Below, one piece after another: positions 1 to 64,000 of a stretch of DNA of 64,000 nucleotides (within the stretch, counting starts at the first letter, position 1; every line of letters begins with the position of its first letter). The stretch is taken from IMG/VR virus record IMGVR_UViG_3300028883_000049, positions 480 through 64,479 of that record. The stretch is one strand, 5' to 3'. This stretch comes from a virus (lineage: Duplodnaviria > Caudoviricetes). The position numbers and the translations under genes were made by a program. A model generated the notes under the pieces. The model had not been told where the DNA came from and made no database searches. It saw nothing but the letters and a program-made list of their open reading frames with translations.

Positions 1-1
1 A

Positions 2-835
2 ATTCTCATACCTGACATTTGTAAATCAGCCGGGACTCTTGTCTGTATCGGGGCTAAACGTTTAATCTTTGGTGACCGAGGAGAGTTAGGACCCCTTGAT
101 ATTCAACTATCAAAACCAGATGAAATGTTCGAAAACATGTCTGGTCTTGATATTTTACAAGCGATCAGCGCACTTGAGACAGAACTCCTAGATTCATTCA
201 GACGATATTTTGTCGACATTCGTGCCGGAAGCCAGATTAAGACAAAAACGGCAGCAGAGATTGCCACTAAACTTGCTGACGGGTTTATCGCCCCAATCGC
301 ATCAAGAATAGACCCAGTAACTCTTGGCGAACACCAAAGAGCAATGCAAATAGCCTTTGAGTATGGAGAACGCCTGGAAGAAATGGCCGACTCATTAAAG
401 GAGAACGCGCTTCGCACCCTTGTTGGCGACTATCCTTCTCACGGTTTTGTCATCGACAGAAAAGAAGCCGGAACATTGTTCAAGAATGTTTCATCTCCTG
501 ACGAAACAACTATCGACATTTACAACATGTCCCGTGATATACTCGAAAGAGAACGATATCCGGATCCAGTTATTGTTATTGATTTGATCGATCTTTTAAC
601 AACCCATGGCAACTCTTTGCCACAGGAGGAAGGAAATGAAAAAGATGGTCCTCATGACAGAGGAGAAGAGGGAGACGTCCAGGAGGATGATGGAATCGCA
701 GCTGTCCAAAGCGAGACAAATCAGCCGGATGGCATCATCGAACAACCTGGCAACGAGCATGTCGAAAAGCAAGCAAGCACCGACAATCAAGGTAACGAGC
801 ACAACCAAGACAAAGAATTAAAAAAAGCAGAATAA
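2..835 (+). CDS. SDH/SppA-family ClpP-fold serine protease-like protein, 5'-truncated by window edge, acidic C-terminal tail
   Basis: Frame is open from base 2: ILIPDICKSAGTLVCIGAKRLIFGDRGELGPLDIQ, with the KSAGT and LGPLD motifs; later YPSHGFVI motif. Confidence 0.75.
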   Translation: MLIPDICKSAGTLVCIGAKRLIFGDRGELGPLDIQLSKPDEMFENMSGLDILQAISALETELLDSFRRYFVDIRAGSQIKTKTAAEIATKLADGFIAPIASRIDPVTLGEHQRAMQIAFEYGERLEEMADSLKENALRTLVGDYPSHGFVIDRKEAGTLFKNVSSPDETTIDIYNMSRDILERERYPDPVIVIDLIDLLTTHGNSLPQEEGNEKDGPHDRGEEGDVQEDDGIAAVQSETNQPDGIIEQPGNEHVEKQASTDNQGNEHNQDKELKKAE

Positions 836-844
836 CTATCTCAG

Positions 845-877
845 GCCCCGTCTGCAATTAGCAGATGGGGCTTTTTT
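845..877 (+). terminator. Rho-independent terminator
   Basis: GCCCCGTCTGC-AATTA-GCAGATGGGGC followed by TTTTTT. Confidence 0.75.
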
Positions 878-886
878 GTTGAGCAC

Positions 887-2371
887 ATGACTGCAGCTAT
901 CTACATCCGCAAATCACGCGAGGACAAAAATAAACCCGCGCACCGGCTCACCGTGCAACGCCAACAACTGCCGGACTATGCCATGGCCCAGGGCTGGACA
1001 CCGATCGTTTACGACGATGGCCACGCGTCGGCCGCCAGGGGCAAAACCGAGGACCTGGAAGAGCGCAATCGCCTCGAAGCCGACATCAAAGCCGGAAAAA
1101 TAAACATCATCCTGACCATAGAACTGTCGCGCCTATCCCGCGATGACTCCATGCAAGACTATACCGCCTGGTTGCACCTGTGCAGCCAGCATAACGTCAA
1201 ACTGGCGACCATGAGTCGCACTCTGGACCCGGCCCAGCACAGCGACTGGATGTTGCTGCTTATGGAAGGGGGATTTTCCAGCGTCGAAATGAAAGTTCTG
1301 CAAGGCCGCATGGCCGAAGGGAGAAAACAGGCCATCCGCTCAGGGAGATACATCTGGGGCAATCCACCGACCCCGTATGTCAAAAATCCCGCAACCGGGG
1401 CCATAGAAATTGACCCAGATCAACGAACACAGGTCGACGCGATACTCACCATGGCCGAAACCATGAGTGTCCACCGCATCGTCCAGCAAACAGGATTGCC
1501 CCAGATCAAAATCCGGCGCATGATCAGCGATGACCGCCTGCTGTTTTACCTGGGGAAGATCCTCGATCCGGACAGCGGAGAAGAAATCGACGGCCAATGG
1601 CCGCCCCTGATCGATGCCGATCGAGCCACCACTATCAGGCAGGCCAGGCGCACCCGCAAACCCTACGGCAAAAACCGCGAAGCCGGAGGCCTGCTATCCA
1701 ACCTGGACGGCCTGCTGCAATGCGGATACTGTGGTCGTACCGCCAAAGCCTGGCGTAACAGCCGGATCAAAAACGACGGCACCCGCAACAACTATTACGG
1801 CTGCAGCCACAGCTGCCAGAAATCGCGCCTGGTGCAACAGAAGATCATCGATGACAAAGTTATCACCAACCTGCTCGGCACACTCAAAAAAACCGATCAC
1901 CTGGCCGAGGCCTGGACCAAAAACAACACCGCCGGCGATATCCCCGGACAGCTCGCCGCGATCGACAGCGAAGAAACCGACCTGCTCGAAAAAAAACAAC
2001 GCCTGATCCAGGCCATCACCGAAGGCGTGATCAGCTTCGCCGACGCCAAAAACACCCGGCAACAGATCGAAAACAACCTGTCAGCCCTGCAGCTGCAACG
2101 CCGAAAAATACAAGCCAGCAGACAACCAGAACCCGACTGGCATGATCTTCAGAAACGCGCCGCCAAATGGCCGCTGATGACCGAAAAAGAACAACGCGAC
2201 TTCCTGCAGATTAACCTCGCCGAGATCCGCATTTATTACAACTATGCCCTGGTCAGCTACCGCTATCCCCGAACCCTGGACGGAAATCAAACCGCCCGGG
2301 TCCACCTTCCGGAGCCATACAAACCATCAACCAGAAAGCCCCGCGCTACAAACCGCAACACAGCGAAATAA
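887..2371 (+). CDS. Large serine recombinase (integrase) of phage A
   Basis: N-terminal YIRKS catalytic Ser, LSRLSR motif, recombinase domain, Zn ribbon CGYCG...YYGC, coiled coil; 494 aa. Confidence 0.93.
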   Translation: MTAAIYIRKSREDKNKPAHRLTVQRQQLPDYAMAQGWTPIVYDDGHASAARGKTEDLEERNRLEADIKAGKINIILTIELSRLSRDDSMQDYTAWLHLCSQHNVKLATMSRTLDPAQHSDWMLLLMEGGFSSVEMKVLQGRMAEGRKQAIRSGRYIWGNPPTPYVKNPATGAIEIDPDQRTQVDAILTMAETMSVHRIVQQTGLPQIKIRRMISDDRLLFYLGKILDPDSGEEIDGQWPPLIDADRATTIRQARRTRKPYGKNREAGGLLSNLDGLLQCGYCGRTAKAWRNSRIKNDGTRNNYYGCSHSCQKSRLVQQKIIDDKVITNLLGTLKKTDHLAEAWTKNNTAGDIPGQLAAIDSEETDLLEKKQRLIQAITEGVISFADAKNTRQQIENNLSALQLQRRKIQASRQPEPDWHDLQKRAAKWPLMTEKEQRDFLQINLAEIRIYYNYALVSYRYPRTLDGNQTARVHLPEPYKPSTRKPRATNRNTAK

Positions 2372-2410
2372 CATCACTTTTAATACTTCATCAAAAAAGA
2401 CCAAAAACCA

Positions 2411-2571
2411 TTTGTAGCCACAAAAACAAAAAAAACCAACAACTTAAAGTAGTTGATGGCTTTATGATCTAAATCGAGCTCTCACGCTCTACCAACTGAG
2501 CTAAGAGGGAAGATCATGTGTCCGCTAAGTGTTAGCCTTTACTGCTTTTTTAACTGTTTTTTGGCTACAAA
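2411..2571. other. Putative attP region of the serine recombinase with nested inverted repeats
   Basis: TTTGTAGCCACAAAAACA (2411) / TGTTTTTTGGCTACAAA (to 2571) and ATGATCT (2464) / AGATCAT (to 2517) share a centre at ~2490-2491; directly downstream of the recombinase. Confidence 0.55.
2485..2510 (-). other. tRNA 5' fragment (acceptor 5' strand plus D-arm); not a complete tRNA
   Basis: Minus strand reads TCCCTCTTAGCTCAGTTGGTAGAGCG, a canonical D-arm; no anticodon or T-arm follows. Confidence 0.75.
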
Positions 2572-2618
2572 ATCAGCCAAAAACAGGGCAAAAAAGGCTG
2601 TAGCGGAAACGCTGGAAA

Positions 2619-2647
2619 GTTATATCTGAGCGTGGCTTGCGTGTCAA
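2619..2647 (-). promoter_or_regulatory. Near-consensus sigma70 promoter pointing into the tRNA fragment
   Basis: Minus strand TTGACA-17 nt-TATAAC. Confidence 0.7.
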
Positions 2648-2656
2648 TAAAAATTA

Positions 2657-3355
2657 TTATTCCAGCAGAGCAATATAGTCATCGATGCTGTGATCTTTGA
2701 TGCTGTCGCCCCATTTGAAGCGGGTTATATTTTGCCAGATCTCGCCAAAACCGTACCACCAGGGCGGGGCGATCACCTGGCCGCCTTGTCCTGACCCGTC
2801 GAACCAGACCGGCTGGTCGACATGACGCCAGCGCAGCATTGTCGGCACACGACAAACAAGATCGCTGTCATTGATAAGGCGATAGCTGCGACCCTCAAAA
2901 ACAGCATTATACGCCGCGGCAAATTTGCGATCACCGACGCGCGGGCTGCCGAAGGTATAGACCGCTGCGATATCAAATCCCTGGCGATCGAGATCGAACG
3001 CCGCAACTGTTGCCAGTGCCGCGCCCAGGCTGTGCCCGGTGATAACGATATCAGCCTGGCCAGCCAGGTCATTGACGTGGCCCAGGACATGCCGGCGGAT
3101 CTTCTGATAAGCTCGATAAAAGCCCTCATGAACCCGATGCCCGTTGAAGGTGATTTTTTTGACGTTGGCATCGGTGATCCAGTCGCGCAGCGACGTTGTC
3201 CCGCGAAAAGCGATAAACAACCGACCCGCAGACCGAGTGATAACCGCTTCCGTTTCATCGCAGGCCAGGAAAACATAGCCAGGATCGCGGCGGCTGTCCG
3301 CATAAGCCAGCTTTGATGCCATGGCGCATTGAAGCGCGAGTTCTTTATCATACAT
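2657..3355 (-). CDS. Lipase class 3 (alpha/beta hydrolase)
   Basis: IAFRGT, VHEGF, GHSLGAALA nucleophile elbow, TFGSPRVG, DLVCRVP, C-terminal DHSIDDY. Confidence 0.9.
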   Translation of the reverse strand: MYDKELALQCAMASKLAYADSRRDPGYVFLACDETEAVITRSAGRLFIAFRGTTSLRDWITDANVKKITFNGHRVHEGFYRAYQKIRRHVLGHVNDLAGQADIVITGHSLGAALATVAAFDLDRQGFDIAAVYTFGSPRVGDRKFAAAYNAVFEGRSYRLINDSDLVCRVPTMLRWRHVDQPVWFDGSGQGGQVIAPPWWYGFGEIWQNITRFKWGDSIKDHSIDDYIALLE

Positions 3356-3382
3356 TTATCAACCCCGCTTTCAGGTCAGGAT

Positions 3383-3664
3383 TTACTGCCCGGCCGACAG
3401 GCCCCGGATCAGCGCGCCGGTCAGTGCGTTGGCCAGCTCGGTATCGCCGCGGCTGTTGTCCGCCCCTCCTGTTGCCCCGCAGGCCTGCCCCGTTGCCGTG
3501 TCAAAAGCCTTAAACGCCGATGTATAGCTGGCCTTGCACAGCGTTCCGTCAGGCTGTGCTGTTTCGACGCTGAACGATGCGCATCCTGAGAGCATGACGA
3601 CAGCCAAGCAAAAAACCAAAAAGACAAAGAGCGCGCGCTGATATTTTTTTATCAATGATTTCAT
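3383..3664 (-). CDS. Small lipoprotein (lysis-module, spanin-like position)
   Basis: Signal peptide with lipobox LSGC; 93 aa. Confidence 0.65.
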   Translation of the reverse strand: MKSLIKKYQRALFVFLVFCLAVVMLSGCASFSVETAQPDGTLCKASYTSAFKAFDTATGQACGATGGADNSRGDTELANALTGALIRGLSAGQ

Positions 3665-3855
3665 CGTGTTTTACCTCTCTTTATGGCCGGTTTATATCGG
3701 ACACACTGGTCATTAGGGCAACTGCCATCTTCGGGTCTTAAAGTATGTCCACATTCTGGGCAGCGAAAATCGATCATAATCCATCCAAACTTGACAACTG
3801 CCCATCCTGCGATAATGTGTAAATTGAACTGTTACACTCACGAATGGAGGGGCTT

Positions 3856-4542
3856 ATGCGCACGATTATTTCCCTGTTTCTACTGCTGTCCGTTGCATCC
3901 GTATCCCATGCCGCTGTGATCGATGGCGTCCCGTCATGGCAAACAAACGGCGGGGCAGGGGCCGGAGCGCTGCAAATCCTCGGCTGGTACGATCTTCACG
4001 GCTACGACAACCTGTTTGCCGCCGAAGGCGAAAATATCTACACCCAGGGCGCTCTGCTCGCTGAACTCCAGGATTTCGACAGCTTCCTCAACATCAATCA
4101 ATGGGGCGGCGTCGATGGCCGGGACATTCCCCCGGCTGTCGAGGACTTTGCAGCGTTCAAGGGCTACAACTTTGCCGCCGAATACATCACCTTTTTCTTC
4201 TTTTCCTTTGAAGATTTCATGGCCGAAATTGACGCTGGACGCCCGGTCAGCATTACCACGGACAACACCGAAACAGGATTTATCCCGATTGAAGTGGCAG
4301 GTGTCGGCTATGACATGATCGACGGAGTTCCTCATTATGGGTTTATTTCCTCTCTCACTGGGCTGACCGATATCATCTGGAAACCATGGATCGAAGGATC
4401 GACCGAGTACGCTTGGGGAGTCACGGACGTCATGACCATCGCTCCACAAGCCGCCCCGGTCCCTGAACCATCGACCGTACTTCTGTTCAGTGTTGGAATC
4501 ATTGGATTGTCCCTCCGATGGAGACTGCGCCAACCTTCTTAA
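3856..4542 (+). CDS. PEP-CTERM protein with degenerate C39 peptidase-like domain (moron)
   Basis: GGAGG RBS, Sec signal ending SHA, EIDAGRPV motif, C-terminal VPEPSTVLLF-TM-RWRLR. Confidence 0.88.
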   Translation: MRTIISLFLLLSVASVSHAAVIDGVPSWQTNGGAGAGALQILGWYDLHGYDNLFAAEGENIYTQGALLAELQDFDSFLNINQWGGVDGRDIPPAVEDFAAFKGYNFAAEYITFFFFSFEDFMAEIDAGRPVSITTDNTETGFIPIEVAGVGYDMIDGVPHYGFISSLTGLTDIIWKPWIEGSTEYAWGVTDVMTIAPQAAPVPEPSTVLLFSVGIIGLSLRWRLRQPS

Positions 4543-6538
4543 ATGTTCTTTCCGTCAACGTAATCGAATCGCTCAAACTGGATGATATGTTGTTAGCAGC
4601 ATCCATCGCCCAGGCGTAAAGGGTTTTGCTGCCATAGCTGGAAAATGTGTAGCTGGTCTGTGCGCTTGATTGCCAGTCTGGATCTGATGTGCTCGGAGTT
4701 GTGGCTGATTCGTTCAGGAGGTAGTCAGTCACTGCGACATTATCCGTTGCAGTGAAGGTGTTGACTGAAACGGTTAAAGATGATCCAGTGGCCGGAATGT
4801 CGAATGCTGTGACTGTCGGGTCTGTTGTGTCTGCGCTCTCATTGACCGCCCAAACACCAAGCTCATCTATCCACATTGACTCTGATACTGGAGCACCGTC
4901 ACCAATATAAGGGGCAAGGGCTATTTTGTCCCATGTTGCCCCTTCATATTCGCCAGCGGCGTATAGGACACTCTCGCTCTCAATCGCTAAATCTTCGTCT
5001 ACCCAAAGACGCATAATTCCATCAAAATTAGCCGTCCCAGATGTAAAAGTATTCAACTTTATGTAGGATGTGATTTTTGTCCAAGTGTTTGCAGGGATGC
5101 TTACGCTGCTGGATTTCCATGTGTTTGCCGAATACCAGCCACCTGAAGAATAACAACTTCCAGAGGTTGCCCCTGTTTCTGCATACGGTGTATTACACTG
5201 ATTTGCAGACCTGGCTTCTGTTACAGAGGTCAAATCTTGTGGCGGTGTGCCTTCAGTGTCATTTACTCTCATCATGTCTTGATGAGCGATCTGAGGGTAA
5301 TTTGTATAAGGGCTGCTAGTATCTGCAAGCGCTTCAAAATAAAGATTACTGTTCGACCCTGCAAAACCCTGATAGGCCGTATCATCAGAAGATAGCACAT
5401 GTATTAAGTGCGGGTGATACGCTTGCCCTGATCCTTGCCAGCCAGTATCATATTTAACATAGTATTCAATCAAAAATTCGTCTGTTTCGGCAGACAGATT
5501 GTTTCTGATTGCACTAAACCCTGTTGGCTGCGTCGCAGAGCTTGCCCACGTCCATTTCAGAGCATTACCTGAATAGCCACCAGCCTCTGTGCCTGTCGAT
5601 GTTGTCCCATCGTACCAACTGCGACTTGTCCAGCTATCATCCTCGAAGGATTCAGAAAATAGACTTGTTCCTTTAGTCGGTATTGTTGTTAGAGGCCCAA
5701 TCCTTCCGGTTGCCGATATAGCATAGTCATCAAAATCAACAGGATTACATCCAGAACCATCTAATATCCACTCTTGGTTTGATCCGAGAAGGATTCCAGA
5801 AATACCAGTCACGGAAAAACTATCTCCACCAAAGTCAACACTTTGCTCATCAATGATCTTGGTGTCATCTATCCACATTTCAGCAATGCCATCTGTTCCG
5901 TCCGTATCTATCTTTATATGTGCCTCGTAATAATGCCATTGACCATCGCCCTCTAAATCACTATTATTCATGACGGTCGCCCAACCCTGTGAAGATGTTG
6001 GGTTTGTCACCGATCCCATCCCCTGCTTTGCAAAGACAAAACCATCAGCACCAGCCCACTCAACAATGACTTCAACGTCAGTTGAGAGTGGATACAAATC
6101 AATATAAAGGAGTTTGTCGTAATGTAAACCACTGTTTGGATCCCATTGTAGGGATGTTGGAAACTTCATGTACCACCTCACCCAAATCTCGTCTGGGTGG
6201 TCATCAAGAAGTACATACAGCCCCCCGCTACCATCGTTAGACCCTTGTGGACTACCACCATCACCATACCAGTGCCGTTGGCCTAACCCACCACTACCGT
6301 TAGGGTTGTTTGCCGAAGAGGTTATTTGTTCATAATTTCCGCAAGAGTCTGGCTGCCCAAGTGCTTCCTGAACTCCACCACAATCAATGGGGTTTCTATA
6401 ATTTGGATCGCTCTCGTCTTTTGTCCACTCCGTACACTCAGTTTCATCGAAACTTGTTGACCACGGCAAGGTGACGCCAGCAAAAACTGTAAACGGGAAA
6501 AATAGCAGTATCAAATATATGAGAGCTTTATTCAGCAT
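4499..6538 (-). CDS. Secreted acidic protein with two jelly-roll (polysaccharide lyase/lectin-like) repeats and a C-terminal Ig-like domain
   Basis: Signal peptide ending VFA; repeated pattern (VRWYMKF / IEYYVKY; DGIAEMWID / DGIMRLWVD); C-terminal ATDNVAV...YAWAMDAANNIS. Confidence 0.65.
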   Translation of the reverse strand: MLNKALIYLILLFFPFTVFAGVTLPWSTSFDETECTEWTKDESDPNYRNPIDCGGVQEALGQPDSCGNYEQITSSANNPNGSGGLGQRHWYGDGGSPQGSNDGSGGLYVLLDDHPDEIWVRWYMKFPTSLQWDPNSGLHYDKLLYIDLYPLSTDVEVIVEWAGADGFVFAKQGMGSVTNPTSSQGWATVMNNSDLEGDGQWHYYEAHIKIDTDGTDGIAEMWIDDTKIIDEQSVDFGGDSFSVTGISGILLGSNQEWILDGSGCNPVDFDDYAISATGRIGPLTTIPTKGTSLFSESFEDDSWTSRSWYDGTTSTGTEAGGYSGNALKWTWASSATQPTGFSAIRNNLSAETDEFLIEYYVKYDTGWQGSGQAYHPHLIHVLSSDDTAYQGFAGSNSNLYFEALADTSSPYTNYPQIAHQDMMRVNDTEGTPPQDLTSVTEARSANQCNTPYAETGATSGSCYSSGGWYSANTWKSSSVSIPANTWTKITSYIKLNTFTSGTANFDGIMRLWVDEDLAIESESVLYAAGEYEGATWDKIALAPYIGDGAPVSESMWIDELGVWAVNESADTTDPTVTAFDIPATGSSLTVSVNTFTATDNVAVTDYLLNESATTPSTSDPDWQSSAQTSYTFSSYGSKTLYAWAMDAANNISSSLSDSITLTERTFKKVGAVSIGGTIQ

Positions 6539-8693
6539 GGATGGCAACCCCTATCGCGACGTTACCTCCAGAAGCAGAAGTAAATGTTTTTGAAATGCTT
6601 CCTGACAAACCTGTTTGGTAGTATGCGCCGAGCGATGAACTGCCAGAAGAGTCATAACTTATCTGCGTCAATCCGTCATAATCACTCAAAGATATGCCTC
6701 CATCATCTGACCCAAAAAGACCTATAAATATATCAGCTGAAGAAGTTGTTACCGAGCCTGTGCTAACTGTCCCTGTCGCTGTGTTGGAGTTGTAGCCGCT
6801 TATTGACCAAGACCCTGATGTCTTTGAATATCGAGCAACAACAGCATTCAAATATGTCCCACCTGTTTGTCCAAATGTGTAATCAGTTGGCTCGCTACCA
6901 GTTGCAATTTTGTAGGCAGTTGTCATGTTTGATGATCCGTTAGCAATGCCACCAGATGTAATCTCTGTGTAGCCATCAAAGGTATCCCAAGCCCCTGACG
7001 CATCGCTCACAAGATAAGCAAACAGCAAATCGCCTTCTGTTGTACCCGTTGGTTTTGTCACTGTAATTGATTCAACACCGCTGCTGGTGGCATTGGCGGC
7101 GTAGCTTTCATAGGCTAAAGTAACGCTCCCACTCTGCGTACTGTTATTCGTCACGCTCCCACTGGTGATCGAAGCAAGGTCATCCCCTGCAGAGTCTTCC
7201 CAACCGTCCCCAGGTTGTGTGTAGTCAACGTCACATGTATCGCCGCTATTAACTGTCGAACCGAGGGTATAAACAAGCGTGTCTGTCGTATCTCCGCTTG
7301 AGTAGGTCATGGTTATATCTGTTCCGGCTGTCGTACAATCGAGATTCCATCCACCATTTCCACCAGTACCGATAGTGATTGCTTCGGACGCAAGCAAGGA
7401 GATTGTCGCTCCGGTCGTTGGGATTGTGGCGCTGGTCAGCGTTGGTGGTGTTGGTGTTGGATTCGACCAGTCGGCAAATGTGACCGGGTAGCGATCCCAT
7501 GAGTCTGTTGATTCGCAGAGATAGATATAACTGGTGTCGAATGATCTTTGTCCGGTCGTGCAAGTATCATCACTGTAAGTCGGAGCTGTGACATAACCAG
7601 ATCCAACAGATACAGCGTCAACCTCGTCTTTTAGCTCTTCAATCGCGGCTTGGACATTGGCCGATGTGATTGTCAAATAGGTTGTAAATGGCACTTCACC
7701 AGCATTCTGATCATCCGTCCCCGCTGATAAGGGAGCCCAACTCGATCCGTTGTAGATCTGGAATACAAACGATGAATCGAGGTAAACATCTCCAGCGGAG
7801 GGCGTGAATGTTGGCGCGATTGAATTGTAGAAATTAGCGTAATGCTCACCGTCTGAAGCGGAACTCTCAAAACTCGGGGCCGATACCGCACCGGTGAAAG
7901 TTGCTCCGGTTAAGGCTGCATAAGTGCTATCATGATTATGGCTCAGTAAACTGTAAAACCCAGCATGATCGCCCCAGCTAAAAGCGGTATCCCAATTAAC
8001 CTCCTGTGTCGGCGTCGGGAAAACTCTCGTTGCGGTTTCAGCCAGATCATCAGCATCCAGCACAACCACGCCGGTCTGTCCGTTGACCGAATCGACAGCG
8101 CCAGATCCGGTCATGTCAGCGCAGGCCCAAACAAACCCATCCCACGCGGCCACCTGGCTGGCCGTACAATTCAGATTTTCGAGTGTATCGGTCGTATCAA
8201 CAATTGTGTTCGGATCGGCACAGGTCCAGGCACCAGCATCCTTATAGGGCACCTCACCATCGACACAGGCAGGCAGTGAGTCGCCACCACTGGTTTTCCA
8301 GTCTGTTCCAAGCACAGAATCAATCGCGGCAATGATCTCGGTCGGTGTCATATCGCCGGTCGCGTTCGCTTCGATTGCATTGAGTTTTGACAGTAGGTCA
8401 TTAGTCAGAGCGTTTGTGTCGGCTTCACCCTCATAAGCCGTTTTGATACCAGACCCGTAAGCGTCAACAATGGTCTGCACAGCCGTTTGGATATCGCCGG
8501 ATTCGATCAGGGCGAATATTCGCGATAGCGGGACCATGTACCTGGAGGTCGAATCTGCCGAGGCAATAACACCGGTTGCGACAACCGCGCTATAGTCCCG
8601 CTGCTCCCAATCGGTCGGGGCAATCTCATTCGTTTCGGCAAAAACCGAACCCGCAAACAAACACATCAAAAAGACAATAAACAGTTTTTTCAT
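6528..8693 (-). CDS. Ser/Thr-rich fibre/adhesin-like protein with signal peptide and SwmB-like domain
   Basis: MKKLFIVFLMCLFAGSVFA signal; fibre motifs VDSVNGQTGVVVL and NVQAAIEEL; PTLTSA...VDYTQPG...DSAGDDLAS segment. Confidence 0.65.
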   Translation of the reverse strand: MKKLFIVFLMCLFAGSVFAETNEIAPTDWEQRDYSAVVATGVIASADSTSRYMVPLSRIFALIESGDIQTAVQTIVDAYGSGIKTAYEGEADTNALTNDLLSKLNAIEANATGDMTPTEIIAAIDSVLGTDWKTSGGDSLPACVDGEVPYKDAGAWTCADPNTIVDTTDTLENLNCTASQVAAWDGFVWACADMTGSGAVDSVNGQTGVVVLDADDLAETATRVFPTPTQEVNWDTAFSWGDHAGFYSLLSHNHDSTYAALTGATFTGAVSAPSFESSASDGEHYANFYNSIAPTFTPSAGDVYLDSSFVFQIYNGSSWAPLSAGTDDQNAGEVPFTTYLTITSANVQAAIEELKDEVDAVSVGSGYVTAPTYSDDTCTTGQRSFDTSYIYLCESTDSWDRYPVTFADWSNPTPTPPTLTSATIPTTGATISLLASEAITIGTGGNGGWNLDCTTAGTDITMTYSSGDTTDTLVYTLGSTVNSGDTCDVDYTQPGDGWEDSAGDDLASITSGSVTNNSTQSGSVTLAYESYAANATSSGVESITVTKPTGTTEGDLLFAYLVSDASGAWDTFDGYTEITSGGIANGSSNMTTAYKIATGSEPTDYTFGQTGGTYLNAVVARYSKTSGSWSISGYNSNTATGTVSTGSVTTSSADIFIGLFGSDDGGISLSDYDGLTQISYDSSGSSSLGAYYQTGLSGSISKTFTSASGGNVAIGVAIHAE

Positions 8694-8703
8694 GACTCGC
8701 CCT

Positions 8704-8859
8704 TTACTGGTTAAAAGCCCAGGGATACTGATTAAGAGGAACATCCTGCTGATTGAAAGCCATCACCATTGTCGGCACCTGCAAGCCTTCCGGCGGCAAA
8801 TCAACCTCAATCTCCACATGGTATAAGTTACCGTCGGTTTCAATCTCGATATCAATCAT
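8704..8859 (-). CDS. Small hypothetical protein (51 aa; not in ORF track)
   Basis: MIDIEIETDG...WAFNQ; start overlaps the upstream stop. Confidence 0.5.
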   Translation of the reverse strand: MIDIEIETDGNLYHVEIEVDLPPEGLQVPTMVMAFNQQDVPLNQYPWAFNQ

Positions 8860-9193
8860 GAGCACCGCTCCCCTCTCTCACCCGCGCAAAGATAGAACCC
8901 AACCGGAACCAGCTGCTGGACGTCCCCTGGTCGGTTAGAACATCAACCTGAGTCGTTCCCGCCTCATCTCCGGCAGCAACGTCAACCACAATCGCCGGAG
9001 TCACAGCATCGACCGAAATACCCCCGTACAACAACGATCCATCAGCCTGTTTTGCTGGTGCCGAAAATGACCAGCCGCTGATATCCGGTGCCGATTCCCC
9101 AGACGGCGGAACCAGGACAATTCTCACGCGGATATTTTCATTGGTGTGAACCTTCGGGCGTACCTTGAACGCTCTATACTCGTCATAGTCCAT
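8852..9193 (-). CDS. Hypothetical beta-rich structural protein
   Basis: Translationally coupled within the late operon. Confidence 0.55.
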   Translation of the reverse strand: MDYDEYRAFKVRPKVHTNENIRVRIVLVPPSGESAPDISGWSFSAPAKQADGSLLYGGISVDAVTPAIVVDVAAGDEAGTTQVDVLTDQGTSSSWFRLGSIFARVREGSGAHD

Positions 9194-10719
9194 CAGTGTC
9201 CCCTCTTCCAGTTGCGGTAAACCTTTTTCACCGCGTCATAAATCGTGTCAGCCGAAATATTCACCGCGCATCTGGCCGCGCCCGACATCTCATCGATGTT
9301 GCAAAACGCGTCGCCGTAATGCAGCCGGTGACACGGATAGCACGGGCATTGTTCCGGTGTTAGCGCCTGCACGTTCGACCAGTGTTTGGTCAAGTTATTT
9401 TTAGATGAATGCGACAGCATGATCACCTTGTGCGGCGTCTTTTCCATACCAACCGCGTTCAGCACGCCCGTTTCAGGCCCGATCACTAGGTCAACGTTCT
9501 GCGCCAGAACCAGAGATTCACGGATTGTCAGCTCACCCGAAAGACACGAAACCCGACCCTCGTTTTCCCAACCCTGCTCAAGGACCCGGCACTTATCATC
9601 ACCCACCAGGTAAATCTGAGCATCCGGCATCTCCAGCAGAATACGTGCGATCACCGTGTCCTGGTGTGGTGTAAACTTATGGATCGAACTCCCGGCCAAA
9701 GCCCACACCACGTTAAATTCATTTTTGTTTAATTGCTGCTTGGCAAAAAACTCTTCTTCCCGTGCGGCATAAAAAAGCTGCGTTACCTCAAACTCCACCC
9801 CGGCCAGTTGACAGGTCCATTCGTGATAGTTCAGGTTCATCCGCTTCTTGCGCACATCATGCGGCCAGGTATGATTCGGTCGTCCCGGTATCGCCAGCAG
9901 CGTTCCCTCAATTGATTCAGACAGGTTGATAAATTTAGCAAAGCGCTTTTCCTGCTCTGCCCAAAATGCTACCAGCTCATTGTTTGGAACCTGATCCTGA
10001 TCAACGATATACCAGTCATCAATAAAAGGATCGTTGCGTAAAACGTTTTGCCCCTTCGGCGTGGTCATCACCGTCACATGGTATCCCTGCTCTTTTAAAC
10101 GCGGGAACACCAGCGCCGTCTGCAGCATATCGCCGAACCCGCCGAACCGGCAGACGCAAACCTTCGGTTTATTCGGCTCGCCGATTCCCGGCTTCACAAC
10201 CATATCCATCCCCGGCTCAAGCTTTTGATAAGCCTCGAACAGGCTGTACTCGATTCCACCGCTCCGCTCTTCGCATTCGACTTGTTGCCATGCCCCCTCC
10301 AGCAACTTTTCGATATCGCCTGGATAGATATCGTGCTTATGGTCCGGATTCGCTCCCGGCTCCCCGCACTTCGGATACAGGTTCGCGCTCGGCACGTACA
10401 GGCACAAATACCCGCCCGGCTTGATCACCCGGCCCCACTCGGCCAGCGCCGCGCCCATATCCGGCATGTGCTCCAGCAAATGCGACGTGAAAACAAAGTC
10501 CAGGCTGTCATTCGCAAACATCGATAAGTCATCAGCCTCGGACACGATATCCGCCGCGCCCTGACCGAAATGGTGCCCATTGTCGATCCCGATAAAATGC
10601 GGATAGGCTTTTTCCATGCCACAGCCGATCTCCAACCCCCTTCCCCTGGTATACCGGGGAAGAAGGTATTTGATCTTGCGACTTTCAAAACCCTGCGGAC
10701 CGTCAATTGACCAAGACAT
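9193..10719 (-). CDS. Class I SAM methyltransferase / glycosyltransferase family 9 (heptosyltransferase-type) fusion
   Basis: N-terminal GLEIGCG and FTSHLLEH; C-terminal RFGGFGDML, VIGPETGVLNA, CPCYPC...C...C. Confidence 0.85.
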   Translation of the reverse strand: MSWSIDGPQGFESRKIKYLLPRYTRGRGLEIGCGMEKAYPHFIGIDNGHHFGQGAADIVSEADDLSMFANDSLDFVFTSHLLEHMPDMGAALAEWGRVIKPGGYLCLYVPSANLYPKCGEPGANPDHKHDIYPGDIEKLLEGAWQQVECEERSGGIEYSLFEAYQKLEPGMDMVVKPGIGEPNKPKVCVCRFGGFGDMLQTALVFPRLKEQGYHVTVMTTPKGQNVLRNDPFIDDWYIVDQDQVPNNELVAFWAEQEKRFAKFINLSESIEGTLLAIPGRPNHTWPHDVRKKRMNLNYHEWTCQLAGVEFEVTQLFYAAREEEFFAKQQLNKNEFNVVWALAGSSIHKFTPHQDTVIARILLEMPDAQIYLVGDDKCRVLEQGWENEGRVSCLSGELTIRESLVLAQNVDLVIGPETGVLNAVGMEKTPHKVIMLSHSSKNNLTKHWSNVQALTPEQCPCYPCHRLHYGDAFCNIDEMSGAARCAVNISADTIYDAVKKVYRNWKRGH

Positions 10720-11201
10720 TAAGCTTTTCCACCCTGTTGTAGATCCAGCTGTTCGTCAGTGCTTGAAGCCACCCCAACGTTTTTCTTTCCCCTGCTCGTG
10801 GTTTTCTTGTCGGTTTGTGCGGTCTCGTCCGCCTTAACATCAAGCTCATCGATCAGACCGTTCAAGCGCTTGATTTCAACCTCAGCCGTATCAAGCTGTC
10901 CCTGAACTTCAGCTTTTTCCGCATCGGCATTGTCCTTGTCGGCAACAGCCCGCTCAAGCTGCTCTTTCAGCTCAGCATTCTGCTTGCCAAGTTTTTCAAT
11001 CTCGGCAACCAATACAGGGACCTTGGCGTCATCGACAACCACGGGAGCCTGAACCTCAATCGATTCAATCTCCTCCTGCCCAGGCAGCTCTTTTCCTTCC
11101 ACGTCGAACAGAATTCCGAACTGCTCGTAGGCCGCACGACCACTGCCATAAACCTGGCCGTATGGTGCGTTTTTATCAAGCTTACGCTTTCCCTTTGCCA
11201 T
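10719..11201 (-). CDS. Phage hypothetical coiled-coil protein
   Basis: 160 aa ORF with AAGGAG RBS, coupled to the GT9 gene. Confidence 0.6.
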   Translation of the reverse strand: MAKGKRKLDKNAPYGQVYGSGRAAYEQFGILFDVEGKELPGQEEIESIEVQAPVVVDDAKVPVLVAEIEKLGKQNAELKEQLERAVADKDNADAEKAEVQGQLDTAEVEIKRLNGLIDELDVKADETAQTDKKTTSRGKKNVGVASSTDEQLDLQQGGKA

Positions 11202-11253
11202 ACGCGTTTCTCCTTAACATGGTTTAAAATAAATAAACTCGATAAGCCACTAA

Positions 11254-11430
11254 CTACTTATCACTCTTGGTCGCATCGCCGATGCCTTGACGGTCGGTGT
11301 ACCCGCGTTTCAGCCCGCCTTTACCGGCTCCGTAAGTATCTTCAACGCCCGTCGAAACACCCCGGTCCGGCAAATCCCGCCCGTGACATTTTCCATCCGG
11401 CAAACGTTGACCGTTTTTGTCGCCACTCAT
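11254..11430 (-). CDS. Small Gly-rich protein after capsid (58 aa; not in ORF track)
   Basis: GAGGAG RBS; MSGDKNGQRL...KSDK. Confidence 0.5.
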   Translation of the reverse strand: MSGDKNGQRLPDGKCHGRDLPDRGVSTGVEDTYGAGKGGLKRGYTDRQGIGDATKSDK

Positions 11431-11450
11431 GTTTCACTCCTCTTCGTTTT

Positions 11451-11494
11451 AAAAGGTGGGCTGGGAGAACCCGTCTCCCAACCCTATTTCATCA
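11451..11494 (-). terminator. Probable terminator after the capsid gene
   Basis: Minus-strand hairpin GGGTTGGGAGA...TCTCCCAGCCC followed by ACCTTTT. Confidence 0.5.
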
Positions 11495-11502
11495 GCAACC
11501 GA

Positions 11503-12441
11503 TCAGGCTGCAGAATCCCACTTGACGATCCGCTCATCAGCAGCGGCCAGGCGGTTTTTCGCGTACCCGCCAAGGTAGTACCAGGCCACCCCGCGACTGC
11601 GGCCATAATCCCCCGGCAACTTACCGCGCACCTCTTCAGGCACCGCAATGCCCTCACTGGTCGCATCTTCACCGAAGAAGAAAATCCAGTCACTGCCCCC
11701 ATTACTCCAACTCCCCTTGGCCACATGGGTTTGCTCCACATAGCGGGTGTTTTCATAACGTCCGATCTCGCCGTTCATGATCATCTGGAAACCCTGGGGC
11801 GTATACTGGTGTATCCCCTCCAGATCGTTCTTAAACGTGCGCAGCGTGGTCGGCCAGGCAATCCCCATATAATCGTCACCCATGTATGGCGGAATATTCC
11901 GCTCCTTCATCAGGTCGACAATCGCTTTAGCATGGTCCTTGTTGAACGCCACATTGTTGGTTGCCGTTGCCGTCCCGTTCAGGGTCAGGGTTACGGCATC
12001 GGTCGCCGTTCCGCCGGTCGGCACAACCCGCAGCAAAGTGCTGTTCATCTGCGCGTGGTTAGCGATATCGAACGCCTTCTTCGCGTCGTTCTTCATCGCC
12101 GTGTTCACCAGGTTACGCACCGGGATCTCCGAAAGATCATCCAACACGCCAGTGTACGGTACGCTGTTCCCGTATTCCGTCACCGTCATGGTTCCCTGGG
12201 TGATTGTGAAGTTTGTTTCCGGCATGGTACTGGTTTCCGTCAACACGGTCCCCTGCGTTGCCACGTCAGAAACGACATCCCAATGAAAGAGCTGCCCTTT
12301 GTGCTTGCCGACTGCATCATGCAGACTGGCAAACTGGCGAAACTTCACCATCGGCTGCACCACGTTGCGCAGCTCTCTTGAAAGGTTTTTGGCGCTTAAA
12401 TAACCGCCAAGGGTGTTTGTCACCCAAAGCTGTCCAGCCAT
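11503..12441 (-). CDS. Major capsid protein (N4-gp56-like HK97 fold)
   Basis: Position after the scaffold; GGAGG RBS before MAGQLW; VTEYGNSV, GEIGRYENTRYVE, DYGRSRGVAWY motifs. Confidence 0.85.
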   Translation of the reverse strand: MAGQLWVTNTLGGYLSAKNLSRELRNVVQPMVKFRQFASLHDAVGKHKGQLFHWDVVSDVATQGTVLTETSTMPETNFTITQGTMTVTEYGNSVPYTGVLDDLSEIPVRNLVNTAMKNDAKKAFDIANHAQMNSTLLRVVPTGGTATDAVTLTLNGTATATNNVAFNKDHAKAIVDLMKERNIPPYMGDDYMGIAWPTTLRTFKNDLEGIHQYTPQGFQMIMNGEIGRYENTRYVEQTHVAKGSWSNGGSDWIFFFGEDATSEGIAVPEEVRGKLPGDYGRSRGVAWYYLGGYAKNRLAAADERIVKWDSAA

Positions 12442-12551
12442 ATTTCGTTCCTCCCTTCCGTCTCCCGACGGTAGCTTTGAAGGGCGCGGCCCGCCTTCGA
12501 GCCGCAACCCAATAGGTTTACGTTAATCCGTCCGCCTCCCGGCGGTCGCTG

Positions 12552-13562
12552 TTACGCTGGCAGTCCGCGTGCTTTGCGCATTTCCGCAATAATCTCCGCC
12601 GGTTTTTCTTCACCGGTTTCTTCTGCACCGCGTGCCACGACACTGGCGGCAACCGGCAACTGGTCAAGCTCCTGCTTGCGCTCCTGGCGTTTTTCGAGTT
12701 CGGTCTTTTTCTCTTCCGGTTCCGGTTTGTCAAACACCTTGCTCACAGCTTTGGCGGTTTCGTCCAGCGCCTCGCGGTAGCTGATTTCACCTTTGACGAC
12801 CTTATCCTGGTAGTCCCGTGCGAAAACAAAGTCACCATACTGCCTCTTTTCAGAAACAACCGTTTCCCCTGTTTCCGGGTCTTTTTGCTCCTGAAAATCA
12901 GTGTTATCTTCGACAAACTCGTTCCATATCTTGGCGTTTTCCTCAGTAAGCCGCTCCTTGTCAAGTTCGGACTTCAGTTCCGTCTTGACCTTGGACTTGA
13001 TCTTGTCTTCGTCTAACGTCTGGGTAGGCTGTTGCTGCCGCCCTTTGTAGACATCCTTGAAAAACTCCGCCACCTTCTCTTCATCGCCATCTTCAAGCGC
13101 TCTGGTCACTTCGGCAACGCGGGCCTCAACATCCTCATCGGACAGGTCCGTGGTTCCCTCGTCGACCGCCGCCTGCACCTGCGCAGTCAGTTGTTGCTCC
13201 AGCTGCTGGCTTCTTTCCTGCAACTTCTGCAGTTCCGCCTGTAGGGACGTTTCCCGGCCTGACATCGAGCGCACACGCCCTTGCAGCGTCTGTAGCTCAT
13301 TCACCACCGAATCAAGTCCCCTTTCTTCCTCCCTGTCGCCGAGTTTGACGCGGACCTTGTATCGCGCAGGTTCGTCAACCAATACCGCTTTTTCATCATC
13401 CGTGGTCTCTTCAGCTTCAGGGTTTTGGCTCTGGATCTGACCGTCGACATATTCGTCATGACGTTCCTCAATTCCATCCATTGCCAACTCGCGAGCGGTC
13501 TTGGTCCGCTCTTCCGTTTCGGTTTTCACATCAGCGCCCTGTCGGGTAGCCTCGTTTTCCAT
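12552..13562 (-). CDS. Capsid scaffolding protein
   Basis: Acidic coiled-coil protein between portal and capsid; ends IAEMRKARG. Confidence 0.7.
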   Translation of the reverse strand: MENEATRQGADVKTETEERTKTARELAMDGIEERHDEYVDGQIQSQNPEAEETTDDEKAVLVDEPARYKVRVKLGDREEERGLDSVVNELQTLQGRVRSMSGRETSLQAELQKLQERSQQLEQQLTAQVQAAVDEGTTDLSDEDVEARVAEVTRALEDGDEEKVAEFFKDVYKGRQQQPTQTLDEDKIKSKVKTELKSELDKERLTEENAKIWNEFVEDNTDFQEQKDPETGETVVSEKRQYGDFVFARDYQDKVVKGEISYREALDETAKAVSKVFDKPEPEEKKTELEKRQERKQELDQLPVAASVVARGAEETGEEKPAEIIAEMRKARGLPA

Positions 13563-13841
13563 TTAACTCTCCTCTCCCTTGAGTAAACGTTCTGCCTGCC
13601 AGCCTTCCTCGATCAGCCCGCCCAGCAGACTGGTAATTTCTCCACTGTTTTCGCAGGTTAACTGCAACCTCACTATTTCCGCGATATTGTTCGGATCGGC
13701 TGTCTTCAGCTTTTCAACCGCCTCTTCCTCTCTTTTCTCCAACCCGGCAACCAGGTACTGACCAATCCGGCTGTTTAAAAACGCCTCGGTCTCGATCCCC
13801 AAATCAACCCGGTTTAAAAGTTCTTTATCGTCCTGGCTCAT
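13563..13841 (-). CDS. Small conserved head-module protein
   Basis: EAFLNSRIGQYL; located between portal and scaffold. Confidence 0.6.
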   Translation of the reverse strand: MSQDDKELLNRVDLGIETEAFLNSRIGQYLVAGLEKREEEAVEKLKTADPNNIAEIVRLQLTCENSGEITSLLGGLIEEGWQAERLLKGEES

Positions 13842-13879
13842 AATCTCCGCTTTCCTTGTTCATTATGTTAATGAACACC

Positions 13880-16024
13880 TTAATCAGAAACAAGCTCAGC
13901 CTGACGTCCCGACTCAATCCCCGTCATCATGCCACGCTGCGGGTTTGCCGGACTCATCGGCGACGTGTTCTTGTCAATCGTCGCCTCTTCCGGCAGCAGC
14001 AACCGCTCTGTTCTCGGCAGCGAATCTCCACCGTCCTGATCTTCAAACCCGGCGCTCCTGGCAATCGCGTCAGCCACCGGAGCAACACCCGGCACCGTCA
14101 CTGCGGTCTGTGCCGTATTCATTGCTCCAAACAGTGATTCAACCCGCTTATTCGTCGTCTCAACCCGCTTTAATTCGGTTTCTTCACGAATCTTCCCGGC
14201 TTCTGCCAACAACTTCTCAACCTGGGCCTGCACCACTTCTGGCGGATGTTTCGCATCTAACGCCTGCTGTAGCTGCTCGATCATCTGAACAGCCTGAACC
14301 AAACGCGGATCTTCCTGCTCCTCTTCATCCTGTTGCGGAATCAGGAATCGGCTGCCATCGCGGTATCCACTCTTGCCGAAAACCTCTTTGACAATCTCCC
14401 GCTCTCCCGGAGACAACTGCCGCTTCAAAAAGTCCGGTCCCAGAATTTCCGACAACAATTTCATAGCCGCCACAAACCGCCGCAGTTGCATTTGCGGATT
14501 AATCGCCCCGATCCCCACGTTAACCCCAAGCAGCACCTCGTTGGTCAACAACGCCAGAGTCACCTTTTCCAGCGGTATCCCAGCCGTCATGGCCGCCGCT
14601 TTCAAGATTTTCTCATCGTTCTCGTGCGTCTGCTCAAGTATCAGAATTTGTCGCAAAGTCGGCTCCACCCAGGTTTCGACAAACGTCCTCAGCTTATATT
14701 CAGACACCTGGTCCGCGCTCGAATTCAACAGCTCCATACCGCCGACCGTTTCGTTCAGTTGACGGTTTGTCGCCACGCTCGAACCGGAAAAAGACCCCAT
14801 CAAATCATCAAAGTCCAGGTTCAAACGGTCCTGTTCCTGGTAACTGCTGGCCGTCGCGTCATCCGTCGTCACCACCTTGACGTCGCTGTTCGGCTCATCC
14901 ATCAACGTCACCGACGCCGGAGAATTCCGCGTCAGCGAACGCAGATCGATATTCTTGCCGCGCTTGGCAAAGTAGCGCTTGTTCAGCCTCAGCTTGACGT
15001 TATCGATCCGCAGGTTTGCAACGTCGTTGATTTCCGTCTGGATATCGCGTGACAACTCACACTCGCTTGACTTATAAGCCTTGTGCGCTTCGACAATCGA
15101 AAAACCAACAGTTACAGGACGTCCCTGAGGGTATTCATCCTCAACCATGGCTGGATCAGACAACAACTTTGTATCTCCCAGGGTGTAATAGAAAATATCG
15201 AAACCCTCGACCTCGATAATATTCTGATGCACCCAGACGATAGTAAAATCATTGTTTGCGCTATTGACCTGCTTCGAATCCGTTCCGTTATTCTCCCTCG
15301 CCTGGCGCATGGTATCACTTGTCTTGCTCGCGCTTAAAATCGTTCCATCCGGGTAATAACGCCACTTCGGCTCATCCCCATCTCGCCCTGGAAGCATTCG
15401 CGCTCGTACATCCTTCAGATACATCGGCCAGTAAATAATCAGATATGGCGACGTGTTCACCACGTCACGCCAATCCGCCGCCGGGTCAAAACGCACATTT
15501 TCAGGCGGTAACAAAGTAATATCCGCACGGTCGATCTTTTTCTTTTTATTGTATTTCCACTGCTGAAACGACGCGACAATCCCCACCGCCTCGGATTCCT
15601 GGTAAGCCCCCTGACAAGTCAGGAACCACGGCAATCCATAAGGGTGCGGACGCGTCAAGCGTATCTGAAGCAACGCCTGTTGAAACTTGGCGCTGTCGAT
15701 CTGTTCAGGATCATCCTTATCCACCGGCTGGCAACTGACCACATCCTCGGTTGAGAAAAAGGCTCCGGCTGCCATTGCCTCGTCTTTACGGATTGCAGAT
15801 CGTGTTTTCGGGCGGAACAATTTGCTTTTCAGGCGGTAAGAATCAGTGAAATATTTTGAGCCTTCAGGATGTTGACTCTGAAACTGGCGGATATCCTTTA
15901 TCATCCGACTGCGAATATTCGCGTCGAAAAAATTGGATGACGCCGTGTTGGCATCGCTTGCCAGCTTGATCCAGAACGCATCATTCGGTTTTTCCGTTGT
16001 CTGCAATGCCTGCTCTTCGCTCAT
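13880..16024 (-). CDS. Portal protein (podovirus type)
   Basis: 714 aa downstream of terminase; FRPKTR, RFDPAADW, NETVGGM, FVETWVEP motifs. Confidence 0.85.
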   Translation of the reverse strand: MSEEQALQTTEKPNDAFWIKLASDANTASSNFFDANIRSRMIKDIRQFQSQHPEGSKYFTDSYRLKSKLFRPKTRSAIRKDEAMAAGAFFSTEDVVSCQPVDKDDPEQIDSAKFQQALLQIRLTRPHPYGLPWFLTCQGAYQESEAVGIVASFQQWKYNKKKKIDRADITLLPPENVRFDPAADWRDVVNTSPYLIIYWPMYLKDVRARMLPGRDGDEPKWRYYPDGTILSASKTSDTMRQARENNGTDSKQVNSANNDFTIVWVHQNIIEVEGFDIFYYTLGDTKLLSDPAMVEDEYPQGRPVTVGFSIVEAHKAYKSSECELSRDIQTEINDVANLRIDNVKLRLNKRYFAKRGKNIDLRSLTRNSPASVTLMDEPNSDVKVVTTDDATASSYQEQDRLNLDFDDLMGSFSGSSVATNRQLNETVGGMELLNSSADQVSEYKLRTFVETWVEPTLRQILILEQTHENDEKILKAAAMTAGIPLEKVTLALLTNEVLLGVNVGIGAINPQMQLRRFVAAMKLLSEILGPDFLKRQLSPGEREIVKEVFGKSGYRDGSRFLIPQQDEEEQEDPRLVQAVQMIEQLQQALDAKHPPEVVQAQVEKLLAEAGKIREETELKRVETTNKRVESLFGAMNTAQTAVTVPGVAPVADAIARSAGFEDQDGGDSLPRTERLLLPEEATIDKNTSPMSPANPQRGMMTGIESGRQAELVSD

Positions 16025-16410
16025 TGATCAGCCCTCAGCCGTCCTGAAAAATCGGTCGGCAGCTCGTCAACTCTCTCCTGGTTCAAACGTCCGCGCTCAA
16101 CATGATACCGCTCAAGAATCTCGCCGCCGTAGCGCATCGCCAGTCTTTCCAATTCCGAAGCCGTCGCATAGCCGTCCATCGGTATCCGGCAGCCCATTTG
16201 CCCATCCAGCGACAGGTTACGGATATCGATCAACCCCTTACGTCGATCCGCCTGCACTAACCACTGGTGGTTCGGGTAATGGCGCAGCAGCACCTGACCA
16301 ACCATCTCGCAGATCTGTTGGTCAATCGGATCGATAATATCCGTTATTTCCATGTCCCGCGAAACAACCGGCTCGTCGTTGCGGCAAACAATTCCATGCT
16401 GTTCAGGCAT
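16021..16410 (-). CDS. Phage hypothetical protein
   Basis: HYPNHQW...GGEILERY; overlaps the portal start. Confidence 0.65.
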   Translation of the reverse strand: MPEQHGIVCRNDEPVVSRDMEITDIIDPIDQQICEMVGQVLLRHYPNHQWLVQADRRKGLIDIRNLSLDGQMGCRIPMDGYATASELERLAMRYGGEILERYHVERGRLNQERVDELPTDFSGRLRADQ

Positions 16411-16868
16411 TCATCAACTCCTCTTCCAGCAAACGTCCTATCCTGTTTGCTAGCGTATCTGAAACGGTAATATATCTTTCCCCCTCTGGGTGATCCACCT
16501 CCAAACCTTTTCTTTCTGCTGTTCTCAAGCATCGTGAAAATTCTTTTAATTCTTTCCTCCGATCACTCAACTTCCGGCTCCGTTTCCAGCGTGATCAGGT
16601 TGTCTTTTTCCGTCCGCGACAACCACAACCACTCCTTGTAACTGTAAACATCTTTAATGCTCATCGGCAACCGCTCATATTCAGGGCACGGCTTGCCATA
16701 TTTATCCCGGTCAAGCCTCCGGCTCATAAGCCCCGTTGCCCGACTCAAAGCGCCGCCCGTTGCTGAAGCGATAACCCGAAGCGGTCTTATCTTCCTTGCG
16801 CACATCCACCGCTTTCACGATCTGAGAAAACTGTGCCTGAGACGACTTGATTTCTTCTGTGCTTTCCA

Positions 16869-18506
16869 TCACATCACCTCCGGTTCCAGTAACTGCTCAT
16901 CGATAATGATCGGCGGCCTGTAGTCCATATCGTAAATCCGGCTGCATGAATCGAGAAAATCATCATGTTTGCTGAACGGGTAAACCAGGTACTCATCCAG
17001 AAACATCTTATTCAAACTGTAACGGTTCCCCTCATGGTCCCGCCGGAAGACCGGTTTTAAAATTCTGTAAGCCTCCCCCTGCTCTCTCATCTTGATTTGT
17101 CTGGACGATTCAGCCTTAACCACGTTTCCCTGCTCGTTCTTTCTCATCACCACCTCGATCAAAAAGAACTTACCGTTCGAAAAATCAGGAACAAGGCGTT
17201 GAATCCGGTCTTCCTTTGCCGCTGGCGTATCCTGCGGCCAGTTCAGCTCCTTAATTTCAAAATGGTCCCCGGTCAGTTCCATCTTCTCTTCAAAGTGCTC
17301 AAGGTCGCTGCGCATCCCGAACCGTTCATATCCGACTTCCACGCTCTGTACCCCCGGTTGTTGCATCCAGTATTTACGTAAGGCCGTCATGTTTTTCCAG
17401 CGCTCCGTTAAGCTCATCTTGTGGCAGAAACCATCAACCAGGTACTTGTTTCGTGCCGCGTCGACCGCGATCACCGACATCGCTGTGTTGTCACTATTTT
17501 TCTTTTTACTGCTGGCCGGGTCTACCATAATGTAGATATTCACCGTTCCCGGACGAATATCAATGAACTTCAGTTCCTCTTTCAGGAACATGGCCGCCTG
17601 GCCCTCGGTCGGGTTTTGCAGCATCTGCGCCGCCAGGGTCGAACGCTGATTGATCTTGACTTTCGCCCACTCCTCCGGCGTTAAAAAGACCGGGTTCCCT
17701 GTTTTCTTGCCATCGTCAGTCGCCGGATAAACACGTGCCTTCAAAATATTGTTATCAATGATCTCACCGTAGGTATCAGCGAAGCTATAGCGGGTACCAA
17801 TATGCCATCTCCGGTCTGATTCCTTTGACTTCAGGTTGTCCGACAGCTCCCAGCATTCCGTGGTTTTCCTCACCATGTCCGGGCCGGTCACACTCTCACG
17901 CGTTACAACATCATCGTAAATACGCAGCTTGTAGTGAGCACCCGTCGGTTGACCATCCGTCAGTCCGTTGGCTTCAATCGTACCCTCTTTCGGGTTCGAT
18001 TCACGCCTCACATCAATCCGGTACTGGTCCCAGCTCGCCCCAGCTCGCCTCGCATCCCGAACTGGATCGGCCCACAACACGTCCGGGTAAGTCGCTTTCA
18101 ACTCCTCATTGCTTTCCAGCTCATACTTGATCTGCCCCAGGAACTTTGCTGAAAGCTTTTTCACATGAGCGAAAATACCAATGGTAATTTCAGGGTCGAT
18201 CAACAACTCCTGAATACTTCCCGCGAACGTGATAATTGTCGACTTGTAATGATACCTTGCCCACAAATCCAGACACTCATCCGGCTCAGCCTCAACTTCA
18301 CGGCAACGCTCATATAGCCACGGATGAATCGCATCCTTCCGATGCAGCAACCAGGTCAGCAGAAAATACCGATCAACCCGTCCCAGAGCAGCCTTGCCTC
18401 GTGGTCCAAACTTATCAAGAATCGATTGCCAAAGATCAAACACCCGGTTAAAAGAAGCGGACTGGATCTCCGCAACGATATCTTCGGGTAATTCAAGCCG
18501 ATCCAT
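16869..18506 (-). CDS. Terminase large subunit
   Basis: Walker A variant ARYHYKST, Walker B IYDDVV, IGTRY, RNase H-like VDPAS...HDDFLD. Confidence 0.92.
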   Translation of the reverse strand: MDRLELPEDIVAEIQSASFNRVFDLWQSILDKFGPRGKAALGRVDRYFLLTWLLHRKDAIHPWLYERCREVEAEPDECLDLWARYHYKSTIITFAGSIQELLIDPEITIGIFAHVKKLSAKFLGQIKYELESNEELKATYPDVLWADPVRDARRAGASWDQYRIDVRRESNPKEGTIEANGLTDGQPTGAHYKLRIYDDVVTRESVTGPDMVRKTTECWELSDNLKSKESDRRWHIGTRYSFADTYGEIIDNNILKARVYPATDDGKKTGNPVFLTPEEWAKVKINQRSTLAAQMLQNPTEGQAAMFLKEELKFIDIRPGTVNIYIMVDPASSKKKNSDNTAMSVIAVDAARNKYLVDGFCHKMSLTERWKNMTALRKYWMQQPGVQSVEVGYERFGMRSDLEHFEEKMELTGDHFEIKELNWPQDTPAAKEDRIQRLVPDFSNGKFFLIEVVMRKNEQGNVVKAESSRQIKMREQGEAYRILKPVFRRDHEGNRYSLNKMFLDEYLVYPFSKHDDFLDSCSRIYDMDYRPPIIIDEQLLEPEVM

Positions 18507-19155
18507 TGCTGTGCTTCTGAAACTCGGCTCTCAGTTCGTTCATTTTCGCCGCGTCTTCCGCAGCGACAACACTGTTTGTTTCTATCGGTCCACCATCAGG
18601 TCCGCTGATTTCCTTGCGTTCCTTGTGTAGCCCCAATATCTTCGCCAGCTCTATCGCTGCTCCACCCCTCGACGGGATTGAAAACAGCGGAACAACATTG
18701 CCGTCCTTATCCACATCAAACCCGATATCAATAATGCTTTTAATTTGTGTCTCCAACTCCGAGAACTTTTTCGGCTGAACTTTTCCGTCATCACCAACAT
18801 CGATTAACTCATCCAGATCCATTTTAAGTATTTTCCCGTGGTACTGAAGAATCTCATCCGCCGTAACGTTATATCTTCGTTTCAGCTCACCACGGATCTG
18901 ATCTATTCTCGATTTCACCTCAGGATTTGTTAGGAGTTTACTTGCCTCAACCCGAGCTGTTGAATCCTTAACCTTCGGTTTTACCTTTTTGTACGCACCA
19001 TACCCGTTGTCACCGCGCAGAACGAATTCCCAACAAAAACGCTCTTTCCACGGTGGACTCAATACGATCACTTCATAGCCCATCTCCTCTTCCATGCTCG
19101 GAAGAACAACCTGGCCAGCGACCTTCTGGTTGTTTTCCACCCCAGCTTCAGACAT
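18493..19155 (-). CDS. Terminase small subunit
   Basis: AYK...TARVEASKLLTNPEV; C-terminal LAKILG...EISGPDGGPI. Confidence 0.85.
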   Translation of the reverse strand: MSEAGVENNQKVAGQVVLPSMEEEMGYEVIVLSPPWKERFCWEFVLRGDNGYGAYKKVKPKVKDSTARVEASKLLTNPEVKSRIDQIRGELKRRYNVTADEILQYHGKILKMDLDELIDVGDDGKVQPKKFSELETQIKSIIDIGFDVDKDGNVVPLFSIPSRGGAAIELAKILGLHKERKEISGPDGGPIETNSVVAAEDAAKMNELRAEFQKHSNGSA

Positions 19156-19881
19156 AAATTTCTCGCGCCTTTCGCGCCTGTTTTATAGTCACCTTTCACG
19201 CTTGCGCAACATAGACTCAAAAATCAAGAAAAAAATTCAATAAGATATTGAACACAAAAAAGCCGAAAGAAAAAATCCAAGCCGTTTACTTTTTGTGTTG
19301 TTTTTAAGTACAAAATCACTCCAAATCCTTGAGCCCATGTGGCTATGGGGCTTTTGTTGTGTCTGTTTGCCGAAACAGACATGAAAAATCCCCCAGCCCT
19401 TACGGGGTGGGGGATGGAAGAATTTATCCAACACATTTGGTAAACGGCTTGGAAAAAATCTTTCGGCTTTTGAAACATAACAAGTTGTTTTCAGCATCAT
19501 TTAATTCTTTTTCTCTTTCTCAACCTGTTGCTGTGAATTGCTGCGCAGCTTCTGCAACAATAGCGCCTCGTTCTGAAATTTTGCGGCGTCTCCCCTTTCT
19601 TTTTCGTGATCGGATTTCCACATTCAGGAAGCTCACACAAACGCAATGGTTGATCATCATCATACCTGCAACGCTCCATTGTTCGACCTCCTCGGCAACA
19701 ACTCCAGTTGAATCCCCTCACTTTCCTCTTGTCCGTAAAGATCAGGATACTCATCACAATAGCGCCTGGCCTCGCCCTCAAAACAATCCGCGCAAAACAT
19801 CATGATCGCGATCCGCTCCTCACGGTTGATTCTCTGATCGTTGGTCATTTCAATCATTCAATCTTCTTGCCAGCGAAAATT

Positions 19882-20187
19882 TTACAGGCAGAACACTGGT
19901 ATCTCGGCCAACCATGATTGTTTCTCTTGTTCATTTTCTTTTAATATTTTATCTCTTTCCCATATGCGTAATTCAATTTCTACCCGATCAAAAGCACTGG
20001 ATGGCTCGCGTATATGCTCTGACCGAACATTTTTATCGATGATCTGCACACCTACTTCTATCGGTGGATGTGGACTAGAAAACTTAATTTTGCACGACGG
20101 GCAGCAAAGCCAACGATCAACGATTTTGTTAGAGATAAACGCGCTGCAATCAGCTCTATGCCCACAAATGCACGATATTTCAACCAT
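19882..20187 (-). CDS. Zn-finger hypothetical protein
   Basis: CICG...CCPSC. Confidence 0.45.
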   Translation of the reverse strand: MVEISCICGHRADCSAFISNKIVDRWLCCPSCKIKFSSPHPPIEVGVQIIDKNVRSEHIREPSSAFDRVEIELRIWERDKILKENEQEKQSWLAEIPVFCL

Positions 20188-20585
20188 TACCGACCACCTC
20201 CCGCCAGCTTAACCCGACCATTTTCATCAGCCACCTTGAAAGACGTACCGAACGACCCGTTCAAGGTCTCCGCCAGCTCGCGCAGCTTATTCCTCTGGAC
20301 CTCCGGCGGATCGATCTGCACCAACAGCTTAACATCCTCCCCTTCACTTTCCGGCAGCCGTGGTAACGGAGCCATCGCCGCCAGGTCGCTCAACTCCTTC
20401 GGCTTCGGAAACCACACCAGCTTTTTCTCCGCTTCAAGCGCCGCCCACTCAACCGCCTCGATCCGTGTTGTCCGTAACGCATCCCAGAAAATATTGATCC
20501 GTGCTTTCGATTGCGGCTGGTCAAGAGCAAGTTCCAACCGGCTCATTGCCTGTACGAATCGTCCCCATTCGTCATCTGTCATCAC
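20187..20585 (-). CDS. Replication accessory protein (lambda P / helicase-loader-inhibitor position)
   Basis: Coupled to the initiator; WFPKPKEL motif. Confidence 0.55.
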   Translation of the reverse strand: MMTDDEWGRFVQAMSRLELALDQPQSKARINIFWDALRTTRIEAVEWAALEAEKKLVWFPKPKELSDLAAMAPLPRLPESEGEDVKLLVQIDPPEVQRNKLRELAETLNGSFGTSFKVADENGRVKLAGGGR

Positions 20586-21478
20586 CTGCTCCTCGGCGGG
20601 CCATCCGCCATCAACTCCCTTGCCGTGTTAATCACCTTCTCCTGCTTTTTATCCCTCGTTTTCTTCCCCGTCGAACGCGGCGAAGCACGCGCCTTACCGT
20701 CCCGCAGCGCAATCAAGCGCTCCACCACGTTCCGCTGCCTGAACCGCATCGGGTCGCCGCCGATCTCCGCGTAAACATCCCTGATCCGCAGCAACGCAAC
20801 CCCCTTGTCCAACACCGCCCTGATCACATCAAGCGGCGGCATCGCCCCCACCCCACAAACCTGCAAATGCAACTCGCTGATTTTCTTCACCTCATCGGAA
20901 AAATCATCAATCTGAGGATCTTCAGGGGGGGGAGACCCCTCATCGCACGCACGCGCGGTGTCTACCACTACCCCTTCCCCCTTCTTTCTTCCTTCTTCTA
21001 ACTTCAAACTTCTCAAAGAAGGCAAGTCCGCGCCTTGTTCTTCACTGGTCTCGGAGTAGTCCCGTACTAGTCCCGTACTAGTCCCGTACTCGCTTATTTC
21101 ATTTTCAGGCTCAACACCATTTTCAACGTAACCTGGAAGATCATCATCCCCCAGTTTGTCTTGGCGCAGATCCTGGTGCTCACTTAAAAAATTGAGAGAA
21201 TGCAGCCACCGACGGCCATCATGCTCAAACCATTTCACATTTGTTTTATCGGAGATTTCCTGAAGATAATCAGGCAGATTTTGGTAGGTGAAATACTCAA
21301 TAAACGGCGCGATCTCGTCCTTAATGTAACCAGGACCGCCTGGCATTTTTCCATGTGAATTAAAGTGCGGAATCAACAAACAAAAAAGAACACCCGCTTC
21401 AGAAGATAAGCTGGCAAACTTTTTCGATTCGCTGATTGTCTTCCGCAACATCCTCCCATTTGCTTTCGGCGACGCCAT
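20582..21478 (-). CDS. Phage replication initiator (O-like)
   Basis: GRML...ISES.KF..LS N-terminus; FLSEHQ; internal tandem repeats. Confidence 0.7.
   Translation of the reverse strand: MASPKANGRMLRKTISESKKFASLSSEAGVLFCLLIPHFNSHGKMPGGPGYIKDEIAPFIEYFTYQNLPDYLQEISDKTNVKWFEHDGRRWLHSLNFLSEHQDLRQDKLGDDDLPGYVENGVEPENEISEYGTSTGLVRDYSETSEEQGADLPSLRSLKLEEGRKKGEGVVVDTARACDEGSPPPEDPQIDDFSDEVKKISELHLQVCGVGAMPPLDVIRAVLDKGVALLRIRDVYAEIGGDPMRFRQRNVVERLIALRDGKARASPRSTGKKTRDKKQEKVINTARELMADGPPRSR
21057..21089. repeat. 3 x 11 bp tandem repeat TAGTCCCGTAC (candidate iterons/ori)
   Basis: Exact copies at 21057, 21068 and 21079, inside the initiator gene. Confidence 0.7.
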
Positions 21479-21775
21479 AACAACCCCACAAGGCAAAAAA
21501 ACTATTTAAGATCCCTCGGCAAAACAAGCACAGTGATCAACTCACATCGATATCCGAACAGATAAACAAACTGCCCATACACACGGATATTGTGTGCCGT
21601 GCGATATTTCATAAACAATGTGTCCAGATACCATTTCAATTTTCCCCGTGCCTGAGCATGCGTCATTCCTTTATTAAAAGCCCGCTCCGCATGCCGCTGA
21701 CAACTCATCTTCGGCAACCCGACCCTCTGCTTTAAGCGCATTCTCGCGTGATTTGTCACTCTGATCTGGACCTGA

Positions 21776-22054
21776 TCACTCAAAACCCCTCTGCTCCCTG
21801 CCGCACTGCCAGCACATAATATTCCCCGTCTTCCCGCTGATCGTGAACAGCCAACATCCGCAGCCGCATACCCAGGTCGGCTCCGGCACAACGCCATATT
21901 TCAAAACCCCCTTCATCAACCCGCAGTTGCCGCACTCAAGCTCGTCAAACCGACCGGAAGGAGCCACGGCGGTCCACTCATGACCGCAGGCCACGCACAC
22001 CGCCGGTCCAGAAACATGCGGCATCTTGTTTTGCAGATCGATTATTTTCGGCAT
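21776..22054 (-). CDS. Cys-rich Zn-binding phage protein
   Basis: CVACGHEW...CGNCG...CGCG...CWQCG. Confidence 0.6.
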   Translation of the reverse strand: MPKIIDLQNKMPHVSGPAVCVACGHEWTAVAPSGRFDELECGNCGLMKGVLKYGVVPEPTWVCGCGCWLFTISGKTGNIMCWQCGREQRGFE

Positions 22055-23404
22055 TCACATCATCCCTGAAATTTGCTCTAAAAACAGAGCATCATCCGTC
22101 GACTGCACACCATGCCGCTTGTGGTACCACCGCCCCCCACCGATCACCTTCCATCCATTACGTTTCAGAAGACAGTGTCTGCTATGTTTTGTTTGCCAAC
22201 TCCTGAAAATTCTTAACAATACGATCACCCTCACCCGTAATTTCAACGTATTGAATATTAAAAATCTTTTCTCTCATGTCCTCCAATTTCATCTTCAAGT
22301 CAGCAACCTGATTTTTCAGCTCTATCCGCTCTTCCAGTGCCGCCGAACTCTTTTCAGCCAGAGACTTAATCACCTCCAGCAACTCTTCACGCGAACACTC
22401 CTCAAGCGGCTTAAACGGCTCAAGATTTAAACAACCAACCCCACCACCGGTGACACTTCCACTCACCACGCTTTCCATCGTCACCGACGGCATAGTGAAA
22501 TAAGACTGTATCCGGCACAACTCACCTGAATTATTCAGATATAAATCTCCAGGTTTTGTTTTTTCTGTTATTTTGACTGCCATAGATAAATCCTTTTCCT
22601 CAACCCCTAACCCTCGTTCCATGCCCGCACCATTCACAAGCCACATAAACAGGTTTCCGCGCCTGATCCAAAACATCCCCCCTGATCATTACCCAACCGT
22701 TACGCTCCCAACCGCACGTAACTCCAAAAATCCCGTAGACTCTCAAAGCATTGAAGCGCAGCGCCGTCACCACCATATCGTCAGGAATGATATTCTTACT
22801 CATAAAGCAATGAGACGCAGTGTGACTTTTTTCACCCTGAAGAAGGTCATAAATAAACGGTAATCCCGGCACGTCCAGAGGTAGTTCCCGCAATATACGG
22901 TCGAACTCTTTGTATTGGTCCCGATCCGACTCGTGCAACTCCAGCAGCAACATCTCACATCGCTTATGAGCGAACCTCAGACTGCTCGACAACTGCTTCT
23001 CACGCTCGATAGATGTTTCCAGTTCCCGCGAAAAACCCAACACGCAGGCCGCAGCCACCACAAAACACCAGGACAAAACAATCACCGCCGCGATCATCCC
23101 TTCCCCTTCCCATTCAAACAATTCGCCAAATACCACAACTTACTGCGCATCAAAGCAGACTTCTCCTTCTTCATAGCCACCTTGATATACAAATCCTCCA
23201 GCCAACCCAGCAGTTGTTCGATCTTCTTGCAATCCTCGTGGTACACACGCGGACGCCCAATCCCCTTCTGTTCCACCTCGAAACCGCAGATCGGGCAAAT
23301 CACCGCCCTCTTTCGCACGTCGAAAGTATTGCTGTTTAAAAGAACAGCACTTCCCGACTGTTCAGCGTCGCACTGTTCTTTCAGGTTGTTTGAAAAAGAA
23401 GAAT

Positions 23405-23791
23405 TCAACTCGCCTTCCGCTCCTCGATCTTGCGCACATTCGCCCGATAAACCGTACACACATCGCCAGGGTCGCGATAATTTTCAAGCTCTTCACTGCC
23501 GTCTAATCGCTTCACCAGTAAATCGGCAATCCGCACCTCGCCACCGGCAGACTTGATTGCCAGCCATAATGTTTTCTGCATCTCTTCATTTTCCTTCACC
23601 AGCGGCCCCACATGCCGGTCGATCAACAACGACACCCGCGAAAACAACGAACGCACCCGCGCCCTGAAACGCAAGTCATGCTGAAAGCGCTCAAACGCCC
23701 TGTCAGGGTTCGGCAATCCGCCCTGCTCGTCATCCTCGATAAAACAATTCAGCAGACACGTCGCGAACAGATCGTCATGCAGCTTTTTCAT
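23405..23791 (-). CDS. Phage hypothetical protein
   Basis: Coupled ORF in the early operon. Confidence 0.5.
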   Translation of the reverse strand: MKKLHDDLFATCLLNCFIEDDEQGGLPNPDRAFERFQHDLRFRARVRSLFSRVSLLIDRHVGPLVKENEEMQKTLWLAIKSAGGEVRIADLLVKRLDGSEELENYRDPGDVCTVYRANVRKIEERKAS

Positions 23792-24180
23792 GAAATTCTC
23801 GCCTCGTCGATCAGCTTTTCAACCTCTTCACCAACCGGATCATGCGTATACCAGCGCAGCGTCTTGTTAAGGCTTATGGCATGTTTGATCTCGTTCGATG
23901 TACTTATGCCGATATAGTCATTCCTGTTCACAATAAAAACTTCATCCGCCATCTCAATCTTTTGCAGATGAAGCCTGTCCATAGCTTCAGAAACACCCTC
24001 ATATTCAGCCAGATGATCTGTTATTTTTTCTCCGCTGTACCAAGCCGGCAAAAGATGAAGCCCCATCGTGATTGCATGTTCATCACGTTCAATCAGCCAG
24101 CTGACAACAGACATCTCTTGCACGTACCGCGAAGATCCACACAGCACAACAATCTTAGGCTTCTTATCTTTCTTCGACAT
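23788..24180 (-). CDS. Nucleoside 2-deoxyribosyltransferase-like (DUF4406-like) protein
   Basis: IVVLCGS...HLQKIEMADEVFIVN..YIG.ST..EI..A. Confidence 0.55.
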   Translation of the reverse strand: MSKKDKKPKIVVLCGSSRYVQEMSVVSWLIERDEHAITMGLHLLPAWYSGEKITDHLAEYEGVSEAMDRLHLQKIEMADEVFIVNRNDYIGISTSNEIKHAISLNKTLRWYTHDPVGEEVEKLIDEARIS

Positions 24181-24344
24181 TGCCCACCTCCACCGCCTCA
24201 ATCGTCAACGTTTCAGGGTTATATTCCCCCCGATATCGTCGCCCGCAATAAGGGCACGCTGCCGGATGTTCCTTACCATCCTCAACCCAGCACGCAGCCT
24301 TGCCGCATTTGCACTTCACTAACGCACTTGTGCTCATAATCACC

Positions 24345-24632
24345 TCACGAAAGATTCGGACTGTTCAGGCCGACAACTCCTCCAATTTCTTGCCGTAACG
24401 CCGGATGCATGAACAAACCATATGAAGTTTTGATCACGTTTCGGCTTGGAATTTCCTTTAAAACTCGCTTGGTTTTCACCCACGGCTGAAATGGCTCAAC
24501 CACAGGATGCAATACCGGTTCGATCCACCTCTCACGAAAGGTTTTTTCAACTTCAACCTCAACCGTATCGGTTAAATAACGACTTTCAAAAACCGGAAGG
24601 TTTCTAAAATAACCACTTAATCCTGGGTGCAT
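24345..24632 (-). CDS. Phage hypothetical protein
   Basis: KTFRERW...FMHPA; overlaps the gmhB end. Confidence 0.5.
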   Translation of the reverse strand: MHPGLSGYFRNLPVFESRYLTDTVEVEVEKTFRERWIEPVLHPVVEPFQPWVKTKRVLKEIPSRNVIKTSYGLFMHPALRQEIGGVVGLNSPNLS

Positions 24633-25141
24633 TTTTTCTCCTTATCCAAAGCAAAAAGAAAATCGACCGCCTCACCAAGACCATAAAACGGCCCATGATT
24701 ATGAATCAGCAAAGGACAGCACCCGGCCCTGATCCCAGCCTGAACATCCGACAATTGATCCCCCACCATGTACGACTGCTCCAGGTCGATCCCCAGACCC
24801 TTCGCCGCCTGCAGCAGCATTCCCGGTTTCGGCTTGCGACACTCGCAACCCTCGTTCGGACCGTGCGGACACAGATAAATCCCGTTTAACTCCACCCCAT
24901 ATTCCCGCAGCAGCTCACGCATATGTTCATGCAGCGCGTCAACAGTCTCCAGGCTGAAAAAACCCCGCCCTATACCCGACTGATTCGTCACCACAACCAA
25001 CAGAAATCCCGCATCCTGCAACCGCTTTAAAGCCTCCGGTACTCCCGGCAACAGTTCAAACTTGTCCCGCTCGATCACGTAGCCGTTATCCACGTTGATC
25101 GTCCCGTCCCGATCCAGAAACACCGCCCGTCTACCCGACAT
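24617..25141 (-). CDS. gmhB: D,D-heptose 1,7-bisphosphate phosphatase
   Basis: HAD motif FLDRDGTIN, TNQSGIGRG, CPH...CECRKPKPGM, MVGD..SD. Confidence 0.93.
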   Translation of the reverse strand: MSGRRAVFLDRDGTINVDNGYVIERDKFELLPGVPEALKRLQDAGFLLVVVTNQSGIGRGFFSLETVDALHEHMRELLREYGVELNGIYLCPHGPNEGCECRKPKPGMLLQAAKGLGIDLEQSYMVGDQLSDVQAGIRAGCCPLLIHNHGPFYGLGEAVDFLFALDKEKKCTQD

Positions 25142-26540
25142 AACGCCTCACCACCTCGTCGATAATCCCGCTCGTCGATACCCCGTCCGTCAATGCAATC
25201 AAATCAACCCTGCCGCCATTCATTTCGACAAACTTCCTTCCGACAACTTCATGATTTGCATAGTCCGAACCCTTCACCAACACATCGGGTTTCACCGTCT
25301 TGATCAGAACCAACGGTGTAATTGCATCAAAAATCGTCACGTAATCCACGCAATCCAGCGCTGCCAACAGCTGCGCCCGTTCGCCCTGATTCAACACCGG
25401 TCGCTTACTGCCCTTCAACGCCCGTACCGAATCGTCAGAGTTCAAGCCCACAACCAGCACATCCCCACGTTTCCTGGCTTCTTTCAACAAGCGCACATGT
25501 CCAGCATGCAACAGATCGAAACACCCGTTCGTAAAAACAATACGATCATTCCTCTTTCGATGGTTCGCCATTAAATCTCTGATCTTGCCAAAAGCAACAA
25601 TCTTGCTCGCATGCTCATCGCTGAATCTCCTCAGCAAATCATCCGCCGTTATCGTGGCCGTCCCCACCTTGCCAACAACAATTCCCGCCGCCGCGTTCGC
25701 CAGTTCAGCGGCCTGGTGTAACGACAAACCCGCCGCCAGACCAACACCAACGCACGCCAGCACCGTATCCCCAGCGCCAGAAACGTCAAACACCTCCCGC
25801 GCCTCCGCCAGAAAATGAGTCTCTGCATTGTCCGCCAACAATGTCATTCCATGCTGACCTTGCGTCACCAAAGCCGCAGAAATACCGACGGACAGATACT
25901 TTTCTCCAGCCAGTTTAAATTCCTTGGCGTTCGGCGTAATCAGCGTCGCCCCTTCATAGCGGGAAAAATCCCTCCCCTTCGGATCGACCACCACTGGGAC
26001 ATGAATCTCCTGACTCAGGCGAATAACCTCACTTAACACCCGATCCGTCAAAACCCCCTTGGCATAATCCGAAACCAGCACCACATCCACTTGTGGAAGA
26101 ACTTTTTTAATGTAATCGAGCAGCAAACCTTCCATCCCGTCAGAAATCGGCTCTTTCTCATCCAAATCAACCCGAACAACCTGCTGATCCCCGGCAAGCA
26201 CTCTGGTTTTAACCGTGGTCTCACGACGGACATCAACCAACAGTCCGTCGTGACCAACTCCACTCCGACTAAACAACAGCGGTAACATTAGCGCCCCATC
26301 GCCACGCCCCGTCACCGAAACAATCTTCACCTTGCACCCCAGCGCCGCCAGGTTCGCAGCTACATTCCCCGCCCCACCAAGCCGGGTTTCCTCGCGCCGA
26401 ACAGCCACCACCGGAACCGGAGCCTCAGGCGACACCCGATCCACCGTTCCAAAAATGTACCGGTCAAGCATCACATCCCCCACCACCAGCACGGATGCTT
26501 TGCGAACCCCGGTTAAAACTTTTTCAATATCTATTTCCAT
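25131..26540 (-). CDS. hldE: Bifunctional heptose-7-phosphate kinase / heptose-1-phosphate adenylyltransferase
   Basis: VGDVMLDRY, SPEAPVPV, GGAGNVA, DVSGAGDTV; FTNGCFDLLHAGHV, GLNSDDSV, GVSTS. Confidence 0.95.
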   Translation of the reverse strand: MEIDIEKVLTGVRKASVLVVGDVMLDRYIFGTVDRVSPEAPVPVVAVRREETRLGGAGNVAANLAALGCKVKIVSVTGRGDGALMLPLLFSRSGVGHDGLLVDVRRETTVKTRVLAGDQQVVRVDLDEKEPISDGMEGLLLDYIKKVLPQVDVVLVSDYAKGVLTDRVLSEVIRLSQEIHVPVVVDPKGRDFSRYEGATLITPNAKEFKLAGEKYLSVGISAALVTQGQHGMTLLADNAETHFLAEAREVFDVSGAGDTVLACVGVGLAAGLSLHQAAELANAAAGIVVGKVGTATITADDLLRRFSDEHASKIVAFGKIRDLMANHRKRNDRIVFTNGCFDLLHAGHVRLLKEARKRGDVLVVGLNSDDSVRALKGSKRPVLNQGERAQLLAALDCVDYVTIFDAITPLVLIKTVKPDVLVKGSDYANHEVVGRKFVEMNGGRVDLIALTDGVSTSGIIDEVVRRYVG

Positions 26541-26565
26541 AGATCAAAGCCTATAAACAGACACA

Positions 26566-26835
26566 TCAGGCAATGTGCCTACGATGAACAACGGCACTTT
26601 TAGGTATCACCATGTCGCCACAACTTTGCTCCTCAGCGTGGATAAGATCGTTTGCCGGGGAAAGATGAGGGGCAAGAATTATGGCTTCATCAGTTTCCTT
26701 TAATATCCATCCGACTGAGAAGCAGCGGTGTGCATGAGGTTCTGCAGCTTCGGTTTCGCGCCACTCAGCACTCACGCCATAACTGTCCCGCCATTCCAGA
26801 TACACAAGTTCATAATGACTAACAAGCACATTCAA
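26566..26835 (-). CDS. Phage hypothetical protein inserted between gmhA and hldE
   Basis: VYLEWRDS...SVGW...IP pattern typical of small phage proteins. Confidence 0.6.
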   Translation of the reverse strand: MNVLVSHYELVYLEWRDSYGVSAEWRETEAAEPHAHRCFSVGWILKETDEAIILAPHLSPANDLIHAEEQSCGDMVIPKSAVVHRRHIA

Positions 26836-27470
26836 ATCCGTTCCTCCTTTAGTTTGAACATCCGCTCCTCGATCAGCTCGCACAAAATATGGATAATCAG
26901 AATATGAACTTCCTGAATCCGTGCCGGGTCCATCGACGGAACCACCAGCGGGTGTTCAACCATCTGTGCCGCCATCCCGCCAGCTTTCCCCAGCAAACCA
27001 AAAGGGACGCAGTCCATCCTGTTTGCCGCATTCAACGCCAGCAGAATATTCTCCGATTCCCCGCTCGTCGAAATCACAAAAACAATGTCACCCGGATTCG
27101 CCAGCGCCTCCACCTGGCGTTGAAAGATCCGGCTGAAATCGTAATCGTTGCCCACCGCCGTCAGTGTCGCCACATCAGCATTCAGACACACCGCAGGCAA
27201 AGCCCCGCGCTCGCGCTTAAAGCGTCCCACCAGCTCCGCCGCAAAATGCAGAGCATCCGCCGCCGAACCGCCATTCCCCATAATCAGAATCTTCTTCCCC
27301 GCCAGGATCGCATTACCCATCTCTTCGGCCACAACCTTGATCGCAGGCGACAACTCCGCCGCTGTCCGTCTCACCGCTCGGCCATGCTCACCCATCACAT
27401 TCCTGATCCATTGCGTTGTGTTATTCATCCACATTTTCGACATCCATCGCATAAGTCTCTTTGCATCCAC
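26832..27470 (-). CDS. gmhA: Sedoheptulose-7-phosphate isomerase (start uncertain)
   Basis: GNGGSAADA.HFAAELVGRF, GNDY, ISTSGES, RIQEVH. Confidence 0.95.
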   Translation of the reverse strand: MDAKRLMRWMSKMWMNNTTQWIRNVMGEHGRAVRRTAAELSPAIKVVAEEMGNAILAGKKILIMGNGGSAADALHFAAELVGRFKRERGALPAVCLNADVATLTAVGNDYDFSRIFQRQVEALANPGDIVFVISTSGESENILLALNAANRMDCVPFGLLGKAGGMAAQMVEHPLVVPSMDPARIQEVHILIIHILCELIEERMFKLKEERI

Positions 27471-27498
27471 AAAGCGGACAGGCCATCACCCATAACCC

Positions 27499-27942
27499 CT
27501 AACCCAACTCTTCAACCATCAAAGGCTCATACTGGTTAAACATTTTTTCGATCACCGGCAGAATAACCTTATCTCCAGCCTTCCTTGCTCTCTCAACGCA
27601 AACCAAAGGGTCTGTATCTATCTCCATAAACTCAACTGACCACTCTTTACTGATCCACTCGGACCGTCTCTTAACCGTCGTATTTGTCGCATCAAGAATC
27701 ACGGTCTTGTGTCCAGCCAGAAACAGAGACCTCACCATAGTCTTTGCAATCGCCCACACATGAGGCTCAGCCTCAGCAGAAAAACGCTGCCCATGAAGCG
27801 CCACACGAATCGAATCAGGGTTCACCATAGGAAAACCAAGCTCCTTCGCAGCCGTCGATTTGCCCGAATAAGGCAGACCGACCATAACGATCAAATAGCA
27901 GTTCTCAGGACAAATCTTCTGTGTCTTCAAGTTGCCACTCAT
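27499..27942 (-). CDS. AAA_33 / polynucleotide-kinase-like P-loop kinase
   Basis: MVGLPYSGKST, D.IR, ILDATN..R. Confidence 0.8.
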   Translation of the reverse strand: MSGNLKTQKICPENCYLIVMVGLPYSGKSTAAKELGFPMVNPDSIRVALHGQRFSAEAEPHVWAIAKTMVRSLFLAGHKTVILDATNTTVKRRSEWISKEWSVEFMEIDTDPLVCVERARKAGDKVILPVIEKMFNQYEPLMVEELG

Positions 27943-29201
27943 CAACAATCTCTCCTCTGCGTTAAAAATAAAAAAGATTTCCCCTGTTGCCGGGTTGTCG
28001 GTTTCGTCTCGTCCCTCAACAATGCGACAACCACAATCTCTCAACGACGTCCCGGCAGCGCCCTTTGCGCCCAGGGGAAACTGACAACCTGGTTACTGGC
28101 CGGACATGTCCGGCGCATCGCCGAATGCTCGAACGCTCACGTCGTGTCCTTCAAAAACACCCTCAAGCGCCGCCTTGGCGTCCGCCATGTCACCACTGCC
28201 CTGCAGCGTGAACCCATACGTAGGACCCTGAATCTCCGCCAAAAACTTCTCTTCCATACCTGTTCTCCTTTGCCTTTCGGCTGTTGTTAAAATTCACCCC
28301 TATGGTGAAAAAAAAATATTCCACACGCCGACCAGAAACAATCGGGACACACCCAGCACCCGCCCTGGCTGATACACTGTCCACCGCAAATAGGGCAGAT
28401 CACTCCACTCCTCCCACCAACTTCAACCAATGCGTTCCAGGATGATAAATCTCTCCATCAGCGCCCCGATCAACCGCCACGTCAACAGCACAACCACCAC
28501 TCACCCCAAAGGCCAGAACCACGCACACCGCAACCAGCAGTAACAAACGCATCAGATCCAGCGTATCCTCGTCGTCCTTATGGCTTTTCGGGTCGCGGAA
28601 GTCACTCATCAGCAATACTCCTCACTGCCGATCCACTGCCCGATGTAATAGCTGCGATTATTGCAACTGATTTTCACCCGCCCGTCGCCACAGCGCAGCA
28701 CGTTCCACGACAGCCCAGACTGCCTGCAAACGCCACCGTTCCACAGCCAGCGATCCCGCCAGTACGACACCAGCGCAACCAGCATCAACACCGCCGACAC
28801 AACCAGCAGCAACAAAAACAAACCAACCGTCGCCCGAAAAGCCAGATCCCATGCACTCATAACAAACTCCCTGCAATCACATGCCCGGCCAGCAGTAGAA
28901 TCCCGCCGACAACCACCCAATACGCGATAAAATCAAGCATCAGCTCACCCCTTAAAAAAGGCCGGGAGGCAGGAGGGATAAAAACCTCCCGGCCAAGCTG
29001 CCGACTACCGGACCGCTCCGGCATCCGACCTTTCACCAACCAAGCGCCGGTCGAACCCCTGGAGGGGGGATAGAGGCTCGACCGGCTCACCCGCGCCCAA
29101 GCCAATGACCGCAGGTTTAAGCTTTTCCAATTCACACATCACACAACCCTGTCCGCGCCCAATCTTTCGTGGCTTCCCGCACCCTTCGCAGTAAGCAACC
29201 A

Positions 29202-30041
29202 TCAGGAACGAACCGCCGTCTCAAGCGAAAACGGCAACTCCGCGCACGAAAACCCGGAGGCCCCGGCATGACCTCCGCCACCGTACTTCTTCGCAATCCA
29301 AGACACGTCAACCCCGTCCTTGTCCGCGTACAAAGAGACCTTCCACCCGCGTGGACCACAGCAAAACAGCATCTTGGCGTCGTGCTCTTCATCGTCGTAA
29401 AACGCATCCAGAGCCAGCGAGTTGGCATTACCCCGATTCAGCGCCGCAAACCGCAGACCCTCGAACTCCAGCGTCATGCCATAATCCCTGGCATAGCCAT
29501 CGCTCAACTGCCGTTCGTACTCAAGCACGTTCCTCCCTCTCGACAATATTCCCAAGCAGTCGCCCTGTTGAAAAAGAAGCCCCCACATATCAACATTCTC
29601 AGGGTCCGCAAACATCAACCGCATCCCGTACTGAAACTCCAAAGCATCATCAACGTGATCCCACACGTCGTAACGCCCCAGCAAATAAACCGCCCTCGGC
29701 ATCTGCTCCGATTCATGCAGATATTCCCATGTCAGTTCGCAACCAGCTTTTCCGATCTCGCGATGACCGGCAATATTGGACAATCCCCATTCATCAGCAT
29801 CCGCCATCGCCGTCTTATGATGGTCGATCCAGATCAGATCAAACTCATTATTCAGCCGCCTCATGTCCGGCATGTCGAAACTGAAATCCACAATAAAAAC
29901 AACCTCTCCAGGCTCAAGCTCACTCCACGGCACAGGTTCGGCGTAGTCGATACCAAACAGTCGGCACTCGGGATATTTCAGTTTGACAATCGCCCCGCTA
30001 CACTTCCCATCCAGGTCGCCCCGGTGATAAAAACACAACAT
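29202..30041 (-). CDS. DHH/DHHA1 family phosphoesterase
   Basis: YH..DLDG, IVDFSF, WIDHH, GGGGH..ASGF. Confidence 0.88.
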   Translation of the reverse strand: MLCFYHRGDLDGKCSGAIVKLKYPECRLFGIDYAEPVPWSELEPGEVVFIVDFSFDMPDMRRLNNEFDLIWIDHHKTAMADADEWGLSNIAGHREIGKAGCELTWEYLHESEQMPRAVYLLGRYDVWDHVDDALEFQYGMRLMFADPENVDMWGLLFQQGDCLGILSRGRNVLEYERQLSDGYARDYGMTLEFEGLRFAALNRGNANSLALDAFYDDEEHDAKMLFCCGPRGWKVSLYADKDGVDVSWIAKKYGGGGHAGASGFSCAELPFSLETAVRS

Positions 30042-30362
30042 TATTTACCTCCCTTATCGACATGCAGCACAGCAGCCGCCGCCACATCGATCAGCGCATC
30101 ATCCACATCCCCGCCCTGCACGTAGGTTTCACGATAATTGTCGAACGCCTCGGCCACATCGTAGAAAGCACCGTCAGGCTCATCGTTTTGCACGTGACCC
30201 CCCGCCTTCACCCGCTCCTTCAAACGCTCAAGAACCTTGTCCAGAACATCCCTGCTTTCACAAAAATCAATCGCACAGCAACTCATAAACCCAACTCCTT
30301 AAATTTGACCGCCCAACAAAACCCGCCACCCGCAAGTAGCGGATTCGATCAACCGTCAAACA

Positions 30363-31079
30363 TCAACCCAGAATCTTTACTCCGCCGATCTCGTTGGCCA
30401 GCCATGCCTTAATCCGCGTAATTGCCGTGTTTTTCCACTGATCCCCGGCCTCGAAAATGGCAACAGCGGGGACATTATCTAAACCCTTCACCCGCAACAC
30501 GTACGGCGCTTCCACCTGCTCGACCTCAAGAAACGTCCTCACCGGCTTCAGCTTGATCGGATTCTTGATCTCAATAGTCTCAACCCGGCTCGCTCCCTTG
30601 CGCACGGTTAACTCCTGGCTCACCCCGTCATCGCTCAGCGTCGCGTCGGCAGACACCTTCAGCCCCGAAATCGCCTTGATAATCTTATTCTGAGTTTCCG
30701 TCTCTTCAAACTGGGTCATCAGCTTGATGGTCATCTCATCTTGTTTAAACCAGCGACCAAACTCGAACTCACTGAACACCCGTTTTGCCGTCAAATAATG
30801 TTCGCGTTTCCGATACGTTTCGTCCGCAATTCCGCTGAGCACCGTCACCGTGTATGGGTCAACCACATGGATCACCACATCGTCTGGCGACACATCCAGG
30901 TTCACGGTTTTCGATCCCCCAAAAAAGTCCACCACCGCCTGCAAGGAATGCACGGTCAACGGCTCGATCCTCTTCGGCTCAATTTCGTGAACTGCCCGGC
31001 TAGCAAACTTGCGCAAACCCACCTCGTGAACCTCAACCTTCGCCAGGTCGATCAACTTCTGAATCCCTTCAGCAATCAT
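30363..31079 (-). CDS. Conserved phage protein (DUF2303-like position)
   Basis: DDGVSQ...NPIKLKPVRTFLEVEQ; paired with the upstream gene. Confidence 0.6.
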   Translation of the reverse strand: MIAEGIQKLIDLAKVEVHEVGLRKFASRAVHEIEPKRIEPLTVHSLQAVVDFFGGSKTVNLDVSPDDVVIHVVDPYTVTVLSGIADETYRKREHYLTAKRVFSEFEFGRWFKQDEMTIKLMTQFEETETQNKIIKAISGLKVSADATLSDDGVSQELTVRKGASRVETIEIKNPIKLKPVRTFLEVEQVEAPYVLRVKGLDNVPAVAIFEAGDQWKNTAITRIKAWLANEIGGVKILG

Positions 31080-31450
31080 TCGTCCAATCCTCCTATCGTC
31101 GTTTTAGGGACCTCGCCAATGTGATCTCCTTCCGCCGGAAATCTAAGCTGCTCCGGGTTATGCTCCCAAATCTTTAACTGCGCCCCCTGTCTCCCCAGGT
31201 AGGCCCCGGACGCATACGGCGCATCAGCCTGAAGCTTGCATGACGAAGCCAACTCCATATCCGCCTCCCCACGCGACCCCTTCGGAATAATCGTGATCTT
31301 CAAGGCGATCTCCCTCTTGCCGTCGTTGGCGTTCGGGTCGTTGATGTTCGCCAATACCCGTGCCAGCTCCGCCTGAAACTTCTCCTCCAACGCCCCGTTT
31401 CCAAGCGTCGAAAGCGTCAATTCGTCGTAATCTTCCAAACCTCTCCCCAT
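31076..31450 (-). CDS. Conserved phage protein ('replication terminator'-annotated family)
   Basis: GALEEKF..EL..VL.NI.DPN....REI.LKI. Confidence 0.55.
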   Translation of the reverse strand: MGRGLEDYDELTLSTLGNGALEEKFQAELARVLANINDPNANDGKREIALKITIIPKGSRGEADMELASSCKLQADAPYASGAYLGRQGAQLKIWEHNPEQLRFPAEGDHIGEVPKTTIGGLDE

Positions 31451-31984
31451 ACTCTCCACCTCTCCGTTAAGACGCCTTACGCGCCGACTTCTGTTTCTCC
31501 AGACTGTCCGCTTTGCGCCGATGAGCCTTGGCATGCCTGATAGACCCCTGAGCCTCCAACCGGAAGGCTGTCACCCTGTGGCGTAAAATCTCGCCGTCAA
31601 CATCATCAAACATCGACTCAGCAAACTTCAGCTCCTGGTCGCTCATATCATAAGGATGCCTACCCTCAACATTGACACCCCTGGCCGATATCGGGACTGC
31701 GTAACCCGCAACACCATCGTCAGTATCTAATGTGCCACCAATAACCGCCTCAAACTCCTCACGGATGATCTGCCTCAACAATGACTCTTCAACGACAACG
31801 TTCATCCCATGCTCCTCTGTTTGTTCCGCTGCCACTCGTACCCGCGCGGCAAAAACTGGATTTCTTCAAACTCATGGCACGAAGGTTCCGGCCATCCATG
31901 AACCATCGACAACCACACAGCCCGCGCATGCCGTCCCCGCTTGTGACACCGCAATTCCTTTCTGCACTGGGGACATTCCAGCAT

Positions 31985-32350
31985 TCACGACCCCTCAACC
32001 CTTTCAACCCGCCCCGTCTCAGTGATCATGAACCGCGACCCGCCGCGCACGTCAACAATCTCCTTCAGCGCCAGCAGAAGGTCTGTCATTTCAACGCTGT
32101 GCAACGCATATCCCATGCGGTACGCAAGCCACTCCAACGGAAAAACGTTCTTACATAGCTTCATTAAAGGGACAATCAGATCAGGCGGGAAATGACGCGG
32201 ATCGTTTCGGTTAAACATCCGCACAAAAAGTTTGTAATCAATGCCCAACTCCGCAGCGACCTGCTTCGGAACCAGACCGGCCAGCTTATAACAACGCTCG
32301 CACGCTTCGGTCAGCGTCGTAATGTCATCCAGAAGCGACATATCAATCAT
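31985..32350 (-). CDS. CII-like phage regulatory protein
   Basis: HTH KQVAAELG...FN.ND.RHFP...LEWLA; near the start of the early operon. Confidence 0.65.
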   Translation of the reverse strand: MIDMSLLDDITTLTEACERCYKLAGLVPKQVAAELGIDYKLFVRMFNRNDPRHFPPDLIVPLMKLCKNVFPLEWLAYRMGYALHSVEMTDLLLALKEIVDVRGGSRFMITETGRVERVEGS

Positions 32351-32456
32351 GGCTCTCTCCTTTCCACACCGGCGACAAAACAGGCGACTTTATCCCCTTT
32401 GTCAAACCGAAAAATCCAACTACACTTTCAATATGATGATGAACAGACCGCTAAAA

Positions 32457-32624
32457 TCAAAGCGCCTGGCCCTTGCGCACTGGAAAATACTCGTCTTCAT
32501 ACTTATCAAGATGAGCAGCAATAGCCTCCTCAGCCTCTTCGACAAGCGTCCTTTTTCGCACAACAGCAAGCACAGAAAGCCGATAATGATAGTCCTCGTC
32601 AACCTTCAGGGTTTTTTGAGCCAT
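32457..32624 (-). CDS. Small ribbon-helix-helix regulator in Cro position (55 aa; not in ORF track)
   Basis: AAGGA RBS; MAQKTLKVDEDYHYRLSVLAVVRKRTLVEEAEEAIAAHL... Confidence 0.6.
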   Translation of the reverse strand: MAQKTLKVDEDYHYRLSVLAVVRKRTLVEEAEEAIAAHLDKYEDEYFPVRKGQAL

Positions 32625-32720
32625 AATATTTTTCCTTTGTCGAGCAACGTTTGTTGTGTCAAAATAGATAAATTTAATAGACTGTCTGTATGGCGCAGTC
32701 CCTTTGTGAATTAAACAATA

Positions 32721-32764
32721 ATCGACTAGGTAGATAATTGCAAGATAAAATCGACACAGTAGAT
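32721..32764. promoter_or_regulatory. Two candidate repressor operators
   Basis: ATCGAC-N3-GTAGAT quasi-palindrome at 32721 and 32750, in the divergent region. Confidence 0.55.
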
Positions 32765-33160
32765 AAAAAAATCGGAAAACTTGTTCTTTTAAAGAGAAAG
32801 GAACTAGGACTTAATCAGCAACAAGTTGCTGATATTATTGGTATATCAAAAGATTATGTTTCAAAAATTGAAAAGGGCGACAGAGAACCGAGCAAATTAG
32901 TAAAAAGGGGCATTGATGCTTTTTTATTAACTCCTGACAAAAAACGCCACACAGAAAAATATAGGAAATTTTCCGCTGAAGTCTTAAGCACCGCAGAAAA
33001 AGAATTTATGGTGAGGGACGCGACAACGACCCCAACCAAGGAAGATCGTGAAAAGGCTATCACCATGCTTGAATGGATCGCCAAAAACGCATCCCACGAA
33101 TATAAAACTATATTCAACTCAATCAGTGGAGCGTTTGTACGCAATGGCGGTAAATTCTAA
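32738..33160 (+). CDS. CI-like XRE repressor (no S24 domain)
   Basis: RKELGLNQQQVA..IG...YVSKIEKG..EPS; divergent from the lytic genes. Confidence 0.8.
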   Translation: MQDKIDTVDKKIGKLVLLKRKELGLNQQQVADIIGISKDYVSKIEKGDREPSKLVKRGIDAFLLTPDKKRHTEKYRKFSAEVLSTAEKEFMVRDATTTPTKEDREKAITMLEWIAKNASHEYKTIFNSISGAFVRNGGKF

Positions 33161-33406
33161 AGGGCTTTCTCTCTGAAATCGCCGCAGGAAAATTAAATTA
33201 CGACAAGTCCTTAAAACATTGATTCGATCCTGAACAGGCAACGAACGAAAAGCAAATAACAGCTTAGCCTCAAGGCTTGACAAAACCGGCTTCATCATGG
33301 CAGTCCCCTTCCAAGAATTGTAGAGGGGCAGAATATCACAGCGTTTTACTCGCTGAAAATATCTTATTTTGGATAAATAGAGGGGATTTATTCACACGAG
33401 GAATAA

Positions 33407-33814
33407 ATGCCAACAAAAGATTTTGGGCGGGCAATTAAAAAAGCTCGCGTAAGGGAGGGTCTGACACAGGGGGAACTGGCACGAAAAAGCGGCATCAGTC
33501 AACCGCGCATGTCGCGCATCGAAAACAGTCACGAGCTGCCGCCGCCGGACGTTGCCAGTGTCATTATGAAAAATCTTAACTCATCAAAAATCGGAATCAA
33601 ATATTGCGCCAATTGCCCTATCGCAAGATATGGTTGTGCTTTTCATCAGGAACCGACCAGAGCCGCAATGTCGTGGCTTGTTGAAAAAATACAGGACGAT
33701 CTGGAAAGGTTGGATAAAACGTCAAAAGCCGGAGACAAAAAAGCCTTTATGGATTGCTGCTGCAGACTTCACAGCACCCTGGACGTGCTGTTGAACAACT
33801 TATTCGAAGAATAA
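33407..33814 (+). CDS. XRE HTH regulator with Cys cluster
   Basis: GLTQGELARKSGISQ...IEN; YCANCPI...C. Confidence 0.75.
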   Translation: MPTKDFGRAIKKARVREGLTQGELARKSGISQPRMSRIENSHELPPPDVASVIMKNLNSSKIGIKYCANCPIARYGCAFHQEPTRAAMSWLVEKIQDDLERLDKTSKAGDKKAFMDCCCRLHSTLDVLLNNLFEE

Positions 33815-33827
33815 TGGGCGCGGAGAC

Positions 33828-34136
33828 ATGCTTAATAGCCGATATAAACTTTTTTTTACAATCTTACTTATTCAATTAACGGCACTTCCAACACAAGCCG
33901 GATGGTTCGAACCAGGCAACTATGATGAGTGTATTGACGCATACGTTCAAAAGGCAGAGCTTGATTACGCCGCACGGGTGTTAACAGGAATTTGCGGAAA
34001 ACACTTTTCACGAACATCACCACCGACAAAAAAAGAAATTCGCCTATATAAATGCATAGAGTCGTCTCTCCCTGAAGCAAAAACAAAAACAATGACTCGA
34101 ATTTTATTTAAACGCTGTAAAGAAAAAACGGAGTAG
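33828..34136 (+). CDS. Secreted four-cysteine protein (VF_A0006-like)
   Basis: Signal peptide; YDECI...C...KCI...C. Confidence 0.55.
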   Translation: MLNSRYKLFFTILLIQLTALPTQAGWFEPGNYDECIDAYVQKAELDYAARVLTGICGKHFSRTSPPTKKEIRLYKCIESSLPEAKTKTMTRILFKRCKEKTE

Positions 34137-34139
34137 CCC

Positions 34140-34439
34140 ATGCTTAGATATAAAAAACTCCTGCTCCAATCCATCGATCCCGACGGCGACAATCCCATGA
34201 CGCTGCGCGAACTGGCCAAGGCTCTCAAAATGCCAGTTCCCAGCGTTCATAATTATATTGAATACGACACCCTTCCGCGCATTGAAAATATTTCAAAAAT
34301 GGCCAATTACTACGGCGAAAGCATCAGCAGCCTGTTCAGTAACGACGACGATCTCACCGCTGACCTGATCAAACGCGTCCGCGCCCTGAACTCAGGCCAG
34401 AAAAAAAAGCTTCTTCAGGATCTCGACCATGGCCGTTAA
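34140..34439 (+). CDS. XRE HTH regulator coupled to the integrase
   Basis: TLRELAKAL...NY...LPR. Confidence 0.7.
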   Translation: MLRYKKLLLQSIDPDGDNPMTLRELAKALKMPVPSVHNYIEYDTLPRIENISKMANYYGESISSLFSNDDDLTADLIKRVRALNSGQKKKLLQDLDHGR

Positions 34440-35532
34440 CCCCCACCCGACAGAACCCAACTACTGGGTTATCGACTGGTGGGTTCCCAACACCCAGAAG
34501 CCCGTCAACCCAAAAACCGGAAAGCACCCGCTCAAGCGCAAACGCCAGCACTTCTTTGGAAAATACGAAGAGGCAATGTCACGCTGGTCAGATCTGGTCC
34601 AGCAGCACAGACAGACGCAAATCATTGGCAACCCGCGCATCAACGACATTATCCCCGGCTACCTCAACCACATCGAACTCAACAAGTCGCCCGGATATTA
34701 CAAATCCCTCTGCGCCGCCATGAAAAAGATCAAACCATTCTTCGGCAAACACCCGGTTAGCCATATCACCTACAGCCTGGTCGAAGACTTCAAGCGCCTG
34801 CACCGCAACACCCCGTCCCACACCAACCAGTGCCTGCGTTACCTGAAAATCATGATCAACTGGGCCGTCGAACAAAAAAAAGCTCAACCATTGCCGTTTA
34901 AAATCGTACCGCTGCCGCACACCGAAGCCCTGCCCCAGCCACCCAGTCCGGCAGAATTCGAACTGATCGTCAAAACCGTCCGCGACCACTTTCGTCAATC
35001 CGGCAAACCAGCACAATATCGCGCCACTGTCGAAGCTATGATCCACCTGCTCTACGTCACCGGACTGCGCTTCAACGAAGCCCGGCTCCTGCAGTGGGAA
35101 TATCTACGCTGGGACGATGGCCGCTGCCTCGTCGCCACGACTAAAACAAAAGTTCAGCGCTACTGCATCTTTCCCCAGGAAAGCCTTGACCTTCTCAAGC
35201 CCTATAAAAAACAACGCGGCTATATCTTCACCAACCCCCTGACCGGGAAGCCTGTTACCACCATCCGCAAAACCCTGAAAAACGCCGCAGAAGAGCACGA
35301 CATCCCCATGCGTGGACCCCATGACCTGCGCCACGCCGCCGGAACCGATACCCTCGACGCCACCGGCGATATCCGCGCCACCCAGGAACTCCTCGGCCAT
35401 GCAACCCTCAAAAGCACCCAGCGCTACACCCAGATCGCCCTCAAGCGCCGCCAACGCATCGCCGAACTCACCGCCGCCTTCAGAAAAGAAGAGCGCAACA
35501 TCGAAAAGGCATCAGCTGATGAAAAACGATAG
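34429..35532 (+). CDS. int: Tyrosine integrase of phage B
   Basis: TGLRFNE, K, HDLRH, LLGH...T.RY catalytic residues. Confidence 0.95.
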   Translation: MAVNPHPTEPNYWVIDWWVPNTQKPVNPKTGKHPLKRKRQHFFGKYEEAMSRWSDLVQQHRQTQIIGNPRINDIIPGYLNHIELNKSPGYYKSLCAAMKKIKPFFGKHPVSHITYSLVEDFKRLHRNTPSHTNQCLRYLKIMINWAVEQKKAQPLPFKIVPLPHTEALPQPPSPAEFELIVKTVRDHFRQSGKPAQYRATVEAMIHLLYVTGLRFNEARLLQWEYLRWDDGRCLVATTKTKVQRYCIFPQESLDLLKPYKKQRGYIFTNPLTGKPVTTIRKTLKNAAEEHDIPMRGPHDLRHAAGTDTLDATGDIRATQELLGHATLKSTQRYTQIALKRRQRIAELTAAFRKEERNIEKASADEKR

Positions 35533-35721
35533 ACACCTAGACCACACCTTAAACACTTGTAATCAGTCATTAATTTCCGCAGACCATAAAACTGGCAGTC
35601 AAAAGGTCCGCGGTTCGATCCCGCGTAGCTCCACCAGTAAAATCAACGGGTTAGCTATTTTCAGCTAACCCGTTTTTTATGCTTTAGTGTCTATAAAGTG
35701 TCTATTGTTTTTTTGTAGACA
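35530..35721. other. attP-like site: tRNA-Ala(GGC) 3' half as core (35591-35636), arm-type repeats on both sides, IHF box
   Basis: ACTGGCAGTCAAAAGGTCCGCGGTTCGATCCCGCGTAGCTCCACCA; TAGACAC at 35530; GTGTCTA at 35687 and 35698; TAGACA at 35716; AATCAACGGGTTA at 35641. Confidence 0.85.
35645..35678 (+). terminator. Terminator after the att core
   Basis: AACGGGTTAGCT-ATTTTC-AGCTAACCCGTT followed by TTTT. Confidence 0.8.
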
Positions 35722-35722
35722 G

Positions 35723-36202
35723 TTATATTGCTTTTGAAAAATTCGGTGGCGCGACTTTTGACATAACATATTCGCGAATCAAGGCAATGTCTGGAAAGTG
35801 CGTTCCAGGGCATGTTTTTTTAGCATAGTGGCGATGATAGTGAATATCGACAAGGGTTAAGTGGGGATAAATATGAAGCAACCCGGTCAGCAGGTTGATT
35901 AGTTTTTCTATTTTCCCGTCCGCATAAACAGACCCAGGCTCAACTTTGTCGTAGTTTCCAACCACGCAGATCCCGATCATGTCGTTACAGCCGACACAGT
36001 GAGCACCTTCGTACTGCAGCCCCCTGCCGGTAAACAATACCGGCCTACCATCAACAATCTCGATTAAATATTGATATCCTATTTCGTCCCAACCAAGCTC
36101 ACCACGGTGAAAACGCTTGATCGCATCATATGAAATTGTGTCTGTGTCCCTGGTCGCGGAATGGTGAACGACGATCCCTTTTGGCTGAAAAAGCGGCTTC
36201 AT
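35723..36202 (-). CDS. Endolysin, N-acetylmuramoyl-L-alanine amidase (Amidase_2)
   Basis: IVVHHSA, GW.EIGY, GAHC, IGICVVGNY, H...KTCPG. Confidence 0.9.
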   Translation of the reverse strand: MKPLFQPKGIVVHHSATRDTDTISYDAIKRFHRGELGWDEIGYQYLIEIVDGRPVLFTGRGLQYEGAHCVGCNDMIGICVVGNYDKVEPGSVYADGKIEKLINLLTGLLHIYPHLTLVDIHYHRHYAKKTCPGTHFPDIALIREYVMSKVAPPNFSKAI

Positions 36203-36205
36203 GTC

Positions 36206-36712
36206 TTACTCCTTCGGCCCGCTCTGCTTGGCGCGTCCCTGATCAATAATCGGTGCCGTGGCCGGATATTGCGGTAAATGGTAGATAACAACCCACAAAA
36301 AAAAGGCGATAACGCCCAGCACAACAAAAACAGCAACCTGCTCGGCAACTTTCTGCTTTAATCTTTCCCACCAGCCCAGGTTTTCTTTTTCTTCTTTTTT
36401 TGCTTCTTTGCGGGCTGATAGCCTGGCTTGACAATCAATATGTTCCTGCCACAGACCGTTCATCCTCTCGTTCAACGCGGTCAACTGGCTGTGCATGTCC
36501 TTTGTACGCTTGTCTGTTTCGCTGATCCGATAATGCAGCCTTTTGTGTTCGTCCTCGTGAGAATTAAGCCGCTCCGTCGCCCTTGCCAACGTCTCCATCG
36601 CCTTGGCAATACGCGGCATATTTGCATGAATATCGGAAACAATAGGTTTAAGCCCTGAAATTTCAGTTTCCAGCGTATGGACAGACTCTTTAATTTCAGA
36701 AAGCTCGTTCAT
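36206..36712 (-). CDS. Coiled-coil protein with C-terminal TM (holin/XhlA-like position)
   Basis: Single C-terminal hydrophobic helix; directly upstream of the amidase. Confidence 0.5.
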   Translation of the reverse strand: MNELSEIKESVHTLETEISGLKPIVSDIHANMPRIAKAMETLARATERLNSHEDEHKRLHYRISETDKRTKDMHSQLTALNERMNGLWQEHIDCQARLSARKEAKKEEKENLGWWERLKQKVAEQVAVFVVLGVIAFFLWVVIYHLPQYPATAPIIDQGRAKQSGPKE

Positions 36713-36777
36713 TTCCGCCTCGTTCAATATCTTATTGAACACATTTGCGCAACATGACTGTAAAATCAAGGGGATAT

Positions 36778-36972
36778 TTAAGGAAACGCGGCAATTCTTT
36801 CGGCAAGTACATGGCTATATTCCCTCATGTAATGCGCCTGCAAAAGAAGGCGTCCCCTTTCTGCCGTATCTAATAAGTTGAAAGGTTCCGTAGCAATAAA
36901 CGCCCCAAGTTTTTTCCGCTTATCATCCAGGGCTTTCTTTTCTTCTACCACCCTCTGTTGGTATGGTTGCAT
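36778..36972 (-). CDS. crAss001_48-like small phage protein
   Basis: MQPYQQRVVEEK..L...L..Q...M..Y..VL.ERI. Confidence 0.7.
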   Translation of the reverse strand: MQPYQQRVVEEKKALDDKRKKLGAFIATEPFNLLDTAERGRLLLQAHYMREYSHVLAERIAAFP

Positions 36973-36983
36973 CTTTTCAACTC

Positions 36984-39900
36984 CTATCGATTATAAACCA
37001 GTTCCCGCCGGTTCGGTTTCGCCCGCAGCGCCCGGCGCAGTGTCTGCGACGTGATCGGCGACACTAGGATTCCACTTGGTGACTTAAGGATCTTACGATT
37101 AAATTTCACGATATCGCGCAGCACATCCATGCGCTTGTCGCTGGCGCGATAGCGTGCCAAAAGATCGGCCTTGCGGTCCTGCCAATACTGCTTGGCTCGT
37201 CTCGCATCCCAACGCTTCTCTGTTTCTTTTGACGGTTTCAGCGGCATAAACCCGAACGAACGGATTATTGCCTCTTTTGGCGTATAGTGCTGTTGTCTTC
37301 CGTCGCTGCCGAATATCGGTCTGCCGCTCATGGTCTCGGTGCCGTCAGCATACAGGCGGTAAGCTCGCATAATGTTGGCCATCGCTTCCGGCGACAACTG
37401 TTCAACCGCACGGTAGGCGTCACCCTTGGCCGCAGCGTTTGAAGCATAGCGCACCTTCTGCGCCATACCTCCCCAGACGCCCGTCACCCGCTCAGCCAGG
37501 CTCTCATCATCCGGCGACAGCCAGGGGATATTCACCCCAATCGCCCGGCTGAAGTTCACCCCGCCCAACGCCGGAGCTCCGTGCAAAACAAAGTCCGCCA
37601 CCTGGTCGCCGAAATCGACATACTGGTTCCCCGTCTCCCGCAACCACCTTTCCAGCATCCTCAATGGCCGCTCACCAAACATCCGTCGATACCACTTATC
37701 AAGATCATCCCCAAACGGCATTGCCGCCAGTCCGCCGAACAACATCAGCGCCGTCAAGCTGCGCATGACCACGCCGAACTCCCCACGCGTCAAGCTGGTC
37801 AGCATCCCCAACAGATAGTTGTGCGTATAACTTTGAAAGGTATACAGCGTCCTCCCTAGCGGCCCCATCTTGCGCAGCATAGCCGGGACATTTTCTTTGC
37901 CGATCACAAAATGCACATCGTCGACAAAGCGTTCCGCCTTCTTCAACGCCTGCTCTTTTGTCATTCCTTTGGCTTTGAACACCCTGTAAGCCGCCAGCAA
38001 GGCAGGTTCACGGTTCCAGTAGGTCTCCACCGCCTGGAATGGGATCATCGCTTTCTCCGTCAACCATCGCAACCCGGACTGTCCCTTGCCCAGCACGCCG
38101 CCGTTATCATCCAGACCGCTCATAGCCCGCACGTAATTGGCATGGCTGCGACCGCGCCGCAAACCTTCGTCCAAAACCCAACGCTCCTCCTCGGTCAGCA
38201 CACCTTCCTTGCCTGCCTTCATCAACAGATGATCTTTGATCACGTCTCGTTGTGCCGCCAGGAGTCGACGCGTCGCCCGCTTGGTGTAACTGGACAGCTT
38301 AGCCTGACCCCAAACATAATTCTGCGTTGCGTTCAACATTGCCGAAGACGCCTTGAATCCAAGATACATCAATGCCGCAAAGCTCCGAGCCGTGCCGAAC
38401 CATTGATCAATATAGGTCGAATTCTTCAATGCATCGTCCACATACTCGCGCACCCAAACTTTATCGTTCGGCCTGTCTGCCGGAATCTGGCCCATAAGCC
38501 GGTTGCTGCGCATAGCGAATTCACTCTTACTCAACCACCCGGCCATGCCGCCGACAAACTGTGCCATAATCCCCGGCACGTTCTCGGTTTCGTAACCCTC
38601 GATCAAGTGATTTGCCCGATTCAGCCGGTGCCGCCCGAAACCACGCGCCGATATCTCGTCCGCCAGAATCCTCAACACCTGGCGCTGGACCGATAAGCCG
38701 TCCTCAATGACTCCCGCATCCGTGGCCTTGTCGAACGCCTTGGACAACAGCCCCTCAATCGCCCGGTGAGAACCAATCCCCAGAAAAATTTCTTCAGGCG
38801 TCGCCCGGTTCGGCTCGACAACCACTTCGTAAACCGCATCAGAGTCGAAGCTGTGCGGAATGTAGTCTTTCAGGTTTTTCTCTACTCTCCCGCGCAGGAT
38901 GTTCGCTCCACCCTTGGTCTTGGCCGGTTGCATCCAGACTTCGGTAAACGTCCCGTCATCATCAACCTGATACACCTTGACGTGCTGTTCCCCATCCTTT
39001 CGAATACGTGGCATATAACCCTTGACCTTGCCCCATTGGCTCCTCAGCTTGGCCAGCTCACTGTCGTACTCCTGCACCCCAAGGTAAGCGTTATACAGCT
39101 CTTCCTTTTCCAGCATCGGGTGATCTTCACCCCTGGCCAGGATGTCTTTCAGCGTTTTGAAATATTTTTGGCTCCTGAAGTTTGCCGCCGTAACAATATC
39201 GATATTCGCCGCGTCAACCGCCACCCGAGCCTCGTCATACAGGTTCATGTACCAGTTGTCTTTCATGCTGTGATTCTTCTGGATCTCCACCTTGGTGCGG
39301 CCAGCCATGATATCCTCAACCAGGGTGTCGAAAGACGGCTCACGGCGAAACTTACCTAAAACTCCCTCAACGTCGGATCGGCTCTTCATAATCCGGCGAT
39401 AAGCCCGCACAGCATGAATGTTCAGGTTGAACTTTTTCGCCAGAGCGGCCTTGGTCGGCTTTTCGTCCAGCAGCCTGACCAACTCGTCGTAATACTCCGT
39501 GCCCTCATACGGCACCAGGCGCAAACGCCCCAAGCGGTCGAACATCTCCTCAGAAGCATGTTCAAGGGTCTGGCGGGCGGCAAAGTACGCATCCTGAACC
39601 TTTTTCGGCACCGGCTTGCCCAGCGGATTTTTACTGCCCGATAGTTGCTCAGGCGAATAAACCGTTTCGTTGATATCACCCTCAACCATCAGCTTGTCGA
39701 ACTGTTCGCGCTCCTCCTTTTTCGCTGTGTGCCAGAAGTCACGCACCCCTTCCAACCCGGCATAGCCCTCCTCCGGTTTCGCCGCCATGACCTCGTACTT
39801 GATCTCGTTGCCACGTGCCCCGCGCTCAAGCGCCAGCTCGTAAGCCTGCGTACGCCACTTTGACTTTCGACTTCCATAGTGCGGATTCGACAATACCCCG

Positions 39901-42900
39901 CCGATAGCCTGCTTCATCCGCTCCGGCATAAAGTCGCTCAACTTCTTGAACGGCAACCCTTTATTATCCGGCGTCATCTCGGCCATGAGTTTTTTGGCAG
40001 CGTCCATTTTGTCACGCAGCATGAACTTGGCGGTTATTTCAACATCATCGTCGCTGAAAATAACATAGTTGTAATCCCCTTCGCCTTTGCCCCGGCTGGT
40101 TCCGTCAAGGTATTTTATTCCACGGATACCGAGGGTGTGGAGGTATTTTGATGCAATTTGGTTATTACTGAACCCACCAATATCACCATAAGGGTCAAAG
40201 CCAGCAGTCTCTATCATTTTTTTCGCCCGCCCTGACGGGTTTCCTATTTCACGCGACACAAACCCATAAAAATCACTACCCCTGTGAGCATCGCTTATCG
40301 TCCCACCTGCAAATTCAGGGTGCCGCAAAAGCACGTCAGACACCTTCTTGCTTTGCTTACTCAGTAGTTCATCCCACAACAGATACTCCTCCTCTGAAGG
40401 CGCGAGTTCGACTTGGTAGAGGTTGCCCTTGCGTGGCTTTATGTCAAGATTTTTTGCAGCGCTAACCGCCGATTGATACATTTCTGCGTACTGTCCTGTC
40501 GGCATATCGTAATCACGAAGATACTTATCAACGGATTTCGCTTCAGCAATTCCAGCCGTTACATTTTCAGCAATAGCCCTCATTGACGAATGCCGCGTAA
40601 TATGTCCAGCCCTTTCCATCTCACGAACCATGTGCTCGACAACCATAAAGTGAGACATAAGGCCATCTGCTGTGTCCCACGCCGAATCAGAGAGAGCCTT
40701 TTTATAGTGCTCAGCCACCGCCCGGCTTGACGCAAAATATAAACCATACCCGTAAGCCTGTGCGCCTTCGCCTGTCCCGATATTGTCTGTGCTGAACCTG
40801 TCGAAGCTGTGCGGACTGCCATGGTACGCCGCCGAAAACTTCGCTCCGCTAAGGGTCTTAACCAGCATTTCTTCGGTAATTCCTTTTTCCTTCAATTTTT
40901 CCAGCAGCAGATTCCCGTCCACAGCAACCGCAGGACCGTCCTTCGACCAGGCTCCAACCTCGGCATAGGCCCGCGCTTTTTTCAGTAACAACGCCAGATC
41001 CGACTCGCCCAATTCGGCCAGAGCCATAAAGTTATTGCGCCGTAACCAATCCCGAATCATGCCAATAATTTCTTTGATCTTTGTGGCAATTTTGCCCTGG
41101 CTGTGCTCCATGGCCATATGCGCCAACAGCTCCTCCATCAGGGTCGCATGACGCACATCATCCGAATACCCGGCCTTGCGCAGAGCCTTAGCATAACGGT
41201 TCAACCTGAACCCGTACTTATTGCTGATCCGCAACATTTCACCCGGCTTCAACATGCCGTAAAGCTCGATCATTTTGGCCTGCAGCGCCTCTCCGTCCTG
41301 CCCCATCATGGCAAACAAGCCGCCGTGTCCGTGCCATTCGTGAAACAGCACCTCCTCCAGCATTTTTTCGCTGGTGATACGATCTTTAACGATGTAGACT
41401 TTCCCCCTATGGAATACGCCATGTATATCATTGGGGTTGCCGCCCTGCTTATTTATATCATCCTGAATCGCCGCCGGAAGATCGCTCGCCGTCGCCGCTA
41501 TCACGAATCGTTTCCGGTTTACACGCCCGGCAGTAATCCGAGCGAAAGCCGCATCGAATTCCACGTCAGAAAGAGTGACTGAAACACCTTTACTGACCTC
41601 GCCCCGTGAAAACATGGCGATCCCGGTGTCCGTCTCTTTTGTTTCGAATGTCGAAAACAGCTTTTCAAACGCCTTGTTCACCGCCTTGCGCTCTTCACCT
41701 TCAGGGTACGGCCTGAACAAGCCTTCAGGGTAAATCGGAACAGGAACAGCACCGTGCGCATGGTACGCCAGGAAGTCGTTCCCGGCTTTTTGGTCCGCCA
41801 GCTTGTCTTCCACATAGGCCGCAAACGCCCGTGCCGCCAACTCATGCGGAGTCGACCAGTAGCTGTCACCACGCCCCTGGTCGGCAGCAACCGCCTGGTT
41901 TCTGAATTCCGTCGGCACGTTTTTAACTTTCGGAGTTTCCTCGCGAGCCTCTTTCAGTTGATTAATCCGCTCGCGATAAATCCGCATAGGTCCGGCCAAT
42001 CGGCCAATCGTGTTGTCCCCGTTCTCGGAAAAGCCGCTGCGTCCGCGCACCGCCTTATAGATCGCGCTCATTTCATCCAAAACCGCGTTGGTCCGGCGAC
42101 CGGATACAGACCAGCGTGAGCGCTGTTTTTCATTCAACACAAATTCTGTTTCAAGCGCCGTATTCGATTCGCCGTTGATCAACATCTCAGCCAACTGGTC
42201 GAACCTCGCCAACTGTTCTTCGCTCGCCGGTTTATTTTTACGTTTGTAATATTTCGGGTCGAGCGGCTTGGCCAGGTAATCACGGATTGCCTTTAACCGG
42301 TCCGCCAGATCCTGTCTCGATCTGTCCACAAAGTCGTCGGCCCGCCGCGTATCCTCGACATAGGTTTCAGCCTTGTGTGTCATGGTTTTAATCAGATCCT
42401 TGTAGGCGTCCGCCAGCTCCTTCCTGGCCTTCGAACGATGTTCCGACAAAAACCCGTGCGACGCGAAAAGATAAGATCGATCCTGAGACGGATAAACCAG
42501 GTTGCCGCTTTTATTTTGCGTTTTTTCCGACTTCGCCTTGCTGTCCAGCCGCCCGACATAGTGATCCAGCGCATGGAACCACTCGTGCGCCAGGTGCCCG
42601 GCCCCGGCCATCTTGGTCAGGTTGATCACTGCGTATTGCGGTTCATAATGCGCTGCCGCACCAACAAGACCATGCCCCCGCGCCCCAAATGCCAGTGCCA
42701 ACTCGCCATTCAGCGACACCGCCGCAGGCGGGATCTCCAGAATATCGGCCATGTCCAGCAACGCGTCATAGGCGTGGTTCATCACCTGTTGTCGCTCCTC
42801 CTGATTATTCCAGTTGCCAAACTCTGTCGCCCTAAAACCGAACCGCTGCATAAAGTCTTCACCCGCAACGTCCCCTTTACGCCGCTCAACACCCGACCGA

Positions 42901-45900
42901 TAAACAACCTCCGGCCTTGGCAATATTTCCTCGCCGAAATTCAACTTCGTGGTCAGGATATTCTCGGCATTCACGGCCATAAAGCGCATGGCGTCGTCCC
43001 GACTGTCGAACTCTTCAGGGATCACGCGGACCCGCTTGCGGTCATTCACGTTACGATAAATCGTAAATTTTCCGTCGCCAACTGAATAAACTCGGTGTTT
43101 CTGAGCAGCAACCATCAACGGCAGAACTTCGTTCGCCTCCGCTTCGCTGTCGAAATACCTCCGCCCCATCGGGCTGGGACCACCCCACTTTGATTTTTTC
43201 CGCGTGTCGAAAAAGGCCCACTTGCCGTTGTTTTCGCTTTCCACCATCTGCCCGTTGCGACGCACCACTTCATTTTCGATCTGCACCAGGTGATAGCGCG
43301 AGCGCCAGCCCTTCGACTGCTTTTTAGCGGCGGACTTTTTGCCGGTTTTAACCGCCAGGTCCTTCCGCGCCCCGCCGATCTTTTCGCCTAGATCGTCGAT
43401 TTTCTGAATAGAGGGTTTTTTCTCAGTCCTCGAAGTAATAACCCTATCAATAAGAGTCTTTATTCTCGCCGTATCGGCCTTTTCAACCCCTCTTGCCTTT
43501 GCAACCATGCGAAGCTTCCAATTCGCCAATTCCTCAAGATCTTCACGACTCCATTCTTTTTCTTCTATTTCATAGGTAAACTGAGCGTTTTTTTTCAGCT
43601 TATCTTGAAGATCAGCAACGGCCCCCTCCAACGTCGTTCCAATACCATTGCTGCCAGAGACGTTAATCTTTTCAGTTGGCGAAACAATGAAATAGTCCGG
43701 CGCATTTTCAAGATAGGTGAAGGCCACGCCAGCGAATAAACCACTTTCAAGCTCATGCCACCCTTTTATTTTTGTCTTTGAGTTTTTTGACGGCCAATAG
43801 ATAACTCTTCCTTGCGCGTAATCTTCCTCTTGAATTAGATAATAATCATCCCCGCGAAAATCCGTGTTGATGTCTTTTTCAAATTCAGCAAAGGCATCGT
43901 CAAGACGCTTCCTGTCCCACTTACTACGACCCTTCTTGCCATCATGGTCAAAAAATACGGATATCCCGATTCCAGGCCTTTCGTGTCCATATTCCAACGC
44001 ATGTGCCATCTTCTTCAGGTTCATTAGTGCCCTCGGCGTATTCGATGGATTGGCCCCATCCTTAAACCCTCCAACGACAGGGATTCCGGCTGAGTCACTA
44101 TGGCGCTTAACCTCTTCATGTAGTTCGACAAGCTTTTCTTTAGCCTTTGTCTTCATGTTTTCAAGGCGGGAAACGTACTTCAGCTTGTTACTGACTACCC
44201 CTTCGCCCCTGCCCTCGCCACGCCCTTCAATTGCATTGCGCAGCGCTTCCTCCGCAGCTTCATCATTCAAATCCTGCCAATAATCGTCCTCAACCAAGGA
44301 ATCAATATCCTTTTCAGTCAGCCCGGCATTCACGGCCCGTTCGACCAGACCACGATCCAAGCGGTCGTATTTCCAGGCAATAGCATCAACAGGATGATCA
44401 ACGGCATTGTTGGCCATAAAGAACGAATAAGCAAAACCCTCTGGCGTCACGCTCCTGGCGTTTTTCGTTGCCAAAGACTTGCCGCCATATTTTTTATGCA
44501 TTTTCGAGCCCTCGGTCGGCTCAGTCGGGGAAACAGGCATATCCGCATTAAACCGCCCCCATAGCAGCGTCTTCTTTGTGTAGTCCTCACCTACGTGATT
44601 CGGGTCGAACGACAAACGCCAAGGCGGCAGCCCACCAAGCTTTTCAATCCTTCCAACCGGGTTTTCAATCGCCCAGATCGAAGGCTTGAAATGCTCAATC
44701 GTCGCCAGTGTCTGGTGAACCAGGGCAACAGATTTAGCTGTCCTCCCGTCAGAGTCCTTGGCCGCAAAGTGCCGCGCACCACTCACAGCAAAGTCGGTAC
44801 AGGGGCACGCAGCCAGAACAGCATGAACATGCTTGCCGTCGAAAGACGCGAACAGATCATTAAAGAACTGGGTAGAAAACTCATGAACATCACCAACATT
44901 CACATCTCGATGATTTCCGTCCTCGTCCAGCAGGGTGTTTTTCATCAAATCCTGAATGTCAAAACGATAAACATCATACCCCGCCTGCTCCCAAGGCAAT
45001 GACCACTCGCCGGACAAATCAAACAATGAAATAACAACCTTATCGCTGTTATCGTTTTTTCCCTTCTGTGACTCTTTACCCTGCTGAACGGCGTGATCTT
45101 CCCATGAACGGATTTTCTTCTCAGCATCCGCCCTGGTCATCCATCCGTGATCTTTAACATAAACCTTTACCTTGTCGTTCAGGCGAACAACCTCACTCTT
45201 TTTCGGCGGATCGAAGAGATGATGAACTTTAAAATCACCTTCGACCTGCTGCCGCTGATATTGATTAAACTCATCAACAATTTCAGAAAGCTCGCGATCA
45301 TCAACCCCCTCAGCTTGATGCTCAGGCGCGACAGACTTGTTCTTGTCCTCATCAAACAACGGACCTTCATCAACCTTCGCCTCATACCCCTCCAGAAACC
45401 GCTCCACATCCAGGCGATCTTTGGCGACGTAAACCTGATTCTCTTCTTTGTCGATAATCGGGTACGTTCCGTCCTTCTGCTTGCTGCGAACTTTCAACCC
45501 TTTACCTTTTGCGGTTTTTCGCAGTACCTGAATATGCTTCGGCTTTATTTGTTCCGCCTGAGAACTTCGACCTTCTTTTCCAGTCGCCTGATCATCTTCT
45601 GCCGAAACACCATCCTGTCCCGCTGTTTCCCCCTCGGCCACAGTTGCAGAATCAGCCACCACCTCAGCCTGTTCAGTAGAATTTTCATCCTTTGTCTTTT
45701 TTCTGCCCTCAATGACGGAGTCAATCAGCTGTTGATCGATAGGTTTTTTCCAGCCATATTCGTTCTGACGTCCATCTGAAAGAGTTGCGATCAAATCAAA
45801 AACCCGATCCCTGGTCTCATCAACAGGGATTCCGTGTTCAGTTTCTAATTTTTTCGTTATACGCTCGGTAAGATTTTCTTGAGCGTTATTAAGCGCCTCT

Positions 45901-48197
45901 TCTGAAAAATACAGGGCCGCCTGCGCCTCGCTCTCCAGGTCGCGAATCCCGTCATCAATCGCTTTTTTTCTTTCGCGAGCCTTAGCCGACCTGTCCCCCT
46001 TCAGACCATCCCTTTCTTTCCGCAACTGATCAATAGATGGCCTGTTCTTCTCAACAACAGCCTCATGTCCTGACAGAAGATCACCCCACACATCATTGAT
46101 TTTTTGTGGAGTGATCCCGTCTGGAAAAACATATCCCTGAAAATCACCATCAAGGACGATTTTTTTGACATAATCAGGAAGCTTCGCTATTTCTTCGGAC
46201 AACTCCCGCTCTTCGCTCGCGGTCCCGTCCCGTTCCTCGGTCCCTGCCTCTGTCCTTTGCCCTTCTGGTTGCTTTGACTCTTCGCCATCGTTGACCTCCT
46301 GTTGATAGGTTAATGCCCCTTTTTTCGGAGCGTCCGACTTTGCCCACTGCTTGAACTCGTCAACCGGCATGGCCGTTACCGCACCGGCCCCGTCCCAGCC
46401 CTCCTCATAGTTAGACAGGTAAATCTGTAAAGCGTCGGCTTCACCCTGCGCCCCGATCACGGCCTTATGTTCATCGAATGAACCGTCCTTGTTCTTCTGA
46501 TCAATCACATAAACCGTGTCGGCAGTTTCCGCCTGCGGTCCCAGGAAGATATCGAGATGATCTTTATCGAAACCAACGGTCCCTTTAATGTAGCCGTAAT
46601 GATGAGCAATCGGCGTTTCCCACGCCTTGCCGTCTTCGTCCACACCCTTGCGGAAAGAACCGGCTGGATTCTCGATACTGATATCAAGCCCCTGCAGTAC
46701 CACATGCCCTTTCTTGTAGTTTCCCGCTTCTTTCTGTGCCGCGCTCGGCTCAGGCACGTCATTCGCAGGCGATGTCGCTGCGTCGTGCGCCTTAAAATCA
46801 ACTTCTCCTAACCCTGCCCCCTCATCTTCGCCCCACACTGGTGGCACTTCTTGCGCGACGACTGTTTCTTGCCGCATTTCGGGCAAATCGCCATAAATAT
46901 CCTCCATTGGCTGCTGATCCGGCTCAACGTCCGACAATCCCTCATCGTTTCGTATGCCAAAACTATCATTTAAGACTGATTCCTGGGTCCCTTCGATACC
47001 AACATCCTGCTGAATCGGCCCTTCTTCGGTCGCTGGCGCTTGCGGAGCCATACCCACCGCTTTTTCCAGTGGCCCCTTTGGTTTTTCCGGCTTCACCTGT
47101 TGCGGAGCCATGCCGCCGACAGGCTCCCCTTCTGTCGGTTCTACAGTCTCCGGCGTGCGTGGCTTAGAAACCACAGCCGTCGGCACAGCGCCCATACTGC
47201 CACCCACTGCACCAGCCCCGGCAGACTCTCCCATTCGCGCCAGGTTCTCAGCCGTGAACATTTTATAATTCGGATCGTTCAGCTTCAGGTTCACCAGCGA
47301 CAGGAACTCCTGCCCCATTTCCTGCCCCGCCTCCTGCGGAGATTGCAGCGCCGCTTCCTTGGCGATTCGCGCCACCAGGTTTCCATCACCCTTCTTCAGT
47401 GCCCGCCTGAACACTTTGCCGGTTTCGGCCCCCAGCGCCTTGTCGATAAAACGCACGTTACCACCGGCCAGTTCCAGCAGCGCCGCAGCAAAACCGGTTC
47501 CCAGAGCTGCCGTCACACTGGCATCTTCAACCCCGTACTCATCAACCCCCTCACCAAAATTTCCACCCGCCTCCATCTGCCAGGTCGCACCGACTGCGCC
47601 CGCCTTAGCCCCGAACGATTTCAACAGCTTTCCGGTCGCTACCTTCTGCGCTGTTTTCTTTTCGATCCCGCGCTTGACCAGATCGTTGGTTAATTTCTTG
47701 ATCCCCTTTTTCAGGATCGTCCTGCCCAATAAACCGCCCGTAGCTGTCCCAGCTCCAGGCATCGCTATCGAACCGACAATCGCCCCGCCTATGGCTTCGG
47801 CCATTGACGGCAACAGGTTTCCTGCGGTATACGCTACCCACCCCAACGGATCTGACTTGAACCCCGGCTTTTCATACAGCGACGCCTCGCGCTGATTCTT
47901 TTCATAAAGGTCAAGCCCCCAGTCACGCAACGAATCAAATCCCGTAGCCTCGCCTGCCAAGGCCATGGCTCCGCCACCCATCGCCTGCATGGTGTCAATA
48001 CCACCCAACAACCCACGCGTCGCGTCGCTGTATTTTTCGCTGTTTTCAATCCGAGCCTGTTCATCTTTTTCGGCCAGGCGACGGTCGGCAACCTGCGAAG
48101 CCGCCGCTATCGGGTCTTCAGATAACGGCGGTTCGATTTCGGCTTGGGATTGTTCTGGTGAAAGGTATTTAAGAAAATCGGCGGCATAATTCGGCAT
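36984..48197 (-). CDS. Giant polyvalent internal virion (ejection) protein, 3737 aa
   Basis: PPase-like (NYKKGH...YGYIKGT.G.D.DH.D), C5-MTase-like (CPCTDF, IENPV), LPD1-like (EFGNW, HEWFHALD, E..ARAF), HEWHGH zincin, ART-like YHGS...GLYF; tail-module position. Confidence 0.85.
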   Translation of the reverse strand: MPNYAADFLKYLSPEQSQAEIEPPLSEDPIAAASQVADRRLAEKDEQARIENSEKYSDATRGLLGGIDTMQAMGGGAMALAGEATGFDSLRDWGLDLYEKNQREASLYEKPGFKSDPLGWVAYTAGNLLPSMAEAIGGAIVGSIAMPGAGTATGGLLGRTILKKGIKKLTNDLVKRGIEKKTAQKVATGKLLKSFGAKAGAVGATWQMEAGGNFGEGVDEYGVEDASVTAALGTGFAAALLELAGGNVRFIDKALGAETGKVFRRALKKGDGNLVARIAKEAALQSPQEAGQEMGQEFLSLVNLKLNDPNYKMFTAENLARMGESAGAGAVGGSMGAVPTAVVSKPRTPETVEPTEGEPVGGMAPQQVKPEKPKGPLEKAVGMAPQAPATEEGPIQQDVGIEGTQESVLNDSFGIRNDEGLSDVEPDQQPMEDIYGDLPEMRQETVVAQEVPPVWGEDEGAGLGEVDFKAHDAATSPANDVPEPSAAQKEAGNYKKGHVVLQGLDISIENPAGSFRKGVDEDGKAWETPIAHHYGYIKGTVGFDKDHLDIFLGPQAETADTVYVIDQKNKDGSFDEHKAVIGAQGEADALQIYLSNYEEGWDGAGAVTAMPVDEFKQWAKSDAPKKGALTYQQEVNDGEESKQPEGQRTEAGTEERDGTASEERELSEEIAKLPDYVKKIVLDGDFQGYVFPDGITPQKINDVWGDLLSGHEAVVEKNRPSIDQLRKERDGLKGDRSAKARERKKAIDDGIRDLESEAQAALYFSEEALNNAQENLTERITKKLETEHGIPVDETRDRVFDLIATLSDGRQNEYGWKKPIDQQLIDSVIEGRKKTKDENSTEQAEVVADSATVAEGETAGQDGVSAEDDQATGKEGRSSQAEQIKPKHIQVLRKTAKGKGLKVRSKQKDGTYPIIDKEENQVYVAKDRLDVERFLEGYEAKVDEGPLFDEDKNKSVAPEHQAEGVDDRELSEIVDEFNQYQRQQVEGDFKVHHLFDPPKKSEVVRLNDKVKVYVKDHGWMTRADAEKKIRSWEDHAVQQGKESQKGKNDNSDKVVISLFDLSGEWSLPWEQAGYDVYRFDIQDLMKNTLLDEDGNHRDVNVGDVHEFSTQFFNDLFASFDGKHVHAVLAACPCTDFAVSGARHFAAKDSDGRTAKSVALVHQTLATIEHFKPSIWAIENPVGRIEKLGGLPPWRLSFDPNHVGEDYTKKTLLWGRFNADMPVSPTEPTEGSKMHKKYGGKSLATKNARSVTPEGFAYSFFMANNAVDHPVDAIAWKYDRLDRGLVERAVNAGLTEKDIDSLVEDDYWQDLNDEAAEEALRNAIEGRGEGRGEGVVSNKLKYVSRLENMKTKAKEKLVELHEEVKRHSDSAGIPVVGGFKDGANPSNTPRALMNLKKMAHALEYGHERPGIGISVFFDHDGKKGRSKWDRKRLDDAFAEFEKDINTDFRGDDYYLIQEEDYAQGRVIYWPSKNSKTKIKGWHELESGLFAGVAFTYLENAPDYFIVSPTEKINVSGSNGIGTTLEGAVADLQDKLKKNAQFTYEIEEKEWSREDLEELANWKLRMVAKARGVEKADTARIKTLIDRVITSRTEKKPSIQKIDDLGEKIGGARKDLAVKTGKKSAAKKQSKGWRSRYHLVQIENEVVRRNGQMVESENNGKWAFFDTRKKSKWGGPSPMGRRYFDSEAEANEVLPLMVAAQKHRVYSVGDGKFTIYRNVNDRKRVRVIPEEFDSRDDAMRFMAVNAENILTTKLNFGEEILPRPEVVYRSGVERRKGDVAGEDFMQRFGFRATEFGNWNNQEERQQVMNHAYDALLDMADILEIPPAAVSLNGELALAFGARGHGLVGAAAHYEPQYAVINLTKMAGAGHLAHEWFHALDHYVGRLDSKAKSEKTQNKSGNLVYPSQDRSYLFASHGFLSEHRSKARKELADAYKDLIKTMTHKAETYVEDTRRADDFVDRSRQDLADRLKAIRDYLAKPLDPKYYKRKNKPASEEQLARFDQLAEMLINGESNTALETEFVLNEKQRSRWSVSGRRTNAVLDEMSAIYKAVRGRSGFSENGDNTIGRLAGPMRIYRERINQLKEAREETPKVKNVPTEFRNQAVAADQGRGDSYWSTPHELAARAFAAYVEDKLADQKAGNDFLAYHAHGAVPVPIYPEGLFRPYPEGEERKAVNKAFEKLFSTFETKETDTGIAMFSRGEVSKGVSVTLSDVEFDAAFARITAGRVNRKRFVIAATASDLPAAIQDDINKQGGNPNDIHGVFHRGKVYIVKDRITSEKMLEEVLFHEWHGHGGLFAMMGQDGEALQAKMIELYGMLKPGEMLRISNKYGFRLNRYAKALRKAGYSDDVRHATLMEELLAHMAMEHSQGKIATKIKEIIGMIRDWLRRNNFMALAELGESDLALLLKKARAYAEVGAWSKDGPAVAVDGNLLLEKLKEKGITEEMLVKTLSGAKFSAAYHGSPHSFDRFSTDNIGTGEGAQAYGYGLYFASSRAVAEHYKKALSDSAWDTADGLMSHFMVVEHMVREMERAGHITRHSSMRAIAENVTAGIAEAKSVDKYLRDYDMPTGQYAEMYQSAVSAAKNLDIKPRKGNLYQVELAPSEEEYLLWDELLSKQSKKVSDVLLRHPEFAGGTISDAHRGSDFYGFVSREIGNPSGRAKKMIETAGFDPYGDIGGFSNNQIASKYLHTLGIRGIKYLDGTSRGKGEGDYNYVIFSDDDVEITAKFMLRDKMDAAKKLMAEMTPDNKGLPFKKLSDFMPERMKQAIGGVLSNPHYGSRKSKWRTQAYELALERGARGNEIKYEVMAAKPEEGYAGLEGVRDFWHTAKKEEREQFDKLMVEGDINETVYSPEQLSGSKNPLGKPVPKKVQDAYFAARQTLEHASEEMFDRLGRLRLVPYEGTEYYDELVRLLDEKPTKAALAKKFNLNIHAVRAYRRIMKSRSDVEGVLGKFRREPSFDTLVEDIMAGRTKVEIQKNHSMKDNWYMNLYDEARVAVDAANIDIVTAANFRSQKYFKTLKDILARGEDHPMLEKEELYNAYLGVQEYDSELAKLRSQWGKVKGYMPRIRKDGEQHVKVYQVDDDGTFTEVWMQPAKTKGGANILRGRVEKNLKDYIPHSFDSDAVYEVVVEPNRATPEEIFLGIGSHRAIEGLLSKAFDKATDAGVIEDGLSVQRQVLRILADEISARGFGRHRLNRANHLIEGYETENVPGIMAQFVGGMAGWLSKSEFAMRSNRLMGQIPADRPNDKVWVREYVDDALKNSTYIDQWFGTARSFAALMYLGFKASSAMLNATQNYVWGQAKLSSYTKRATRRLLAAQRDVIKDHLLMKAGKEGVLTEEERWVLDEGLRRGRSHANYVRAMSGLDDNGGVLGKGQSGLRWLTEKAMIPFQAVETYWNREPALLAAYRVFKAKGMTKEQALKKAERFVDDVHFVIGKENVPAMLRKMGPLGRTLYTFQSYTHNYLLGMLTSLTRGEFGVVMRSLTALMLFGGLAAMPFGDDLDKWYRRMFGERPLRMLERWLRETGNQYVDFGDQVADFVLHGAPALGGVNFSRAIGVNIPWLSPDDESLAERVTGVWGGMAQKVRYASNAAAKGDAYRAVEQLSPEAMANIMRAYRLYADGTETMSGRPIFGSDGRQQHYTPKEAIIRSFGFMPLKPSKETEKRWDARRAKQYWQDRKADLLARYRASDKRMDVLRDIVKFNRKILKSPSGILVSPITSQTLRRALRAKPNRRELVYNR

Positions 48198-48208
48198 AAC
48201 GGCTCCAC

Positions 48209-50311
48209 CTACTGTTGAGATTTAACGATTTCGTTTTTAATCGCGTCCGCTCCCTGCGGGTTTACCTGGGCATACTCCTGCAGCGCTTCCGGCTTTTTCT
48301 CCGCACCAGCGGTTCCATAACGGCTCTTGGCCCAATCCTGAAACGCCTTGAACACCTGACCAATATCAGATTTCAGCGCCTGCGCCGGGTTCACCACAAA
48401 ATAATCGGCAATCTGGTTCAGCCCGCTCATAACGAACTGATAAGGTACGCCCAGAATCTTGGCCCCGGTTTCATTCACCGCCGCGTTATAGTCCGCATCC
48501 GATACCGGCTTACCACCGATCATGCGTGGCTGCTTCGGCACACTGAACGCAGGTGCGGCCATCCCCCCTCCAGCACGTTCAGAACTCCCCGCTTGTGATT
48601 GCATCCCACCGGACTGCTCCCGTTTTCCTTGCGCCCGCTGTTCCAGCAATCTGAACAGCTCCGGATTCTCACCGGCAACCTGCTTCACCGCCTCGGCCCG
48701 CGCCGCCTCGTCCTTGATCGACGCCAGGTAGTTTTCCAACTGAGCCGCCCCTTCCTCGGTCGCCGGAACCACCGCAAAGGTCTCGTCGCCACCTCCGACT
48801 GAAGGTTCAGCTTGCCCACCACGGGCATGACCACTCTCAACCTGAACGTGCTTGCCGCTGTACGTGTACCACTGCTCAGGGTCTTTCCGGCTGATATAAC
48901 GCTCGGTATTGGCAATCTGGCCGTCCAGGGTTTTCAAAGCCTTTTCAATGTTGCTCTGATCAAGAACCTCGCCTGTCAGAGGATCGAAGCCCTTCTCAAC
49001 CGAAGCACGGCTTTTGTATAGCCCGTCAAGCTTTGTCGTCCACTGGCGGAATTCATCTTCGCCCATTGTTCCGCTGCCACCGCCACCACCGGACGCCCCA
49101 CCGGCCTTGCCTGCCTTCACCCACTGCGGAACCTGGGCAACTTTCTTCCCGCTCTTTTTATCAAACGCCACATGGTACGGTTTGCCACCAATATCCACAT
49201 TGTCACGCCAAACAAGCTCACGATCAGCACCCTTACGCTTTTTGATAAGCAGTTCAGCCGCATTTTTAATATTCCCTCCGGCTTCGGCAACAGCTTCCAG
49301 CTTTTTCTTTTCGTCCGCGTTAAAACCAACCAGATCACTCAACGCACCGGCCTGTTTCGTCCCTTCAAGACGTTTGCGCTGTTCTTCGCGCAAGCGCTCA
49401 GCGTTCTCCCAATAACGGTCCAGCACCTTCTGCGCTGTAGCATCATCCATCCCGGCCAAGGACGCCAGAACAGCCTTTGAGGCCCGTTCGGCGAAATCAG
49501 TCTGGGCATACAGATCACCAATCCGCGCTGTCGACACCACGTCGTTCGGGTCGTTGCTGCGCCTATTGCTCATCGGCGCACGATAGCGCTCACCCGTTTC
49601 CGGGTTCACCCCTTCCAGCAACACCACCACCCGTGCATCCTGGATCTTGTCAACTCCGGTCCCGTCAATTAAAAATTCAACCGGGCGTCCCTGCCCATCC
49701 TTGAAAACCTGACTGCTCCCGCTCACCGCAGGAAACACCCGGCTGAAGCGGGCGAACAGCTCAGGGTCCAGATCTTCACTGATCCGCGTGCGCTGACCCA
49801 GCAGCTTCCCACCCATCTGCTCCGACAACCCGACAATACTGTTTTTCAACGCTGGCGCGATCTGCGCCTGCTCCTTCAGCTCGCCAACAGTCTGCGGAAG
49901 AATCCCAACCGCCCGCAAAGCGCCGCCCGCTTCCCACATCTTCGGCTTGACTTCCTCAGGAACGATATCGCCTTTGGCCACCCGGTCGAACCAGGGCCAC
50001 AGCTGGCGCATCACCTCGTCCTGTTTCTGCTCGTCGAACGCCTCGTCAAAACTCACATGAGCTGCCGGATCAAGCTTCGCAACATCCTCAGTCGTATAAG
50101 TTCCGCCGTCCAGTCGCGCCAGGGTCGAAGCAGCGCTACGCTTTTCAGCTGCCACCTGGTCCGCTTCGCGATCTTTCCGCTCAGCCCGCTTATAAGCGTT
50201 CATACGCATATCGAACAATTGGTCCTGCTGTTTGTCCGCGTTCACTCCGCGCCGAAAATCGCGCATCGTGTTCAAGCTGCGAAAAAATGTCCCTGCCGGG
50301 TTAAATTGCAT
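48209..50311 (-). CDS. Internal virion (ejection) protein
   Basis: 700 aa helical protein upstream of the giant gene. Confidence 0.6.
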   Translation of the reverse strand: MQFNPAGTFFRSLNTMRDFRRGVNADKQQDQLFDMRMNAYKRAERKDREADQVAAEKRSAASTLARLDGGTYTTEDVAKLDPAAHVSFDEAFDEQKQDEVMRQLWPWFDRVAKGDIVPEEVKPKMWEAGGALRAVGILPQTVGELKEQAQIAPALKNSIVGLSEQMGGKLLGQRTRISEDLDPELFARFSRVFPAVSGSSQVFKDGQGRPVEFLIDGTGVDKIQDARVVVLLEGVNPETGERYRAPMSNRRSNDPNDVVSTARIGDLYAQTDFAERASKAVLASLAGMDDATAQKVLDRYWENAERLREEQRKRLEGTKQAGALSDLVGFNADEKKKLEAVAEAGGNIKNAAELLIKKRKGADRELVWRDNVDIGGKPYHVAFDKKSGKKVAQVPQWVKAGKAGGASGGGGGSGTMGEDEFRQWTTKLDGLYKSRASVEKGFDPLTGEVLDQSNIEKALKTLDGQIANTERYISRKDPEQWYTYSGKHVQVESGHARGGQAEPSVGGGDETFAVVPATEEGAAQLENYLASIKDEAARAEAVKQVAGENPELFRLLEQRAQGKREQSGGMQSQAGSSERAGGGMAAPAFSVPKQPRMIGGKPVSDADYNAAVNETGAKILGVPYQFVMSGLNQIADYFVVNPAQALKSDIGQVFKAFQDWAKSRYGTAGAEKKPEALQEYAQVNPQGADAIKNEIVKSQQ

Positions 50312-50321
50312 TGTCGCCTCC

Positions 50322-50576
50322 CTAGCTTGCCAGCCCGAAACCAGCCAGTCCGCCGAGAATCCCGGCGGTCACAATCCCCACAGGTCCAGCCCCGGCCATA
50401 AATGCTATCCCGGCACCTACGCCCGCACCACCCACGCCGGAGGTGACTTGCGCCTGTTTCTGCTGCATATCCAAAGTGTCTTCCGCGTTTTCACGGGCCT
50501 CATCAAGATCAGACGCCCTTTTCAACCCGCGCATCGCCGAACTGCGCTGCCCCATTGCCATGCCCGCAACACTCAT
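50322..50576 (-). CDS. Small Gly/Ala-rich virion protein with hydrophobic C-terminus
   Basis: GAGVGAGIAFMAGAGPVG. Confidence 0.6.
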   Translation of the reverse strand: MSVAGMAMGQRSSAMRGLKRASDLDEARENAEDTLDMQQKQAQVTSGVGGAGVGAGIAFMAGAGPVGIVTAGILGGLAGFGLAS

Positions 50577-50577
50577 A

Positions 50578-51081
50578 TCACTCTCCGCTCATTCCGTAGG
50601 ATCTCCCGGCCACATTGGGAACCCCCGTGGTCATGATTTCCATATCGCGTTCTTTCAGTTTCTGCCGTGTTGTGTTTGCCGCACCGGCCATGGTCGCGGT
50701 TTTTTCCAGGTCGGCCAACCGGTCCATACTCGCCTGGGTTTGCGCATCAGGTGCCATCCCCAACCGCGACATGGTTGTTCTCTGGTTTTTCTTCGCCGTA
50801 TCAAAACTCTGACCAACCAGGTTTTTCGCCTCGCTCACCGACGTCTCCACGATCTCAGGATTTTCCGTGGTCAGGTTGCTCAGAAGGTCCATGGTGAAAG
50901 GCTTGAAGTTTTGCTCCCAATCGTTATAAAGAGCCAGCGTCACCTGGGCATAATTGTCACTGGCCTTGTTCAGCACCGAAAGCAACGGCAACCCCGTTGC
51001 CGGATCGCTGACAGCTTGCGGCGCTTGCTCTTCCGGCTGCGAAGAAAGCCATGAAAAACCATTCGTTCGTTCTTCAGCCAT
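50578..51081 (-). CDS. Probable virion protein
   Basis: Operon position; Ala/Gln-rich. Confidence 0.55.
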   Translation of the reverse strand: MAEERTNGFSWLSSQPEEQAPQAVSDPATGLPLLSVLNKASDNYAQVTLALYNDWEQNFKPFTMDLLSNLTTENPEIVETSVSEAKNLVGQSFDTAKKNQRTTMSRLGMAPDAQTQASMDRLADLEKTATMAGAANTTRQKLKERDMEIMTTGVPNVAGRSYGMSGE

Positions 51082-51093
51082 AACTAACCCCCT

Positions 51094-51708
51094 TTAAGGG
51101 TGATATGGGCTGGCCATACCACCGACACGCCCGACGCCAACACCCGTGTTTTTATTGTTGTATCCCCCCTTCGACCAGTCCATCCCCGCCAGAATCCCAG
51201 CCCCGGCCATCGCCGTGTCGATATTGGCAAAACGGCTCTGCTGTTTATTGAACATCCTGTTGATTTCATCGGACACCGATTCCCGCGCCACATCGCCGAT
51301 CCCCTCAACCGCTTCGGTCTTTTGGCCCATACCGATGTTCGCCACCTGGTTCATTCCGGCCAGCTGCGTGTCATCAACCCCCCGCGTTGCCGATACGGAC
51401 GCTCCGGCTCCAGCTGAACCAATATCGTCCTCCGCTTCTTCCAGTGCCATGATCGCCTTGCCGCTGTTCGGGTTTATGCCGCTGCGGGTCAACGTCTTTT
51501 CCATTCCACTGGTGGCCTGAGACAGGTCGGCATTGGTGATCCCTCGTGCAATCTCCTTGTCCGCCGTCTTATCTGCCGCTACGCCCTGCGACCAGCGCTG
51601 TATCACCGGAGCAAAGTCAGTGACATAGGTATTCCATTCCTTGACACCAACTTCAGCATCCGCTTTTTGCGCTGCGGTTTCCTTGACTTCGTTATCCGGG
51701 TTACTCAT
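51094..51708 (-). CDS. Probable virion (pilot-like) protein
   Basis: RSGINPNSG motif; Ala/Gly-rich. Confidence 0.55.
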   Translation of the reverse strand: MSNPDNEVKETAAQKADAEVGVKEWNTYVTDFAPVIQRWSQGVAADKTADKEIARGITNADLSQATSGMEKTLTRSGINPNSGKAIMALEEAEDDIGSAGAGASVSATRGVDDTQLAGMNQVANIGMGQKTEAVEGIGDVARESVSDEINRMFNKQQSRFANIDTAMAGAGILAGMDWSKGGYNNKNTGVGVGRVGGMASPYHP

Positions 51709-52099
51709 AAACAACCTCCCAGCGGTATTTGCGATCCACAACCGTCCAGCCTTTACGCTCATACCCTGTGCGCGGGGACCGAAACTCAATATCAATCGCG
51801 CCGATTTCTTTTGCGATACGAATAATCTCCGGCATGAACACCTCGAACGGGTCGCTCTGGCCGCGATAAAAAGCCGCCTCTACATAAAGACGGATCTTCA
51901 GCGAGAACAGGTCAACATGCTTGGTACAGATTAAAAATCCGTCAACCCCAGCCGCCATAAACAGCGTCCAGTCACCGGAAACGCAGCGGGAATAAACATC
52001 TTCCGGTCGCCACTCCGGCTGAAATCGCTTTTTAATATCTTCAAGGCCCGGCCTGACCTGATCCCAGACCTCGCGAATGTCAGTAATTTCCAGCTTCAA
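51701..52099 (-). CDS. GNAT-like protein of the podovirus tail module
   Basis: W..VRPGL...W.PEDVY...F.SPR.G. Confidence 0.55.
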   Translation of the reverse strand: MKLEITDIREVWDQVRPGLEDIKKRFQPEWRPEDVYSRCVSGDWTLFMAAGVDGFLICTKHVDLFSLKIRLYVEAAFYRGQSDPFEVFMPEIIRIAKEIGAIDIEFRSPRTGYERKGWTVVDRKYRWEVVYE

Positions 52100-52161
52100 T
52101 CTCGACTCCGTTCACTATGTTATTGAACAGCGTTAGCACAACATAAGTACGAAGAACAGCA

Positions 52162-52479
52162 TTAATCGTCCCGCACTTTTCTCGCCAGCATCGGAACGGC
52201 CTTGGCCAGCAATTTCAGTACCCGGCTGTTAAACGCCGTATCCTTGGCCAATATTTTCAACGCGTCCCTGGCCGCTACCGGAAGGGCTGCATAGTTCGTA
52301 TCGATATACGCCTCGATCTGCACGTCAGTAAGTCCGGACAGAGCGGAAAGATTGCTTGCAAAAAAAGCATCAATCTCCTCCGGGGTTTTTTCGATAAGAG
52401 AAAGAAAGAGGCTGTCGGTCTTCACACCAACTTCCGTCTGCTCCTCTACTGTGCCCCTGTAATCAACATCAAACGGCAT
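52162..52479 (-). CDS. Hypothetical protein
   Basis: Coupled ORF. Confidence 0.45.
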   Translation of the reverse strand: MPFDVDYRGTVEEQTEVGVKTDSLFLSLIEKTPEEIDAFFASNLSALSGLTDVQIEAYIDTNYAALPVAARDALKILAKDTAFNSRVLKLLAKAVPMLARKVRDD

Positions 52480-52855
52480 TGACTGTCTCCGTAAAATCAC
52501 GATAGGGTCGGTTTCTGAACATCAGATTGAATGCTTTCGGAATGGTCGATTTTATCGTCCCGACACCATCATTGACCGTATCGTAAAACTCCCCGTTGAT
52601 ATAAACATCCGTTCCGACAGGTATTCCTGAAATATTCGCCGTGTCGCTTCCATCTGCTGCGATTTGCGTTTTATCAATTACGATAGGCATTGACTGGCGA
52701 ATGGTAATCCCGTCCCCATCCCACCTGTAGTTTTGAACTAGGTCAGAGTCGATTGGTGATCCATCAGGCACAACAATACCGCCGGGATCATGATTCCCAA
52801 AGATTGTTTCCGCCCGAACAATAATATTGGCTTCACCTAAAAATATCTGCCTCAT
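52469..52855 (-). CDS. Hypothetical tail-associated protein
   Basis: IDKTQIAADG.D.A.I Ig-like segment; GAGG RBS. Confidence 0.5.
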   Translation of the reverse strand: MRQIFLGEANIIVRAETIFGNHDPGGIVVPDGSPIDSDLVQNYRWDGDGITIRQSMPIVIDKTQIAADGSDTANISGIPVGTDVYINGEFYDTVNDGVGTIKSTIPKAFNLMFRNRPYRDFTETVNAV

Positions 52856-52864
52856 TGTATCCTC

Positions 52865-54487
52865 TTATATATACGCATAGCGAATAGTTTGACTTGGCGG
52901 CGTTGGATCTCCAGGTGTAGGCGTGAAAGTAACCCTGAACGAAGTTGTTGTATGTAAACTTATCCTGGTAGTGCCATAAGCCTCACCACCCCAGGCATTG
53001 GCAATAGCATATCGTCCAAGGTTGTGAGTTACGTCTATATATCCGCCAGTTGTAGAAAATGATCCGCTTGCCGCAGCGCTGAGTTGCTTCCCATTCAGAT
53101 AAGCTTCACTTTCAATATTTAAATTATGGACAACACCAGTGCCGATGTTGGCGTTCGCCGCCACAAAATTATTGACAACGGCATTTTGAATCCACGCCCA
53201 TGTCGCCACCAAGCTTGAGATAAATGTCCCCTGGTTCGCGCTGGTAATCGGATTTCCAGACCAGACCGGAGAACTCGTTAACCAAGAAGGCGACTGCGAA
53301 TTGTCAGATGTTTTATCCGCATCAGACGGAGGTTTTGTGCCAGTCAGTGCGGAGTAGGCCAGTGAATCAAGTGCTGCCAGATCTCCCGCACCGGACACCC
53401 GCGACAGGTCAATATTCCCGCCGCTTTGCAGCAACACTGTCCCGTCCGAATCGCGGATCACCGCATTGGTCCCGTCAAATTCGAAGATCGGGGCTGCAAC
53501 TCCGGTGCGGTAACACTTGACCACACCCGGCCCGATATGCGTCCGGTTGCCGAACGTATCTTCAAAGTCTGCGGTTTTGCTGGTCATATCGATATCGACC
53601 AGTCCGTCCGACGAACGCAGCGCCCAGCCGATAATAGCAACAGCCGACTGCAGATATGCCGTAGCCAAAGAATCAGCGACAATTGTTTTCGCGGCAAAGT
53701 TCTCAGACGTCAGTTTCTGGATCAGCGCTTCCTTGATCGCCGCCACCCAATTGCCATCCACCAATGCAATCTTAAAAATCTTTTCCAGGGTGACATCCGT
53801 AGCCACCAACTCCCAAGTCACGCCACCGTCAACGACCGTATTGCCGATCACTGTTGGCCAGGTCGGTTCTGTCGAACCGGATGTTCCCGCCACCGTGCAT
53901 TTTAACGCCTTGCCGTCCACAATGGTCGGCGTGACCACGTTATCAACCACGTAAGCCGTCGTCGCCTGCCACTTGTCCGCAACCAGGTTATCGAGCACAT
54001 AACCCGGCTCATCAGCCGTCCTGGCCAACGTCCCGTCAAGGTCGTTCAACGGCCCGGTCCCCAGAGCATTAACGAACCGTGCCCAGTAATAATAATCCAC
54101 CGATAACCGCGCATCAGGCGGACTGTCCGGGTAAGACACCCCGCCCGTTCGCCCGATCACCGTGGCCGTATCGTAATCATCAACCGTATTGCGCAGAAAC
54201 TCCGTATAAACCACACCCCAGCTGCTCGGCGGAGCATCAACCGACAATAGGATCTGATTAAACGCCCCCAAAGCCGTCAGGTTTTCCGGTTGTCCAGGCA
54301 AGCTGGTCGGATCACCGCCTGCAGCCGCCGCAGCGGCGGCCAGAGTCTGGGTTATGTCGTCCGCCGTCGCTGCCCCGCCCGCGCCTCTCACGTCGCGCAA
54401 AAACGTCTCCACCACGGAAAATGCCCGGCGCACCTCAACCGGTACCTTGCTTGACAGCGCCGAAAGGCTTTTGGGTCTAACGCTCAC
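52865..54487 (-). CDS. Tail fibre / host-specificity protein
   Basis: Fn3-like YYYWARFVN..G.GP, WQATTAY...AGTSG..EPTWP module, C-terminal VTHNLG. Confidence 0.7.
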   Translation of the reverse strand: MSVRPKSLSALSSKVPVEVRRAFSVVETFLRDVRGAGGAATADDITQTLAAAAAAAGGDPTSLPGQPENLTALGAFNQILLSVDAPPSSWGVVYTEFLRNTVDDYDTATVIGRTGGVSYPDSPPDARLSVDYYYWARFVNALGTGPLNDLDGTLARTADEPGYVLDNLVADKWQATTAYVVDNVVTPTIVDGKALKCTVAGTSGSTEPTWPTVIGNTVVDGGVTWELVATDVTLEKIFKIALVDGNWVAAIKEALIQKLTSENFAAKTIVADSLATAYLQSAVAIIGWALRSSDGLVDIDMTSKTADFEDTFGNRTHIGPGVVKCYRTGVAAPIFEFDGTNAVIRDSDGTVLLQSGGNIDLSRVSGAGDLAALDSLAYSALTGTKPPSDADKTSDNSQSPSWLTSSPVWSGNPITSANQGTFISSLVATWAWIQNAVVNNFVAANANIGTGVVHNLNIESEAYLNGKQLSAAASGSFSTTGGYIDVTHNLGRYAIANAWGGEAYGTTRISLHTTTSFRVTFTPTPGDPTPPSQTIRYAYI

Positions 54488-56108
54488 TCACCAACTCCTT
54501 TTCGCTGGTCGCAATGGCGATCAGCGACCAGGGAACAGACCCGGCCACCTGGTATTCGCAATCCTTCGACTTGAATCCGCCCGGCAGCTTGAACGGGTCG
54601 GATGAACTGACCGTCCGTTCCTTTTTCAAATTGCCCCCGCTCCAGAAGCTGAATGTCAGCGGGTAGCTTTCGGCCAGCACCCGACCGCAGGTGAACCCGG
54701 TCACATCCGGCAGGAAAAATTTTTTGCCCTTCCATTGCTGCGCCAACGCAGATCCCGCATCCCACAACTCGATCCCGGTTGTTGTAATGACATACAGATC
54801 GCCCGTCGCCTGGTTGGTAAACCCGCCCGTCGCTGCAACCTGGTGATAGGTTAAATCGCCCGTCGCCGGATCGAAAATAAAACCTTCAGTGCCGGTCACG
54901 GTATTATCCCAGAACGCCACATAACGACCGTTCCAGTTGTAGGCATGAATCGTCTCCGGTTCCATAGTCTTCCAGTCCTCCGGGTCGATCAGGTCCTTGG
55001 TCAGCAGCTTCATTTCTGTCATACCGGCCATCCGCAGGCCGTCCACCGCCGGGTAAATCAACGAGTAACCCATGTCCACCATGCCCCGCGCCGCCACGCA
55101 GGCATAGCCCTCTTCCGCTTTTTCCGGGTTGCTCATCGCCTCCGGCGTCGGAACCGACACCAGGTAGGCCGGTCCATCAGTCGCAATCAACACATAGTTC
55201 CCATAGGCCCCATGGGCCAACGGTGTATGAGTGATCGCCACCCGGTAGCCCACCGGCCACGCATGGGGCTGGTACGGCTCAGACAGGCACAGCGTGTTCC
55301 CGCTCAGTCCGGCGAAGCTGCCATTCGGCAGCTCAATCATACTGTGAAGATCGTCCGGCGGCATGTCATATGTCGCTGTCGCCAGCACACTCCCCAAGCT
55401 GGCCGTGGCACAATCATCATCGATTGACGATGCTGTGAGCGGGATTAACCCGCTGGAATAAGCCGACGGGTAAACCAGTTGATAATCCGTATCCTCGCTT
55501 CCTGTGCTGGTCCGGTACAGACGCAAATGGGTGATATTGTAATTTCCCGAAGGCACCGCCGGGATATTACTGACCGTAACACTCTGCCCTGGTGCCACAT
55601 CCACGGAAAGCGAAACCGGCCCGTTCGGCCCTTCTTCTCCATAAGCGGAGACATAGGTAAACAGGTAATAACGCGTCTCCACCTTGGTCGGATCATCGTC
55701 CGTAATCGTCCCCGTTACAACCAGCGTCGGTTCCACGGTCGGAGTCGGGACGCCAAGATCCCAACTCGAACCCGGCCAGTCGATTCCCGCATTGGCCATC
55801 GCTGCTGTAGCATATTGCGGTGCGAACTCGTCCCCACCGGCAAAATAAATCCGCCCGTGCTGATCGTTCACCACCGGGCTGCGGCACACACTTACCGGTG
55901 TGATCCAGTTCAGCCAGGTACCCTGATTCAGAAAAATTGACACCGCACCCGCTTTACTCGGAGCCTCAACAAACGTCGGCGCTTTCAGCGGACGCATCCG
56001 GCCTGGCACAGGGACGCAATTGATCGCAATCTGTGCCATGTTGTCGGCCAGCACCGTCGCATCGATGGACGGTGCCAGCCCCTTCGGGTTCAGTGTCTGC
56101 AGTCTCAT
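54477..56108 (-). CDS. Tail nozzle / stabilisation protein
   Basis: R.Y..TYV...GEE, FN-like insert, SEPY.PHAWP, WKGKKF. Confidence 0.7.
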   Translation of the reverse strand: MRLQTLNPKGLAPSIDATVLADNMAQIAINCVPVPGRMRPLKAPTFVEAPSKAGAVSIFLNQGTWLNWITPVSVCRSPVVNDQHGRIYFAGGDEFAPQYATAAMANAGIDWPGSSWDLGVPTPTVEPTLVVTGTITDDDPTKVETRYYLFTYVSAYGEEGPNGPVSLSVDVAPGQSVTVSNIPAVPSGNYNITHLRLYRTSTGSEDTDYQLVYPSAYSSGLIPLTASSIDDDCATASLGSVLATATYDMPPDDLHSMIELPNGSFAGLSGNTLCLSEPYQPHAWPVGYRVAITHTPLAHGAYGNYVLIATDGPAYLVSVPTPEAMSNPEKAEEGYACVAARGMVDMGYSLIYPAVDGLRMAGMTEMKLLTKDLIDPEDWKTMEPETIHAYNWNGRYVAFWDNTVTGTEGFIFDPATGDLTYHQVAATGGFTNQATGDLYVITTTGIELWDAGSALAQQWKGKKFFLPDVTGFTCGRVLAESYPLTFSFWSGGNLKKERTVSSSDPFKLPGGFKSKDCEYQVAGSVPWSLIAIATSEKELVSER

Positions 56109-56875
56109 TGCGGCGGCCTTTCACGTTCGGCGTTACGCCTCAACAGCGACATATAATTCTTATCGTTCGCCATCTCCACCCCGATAGCATTACCAAACGC
56201 CTGCAGCCGTCCCGCCGCCCGCGTCTCGTTCACCGCGCTGGTGCCGTCCTTCAATAGCGCCCGGAACGTCACCCACTCGACAATCGCCTCTTCCAGCTCA
56301 TCCGCCAGATCTGCGTCAAGGTCGGCGGTTGAATCGTCAGCACTTAAACTGGTCGCCGCCTTCGTCAGCGTATGAACCGGCTGGCGCGAACACAGCAGTT
56401 CGACATAATGCGCCGTCGCCGGAGCCTTATGACACACCTGGAACGCCTTCGGTTCGCGCTCGTCGATCACCGCCCAGCGGATGAATTTTTCCGCGCTCAG
56501 CGTGTGCCAGTCCGGCAGCAGGATATCCAGCTTCGCCGGATCGATCTTAATAATCGCCCTACCTGGAGTCGCCCCGTCGGCACCCATGTTGCGCGAAACA
56601 TCCAACAGCTGCAGCGGGGTAAAGTTGCTCAGGTCTTCACCGGCAAGATCCTTGAATGCCGCACCGCTCATGTTCTGTCGCGTGCTTCCTGCGGTCAGCA
56701 GCATCGACACCCGCCTGGTCAACTCCGTCGGCTTCAGCTGCACGATCTTAAGACATGCCTCAATAATATAACGGGCGATCTCGTTGATCGTGGTCCGCTC
56801 GAACTCGTTACCCGCCTCAATATCGTTCATCAGCATGCCGACTTTGCGGCCAATCGAATAACTGGACAGCGCCAT
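56105..56875 (-). CDS. Tail adaptor protein (DUF6682-like)
   Basis: LLDVSRNM...LD...PDWH...D...P..F...RAL.KD. Confidence 0.7.
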   Translation of the reverse strand: MALSSYSIGRKVGMLMNDIEAGNEFERTTINEIARYIIEACLKIVQLKPTELTRRVSMLLTAGSTRQNMSGAAFKDLAGEDLSNFTPLQLLDVSRNMGADGATPGRAIIKIDPAKLDILLPDWHTLSAEKFIRWAVIDEREPKAFQVCHKAPATAHYVELLCSRQPVHTLTKAATSLSADDSTADLDADLADELEEAIVEWVTFRALLKDGTSAVNETRAAGRLQAFGNAIGVEMANDKNYMSLLRRNAERERPPQ

Positions 56876-56876
56876 G

Positions 56877-57488
56877 TCAATAATCCTCCATCGCTTCCTG
56901 GTTGATCGAATCCGCCATCAGCTGCTCCTCGTTCAGTTGCTGCGAAGTCAACACCCCGTCCACCTGCGACTGAATCACCGTGGCAAACCCGGCTTCGCGT
57001 ACCGCCGCGACACCAAGCTGCAACACCGAAGAGCAGGCGTCGACAAACACTGAATCGAACATCCCGTAAAACGGCAGGTCTTCGTCAAGGTCCGTGGGCG
57101 CATCGGGCCGCTCGTAAACCGGGACCGTGATCACCGTGTCTTCTGCCGGAGCAGGAAAAACCTTCAGTTGCTTCCCCATTGTCCGGTAATACTGTGGAGT
57201 ATCGTCATCCAGCACCGGATCTTCCTTGCCCTTCAGCAGCTTCAGCTTCGTCCCGTCCGCCAACGCTGGACGTCCGGCGATATCGATACACTCGTCCGGC
57301 AGAAACTTGCGCCCCTGGCTGGCCTTGAACGTCAGCTCCAGTGGATCTTCAGCAACCAGGTGTTCCGAGCGCTTGAAATACAAATGACTGACAATCACAT
57401 CCTGGACCGCCGTGACCGCCTCGAATATGGTACAGGTCGGCTCCTTGACTTTCAGGACCACCCGGTTGAACACATCGTTAATCGTCAT
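56877..57488 (-). CDS. Probable head-tail adaptor protein
   Basis: PQYY...VFPAP; position. Confidence 0.55.
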   Translation of the reverse strand: MTINDVFNRVVLKVKEPTCTIFEAVTAVQDVIVSHLYFKRSEHLVAEDPLELTFKASQGRKFLPDECIDIAGRPALADGTKLKLLKGKEDPVLDDDTPQYYRTMGKQLKVFPAPAEDTVITVPVYERPDAPTDLDEDLPFYGMFDSVFVDACSSVLQLGVAAVREAGFATVIQSQVDGVLTSQQLNEEQLMADSINQEAMEDY

Positions 57489-57768
57489 CAGCTACTCCGA
57501 TAATCTTAAGATCGTCATCGATCTTTAGCAGCGATTCGCATTCAGGACAGATTGATATACAATCACCCTCAGGCGTTTCGACCATGGTCAAATGCTCATG
57601 GCAAAAATATCCCTCGCACGAATAGTCCTGCTCCCCGTGCATCCCTCCGCAAGCGTGAGCAAGCCCCCGGTCGATTTCCCGATTGCAGCCCGGATGGTCG
57701 CACGTCCCGTCAAAGCTGTAGCCTATCGGCCTGCCTTGACTATCTGTTCCGCAGTTTCCCCATCCCAC
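57478..57768 (-). CDS. Cys-rich phage protein
   Basis: RPIGY...CDHPGC...IDRGL...CGG.H...C..YFC..H. Confidence 0.65.
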   Translation of the reverse strand: MGWGNCGTDSQGRPIGYSFDGTCDHPGCNREIDRGLAHACGGMHGEQDYSCEGYFCHEHLTMVETPEGDCISICPECESLLKIDDDLKIIGVADDD

Positions 57769-58467
57769 TTATCGGGCCGCAAGGTTTGCATTTGAAATCA
57801 GAGCCATGTCGTACCAGGCACCAAACTTCTTATATTCCGGCGTTTGCTCAAACTCACGGCGGCCTTCTTCCAGAAGCTTTCGCAATTTTGCCTTATACTC
57901 GTTGACCAGAAGTTTTTCATCGGTCTCAGCTTCCGCCCTGGCAATTGCGCGGTCGATATCTCTATCCAAGGCTTTCATATAGCTATAGAGCAGCGTTGAG
58001 GCTGGCCTTTCTACGATACCAACAACCCCAAGCCGCGCAGCCGACGCCTTTTTCACAGCTCGAATCACCGCCTTGATGATCACCAGCTTACGGCCAGGAT
58101 CAACCACACCCTTGACCTCCAACTCATTCACAGTTTTAGCCTTGATCACGTTGTAAAGCTCAACAGCAGACAGTTTTTCGTTCGCCGTCAACTCAAGTTT
58201 ATCGATTTTCTCTTGAACCGTCCCGTCAAGGTCAGCCAACAAAACAGATTCGTTATCCATCTGGCCCAACAGCGCCGTCGATACAGCATAAGCCGGAGCA
58301 ATCGCCTGCGGCATAGCTGTCAACGCCCCACCGACCGCTAGGTTGATAATGCTCTGCTCTACGGCATCCACCTGCCCGTCAATGGTGATCAACCCACCTT
58401 TTCCGGCGCAGCCTGAAAACATCAAAACAAATCCAATCAGCACAACAAACATCAACAGTTTTTTCAT
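57769..58467 (-). CDS. Lipoprotein
   Basis: Signal peptide with lipobox FSGC. Confidence 0.65.
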   Translation of the reverse strand: MKKLLMFVVLIGFVLMFSGCAGKGGLITIDGQVDAVEQSIINLAVGGALTAMPQAIAPAYAVSTALLGQMDNESVLLADLDGTVQEKIDKLELTANEKLSAVELYNVIKAKTVNELEVKGVVDPGRKLVIIKAVIRAVKKASAARLGVVGIVERPASTLLYSYMKALDRDIDRAIARAEAETDEKLLVNEYKAKLRKLLEEGRREFEQTPEYKKFGAWYDMALISNANLAAR

Positions 58468-58487
58468 GGTCTTCTCCTTTATCGGCG

Positions 58488-58811
58488 TTAAATATCCACC
58501 TCAAGTAACTCAATAGTTTGACCTGCGAACTCGTGATTGCAATCAGGCAAAAACTGAACTTTTCCATCGTTCACAAAAGAATGACACCTGAAATTATGGC
58601 CTTTAGTTAATATGCTCGGTTTCAATGTCGGCTTTTCCGTGTCCCCATTCCAAGACCAGCATGGTGTTCCTCTGCGCGTCGCACTTCCATGAACAACCGG
58701 CAGCCTGATACATCCAGACGGTCCAGGAACACGCAACCACACGTGCGTTGCGCAACCCGGCTCACAAAACACTTCCCCGGTTTCCGTCGCTTTTGTCGGT
58801 TGCGCTTTCAC
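58488..58811 (-). CDS. DUF6527-like phage protein
   Basis: WSWNGD.EKPTL.PSIL...CHSFV.DG..QFL.DC.H..AGQT. Confidence 0.7.
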   Translation of the reverse strand: MKAQPTKATETGEVFCEPGCATHVWLRVPGPSGCIRLPVVHGSATRRGTPCWSWNGDTEKPTLKPSILTKGHNFRCHSFVNDGKVQFLPDCNHEFAGQTIELLEVDI

Positions 58812-59314
58812 GCTGCGACCCCCTGCTTAACCAGCACTTTCTCCATCCGCTTATGATCATCCCTCATCCATGGCCACCAGCCGCCAACACGCACACCGGA
58901 CCACACCAGGGTCGCCCGCCAGCGTTCAATATCAAAGTGAACACACATAGCAAACAAAAGAGCGTCCCCGAAAGCCCTGGTGATACTCTCATCGTAGTTT
59001 TCCCACTCCAGCGTACTGTCATTCAACACCTGGAACTCGCCGACCGGCATCACCCCTTTATACTTGTAAATCAGGTCATGAGGCAGGGCTGGAGTGTCCA
59101 TCACCCCGTGCGGAGCCAACCCCAGCAGAGTCCAGGTTAAGCGTGGGATACTGGCTCCGTCGATGATCGTACCCTCTACCAACAACAGGCGATAGGTTTT
59201 ATCTTTATGAATAAAAACCAGCCAGTCGGTCTCGTCCAGGCAAACCAACCTCCGCCCGACAGAATGAAATGATAGCGCCACTTCCGGCTCAAGTATCGTG
59301 ATTTCAGCTCTCAT
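58808..59314 (-). CDS. DUF1353-family protein
   Basis: DGASIPR..W...A..HD..Y...D.L...VRVGG. Confidence 0.8.
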   Translation of the reverse strand: MRAEITILEPEVALSFHSVGRRLVCLDETDWLVFIHKDKTYRLLLVEGTIIDGASIPRLTWTLLGLAPHGVMDTPALPHDLIYKYKGVMPVGEFQVLNDSTLEWENYDESITRAFGDALLFAMCVHFDIERWRATLVWSGVRVGGWWPWMRDDHKRMEKVLVKQGVAA

Positions 59315-59478
59315 TGTTTCGGCTCCGGCAAACCGAAAACCCGGCGATAAATCGCCCTGACCCGGTTCCATGCCGCCTTCGTTTTGTCCGACCCGAACTT
59401 GTTGACACCCAGCGTAATCGCCGGAGCCGCAGCCGGTATAAGCACCAGAAACAGCCATTGCCAATCAAAATTATTCAT
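59311..59478 (-). CDS. Small membrane protein, possible holin (55 aa; not in ORF track)
   Basis: AGGAG RBS; MNNFDWQWLFLVLIPAAAPAITLG...; ATGA overlap with DUF1353. Confidence 0.45.
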   Translation of the reverse strand: MNNFDWQWLFLVLIPAAAPAITLGVNKFGSDKTKAAWNRVRAIYRRVFGLPEPKQ

Positions 59479-59580
59479 TACCTATCTCCTTCCACTTCCT
59501 CACCGGCTCCAAAGTCGCCCTTGACATTCACCCACCTTGCGTTATTCATTAAACAAACACACTCACGAATGGAGGGGCTT

Positions 59581-60267
59581 ATGCGCACGATTATTTCCCT
59601 GTTTCTGTTGCTGTCCGTTGCATCCGTATCCCATGCCGCTGTGATCGATGGCGTCCCGTCATGGCAAACAAACGGCGGGGCCGGAGCCGGAGCGCTGCAA
59701 ATCCTCGGCTGGTACGATCTTCACGGCTACGACAACCTGTTTGCCGCCGAAGGTGAAAATATCTACACCCAGGGCGCTCTGCTCGCTGAACTCCAGGATT
59801 TCGACAGCTTCCTCAACATCAATCAATGGGGCGGCGTCGATGGCCGGGACATTCCCCCGGCTGTCGAGGACTTTGCAGCGTTCAAGGGCTACAACTTTGC
59901 CGCCGAATACATCACCTTTTTCTTCTTTTCCTTTGAAGATTTCATGGCCGAAATTGACGCTGGACGCCCGGTCAGCATTACCACGGACAACACCGAAACA
60001 GGATTTATCCCGATTGAAGTGGCAGGTGTCGGCTATGACATGATCGACGGAGTTCCTCATTATGGGTTTATTTCCTCTCTCACTGGGCTGACCGATATCA
60101 TCTGGAAACCATGGATCGAAGGATCGACCGAGTACGCTTGGGGAGTCACGGACGTCATGACCATCGCTCCACAAGCCGCCCCGGTCCCTGAACCATCGAC
60201 CGTACTTCTGTTCAGTGTTGGAATCATTGGATTGTCCCTCCGATGGAGACTGCGCCAACCTTCTTAA
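59581..60267 (+). CDS. PEP-CTERM protein, second copy
   Basis: Protein identical to 3856-4542. Confidence 0.88.
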   Translation: MRTIISLFLLLSVASVSHAAVIDGVPSWQTNGGAGAGALQILGWYDLHGYDNLFAAEGENIYTQGALLAELQDFDSFLNINQWGGVDGRDIPPAVEDFAAFKGYNFAAEYITFFFFSFEDFMAEIDAGRPVSITTDNTETGFIPIEVAGVGYDMIDGVPHYGFISSLTGLTDIIWKPWIEGSTEYAWGVTDVMTIAPQAAPVPEPSTVLLFSVGIIGLSLRWRLRQPS

Positions 60268-62263
60268 ATGTTCTTTCCGTCAACGTAATCGAATCGCTCA
60301 AACTGGATGATATGTTGTTAGCAGCATCCATCGCCCAGGCGTAAAGGGTTTTGCTGCCATAGCTGGAAAATGTGTAGCTGGTCTGTGCGCTTGATTGCCA
60401 GTCTGGATCTGATGTGCTCGGAGTTGTGGCTGATTCGTTCAGGAGGTAGTCAGTCACTGCGACATTATCCGTTGCAGTGAAGGTGTTGACTGAAACGGTT
60501 AAAGATGATCCAGTGGCCGGAATGTCGAATGCTGTGACTGTCGGGTCTGTTGTGTCTGCGCTCTCATTGACCGCCCAAACACCAAGCTCATCTATCCACA
60601 TTGACTCTGATACTGGAGCACCGTCACCAATATAAGGGGCAAGGGCTATTTTGTCCCATGTTGCCCCTTCATATTCGCCAGCGGCGTATAGGACACTCTC
60701 GCTCTCAATCGCTAAATCTTCGTCTACCCAAAGACGCATAATTCCATCAAAATTAGCCGTCCCAGATGTAAAAGTATTCAACTTTATGTAGGATGTGATT
60801 TTTGTCCAAGTGTTTGCAGGGATGCTTACGCTGCTGGATTTCCATGTGTTTGCCGAATACCAGCCACCTGAAGAATAACAACTTCCAGAGGTTGCCCCTG
60901 TTTCTGCATACGGTGTATTACACTGATTTGCAGACCTGGCTTCTGTTACAGAGGTCAAATCTTGTGGCGGTGTGCCTTCAGTGTCATTTACTCTCATCAT
61001 GTCTTGATGAGCGATCTGAGGGTAATTTGTATAAGGGCTGCTAGTATCTGCAAGCGCTTCAAAATAAAGATTACTGTTCGACCCTGCAAAACCCTGATAG
61101 GCCGTATCATCAGAAGATAGCACATGTATTAAGTGCGGGTGATACGCTTGCCCTGATCCTTGCCAGCCAGTATCATATTTAACATAGTATTCAATCAAAA
61201 ATTCGTCTGTTTCGGCAGACAGATTGTTTCTGATTGCACTAAACCCTGTTGGCTGCGTCGCAGAGCTTGCCCACGTCCATTTCAGAGCATTACCTGAATA
61301 GCCACCAGCCTCTGTGCCTGTCGATGTTGTCCCATCGTACCAACTGCGACTTGTCCAGCTATCATCCTCGAAGGATTCAGAAAATAGACTTGTTCCTTTA
61401 GTCGGTATTGTTGTTAGAGGCCCAATCCTTCCGGTTGCCGATATAGCATAGTCATCAAAATCAACAGGATTACATCCAGAACCATCTAATATCCACTCTT
61501 GGTTTGATCCGAGAAGGATTCCAGAAATACCAGTCACGGAAAAACTATCTCCACCAAAGTCAACACTTTGCTCATCAATGATCTTGGTGTCATCTATCCA
61601 CATTTCAGCAATGCCATCTGTTCCGTCCGTATCTATCTTTATATGTGCCTCGTAATAATGCCATTGACCATCGCCCTCTAAATCACTATTATTCATGACG
61701 GTCGCCCAACCCTGTGAAGATGTTGGGTTTGTCACCGATCCCATCCCCTGCTTTGCAAAGACAAAACCATCAGCACCAGCCCACTCAACAATGACTTCAA
61801 CGTCAGTTGAGAGTGGATACAAATCAATATAAAGGAGTTTGTCGTAATGTAAACCACTGTTTGGATCCCATTGTAGGGATGTTGGAAACTTCATGTACCA
61901 CCTCACCCAAATCTCGTCTGGGTGGTCATCAAGAAGTACATACAGCCCCCCGCTACCATCGTTAGACCCTTGTGGACTACCACCATCACCATACCAGTGC
62001 CGTTGGCCTAACCCACCACTACCGTTAGGGTTGTTTGCCGAAGAGGTTATTTGTTCATAATTTCCGCAAGAGTCTGGCTGCCCAAGTGCTTCCTGAACTC
62101 CACCACAATCAATGGGGTTTCTATAATTTGGATCGCTCTCGTCTTTTGTCCACTCCGTACACTCAGTTTCATCGAAACTTGTTGACCACGGCAAGGTGAC
62201 GCCAGCAAAAACTGTAAACGGGAAAAATAGCAGTATCAAATATATGAGAGCTTTATTCAGCAT
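60224..62263 (-). CDS. Secreted jelly-roll/Ig protein, second copy
   Basis: Protein identical to 4499-6538. Confidence 0.65.
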   Translation of the reverse strand: MLNKALIYLILLFFPFTVFAGVTLPWSTSFDETECTEWTKDESDPNYRNPIDCGGVQEALGQPDSCGNYEQITSSANNPNGSGGLGQRHWYGDGGSPQGSNDGSGGLYVLLDDHPDEIWVRWYMKFPTSLQWDPNSGLHYDKLLYIDLYPLSTDVEVIVEWAGADGFVFAKQGMGSVTNPTSSQGWATVMNNSDLEGDGQWHYYEAHIKIDTDGTDGIAEMWIDDTKIIDEQSVDFGGDSFSVTGISGILLGSNQEWILDGSGCNPVDFDDYAISATGRIGPLTTIPTKGTSLFSESFEDDSWTSRSWYDGTTSTGTEAGGYSGNALKWTWASSATQPTGFSAIRNNLSAETDEFLIEYYVKYDTGWQGSGQAYHPHLIHVLSSDDTAYQGFAGSNSNLYFEALADTSSPYTNYPQIAHQDMMRVNDTEGTPPQDLTSVTEARSANQCNTPYAETGATSGSCYSSGGWYSANTWKSSSVSIPANTWTKITSYIKLNTFTSGTANFDGIMRLWVDEDLAIESESVLYAAGEYEGATWDKIALAPYIGDGAPVSESMWIDELGVWAVNESADTTDPTVTAFDIPATGSSLTVSVNTFTATDNVAVTDYLLNESATTPSTSDPDWQSSAQTSYTFSSYGSKTLYAWAMDAANNISSSLSDSITLTERTFKKVGAVSIGGTIQ

Positions 62264-63998
62264 GGATGGCAACCCCTATCGCGACGTTACCTCCAGAAGC
62301 AGAAGTAAATGTTTTTGAAATGCTTCCTGACAAACCTGTTTGGTAGTATGCGCCGAGCGATGAACTGCCAGAAGAGTCATAACTTATCTGCGTCAATCCG
62401 TCATAATCACTCAAAGATATGCCTCCATCATCTGACCCAAAAAGACCTATAAATATATCAGCTGAAGAAGTTGTTACCGAGCCTGTGCTAACTGTCCCTG
62501 TCGCTGTGTTGGAGTTGTAGCCGCTTATTGACCAAGACCCTGATGTCTTTGAATATCGAGCAACAACAGCATTCAAATATGTCCCACCTGTTTGTCCAAA
62601 TGTGTAATCAGTTGGCTCGCTACCAGTTGCAATTTTGTAGGCAGTTGTCATGTTTGATGATCCGTTAGCAATGCCACCAGATGTAATCTCTGTGTAGCCA
62701 TCAAAGGTATCCCAAGCCCCTGACGCATCGCTCACAAGATAAGCAAACAGCAAATCGCCTTCTGTTGTACCCGTTGGTTTTGTCACTGTAATTGATTCAA
62801 CACCGCTGCTGGTGGCATTGGCGGCGTAGCTTTCATAGGCTAAAGTAACGCTCCCACTCTGCGTACTGTTATTCGTCACGCTCCCACTGGTGATCGAAGC
62901 AAGGTCATCCCCTGCAGAGTCTTCCCAACCGTCCCCAGGTTGTGTGTAGTCAACGTCACATGTATCGCCGCTATTAACTGTCGAACCGAGGGTATAAACA
63001 AGCGTGTCTGTCGTATCTCCGCTTGAGTAGGTCATGGTTATATCTGTTCCGGCTGTCGTACAATCGAGATTCCATCCACCATTTCCACCAGTACCGATAG
63101 TGATTGCTTCGGACGCAAGCAAGGAGATTGTCGCTCCGGTCGTTGGGATTGTGGCGCTGGTCAGCGTTGGTGGTGTTGGTGTTGGATTCGACCAGTCGGC
63201 AAATGTGACCGGGTAGCGATCCCATGAGTCTGTTGATTCGCAGAGATAGATATAACTGGTGTCGAATGATCTTTGTCCGGTCGTGCAAGTATCATCACTG
63301 TAAGTCGGAGCTGTGACATAACCAGATCCAACAGATACAGCGTCAACCTCGTCTTTTAGCTCTTCAATCGCGGCTTGGACATTGGCCGATGTGATTGTCA
63401 AATAGGTTGTAAATGGCACTTCACCAGCATTCTGATCATCCGTCCCCGCTGATAAGGGAGCCCAACTCGATCCGTTGTAGATCTGGAATACAAACGATGA
63501 ATCGAGGTAAACATCTCCAGCGGAGGGCGTGAATGTTGGCGCGATTGAATTGTAGAAATTAGCGTAATGCTCACCGTCTGAAGCGGAACTCTCAAAACTC
63601 GGGGCCGATACCGCACCGGTGAAAGTTGCTCCGGTTAAGGCTGCATAAGTGCTATCATGATTATGGCTCAATAAACTGTAAAGCCCGGCATGATCTCCCC
63701 ACCCGTAAGCTGCGTCCCAATTAGACTCCTGTGTTAATGTCGGAATGGCATACGTTGCCCCGTCAGCGATATCGTCAGCCGTTAAAGCGGCGATAGCTGC
63801 CGTTATTTCAGAGTCACGAGCGATGGCGGCGGCGATAGCGGCATCATCAATCAGGCCATCATCGTTGATGTCGTAGACGGATTTGAGCATGTCACCAGAA
63901 CCGCTACCGGCTTCATCCCTGACCTCCTGGATTGCTGCTTGTACGTTTGTCGCCGAGATACTGCCCTCCGGGGTAAACGGAACACCCGCAGCCGACTG
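62253..63998 (-). CDS. Fibre/adhesin-like protein of phage A; C-terminus shared with 6528-8693, N-terminus different; runs off the window
   Basis: Frame open to the window edge (QSAAGVPFTPEGSISATNVQAAIQEV...GDMLKSVYD). Confidence 0.7.
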   Translation of the reverse strand, partial: QSAAGVPFTPEGSISATNVQAAIQEVRDEAGSGSGDMLKSVYDINDDGLIDDAAIAAAIARDSEITAAIAALTADDIADGATYAIPTLTQESNWDAAYGWGDHAGLYSLLSHNHDSTYAALTGATFTGAVSAPSFESSASDGEHYANFYNSIAPTFTPSAGDVYLDSSFVFQIYNGSSWAPLSAGTDDQNAGEVPFTTYLTITSANVQAAIEELKDEVDAVSVGSGYVTAPTYSDDTCTTGQRSFDTSYIYLCESTDSWDRYPVTFADWSNPTPTPPTLTSATIPTTGATISLLASEAITIGTGGNGGWNLDCTTAGTDITMTYSSGDTTDTLVYTLGSTVNSGDTCDVDYTQPGDGWEDSAGDDLASITSGSVTNNSTQSGSVTLAYESYAANATSSGVESITVTKPTGTTEGDLLFAYLVSDASGAWDTFDGYTEITSGGIANGSSNMTTAYKIATGSEPTDYTFGQTGGTYLNAVVARYSKTSGSWSISGYNSNTATGTVSTGSVTTSSADIFIGLFGSDDGGISLSDYDGLTQISYDSSGSSSLGAYYQTGLSGSISKTFTSASGGNVAIGVAIHAE

Positions 63999-64000
63999 GT

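Follow-up and report, generated by a model that had tools for sequence, protein, structure and literature searches.

A serine recombinase gene of a phage adjoins a candidate attachment site that would place crossover in the D-arm of a host tRNA-Asn gene and supply its 5′ end and promoter

In the standing picture of integration at tRNA genes, tyrosine integrases target the gene and the element restores its 3′ end; the clade of serine integrases described here (n = 44 loci with a tRNA fragment) appears to do the opposite. The sublocations used by tyrosine integrases, as reportedly set out by Williams in 2002, are the anticodon loop, the T-loop and the 3′ end. Also in 2002, Zhao and Williams reportedly described an element that 'reverses the usual target gene orientation': it has a tyrosine integrase, uses a tRNA gene's 5′ end and so must bring its own upstream signals. 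According to the Islander description, attP carries part of the tDNA, and integration thereby makes the gene whole again. A standard resource paper lists no serine integrase as known to target tRNA genes, and the word tRNA is absent from the main text of a large serine-recombinase survey. Cores reported for these enzymes are 5–8 bp and 2–21 bp. In one published serine-recombinase phage, attP lies by the recombinase gene and the phage sequence replaces the 5′ end of the target, which stays usable; that target is protein-coding, with one mismatch in an 18-bp overlap and a change in 6 of the first 10 residues. For the Roseburia phage Shimadzu, a preprint notes that a second copy of the prophage is 'inserted in a tRNA'.

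The DNA analyzed here (the window) is a stretch of 64,000 nucleotides from a Caudoviricetes virus record (IMG/VR IMGVR_UViG_3300028883_000049, positions 480 to 64,479). Close to its left end we find a gene for a large serine recombinase followed by a set of elements that together resemble a phage attachment site (Table 1). Both flanks match phage protein families, and a first-pass annotation made from the sequence alone had taken them for phage genes; the ORF left of the recombinase matches phrog_21683 (1e−78) and the lipase gene on the right also matches a PHROG family.

Table 1. Positions of the recombinase gene, the candidate attachment site and neighboring features in the window.
Feature	Position	Strand	Basis
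Large serine recombinase (integrase) gene, 494 aa	887–2371	+	Pfam, PHROG and structure-database matches
Outer inverted-repeat arm, integrase side; TGTAGCC-A-run motif in inverted orientation	2411–2425	no strand	Inverted-repeat listing, relatives
Hairpin (2436–2459) and T-run (2435–2421); predicted intrinsic terminator	2421–2459	−	Fold, relatives
Proposed attP core (54 bp) with ATGATCT and AGATCAT at its ends	2464–2517	no strand	Inverted-repeat listing, relatives
tRNA-Asn(GTT) 5′ fragment: acceptor 5′ strand, D-arm, position 26	2485–2510	−	Sequence match
Inferred central (crossover) dinucleotide AG, tRNA positions 21–22	2489–2490	−	Family dyad center and bracket from an integrated relative (G001)
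Long imperfect hairpin in the ~100-nt leader, promoter to tRNA start	2534–2608	no strand	Inverted-repeat listing
Outer inverted-repeat arm, leader side	2557–2571	no strand	Inverted-repeat listing, relatives
Sigma-70-like promoter TTGACA-17-TATAAC (putative), facing the tRNA fragment	2619–2647	−	Sequence, shuffle test
Class-3 lipase/esterase gene, convergent with the integrase, far side of attP	2657–3355	−	Pfam Lipase_3 (2e−32); phrog_21992 esterase/lipase (1e−28)

Residues 3–155 of the recombinase match the N-terminal catalytic domain (Pfam Resolvase PF00239, E = 2.9e−17), and the translation contains the catalytic motif Y-I-R-K-S-R with Ser10, invariant across three aligned relatives. Residues 238–333 match structures of SPbeta SprA/YokA (E = 3.7e−7). 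The aligned proteins all keep four cysteines (C279, C282, C306 and C310), and the zinc-ribbon model Zn_ribbon_recom (PF13408) matches below threshold (E = 4.6e−4, 21.0 bits against a curated cut-off of 25.3). The integrase family phrog_95 covers residues 1–454 (E = 3.4e−56), and the Pfam Recombinase domain (PF07508) was not detected in the protein even at E ≤ 1; given the phrog_95 coverage, the region after the catalytic domain may be divergent. On these domain matches, a length of 494 aa with a putative zinc-ribbon region like that of SPbeta SprA points to a large serine recombinase rather than a small invertase. The window also encodes a tyrosine integrase (34429–35532) with adjoining HTH regulators. 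If that enzyme were the real integrase, the serine recombinase could be an unrelated invertase or resolvase, and the tRNA fragment beside it a decayed tRNA gene or the scar of an old tyrosine-integrase event. The missing Recombinase domain match would fit such an origin, as would a match of the DNA invertase family phrog_125 to the N-terminal part of the recombinase, but the length of the protein and its SprA-like region argue against it.

On the minus strand, 114 bp past the end of the recombinase gene, lies the 26-mer TCCCTCTTAGCTCAGTTGGTAGAGCG, which is exactly the 5′ end of tRNA-Asn(GTT) in another viral contig (L002). Its tRNA positions 1–25 (2510–2486) are identical to host tRNA-Asn; the first-pass guess of an Asn tRNA proves correct. 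ARAGORN called no tRNA in the attP region of the window, and an Rfam scan of 2200–2900 at E ≤ 10 gave chance-level matches only and no tRNA match (best, mir-651, with 28 bits where the gathering score is 106). The 54-bp segment that the annotation had centered on the D-arm is found where it was placed, with ATGATCT at 2464–2470, AGATCAT at 2511–2517 and a center at 2490.5. Perfect 7-mer inverted repeats are common locally (10 of the 25 pairs listed in a 451-bp region). At the same flanking positions, relatives carry differing 7–8-mers, such as AATCATT/AATGATT (L004), ACTCATT/AATGAGT (L040–44) and ATTGTCA/TGACAAT (L053), and from this comparison the flanking repeats appear to covary at fixed positions.

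Dyad symmetry summed over 33 unique sites of the family peaks at center 21.5, with 382 complementary pairs against 184–332 elsewhere, and the consensus reads GCTCAGTTGGTA on one side of the center and GAGCAACTGAGC on the other. The window's own best center is 20.5 (12 of 28 pairs), and its dyad is weak at 21.5. A center at 2490.5 would imply a palindromic TA as the central dinucleotide, whereas the family center points to AG one base away, which we infer for the window at 2490/2489. The segment has the length (~50 bp), the imperfect dyad and the position next to the recombinase gene of a serine-integrase attP. The identity between attP and attB is not short; it spans 25 bp with host tRNA-Asn, and the two ends of an integrated relative (C109) have a 31-bp direct repeat in common.

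Relatives of the recombinase (46–78% identity) are encoded at 54 loci, 43 of them evaluable, and in 42 of these 43 the recombinase gene is followed, on the other strand, by a tRNA 5′ fragment of Asn or Thr type. Counted from the last aligned residue over all fragment-bearing loci, the fragment lies 42–185 nt downstream in 41 and at ~1.2 kb in 3. The fragments start with G (Thr-type, 25) or T (Asn-type, 18), and one is cut by a contig end. The acceptor stem differs with the target tRNA and the layout is constant. A whole-record protein comparison of the window with three relatives, and with a 20-kb region around the gene of a fourth, found the recombinase shared and otherwise one weak HTH match beside it, which makes whole-genome synteny unusable. 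That the fragment nevertheless recurs past the recombinase, with an acceptor stem that tracks the target, speaks against a decayed gene or an old scar. The contigs of L003 and L035 stop at the tRNA 5′ end, and the layout recurs in a 41-kb viral contig (G005), where phage genes lie on either side.

Integrated relatives, which the annotation had suggested inspecting, have junctions in the tRNA 5′ part in two cases. In the first (G002:C109), a truncated fragment adjoins the recombinase gene, located by a tblastn match, with host genes beyond, and an intact tRNA-Thr(CGT) stands at the other end of a 38-kb prophage that encodes an S24 repressor, CII, a D5 primase, a tail tube and an S74 tail fibre. 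Promoter-like sites are present on the element side of the intact tRNA (TTGCAA-16-TATAAT) and on the host side of the fragment (TTGACT-17-TAGATT). The second element (G001, about 14.6 kb) is bounded by a recombinase-side fragment and a rebuilt tRNA-Thr. The rebuilt gene has an element-type 5′ part, with T5 (a G.U pair) and T16, and the recombinase-side fragment keeps C5 and A16; this distribution places the crossover between tRNA positions 17 and 26. In both elements the recombinase-side fragment is a truncated host 5′ piece with a host-type promoter, and the intact gene is tRNA-Thr(CGT), preceded by promoter-bearing element DNA.

Both elements thus carry the Islander signature: each holds an integrase gene and lies between an intact tDNA and its displaced cognate fragment, the two being oriented alike. 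The phage of the window shows the attP arrangement. A serine and not a tyrosine recombinase gene stands at the junction, the tyrosine-type genes lying elsewhere (at 34429–35532 in the window, beyond the tRNA in C109). What is displaced is the 5′ part of the tRNA (positions 1–26) and not the 3′ part, and element DNA lies upstream of the rebuilt gene. As far as sequence comparison goes, the integrated relatives appear to have exactly the predicted junctions. Two elements bounded in this way, with the serine recombinase at the end, also argue against the fragment being a decayed gene or tyrosine-integrase scar, a reading to which we give a few percent. We favor the reading, with a probability of roughly 0.8, that the 494-aa recombinase is the integrase of the phage and attP lies just past its own gene, that crossover would take place in the D-arm of host tRNA-Asn, and that the 5′ end and a promoter would come from the phage. 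The annotation had proposed the same, and the clade-wide count, the junctions of the relatives and the 17–26 bracket support it.

We searched 233 genomes of the order to which a Geopsychrobacter MAG (G004) belongs. The annotation had put forward a search of host tRNAs for the 26-mer; positions 1–25 of it match tRNA-Asn in 13 of the 233 genomes, with the single mismatch always an A at position 26, and the full 26-mer is in none of the 233. Full sequences were printed for 12 of the 13 and can all be read as tRNA-Asn with anticodon GTT; the copy in G003 is called tRNA-Asn(GTT) by ARAGORN. In five genomes with a matching tRNA-Asn, no recombinase homologue was found at E ≤ 1e−20, and hence no lysogen of a close relative. 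A lysogen of this phage itself did not turn up either.

The putative promoter consists of TTGACA (2647–2642) and TATAAC (2624–2619) separated by 17 nt, 108 nt upstream of the tRNA start. As the annotation had read it, it faces the fragment, and it matches the consensus at 11 of 12 positions, a score equaled by 0 of 200 shuffles. A rule-based scan for promoters and terminators listed neither this site nor the terminator hairpin. It missed the promoter because its rule needs a T at the last −10 position, here a C, and it demands an uninterrupted stem with three G-C pairs for a terminator. In relatives, promoter-like sites of at least 10/12 point toward the tRNA in 18 of 32 unique upstream regions and in the reverse direction in 1 of 32, and similar sites lie 92–110 nt upstream in many of them. 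Native tRNA-Asn genes of some host genomes have a TTGACA-17-TATAAA promoter and a ~90-nt leader (six genomes with the promoter-plus-long-leader layout). Promoter architecture alone is therefore no proof of a phage-derived right arm, and we dropped the ~100-nt leader alone as a mark of phage origin.

These native layouts would also suit a reading in which the copy in the window is not attP but the integrase-proximal junction of a prophage, with everything right of ~2490 being host DNA and the prophage running leftwards off the record. After integration, the tRNA part of such a junction is indistinguishable from attP, and L033, the closest relative at 71% identity, is a case of this kind and has a host-type tRNA-Asn promoter. 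Host-like PEP-CTERM and secreted proteins are encoded on the right, and the recombinase gene lies only 1.4 kb from the start of the record. Five of the six similarly laid out genomes were searched, and they have no recombinase homologue. The outer inverted repeat bears directly on this question. The annotation had described it as 17–18 bp long and centered with the inner one; the repeat is real, but it measures 15 nt, with 14 of 15 complementary, and is centered at 2491.0. In flank-wise shuffles, 0 of 5000 reach 14 (maximum 12). Both arms of the window copy bear the outer motif, which recurs at the same distance in relatives; in G001 (L016) it is present in the arm that the element contributes to the rebuilt tRNA-Thr. 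This speaks against a right arm of host origin. Nor does the right arm show similarity beyond 26–36 nt to any of the 13 host tRNA-Asn loci. The lipase on that side matches a phage protein family, and tail-fibre-like genes, portal and terminase come after it on its strand. We consider the junction reading unlikely, at about one chance in eight, and continue with the site as a candidate attP.

The record probably traces a path that the assembly took through a 4.2-kb repeat. We checked depths and branches on Logan contigs of two marine-sediment runs (X1 and X2); as a rough guide, the integrase block has 0.2–0.7x the depth of the main phage body of 55.7 kb. The repeat path and the lower depth make the linkage of this block, attP included, to the main phage body uncertain. 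The X2 contig stops at 2515 and one X1 contig diverges after 2503; another X1 contig spans 899–3169 in the attP arrangement.

The terminator hairpin has a predicted fold of −11.9 kcal/mol and is followed by U8GU5. Compensatory changes preserve it in six relatives (L003, L004, L007, L006, L056 and L064); read on the plus strand, it is the predicted terminator of the integrase gene. One proposal of the first-pass annotation fares poorly here, namely that the excised phage would make a transcript antisense to the integrase. Such transcription is unlikely because the predicted terminator, a hairpin with a T8-rich run conserved in relatives, separates the fragment from the integrase ORF. Promoter, structured leader and terminator would yield a predicted discrete transcript of ~180 nt in the attP state, and the site could be conceived as chiefly an RNA element, in which leader and tRNA-5′-half RNA serve as regulator or decoy and recombination is secondary; pairing between the leader and read-through RNA could occur through the outer repeat. 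No Rfam family matches, however, the one hit of the leader hairpin being a chance-level miRNA far under its gathering score. The leader is also unconserved across relatives apart from the outer motif, and the integrated relatives account for every part without a separate RNA function. We regard an RNA element as highly improbable.

If the site is an attP, its core would be a dyad in which one half copies positions 1–21 of host tRNA-Asn(GTT) and the other is phage sequence partly mirroring the D-arm. The attB would lie wholly within the host gene, from about the acceptor stem to the anticodon arm, and strands would be exchanged at or next to tRNA positions 21/22, where D-loop and D-stem meet. 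At the far junction, the phage promoter, the leader and phage bases 1–21 would be joined to host bases 22–76. Since phage and host agree over positions 1–25, the resulting gene would be a sequence-perfect tRNA-Asn, which we propose is driven by the phage promoter. At the integrase-side junction, the host promoter and host bases 1–21 would be joined to the phage arm, and the transcript would be halted by the phage hairpin and T-run ahead of the integrase ORF.

A broader interpretation is offered tentatively, and we think it somewhat doubtful as a whole. A widespread clade of serine integrases may target the tRNA D-arm and swap promoters, with host tRNA-Asn or tRNA-Thr made from the phage promoter via the ~100-nt leader and the orphaned host promoter silenced by the phage terminator. 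In this interpretation the conserved accessory sites (TGTAG..C-A-run, inverted, 66–80 bp on each side) might bind a partner protein as arm-like sites, or might pair as RNA only when the phage is excised, which would let the phage sense its integration state.

The traits of the clade are a D-arm crossover, restoration of the 5′ end, a donated promoter and an att identity block of 25–31 bp. If confirmed, these would add a new sublocation and a new orientation to the rules of tRNA-gene targeting, and a prophage could take over transcription of an essential host tRNA. The clade would also provide serine integrases whose natural landing sites, highly conserved tRNA genes, occur in many bacteria; as these enzymes are not known to need host factors, this is of practical interest. 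Island finders restricted to tyrosine integrases, or analyzing protein-coding targets only, would overlook such elements.

Compared with the phage large serine integrases of phiC31, Bxb1, A118/LI, TP901-1 and SPbeta (SprA), the enzyme has the same resolvase catalytic domain and a putative zinc-ribbon region. The site is likewise next to the integrase gene, a ~50-bp imperfect dyad with a central dinucleotide, and the relatives have simple attL and attR. The locus differs from these systems in its target, a tRNA gene instead of a protein-coding or intergenic sequence, in a shared block that restores the gene and is 25–31 bp long, in the undetected Pfam Recombinase domain, and in the outer inverted motif 66–80 bp from the center, for which no counterpart is known among them. 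As in the tDNA islands of tyrosine integrases, the integrated relatives have an intact tDNA at one end and, at the other, a displaced fragment of like orientation. Unlike in those islands, the enzyme is a serine recombinase, the crossover is in the D-arm and the 5′ and not the 3′ part is replaced, so that the element must also bring a promoter. In comparison with the serine-recombinase phage that replaces the 5′ end of a protein-coding gene, the target here is a tRNA gene and the restored product would be identical in sequence.

All of the features that the first-pass annotation had described lie in the 285-bp gap between the convergent genes for the serine recombinase (SR) and a lipase (see table). 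The 26-nucleotide tRNA 5′ fragment (26-mer), its flanking 7-mers and the promoter were all recovered where it had placed them, confirming the observation. SR matches the phrog_95 "integrase" family (3.4e-56), its residues 238-333 match SPbeta SprA structures (E 3.7e-7), and its match to the Pfam recombinase zinc ribbon is weak (E 4.6e-4); no match to the Pfam Recombinase domain was found in the protein. Judged by these matches, the catalytic domain is present and SR probably carries a zinc ribbon. For the gene to the left of the integrase (window 1-886 plus the preceding 479 bases of the record), phrog_21683 was matched at 1e-78 and Pfam gave no hit. Its depth is about 1/3 to 1/2 that of the integrase gene, and two marine-sediment sequencing runs (X1 and X2, Logan contigs) both contain a variant without it, in which a small membrane-protein ORF ends right at the integrase start (887).

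Features of the integrase-lipase region (window coordinates)
Feature	Position	Strand	Evidence
Serine recombinase (SR) ORF, 494 aa	887-2371	+	Pfam Resolvase, E 2.9e-17
Outer inverted repeat	2411-2425 / 2557-2571		14/15 complementary
Hairpin followed by T8GT5, 3′ of the fragment on the tRNA strand	2459-2436 (hairpin)	-	-11.9 kcal/mol
ATGATCT / AGATCAT 7-mers flanking the 26-mer	2464-2470 / 2511-2517		inverted-repeat listing
tRNA 5′ fragment (26-mer)	2485-2510	-	
Promoter TTGACA-17-TATAAC	2647-2619	-	consensus match 11/12
Class-3 lipase gene	2657-3355	-	convergent with SR gene

The inverted 7-mers are not significant alone, since 10 of the 25 listed repeat pairs are perfect 7-mers. The outer inverted repeat, described earlier as 17-18 bp, is present at a length of 15 nt; none of 5,000 shuffles preserving the composition of each flank reached 14 complementary positions (shuffle maximum 12). 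The promoter score was equalled by 0 of 200 shuffles, and the automated promoter scan missed the site because its −10 hexamer ends in C. In many loci encoding SR relatives the −10 hexamer ends 92-110 nt ahead of the tRNA start (108 nt in the window). Across 32 unique upstream regions, promoter-like sites scoring at least 10/12 occur in the tRNA direction in 18 and in the reverse direction in one, with mean scores of 9.7 forward, 7.6 reverse and 7.9 in shuffles. The hairpin and T-run are found at the same place in relatives, with compensatory changes. Both promoter and terminator activity at the site are predictions. As the predicted terminator follows the fragment, the promoter's transcript should stop before the SR ORF, and we reject the proposed corollary of an RNA antisense to the integrase as unlikely. 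Once the element is integrated, transcription from the orphaned host promoter would also end at this terminator.

The fragment is a regular partner of the recombinase. We collected 54 loci of SR and its relatives (46-78% identity) from the window, two viral contigs, four genome contigs and 47 metagenome contigs; 47 of these retain the C-terminus of the gene, and 43 with at least 170 nt beyond it were evaluable. A tRNA 5′ fragment lies downstream on the opposite strand in 42 of the 43, the sole exception being L047 (202 nt available), and in two further loci with shorter flanks, for a total of 44. Its distance from the last aligned SR residue is 42-185 nt in 41 of the 44 and about 1.2 kb in three. 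In L050, one locus with a fragment about 1.2 kb from the SR gene, part of the usual integrase-side arm is kept just 3′ of the gene and the tRNA part is absent, an arrangement that may reflect insertion or rearrangement. In the Geobacter MAG G001 (L016; L008 around 8653), an insert of ~1.1 kb, which on reading the sequence encodes a putative RelE/ParE-like toxin, separates gene and fragment. The att site of L040-L044 overlaps the 3′ end of the SR gene; their fragment has a D-loop longer by one base (AGTTCGGTA) and is flanked by ACTCATT/AATGAGT. When the gene content of three relatives' whole records and of a 20-kb region surrounding the SR gene of a fourth was compared with the window, SR was common to them and the only other match was a weak HTH match; with almost nothing else shared, the SR gene and fragment travel as a module.

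The first base of the fragment is G in 25 loci and T in 18, and is cut off by the contig end in one. Intact genes in the same genomes identify the G-type fragments as the 5′ end of tRNA-Thr(CGT); the T-type fragments are Asn-like. The 26-mer of the window is identical to the 5′ end of a tRNA-Asn(GTT) inside a tRNA cluster of another viral contig, in agreement with the Asn assignment first proposed. We searched for hosts among 233 genomes of the order containing the host of one relative (a Geopsychrobacter MAG). No exact 26-mer occurs in these 233 genomes, and 13 of them carry it with a single mismatch, always A for G at position 26. For 12 of the 13 the printed full sequence reads as a GTT-anticodon tRNA-Asn; ARAGORN calls the copy in genome G003 tRNA-Asn(GTT). 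Because the mismatch falls only at position 26, the phage copy equals the host tRNA-Asn over positions 1-25 and then diverges.

Integrated relatives show the predicted junctions. On contig C109 of genome G002, read along the tRNA strand, host genes for RACo and a cytochrome/fn3 protein are followed by TTGACT-17-TAGATT, tRNA positions 1-26, non-tRNA sequence, the hairpin and T-run, and the antisense SR gene (positioned by its tblastn match). The prophage of ~38 kb encodes an S24 repressor, a CII-like regulator, a D5 primase, a tail tube and an S74 tail fibre; at its far end TTGCAA-16-TATAAT precedes an intact tRNA-Thr(CGT), and a 31-bp direct repeat is common to both ends. The same layout surrounds an element of ~14.6 kb on a 1-Mb contig of G001 (a Geobacter MAG), where the two tRNA copies differ. 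The intact tRNA starts GCCATCT...AGTTGG, and its T5 must pair with a G of the unchanged 3′ strand AGGTGGC; the SR-side fragment retains GCCACCT...AGATGG. These differences indicate that the working tRNA owes its 5′ part to the element and that exchange fell between positions 16 and 27. The rebuilt tRNA-Thr(CGT) (L016, G001:C1 about 955381-955456) therefore has a G.U acceptor-stem pair at T5, and the displaced fragment keeps C5. In L033, the closest relative (71% identity), the sequence ahead of the fragment is very similar to the promoter region of native tRNA-Asn genes in several genomes, making L033 an integrated junction at tRNA-Asn. In G005, a 41-kb viral contig, phage genes flank the fragment on both sides, and this contig represents the attP state. 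Strong comparative evidence from sequence supports the main interpretation, that the attP supplies a tRNA 5′ end and its promoter.

Dyad symmetry summed over 33 unique sites is strongest about the boundary of tRNA positions 21 and 22, with 382 complementary pairs; the other centres tested gave 184-332, and the next highest, 17.5, reflects the stem of the D-arm itself. Most relatives have a phage arm that mirrors the D-arm (GCTCAGTTGGTA to one side of the centre, GAGCAACTGAGC to the other); in the window and L003 the mirror around the same centre is AGCTC...GAGCT. The window's own best dyad centre is 20.5 because of the flanking 7-mers, and this would make the central dinucleotide a palindromic TA. 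As a serine integrase loses directionality with a palindromic central dinucleotide, we prefer the centre between 21 and 22; the central dinucleotide would then be AG, at window 2490/2489.

The window copy itself is probably attP (probability roughly 0.7 to 0.75). Each immediate flank matches a phage protein family, and beyond the right flank tail-fibre-like genes, portal and terminase follow on the same strand. The two arms are tied together by the outer repeat, and beyond 26-36 nt the right arm resembles none of the upstream regions of the 13 host tRNA-Asn genes. The outer motif (TGTAG, 2-3 bases, C, A-run; inverted, 66-80 bp either side of the crossover) recurs in several attP sites that are only distantly related. 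L006/L038, L056 and L064 carry it on both arms at this distance, six other unique sites have it on a single arm, and it is also present in the element-derived arm of the rebuilt tRNA of G001. Regular-expression counts, which leave out the window's one-base-shorter version, gave 6 hits in 30 upstream arms, 7 in 35 integrase-side arms and 0 in the control orientation. Against attP, the native tRNA-Asn of six host genomes has a similar promoter and long leader; no SR homologue was found in the five of these six that were searched. Among contigs, those of L003 and L035 stop at the fragment 5′ end. One X1 contig spans 899-3169 in the window arrangement, a second departs from the window after 2503 with another acceptor strand and upstream sequence, and the X2 contig carrying SR ends at 2515. 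X1 may be the sample from which the record came. These ends and branches, seen in contigs and not reads, hint at the coexistence of attP with junction forms, or of variants.

Also against the attP reading, the 64,479-bp IMG/VR virus record, of which the window is bases 480-64479, is doubtful. It contains a 4176-bp direct repeat (3834-8009 = 59559-63734), whose copies are 100% identical over 4030-7945; the 18 differences all fall at its edges. X1 and X2 agree on window 59529-59558 as the alternative left flank of 3834, and depth over the integrase block is ~0.2-0.7 times that of the phage body, which suggests that the record is an assembly path through the repeat. Most likely, repeat and body together form the main phage, a circle of 55,725 bp, and a rarer variant, or a relative sharing the tail-fibre module, is the source of the integrase/attP/lipase block. 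The doubtful assembly bears on which genome owns the site and leaves the site anatomy unaffected. Genes in the repeat specify a PEP-CTERM protein and a secreted, PL14-like protein of 682 aa, and the repeat also takes in the C-terminal part of a tail-fibre-like gene. Two PEP-CTERM-motif proteins lie in the tail-fibre module (3844-4542 and 59314-60267); such sorting signals normally need a host exosortase and are unusual phage cargo. A tyrosine integrase (34429-35532; Phage_integrase and SAM-like domains), with three HTH regulator genes beside it (32738-34439) and an adjoining lysis module, probably serves the main phage body as its integration module. A 3737-aa polyvalent protein (36984-48197, minus strand) has InPase, LPD1 and ART-PolyVal domains; ARAGORN calls an 89-nt tRNA-Arg(GCG) at 48063-48151 on the opposite strand within the 5′ end of its gene, which may be a false call.

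The site shares the island signature of tRNA-targeting elements but differs in enzyme family and in the gene end used. A tyrosine-integrase element using the 5′ end of a tRNA gene was reportedly described by Zhao and Williams in 2002. SR is akin to phage serine integrases in mode of action, but the att identity here is far longer than usual: in reports on Mycobacterium abscessus prophages and streptococcal ICEs, serine integrases target ORFs, and the cores measure 5-8 bp and 2-21 bp. The word "tRNA" is absent from the main text of a large serine-recombinase survey, and the TIGER resource note does not split targets by enzyme family. Full-text searches of the openly available literature, main texts only, turned up no serine integrase with its crossover in a tRNA D-arm or with restoration of a tRNA 5′ end. 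The nearest published analogues found are phage JC1, which has a serine recombinase and replaces the 5′ end of rimO, and a Shimadzu prophage copy in a tRNA, mentioned in passing.

Follow-up and report, generated by a model that had tools for sequence, protein, structure and literature searches.

Does the 64,479 bp metagenome contig IMGVR_UViG_3300028883_000049 record a complete phage lodged inside another, or did an assembler write two genomes into one sequence? We addressed this question in the window, by which we mean the whole 64,000-nucleotide stretch analysed here (bases 480-64479 of the contig), where an initial annotation had seen a 55,725 bp phage nested in a second phage through a shared cassette and had left the choice between a phage-phage cointegrate and an assembler walking through the repeat. 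On the evidence below, the contig very likely arose when the path through the graph of a short-read metagenome assembly crossed from one phage to another at a cassette common to both, and a molecule with one phage inside the other probably does not exist.

Results

Self-BLASTN of the window returned a single match, a pair of direct repeats at 3834-8009 (copy A) and 59559-63734 (copy B) that are 4176 bp long and differ at 18 positions without any gap (99.569% identity); no terminal overlap of the contig was found by the same comparison. A separate repeat search agreed with self-BLASTN on a distance of 55,725 bp between the copies, so that the shared repeat and the spacing first described for this locus are both borne out, and a 4176 bp repeat with this spacing is far above chance expectation. 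The mismatches cluster at the edges, with five in 3882-4029 and 13 in 7946-8000, all 18 lying at most 196 bp from the left border or at most 64 bp from the right border, and they leave an identical core of 3916 bp at 4030-7945 (59755-63670 in copy B). The end coordinate of 63670 given originally is thus the last base before the mismatches of the right edge, and the full repeat reaches 63734. Copy A adjoins a flank of the outer element (flank X) at its left edge and enters the enclosed unit, P1, at its right edge; copy B continues P1 at its left edge and enters a second outer flank (flank Y) at its right edge. As deposited, two direct cassette copies therefore surround exactly one inner genome, which is the geometry of a cointegrate.

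The unique part of P1 spans 51,549 bp (8010-59558) and, with one repeat copy added, gives a circular map of 55,725 bp. Annotation against PHROGs and Pfam found terS, terL, portal, major head, adaptor, internal virion proteins, amidase, repressors and a tyrosine integrase without redundancy, confirming the single phage gene set first noted between the repeat copies, and P1 is one coherent, complete temperate podovirus-like phage. Its packaging and head module (9193-19155, minus strand; PHROGs, Pfam) is syntenic in L006-L013 and includes terS (18493-19155), terL (16869-18506), the portal (13880-16024), the major head protein (11503-12507) and a 508 aa protein with a methyltransferase domain (9193-10719). 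The lysogeny module on the plus strand (32322-35532; PHROGs, Pfam) consists of HTH repressor-like genes and the tyrosine integrase (34429-35532; phrog_1, E 8.4e-43; Pfam PF00589 Phage_integrase, 88.6 bits). Further along, on the minus strand, are a lysis region (35723-36972) with an amidase endolysin (35723-36202; phrog_822, E 1.8e-20; Pfam), a 187 aa coiled-coil protein and a 64 aa crAss001_48-related protein, and a tail and ejection module (36984-59464) that holds a 3737 aa polyvalent protein (36984-48197), a 700 aa protein, an internal virion protein of the phrog_511 family (54477-56108), an adaptor-like protein (56877-57488) and a DUF1353 protein (58808-59464).

A candidate attP core of P1 at 35606-35637 (plus strand) resembles the T-arm and 3' acceptor end of a tRNA or tmRNA and is presumptively labelled tRNA-Ala; its alignment to the T-arm and acceptor of the Rfam tmRNA model was weak (16.3 bits, E 0.44). 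Within this core, a tRNA 3'-end-like 25-mer at 35612-35636, which begins 80 bp past the integrase stop codon, is single-copy in the window with up to three mismatches allowed, and none of 100 shuffles gave a match. Because the 25-mer next to the integrase occurs once in the window, the attP of the tyrosine integrase is plausibly intact, as judged from its sequence; P1 possesses both the catalytic domain and the single-copy tRNA 3'-end fragment beside the integrase that are expected for tRNA-type tyrosine integration. Two intact attP sites had been proposed, of which only this one is supported; that of the serine integrase in the outer element was searched for and not located.

The left border of the repeat lies 10 bp upstream of the ATG of a plus-strand gene (3844-4542) for a 232 aa protein with a C-terminal PEP-CTERM motif (Pfam PF07589, 26.9 bits, cut-off 20.7). 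Compared with L002, an independent contig described below, this frame shows 21 nucleotide differences and just two amino acid differences, as against 15 of 200 amino acids in the overlapping minus-strand ORF. The minus-strand gene at 4499-6547 encodes a 682 aa candidate receptor-binding protein with a match to Polysacc_lyase_14 (26.3 bits) just below the cut-off of 27; its position makes it a probable tailspike or depolymerase-like receptor-binding protein. The 738 aa tail fibre of P1 (6528-8744, minus strand) is crossed at about residue 245 by the right border of copy A (8009), the DNA for its N-terminal part (8010-8744) being P1-specific and its residues 226-738 being 97% identical to the fibre of copy B. 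Phages exchange receptor-binding cassettes (tail fibre or tailspike) mosaically, keeping the N-terminal anchor and swapping the C-terminal part. The present cassette resembles such exchange in that the border of the shared segment falls inside a fibre gene, with unrelated N-termini in the two fibres, and in that the other alleles of the 682 aa protein, found in L002 and L003, keep its C-terminal end; it departs from typical mosaic fibre exchange by adding the PEP-CTERM gene on the opposite strand and by having two carriers with different integrase classes, in which it occupies different points of the genome.

The outer element, P2, is represented in the record by just 4312 bp at the left and 266 bp at the right of the contig. 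Flank X (1-3833, with 479 further contig bases to its left) carries on the plus strand a phrog_21683 protein (353 aa, C-terminal part; PHROGs) and a large serine recombinase (887-2371; phrog_95, E 3.4e-56; Resolvase, 63.5 bits; Zn_ribbon_recom, 21.0 bits, below the cut-off of 25.3), and on the minus strand a class-3 lipase (2657-3355; Lipase_3, 112.5 bits) and a 93 aa ORF (3383-3664). The N-terminal Resolvase domain and the recombinase/zinc-ribbon region in a protein of about 500 aa are those of a large serine integrase. Flank Y (63735-64000, minus strand) holds the N-terminal part of a P2-type fibre, whose ORF (62253-63998) is open at the contig end. The outer flanks had been credited with a different integrase, lysis genes and a fibre N-terminus; the integrase, a serine enzyme, and the fibre N-terminus were recovered, but no holin or endolysin family match was obtained in the outer flank with PHROGs or Pfam. 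The repeat geometry is as described, but to speak of P1 as "nested in a second phage" goes too far, because the record holds only about 4.6 kb of the second element.

The P1 and P2 arrangements each have a counterpart in an independent contig. L002, a 5837 bp metagenome contig, carries both outer flanks about 5 kb apart, with one cassette and no P1: its bases 1-824 match window 64000-63177 (flank Y and the right edge of the repeat) at 94.8%, bases 825-3089 do not resemble the window, and bases 3090-5837 are collinear with window 4832-2085 (the left edge of the repeat and flank X) at 96.0%. Since L002 matches both flanks, Y and X lie to either side of a single cassette, and the border between X and the repeat is a native P2 junction. 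Where the two repeat copies differ, L002 agrees with copy B at 10 of the 13 right-edge sites and with copy A at two of the five left-edge sites. L006, a 17 kb viral contig with a terL 76% identical to that of P1, passes from the 508 aa head-module gene directly to a homologue of the adaptor-like gene, two genes that stand 47 kb apart in the window. As the head and adaptor genes adjoin in L006, the ends of P1 as drawn in the contig are natural neighbours.

We compared window positions 1-20000 with the short-read contigs of two public marine-sediment runs (X1 and X2), which may not be the source of the record and whose contigs drop rare variants and show presence rather than absence. Both runs contained a contig with the copy-B letters at all five left-edge sites that extended left into 30 letters identical to 59529-59558 (this P1-bridging contig is 7460 nt long in X2), and X1 contained a 27,721-nt contig that runs from 7916 into P1 with no differences. 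Among the contigs listed, the one on the flank-X side diverged from the window after 3798, 36 bp before the repeat, in both runs. No contig that spans a whole repeat copy was seen for this part of the window, the contigs of both runs breaking inside the repeat. Depth, which is one mean per contig and not a copy number, was 48.9-50.5 for flank X, 64.6 and 62.9 for the core and 70.7 for P1 in X1, and 93.8, 287.7 and 321, and 321.5-514.7, respectively, in X2, among the contigs listed. In these contig means, from runs that may not be the source, the ratio of core to P1 is about 0.9 in X1 and 0.6-1.0 in X2, not 2, and that of flank X to P1 is about 0.69 in X1 and about 0.2-0.3 in X2, whereas a cointegrate would carry the cassette at twice the depth of P1 and the flanks at the depth of P1. 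The check on depth inside versus outside 3834-59558 that accompanied the initial annotation thus goes against a cointegrate in these runs, since by these means the cassette roughly equals P1 instead of being doubled and flank X is lower.

Discussion

The arrangement would be explained if two co-occurring marine-sediment phages shared a host-range cassette consisting of the PEP-CTERM gene, the 682 aa protein and the C-terminal two thirds of the tail fibre. In P1 this cassette would lie inside the late operon, with head genes on one side and tail genes on the other, and in P2 between that element's own fibre N-terminus (Y) and the 93 aa ORF, lipase and serine integrase (X). An assembler could then enter the shared node from X, continue into P1, travel once round the P1 circle, reach the node again and leave it into Y, a path that would write the cassette twice and enclose P1. 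We infer both this behaviour of the assembler and the absence of the X-to-P1 and P1-to-Y linkages from any molecule.

A path that used one node twice would by construction produce what the repeat displays, a core with 0 mismatches in 3916 bp and divergence confined to the ends. The parental arrangements also exist separately, the P2 type in L002 and the P1 type in the run contigs and in L006, and the parts of the contig differ in abundance by the contig means. In these respects the contig resembles chimeric contigs, which join two genomes with switch points at the ends of a 100% identical region, have parts of unequal depth and have each parental arrangement seen separately elsewhere. It goes beyond them in that the presumed path closes the full circle of one genome, so that the shared region is doubled and a whole genome appears nested. 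Counting against a chimera, the left edge of the contig (3799-4029) has the copy-A letters, so some reads joined X to the cassette. Between the two readings offered at the outset, then, the edge-only divergence, L002, L006, the bridging contigs and depth favour the walk through the repeat over the cointegrate.

We regard as unlikely a real cointegrate, in which a circular P1 genome would have recombined with a P2 genome or prophage by one homologous crossover in the identical 3.9 kb core and would now sit in P2 flanked by two hybrid cassette copies, the attP of P1 being unused, even though the geometry is exactly that of a single crossover between P1 and a cassette-carrying P2, P1 appears in circular permutation with a single-copy attP, and comparison with L002 makes the right edge of copy B P2-type (the left edge of copy A having no clear type). 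The core and flank X depths in the run contigs and the departure of the flank-X-side contigs from the window path at 3798 speak against it; the L002 cassette has a different 2.3 kb middle, and a P2 with the full identical core is unseen outside this record. Such a molecule would, moreover, be larger than P1 and its relatives, which fall at ~55-61 kb, and could presumably not be packaged whole. Homologous recombination of temperate phages with resident prophages and transient tandem polylysogens are the subject of PMC3945230 and PMC7305329, the latter discussing recombination among similar temperate phages and unstable tandem polylysogens for marine Sulfitobacter phages. Recombination of this kind, the process put forward in the initial annotation, needs an identical shared stretch and yields a direct repeat around the incoming genome, as here, but no physical evidence of the joint molecule emerged in our analysis, and depth argues against it as the main form. 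It is improbable that P1 entered an unrelated resident prophage-like P2 in a sediment bacterium by recombining homologously within a 3.9 kb cassette that the two had only recently come to share, both integration systems staying idle and the product being either a minor form or one specific to the sample.

Some phages do have two sets of receptor-binding genes, and the deposited record contains both cassette copies, as would a single genuine phage genome longer than 64 kb with two host-range cassettes arising by segmental duplication and the X and Y segment inserted between them. This is nevertheless highly improbable given a contig without terminal overlap, the joining of Y and X in L002 through a cassette and not to each other, a core depth that is not doubled in the run contig means, and a P1 relative, L006, without such an insert. 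The presence of two integrases in one contig could also suggest a tandem double lysogen, with two prophages side by side at one attachment site, which we find the least credible of these readings: the borders of the enclosed unit fall in a fibre gene and at the start of the PEP-CTERM gene and not at att sites, and the tRNA-like attP core is single and internal where hybrid att sites would be expected at the borders, a search of the window with up to three mismatches giving no second copy of the core at 3834 or 59559.

If the nested structure is, as we favour, an assembly chimera, it carries a caution: contigs of this kind make genomes look longer than they are and point to phages with two integrases and to host-range gene duplications that do not exist in any virus. 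A long exact repeat that is not terminal and whose copies lie one genome length apart is a mark by which this error can be recognised. If a cointegrate were true, the attachment-site-independent entry of one phage into another would be documented in nature. Two things are real either way: an uncultured temperate podovirus-like phage is represented by its complete genome of 55.7 kb, and two different mobile elements of one sediment community carry the same receptor-binding cassette, which suggests that they have a host in common and exchanged it recently.

The 12 listed relatives of the P1 internal virion protein belong to phage records of 57.1-60.9 kb, which fits a genome of 55.7 kb for P1. 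Temperate short-tailed phages of Ralstonia, Aeromonas and Vibrio and Stx-converting phages (~57-61 kb) share the phrog_511 internal virion family with P1 at 32-34% identity over 87-99% of the length, and match it in size class and temperate lifestyle. The terL of P1 has no relative above 26% identity among cultured phages, which places P1 far from every isolated phage; the nearest relatives of P1 are uncultured contigs, whose terL proteins are 40-76% identical to its own.

A single long direct repeat and the ends of the contig

Self-comparison of the window returned a single long repeat, in which 3834-8009 (copy A) and 59559-63734 (copy B) align without gaps along 4176 bp and differ at 18 positions, the two copies being spaced by 55,725 bp. 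The repeat is real and beyond chance, and the claim of the initial annotation that such a repeat brackets a phage gene set is confirmed in this respect. Mismatches are found only at the edges (five in 3882-4029 and 13 in 7946-8000), and the 3916 bp between them, hereafter the core (4030-7945), are identical. Each copy contains the C-terminal two thirds of a fibre gene, the gene of a 682 aa protein and a PEP-CTERM gene, together a cassette. The record consists of one contig of 64,479 bp, of which bases 480-64479 form the window. Outside the repeat this contig has 4312 bp before copy A (flank X) and 266 bp after copy B (flank Y). Neither the window nor the contig contained a second self-match, and a terminal overlap is thus absent; long direct terminal repeats and the overlap of a circular contig were rejected on this ground and because both flanks are external to the repeat. 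The contig opens with the ATG start codon of an ORF for a 69 aa membrane protein (1-210 in its own numbering), as if trimmed at a gene boundary. Its final base (window 64000) is the first base of an independent metagenome contig, L002, as if both assemblies had broken at one common branch point.

The repeat brackets a coherent temperate phage

For gene annotation, 75 ORFs were compared with PHROGs and 23 with Pfam. One repeat copy and the stretch between the copies form a single coherent temperate phage, P1, and the complete inner phage described in the initial annotation is confirmed as one gene set between the repeat copies. On the minus strand its genes run in the order terS, terL, portal, major head protein and a 508 aa methyltransferase-domain protein, then the 738 aa fibre and the 682 aa protein, with the gene of the 232 aa PEP-CTERM protein on the other strand, followed by a DUF1353 protein, an adaptor-like protein, an internal virion protein (phrog_511, E 1.1e-119), a 3737 aa polyvalent protein and an amidase. 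The lysogeny genes, comprising repressor-like genes and a tyrosine integrase (34429-35532), lie on the plus strand. A tRNA-like T-arm and acceptor end is located 80 bases past the stop codon of this integrase; the fragment, which may derive from tRNA-Ala, occurs once in the window and looks as an unrecombined attP usually does.

No near-identity DNA match to phage records was found for window 1-12000 and 40000-64000, P1 terL reached at most about 26% identity among phage records and, judged by sequence, no cultured phage is close to P1. The internal virion protein matched 363 records, and the 12 listed among these show 32-34% identity and belong to phages with genomes of 57.1-60.9 kb; uncultured terL relatives were found at nine loci with 40-76% identity. 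We compared 47 window proteins by tblastn with 15 loci of other contigs (L002-L016). At one of these, L006, a homologue of the adaptor-like gene directly follows the 508 aa head-module gene; in the window the two lie 47 kb apart. The adjacency in L006 implies that the head and tail modules of P1 are natural neighbours, and a circle closing through one cassette copy is then the native order of P1. Two loci with relatives of the serine integrase of flank X (L015, L016) had no other gene in common with P1 or P2 besides one repressor-like match, P2 being the second element, to which the flanks belong, and are uninformative on the architecture of P2; L004 and L005 shared no DNA with the window and were set aside.

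Several P1 genes merit separate mention. The 508 aa protein (9193-10719, minus strand), at the end of the head module, has an N-terminal methyltransferase domain and is kept in L006, L007, L008 and L010 at 50-69% identity. The 3737 aa ORF (36984-48197, minus strand), between the tail and lysis genes, is named a polyvalent protein because of its matches to InPase (175 bits), LPD1 (73 bits) and, weakly, ART-PolyVal, and is probably virion-borne. ARAGORN called a tRNA-Arg(gcg) at 48063-48151 (plus strand) within the 5' end of this ORF; no RNA family reached the Rfam gathering score anywhere in the window, and the call is probably false. In the early region, 24617-26540 (minus strand) holds heptose-pathway-like genes, in which a 469 aa protein has a heptose kinase/adenylyltransferase-like C-terminus (phrog_7878, E 2.6e-30) and its neighbour has phosphoheptose isomerase and HAD matches, both weak.

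The flanks belong to a second element

Flank X encodes a phrog_21683 protein, a large serine recombinase (887-2371), a class-3 lipase (2657-3355) and a 93 aa ORF. Flank Y covers the beginning of another fibre gene. The N-termini of this Y-side fibre and the P1 fibre are unrelated, and from P1 fibre residue 226 on the two proteins reach 97% identity. The different integrase and the different fibre N-terminus that the initial annotation had assigned to the outer flanks are therefore both present, but the lysis genes it placed there were not recovered, as no holin or endolysin family in PHROGs or Pfam matched in flank X.

L002 is a complete contig of 5837 bp. Its positions 1-824 correspond to window 64000-63177 (Y with the repeat's right edge, 94.8%), 825-3089 have no likeness to the window, and 3090-5837 correspond to 4832-2085 (the repeat's left part with X, 96.0%). 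By protein comparison it encodes the Y-type fibre N-terminus (93%), the PEP-CTERM protein (99%), the 93 aa ORF (98%), the lipase (96%) and the end of the serine integrase (100%), along with a receptor-binding protein that is another allele, alike only in its last 110 residues (94%). Because L002 carries both flanks, X and Y are parts of one element, P2, where they flank a single cassette at a distance of ~5 kb, and the border between X and the repeat at 3834 is a native P2 junction. At 10 of the 13 right-edge sites L002 agrees with copy B, and the right edge of copy B is thus of P2 type; the left-edge sites, where L002 agrees with copy A at two of five, give a mixed picture and leave copy A untyped. 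A hybrid right border is the expectation of a crossover and of a graph walk alike.

Junctions and depth in two public runs

Two public marine-sediment metagenome runs, X1 and X2, hold 0.96 and 0.80, respectively, of sampled words from window 1-10000. Their contigs, which cannot show absence and which come from runs that may not be the source sample, were compared with window 1-20000. In both runs a contig (7460 nt in X2) has copy-B letters at all five left-edge sites and extends leftward with 30 letters identical to window 59529-59558; these contigs are the junction that leads from P1, on the left, into the cassette. In X1, a 27,721-nt contig runs from 7916 across the right edge into P1 with no differences. 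The X-side contig of both runs is unlike the window past 3798, 36 bp ahead of the repeat, and further branch points within flank X (887, 1047, 2503, 2679, 3074 and 3658) indicate that X stems from a micro-diverse population. Copy-A letters at 3882-4029 were absent from the X1 and X2 contigs listed, an absence to which we give no weight because rare variants are dropped from contigs. One of the ten loose-end strings listed maps to the record, at 59529-59558; the other nine are absent from it and, against L001-L016 (L001 being the contig of the record), gave one 24/30 match only, at the end of the 69 aa ORF. An X2-run contig that skips 150 bp at 16411-16562 is a P1 variant without most of one 55 aa ORF, located between genes of 129 aa and 80 aa upstream of the portal gene.

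Depths, taken as contig means of the contigs listed and not as read depths, were 48.9-50.5 for flank X, 64.6 and 62.9 for the core and 70.7 for P1 in X1, and 93.8, 287.7 and 321, and 321.5-514.7, respectively, in X2. By these means flank X is clearly rarer than P1 in both runs, and the ratio of cassette to P1 is about 0.9 in X1 and 0.6 to 1 in X2, where two copies per P1 would give about 2. The comparison of depth inside and outside 3834-59558, which the initial annotation had named as a check, is thus answered in part: flank X lies below P1 and the cassette is not doubled, in contig means from runs that may not be the source.

Origin of the composite contig

We consider it quite probable that P1 and P2 are separate genomes with a common host-range cassette that were threaded together by the assembler. 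The assembler would have come into the shared node from X, left it into P1, gone round the P1 circle to the node again and left into Y, a behaviour that we infer for the particular assembler. Such a chimera explains together the core without mismatches, the ending of the record 266 bp after copy B, the unequal abundances, the P2 type of the right edge of copy B, and the contigs that show P1 junctions alone or P2 alone. Depth, the P1-only junction contigs and L002 favour this chimera, and the nested phage-in-phage molecule proposed in the initial annotation is probably not real.

One crossover within the core would produce a real cointegrate indistinguishable in sequence from the record, but we regard such a cointegrate as unlikely, since the depth figures of X1 and X2, the departure of the X-side contigs from the path of the window and the lack elsewhere of any P2 that has the complete identical core all stand against it as the main form. 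For marine temperate phages that resemble one another, recombination and unstable tandem lysogens have been discussed (PMC7305329). One large phage genome carrying the cassette twice is highly improbable and a tandem lysogen slightly more so, because the repeat borders are a fibre-gene domain boundary and a gene start rather than att sites and there is only one att core; the tandem lysogen was rejected on the nature of these borders. With the chimera as the preferred reading, the real part is ordinary, namely a receptor-binding cassette shared mosaically by two temperate elements, and includes the complete genome of an uncultured temperate phage.

The cassette and variation in flank X

The PEP-CTERM gene (3844-4542, with its copy at 59569-60267, plus strand) ends in a sorting motif scoring 26.9 bits against a cut-off of 20.7. 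It differs from its L002 counterpart at 21 nucleotides but only two amino acids, which argues that the frame is under selection, and its carriage by a phage suggests a host with an exosortase system. A 32-mer of the core was absent from viral_contigs and genome_contigs in an exact search. For the 682 aa protein, no relatives were found in viral_contigs and none of 15 pattern-matching stretches in genome_contigs was confirmed; a query of metagenome contigs returned four loci, L002 among them.

In the stretch that separates the serine integrase gene from the lipase gene (spacer 2372-2656), Rfam matched no tRNA, and only a long hairpin (2534-2608) was seen. The earlier claim that both attP sites are intact consequently stands, as a single-copy candidate, for the tyrosine integrase, but the attP of the serine integrase was not located by this Rfam search of the spacer. 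By eye, a tRNA D-arm-like string without Rfam support lies on the minus strand near 2476-2491. An X1 contig departs from the window at 2503, and ends of X2 contigs fall at 2515 and 2679; the spacer may be the serine-integrase att region or a recombination hot spot. The sequence ahead of 887 in run X1 agrees at 24/30 with the last 30 bases of the 69 aa ORF (181-210 of the contig), which suggests a P2 variant without the 353 aa gene.
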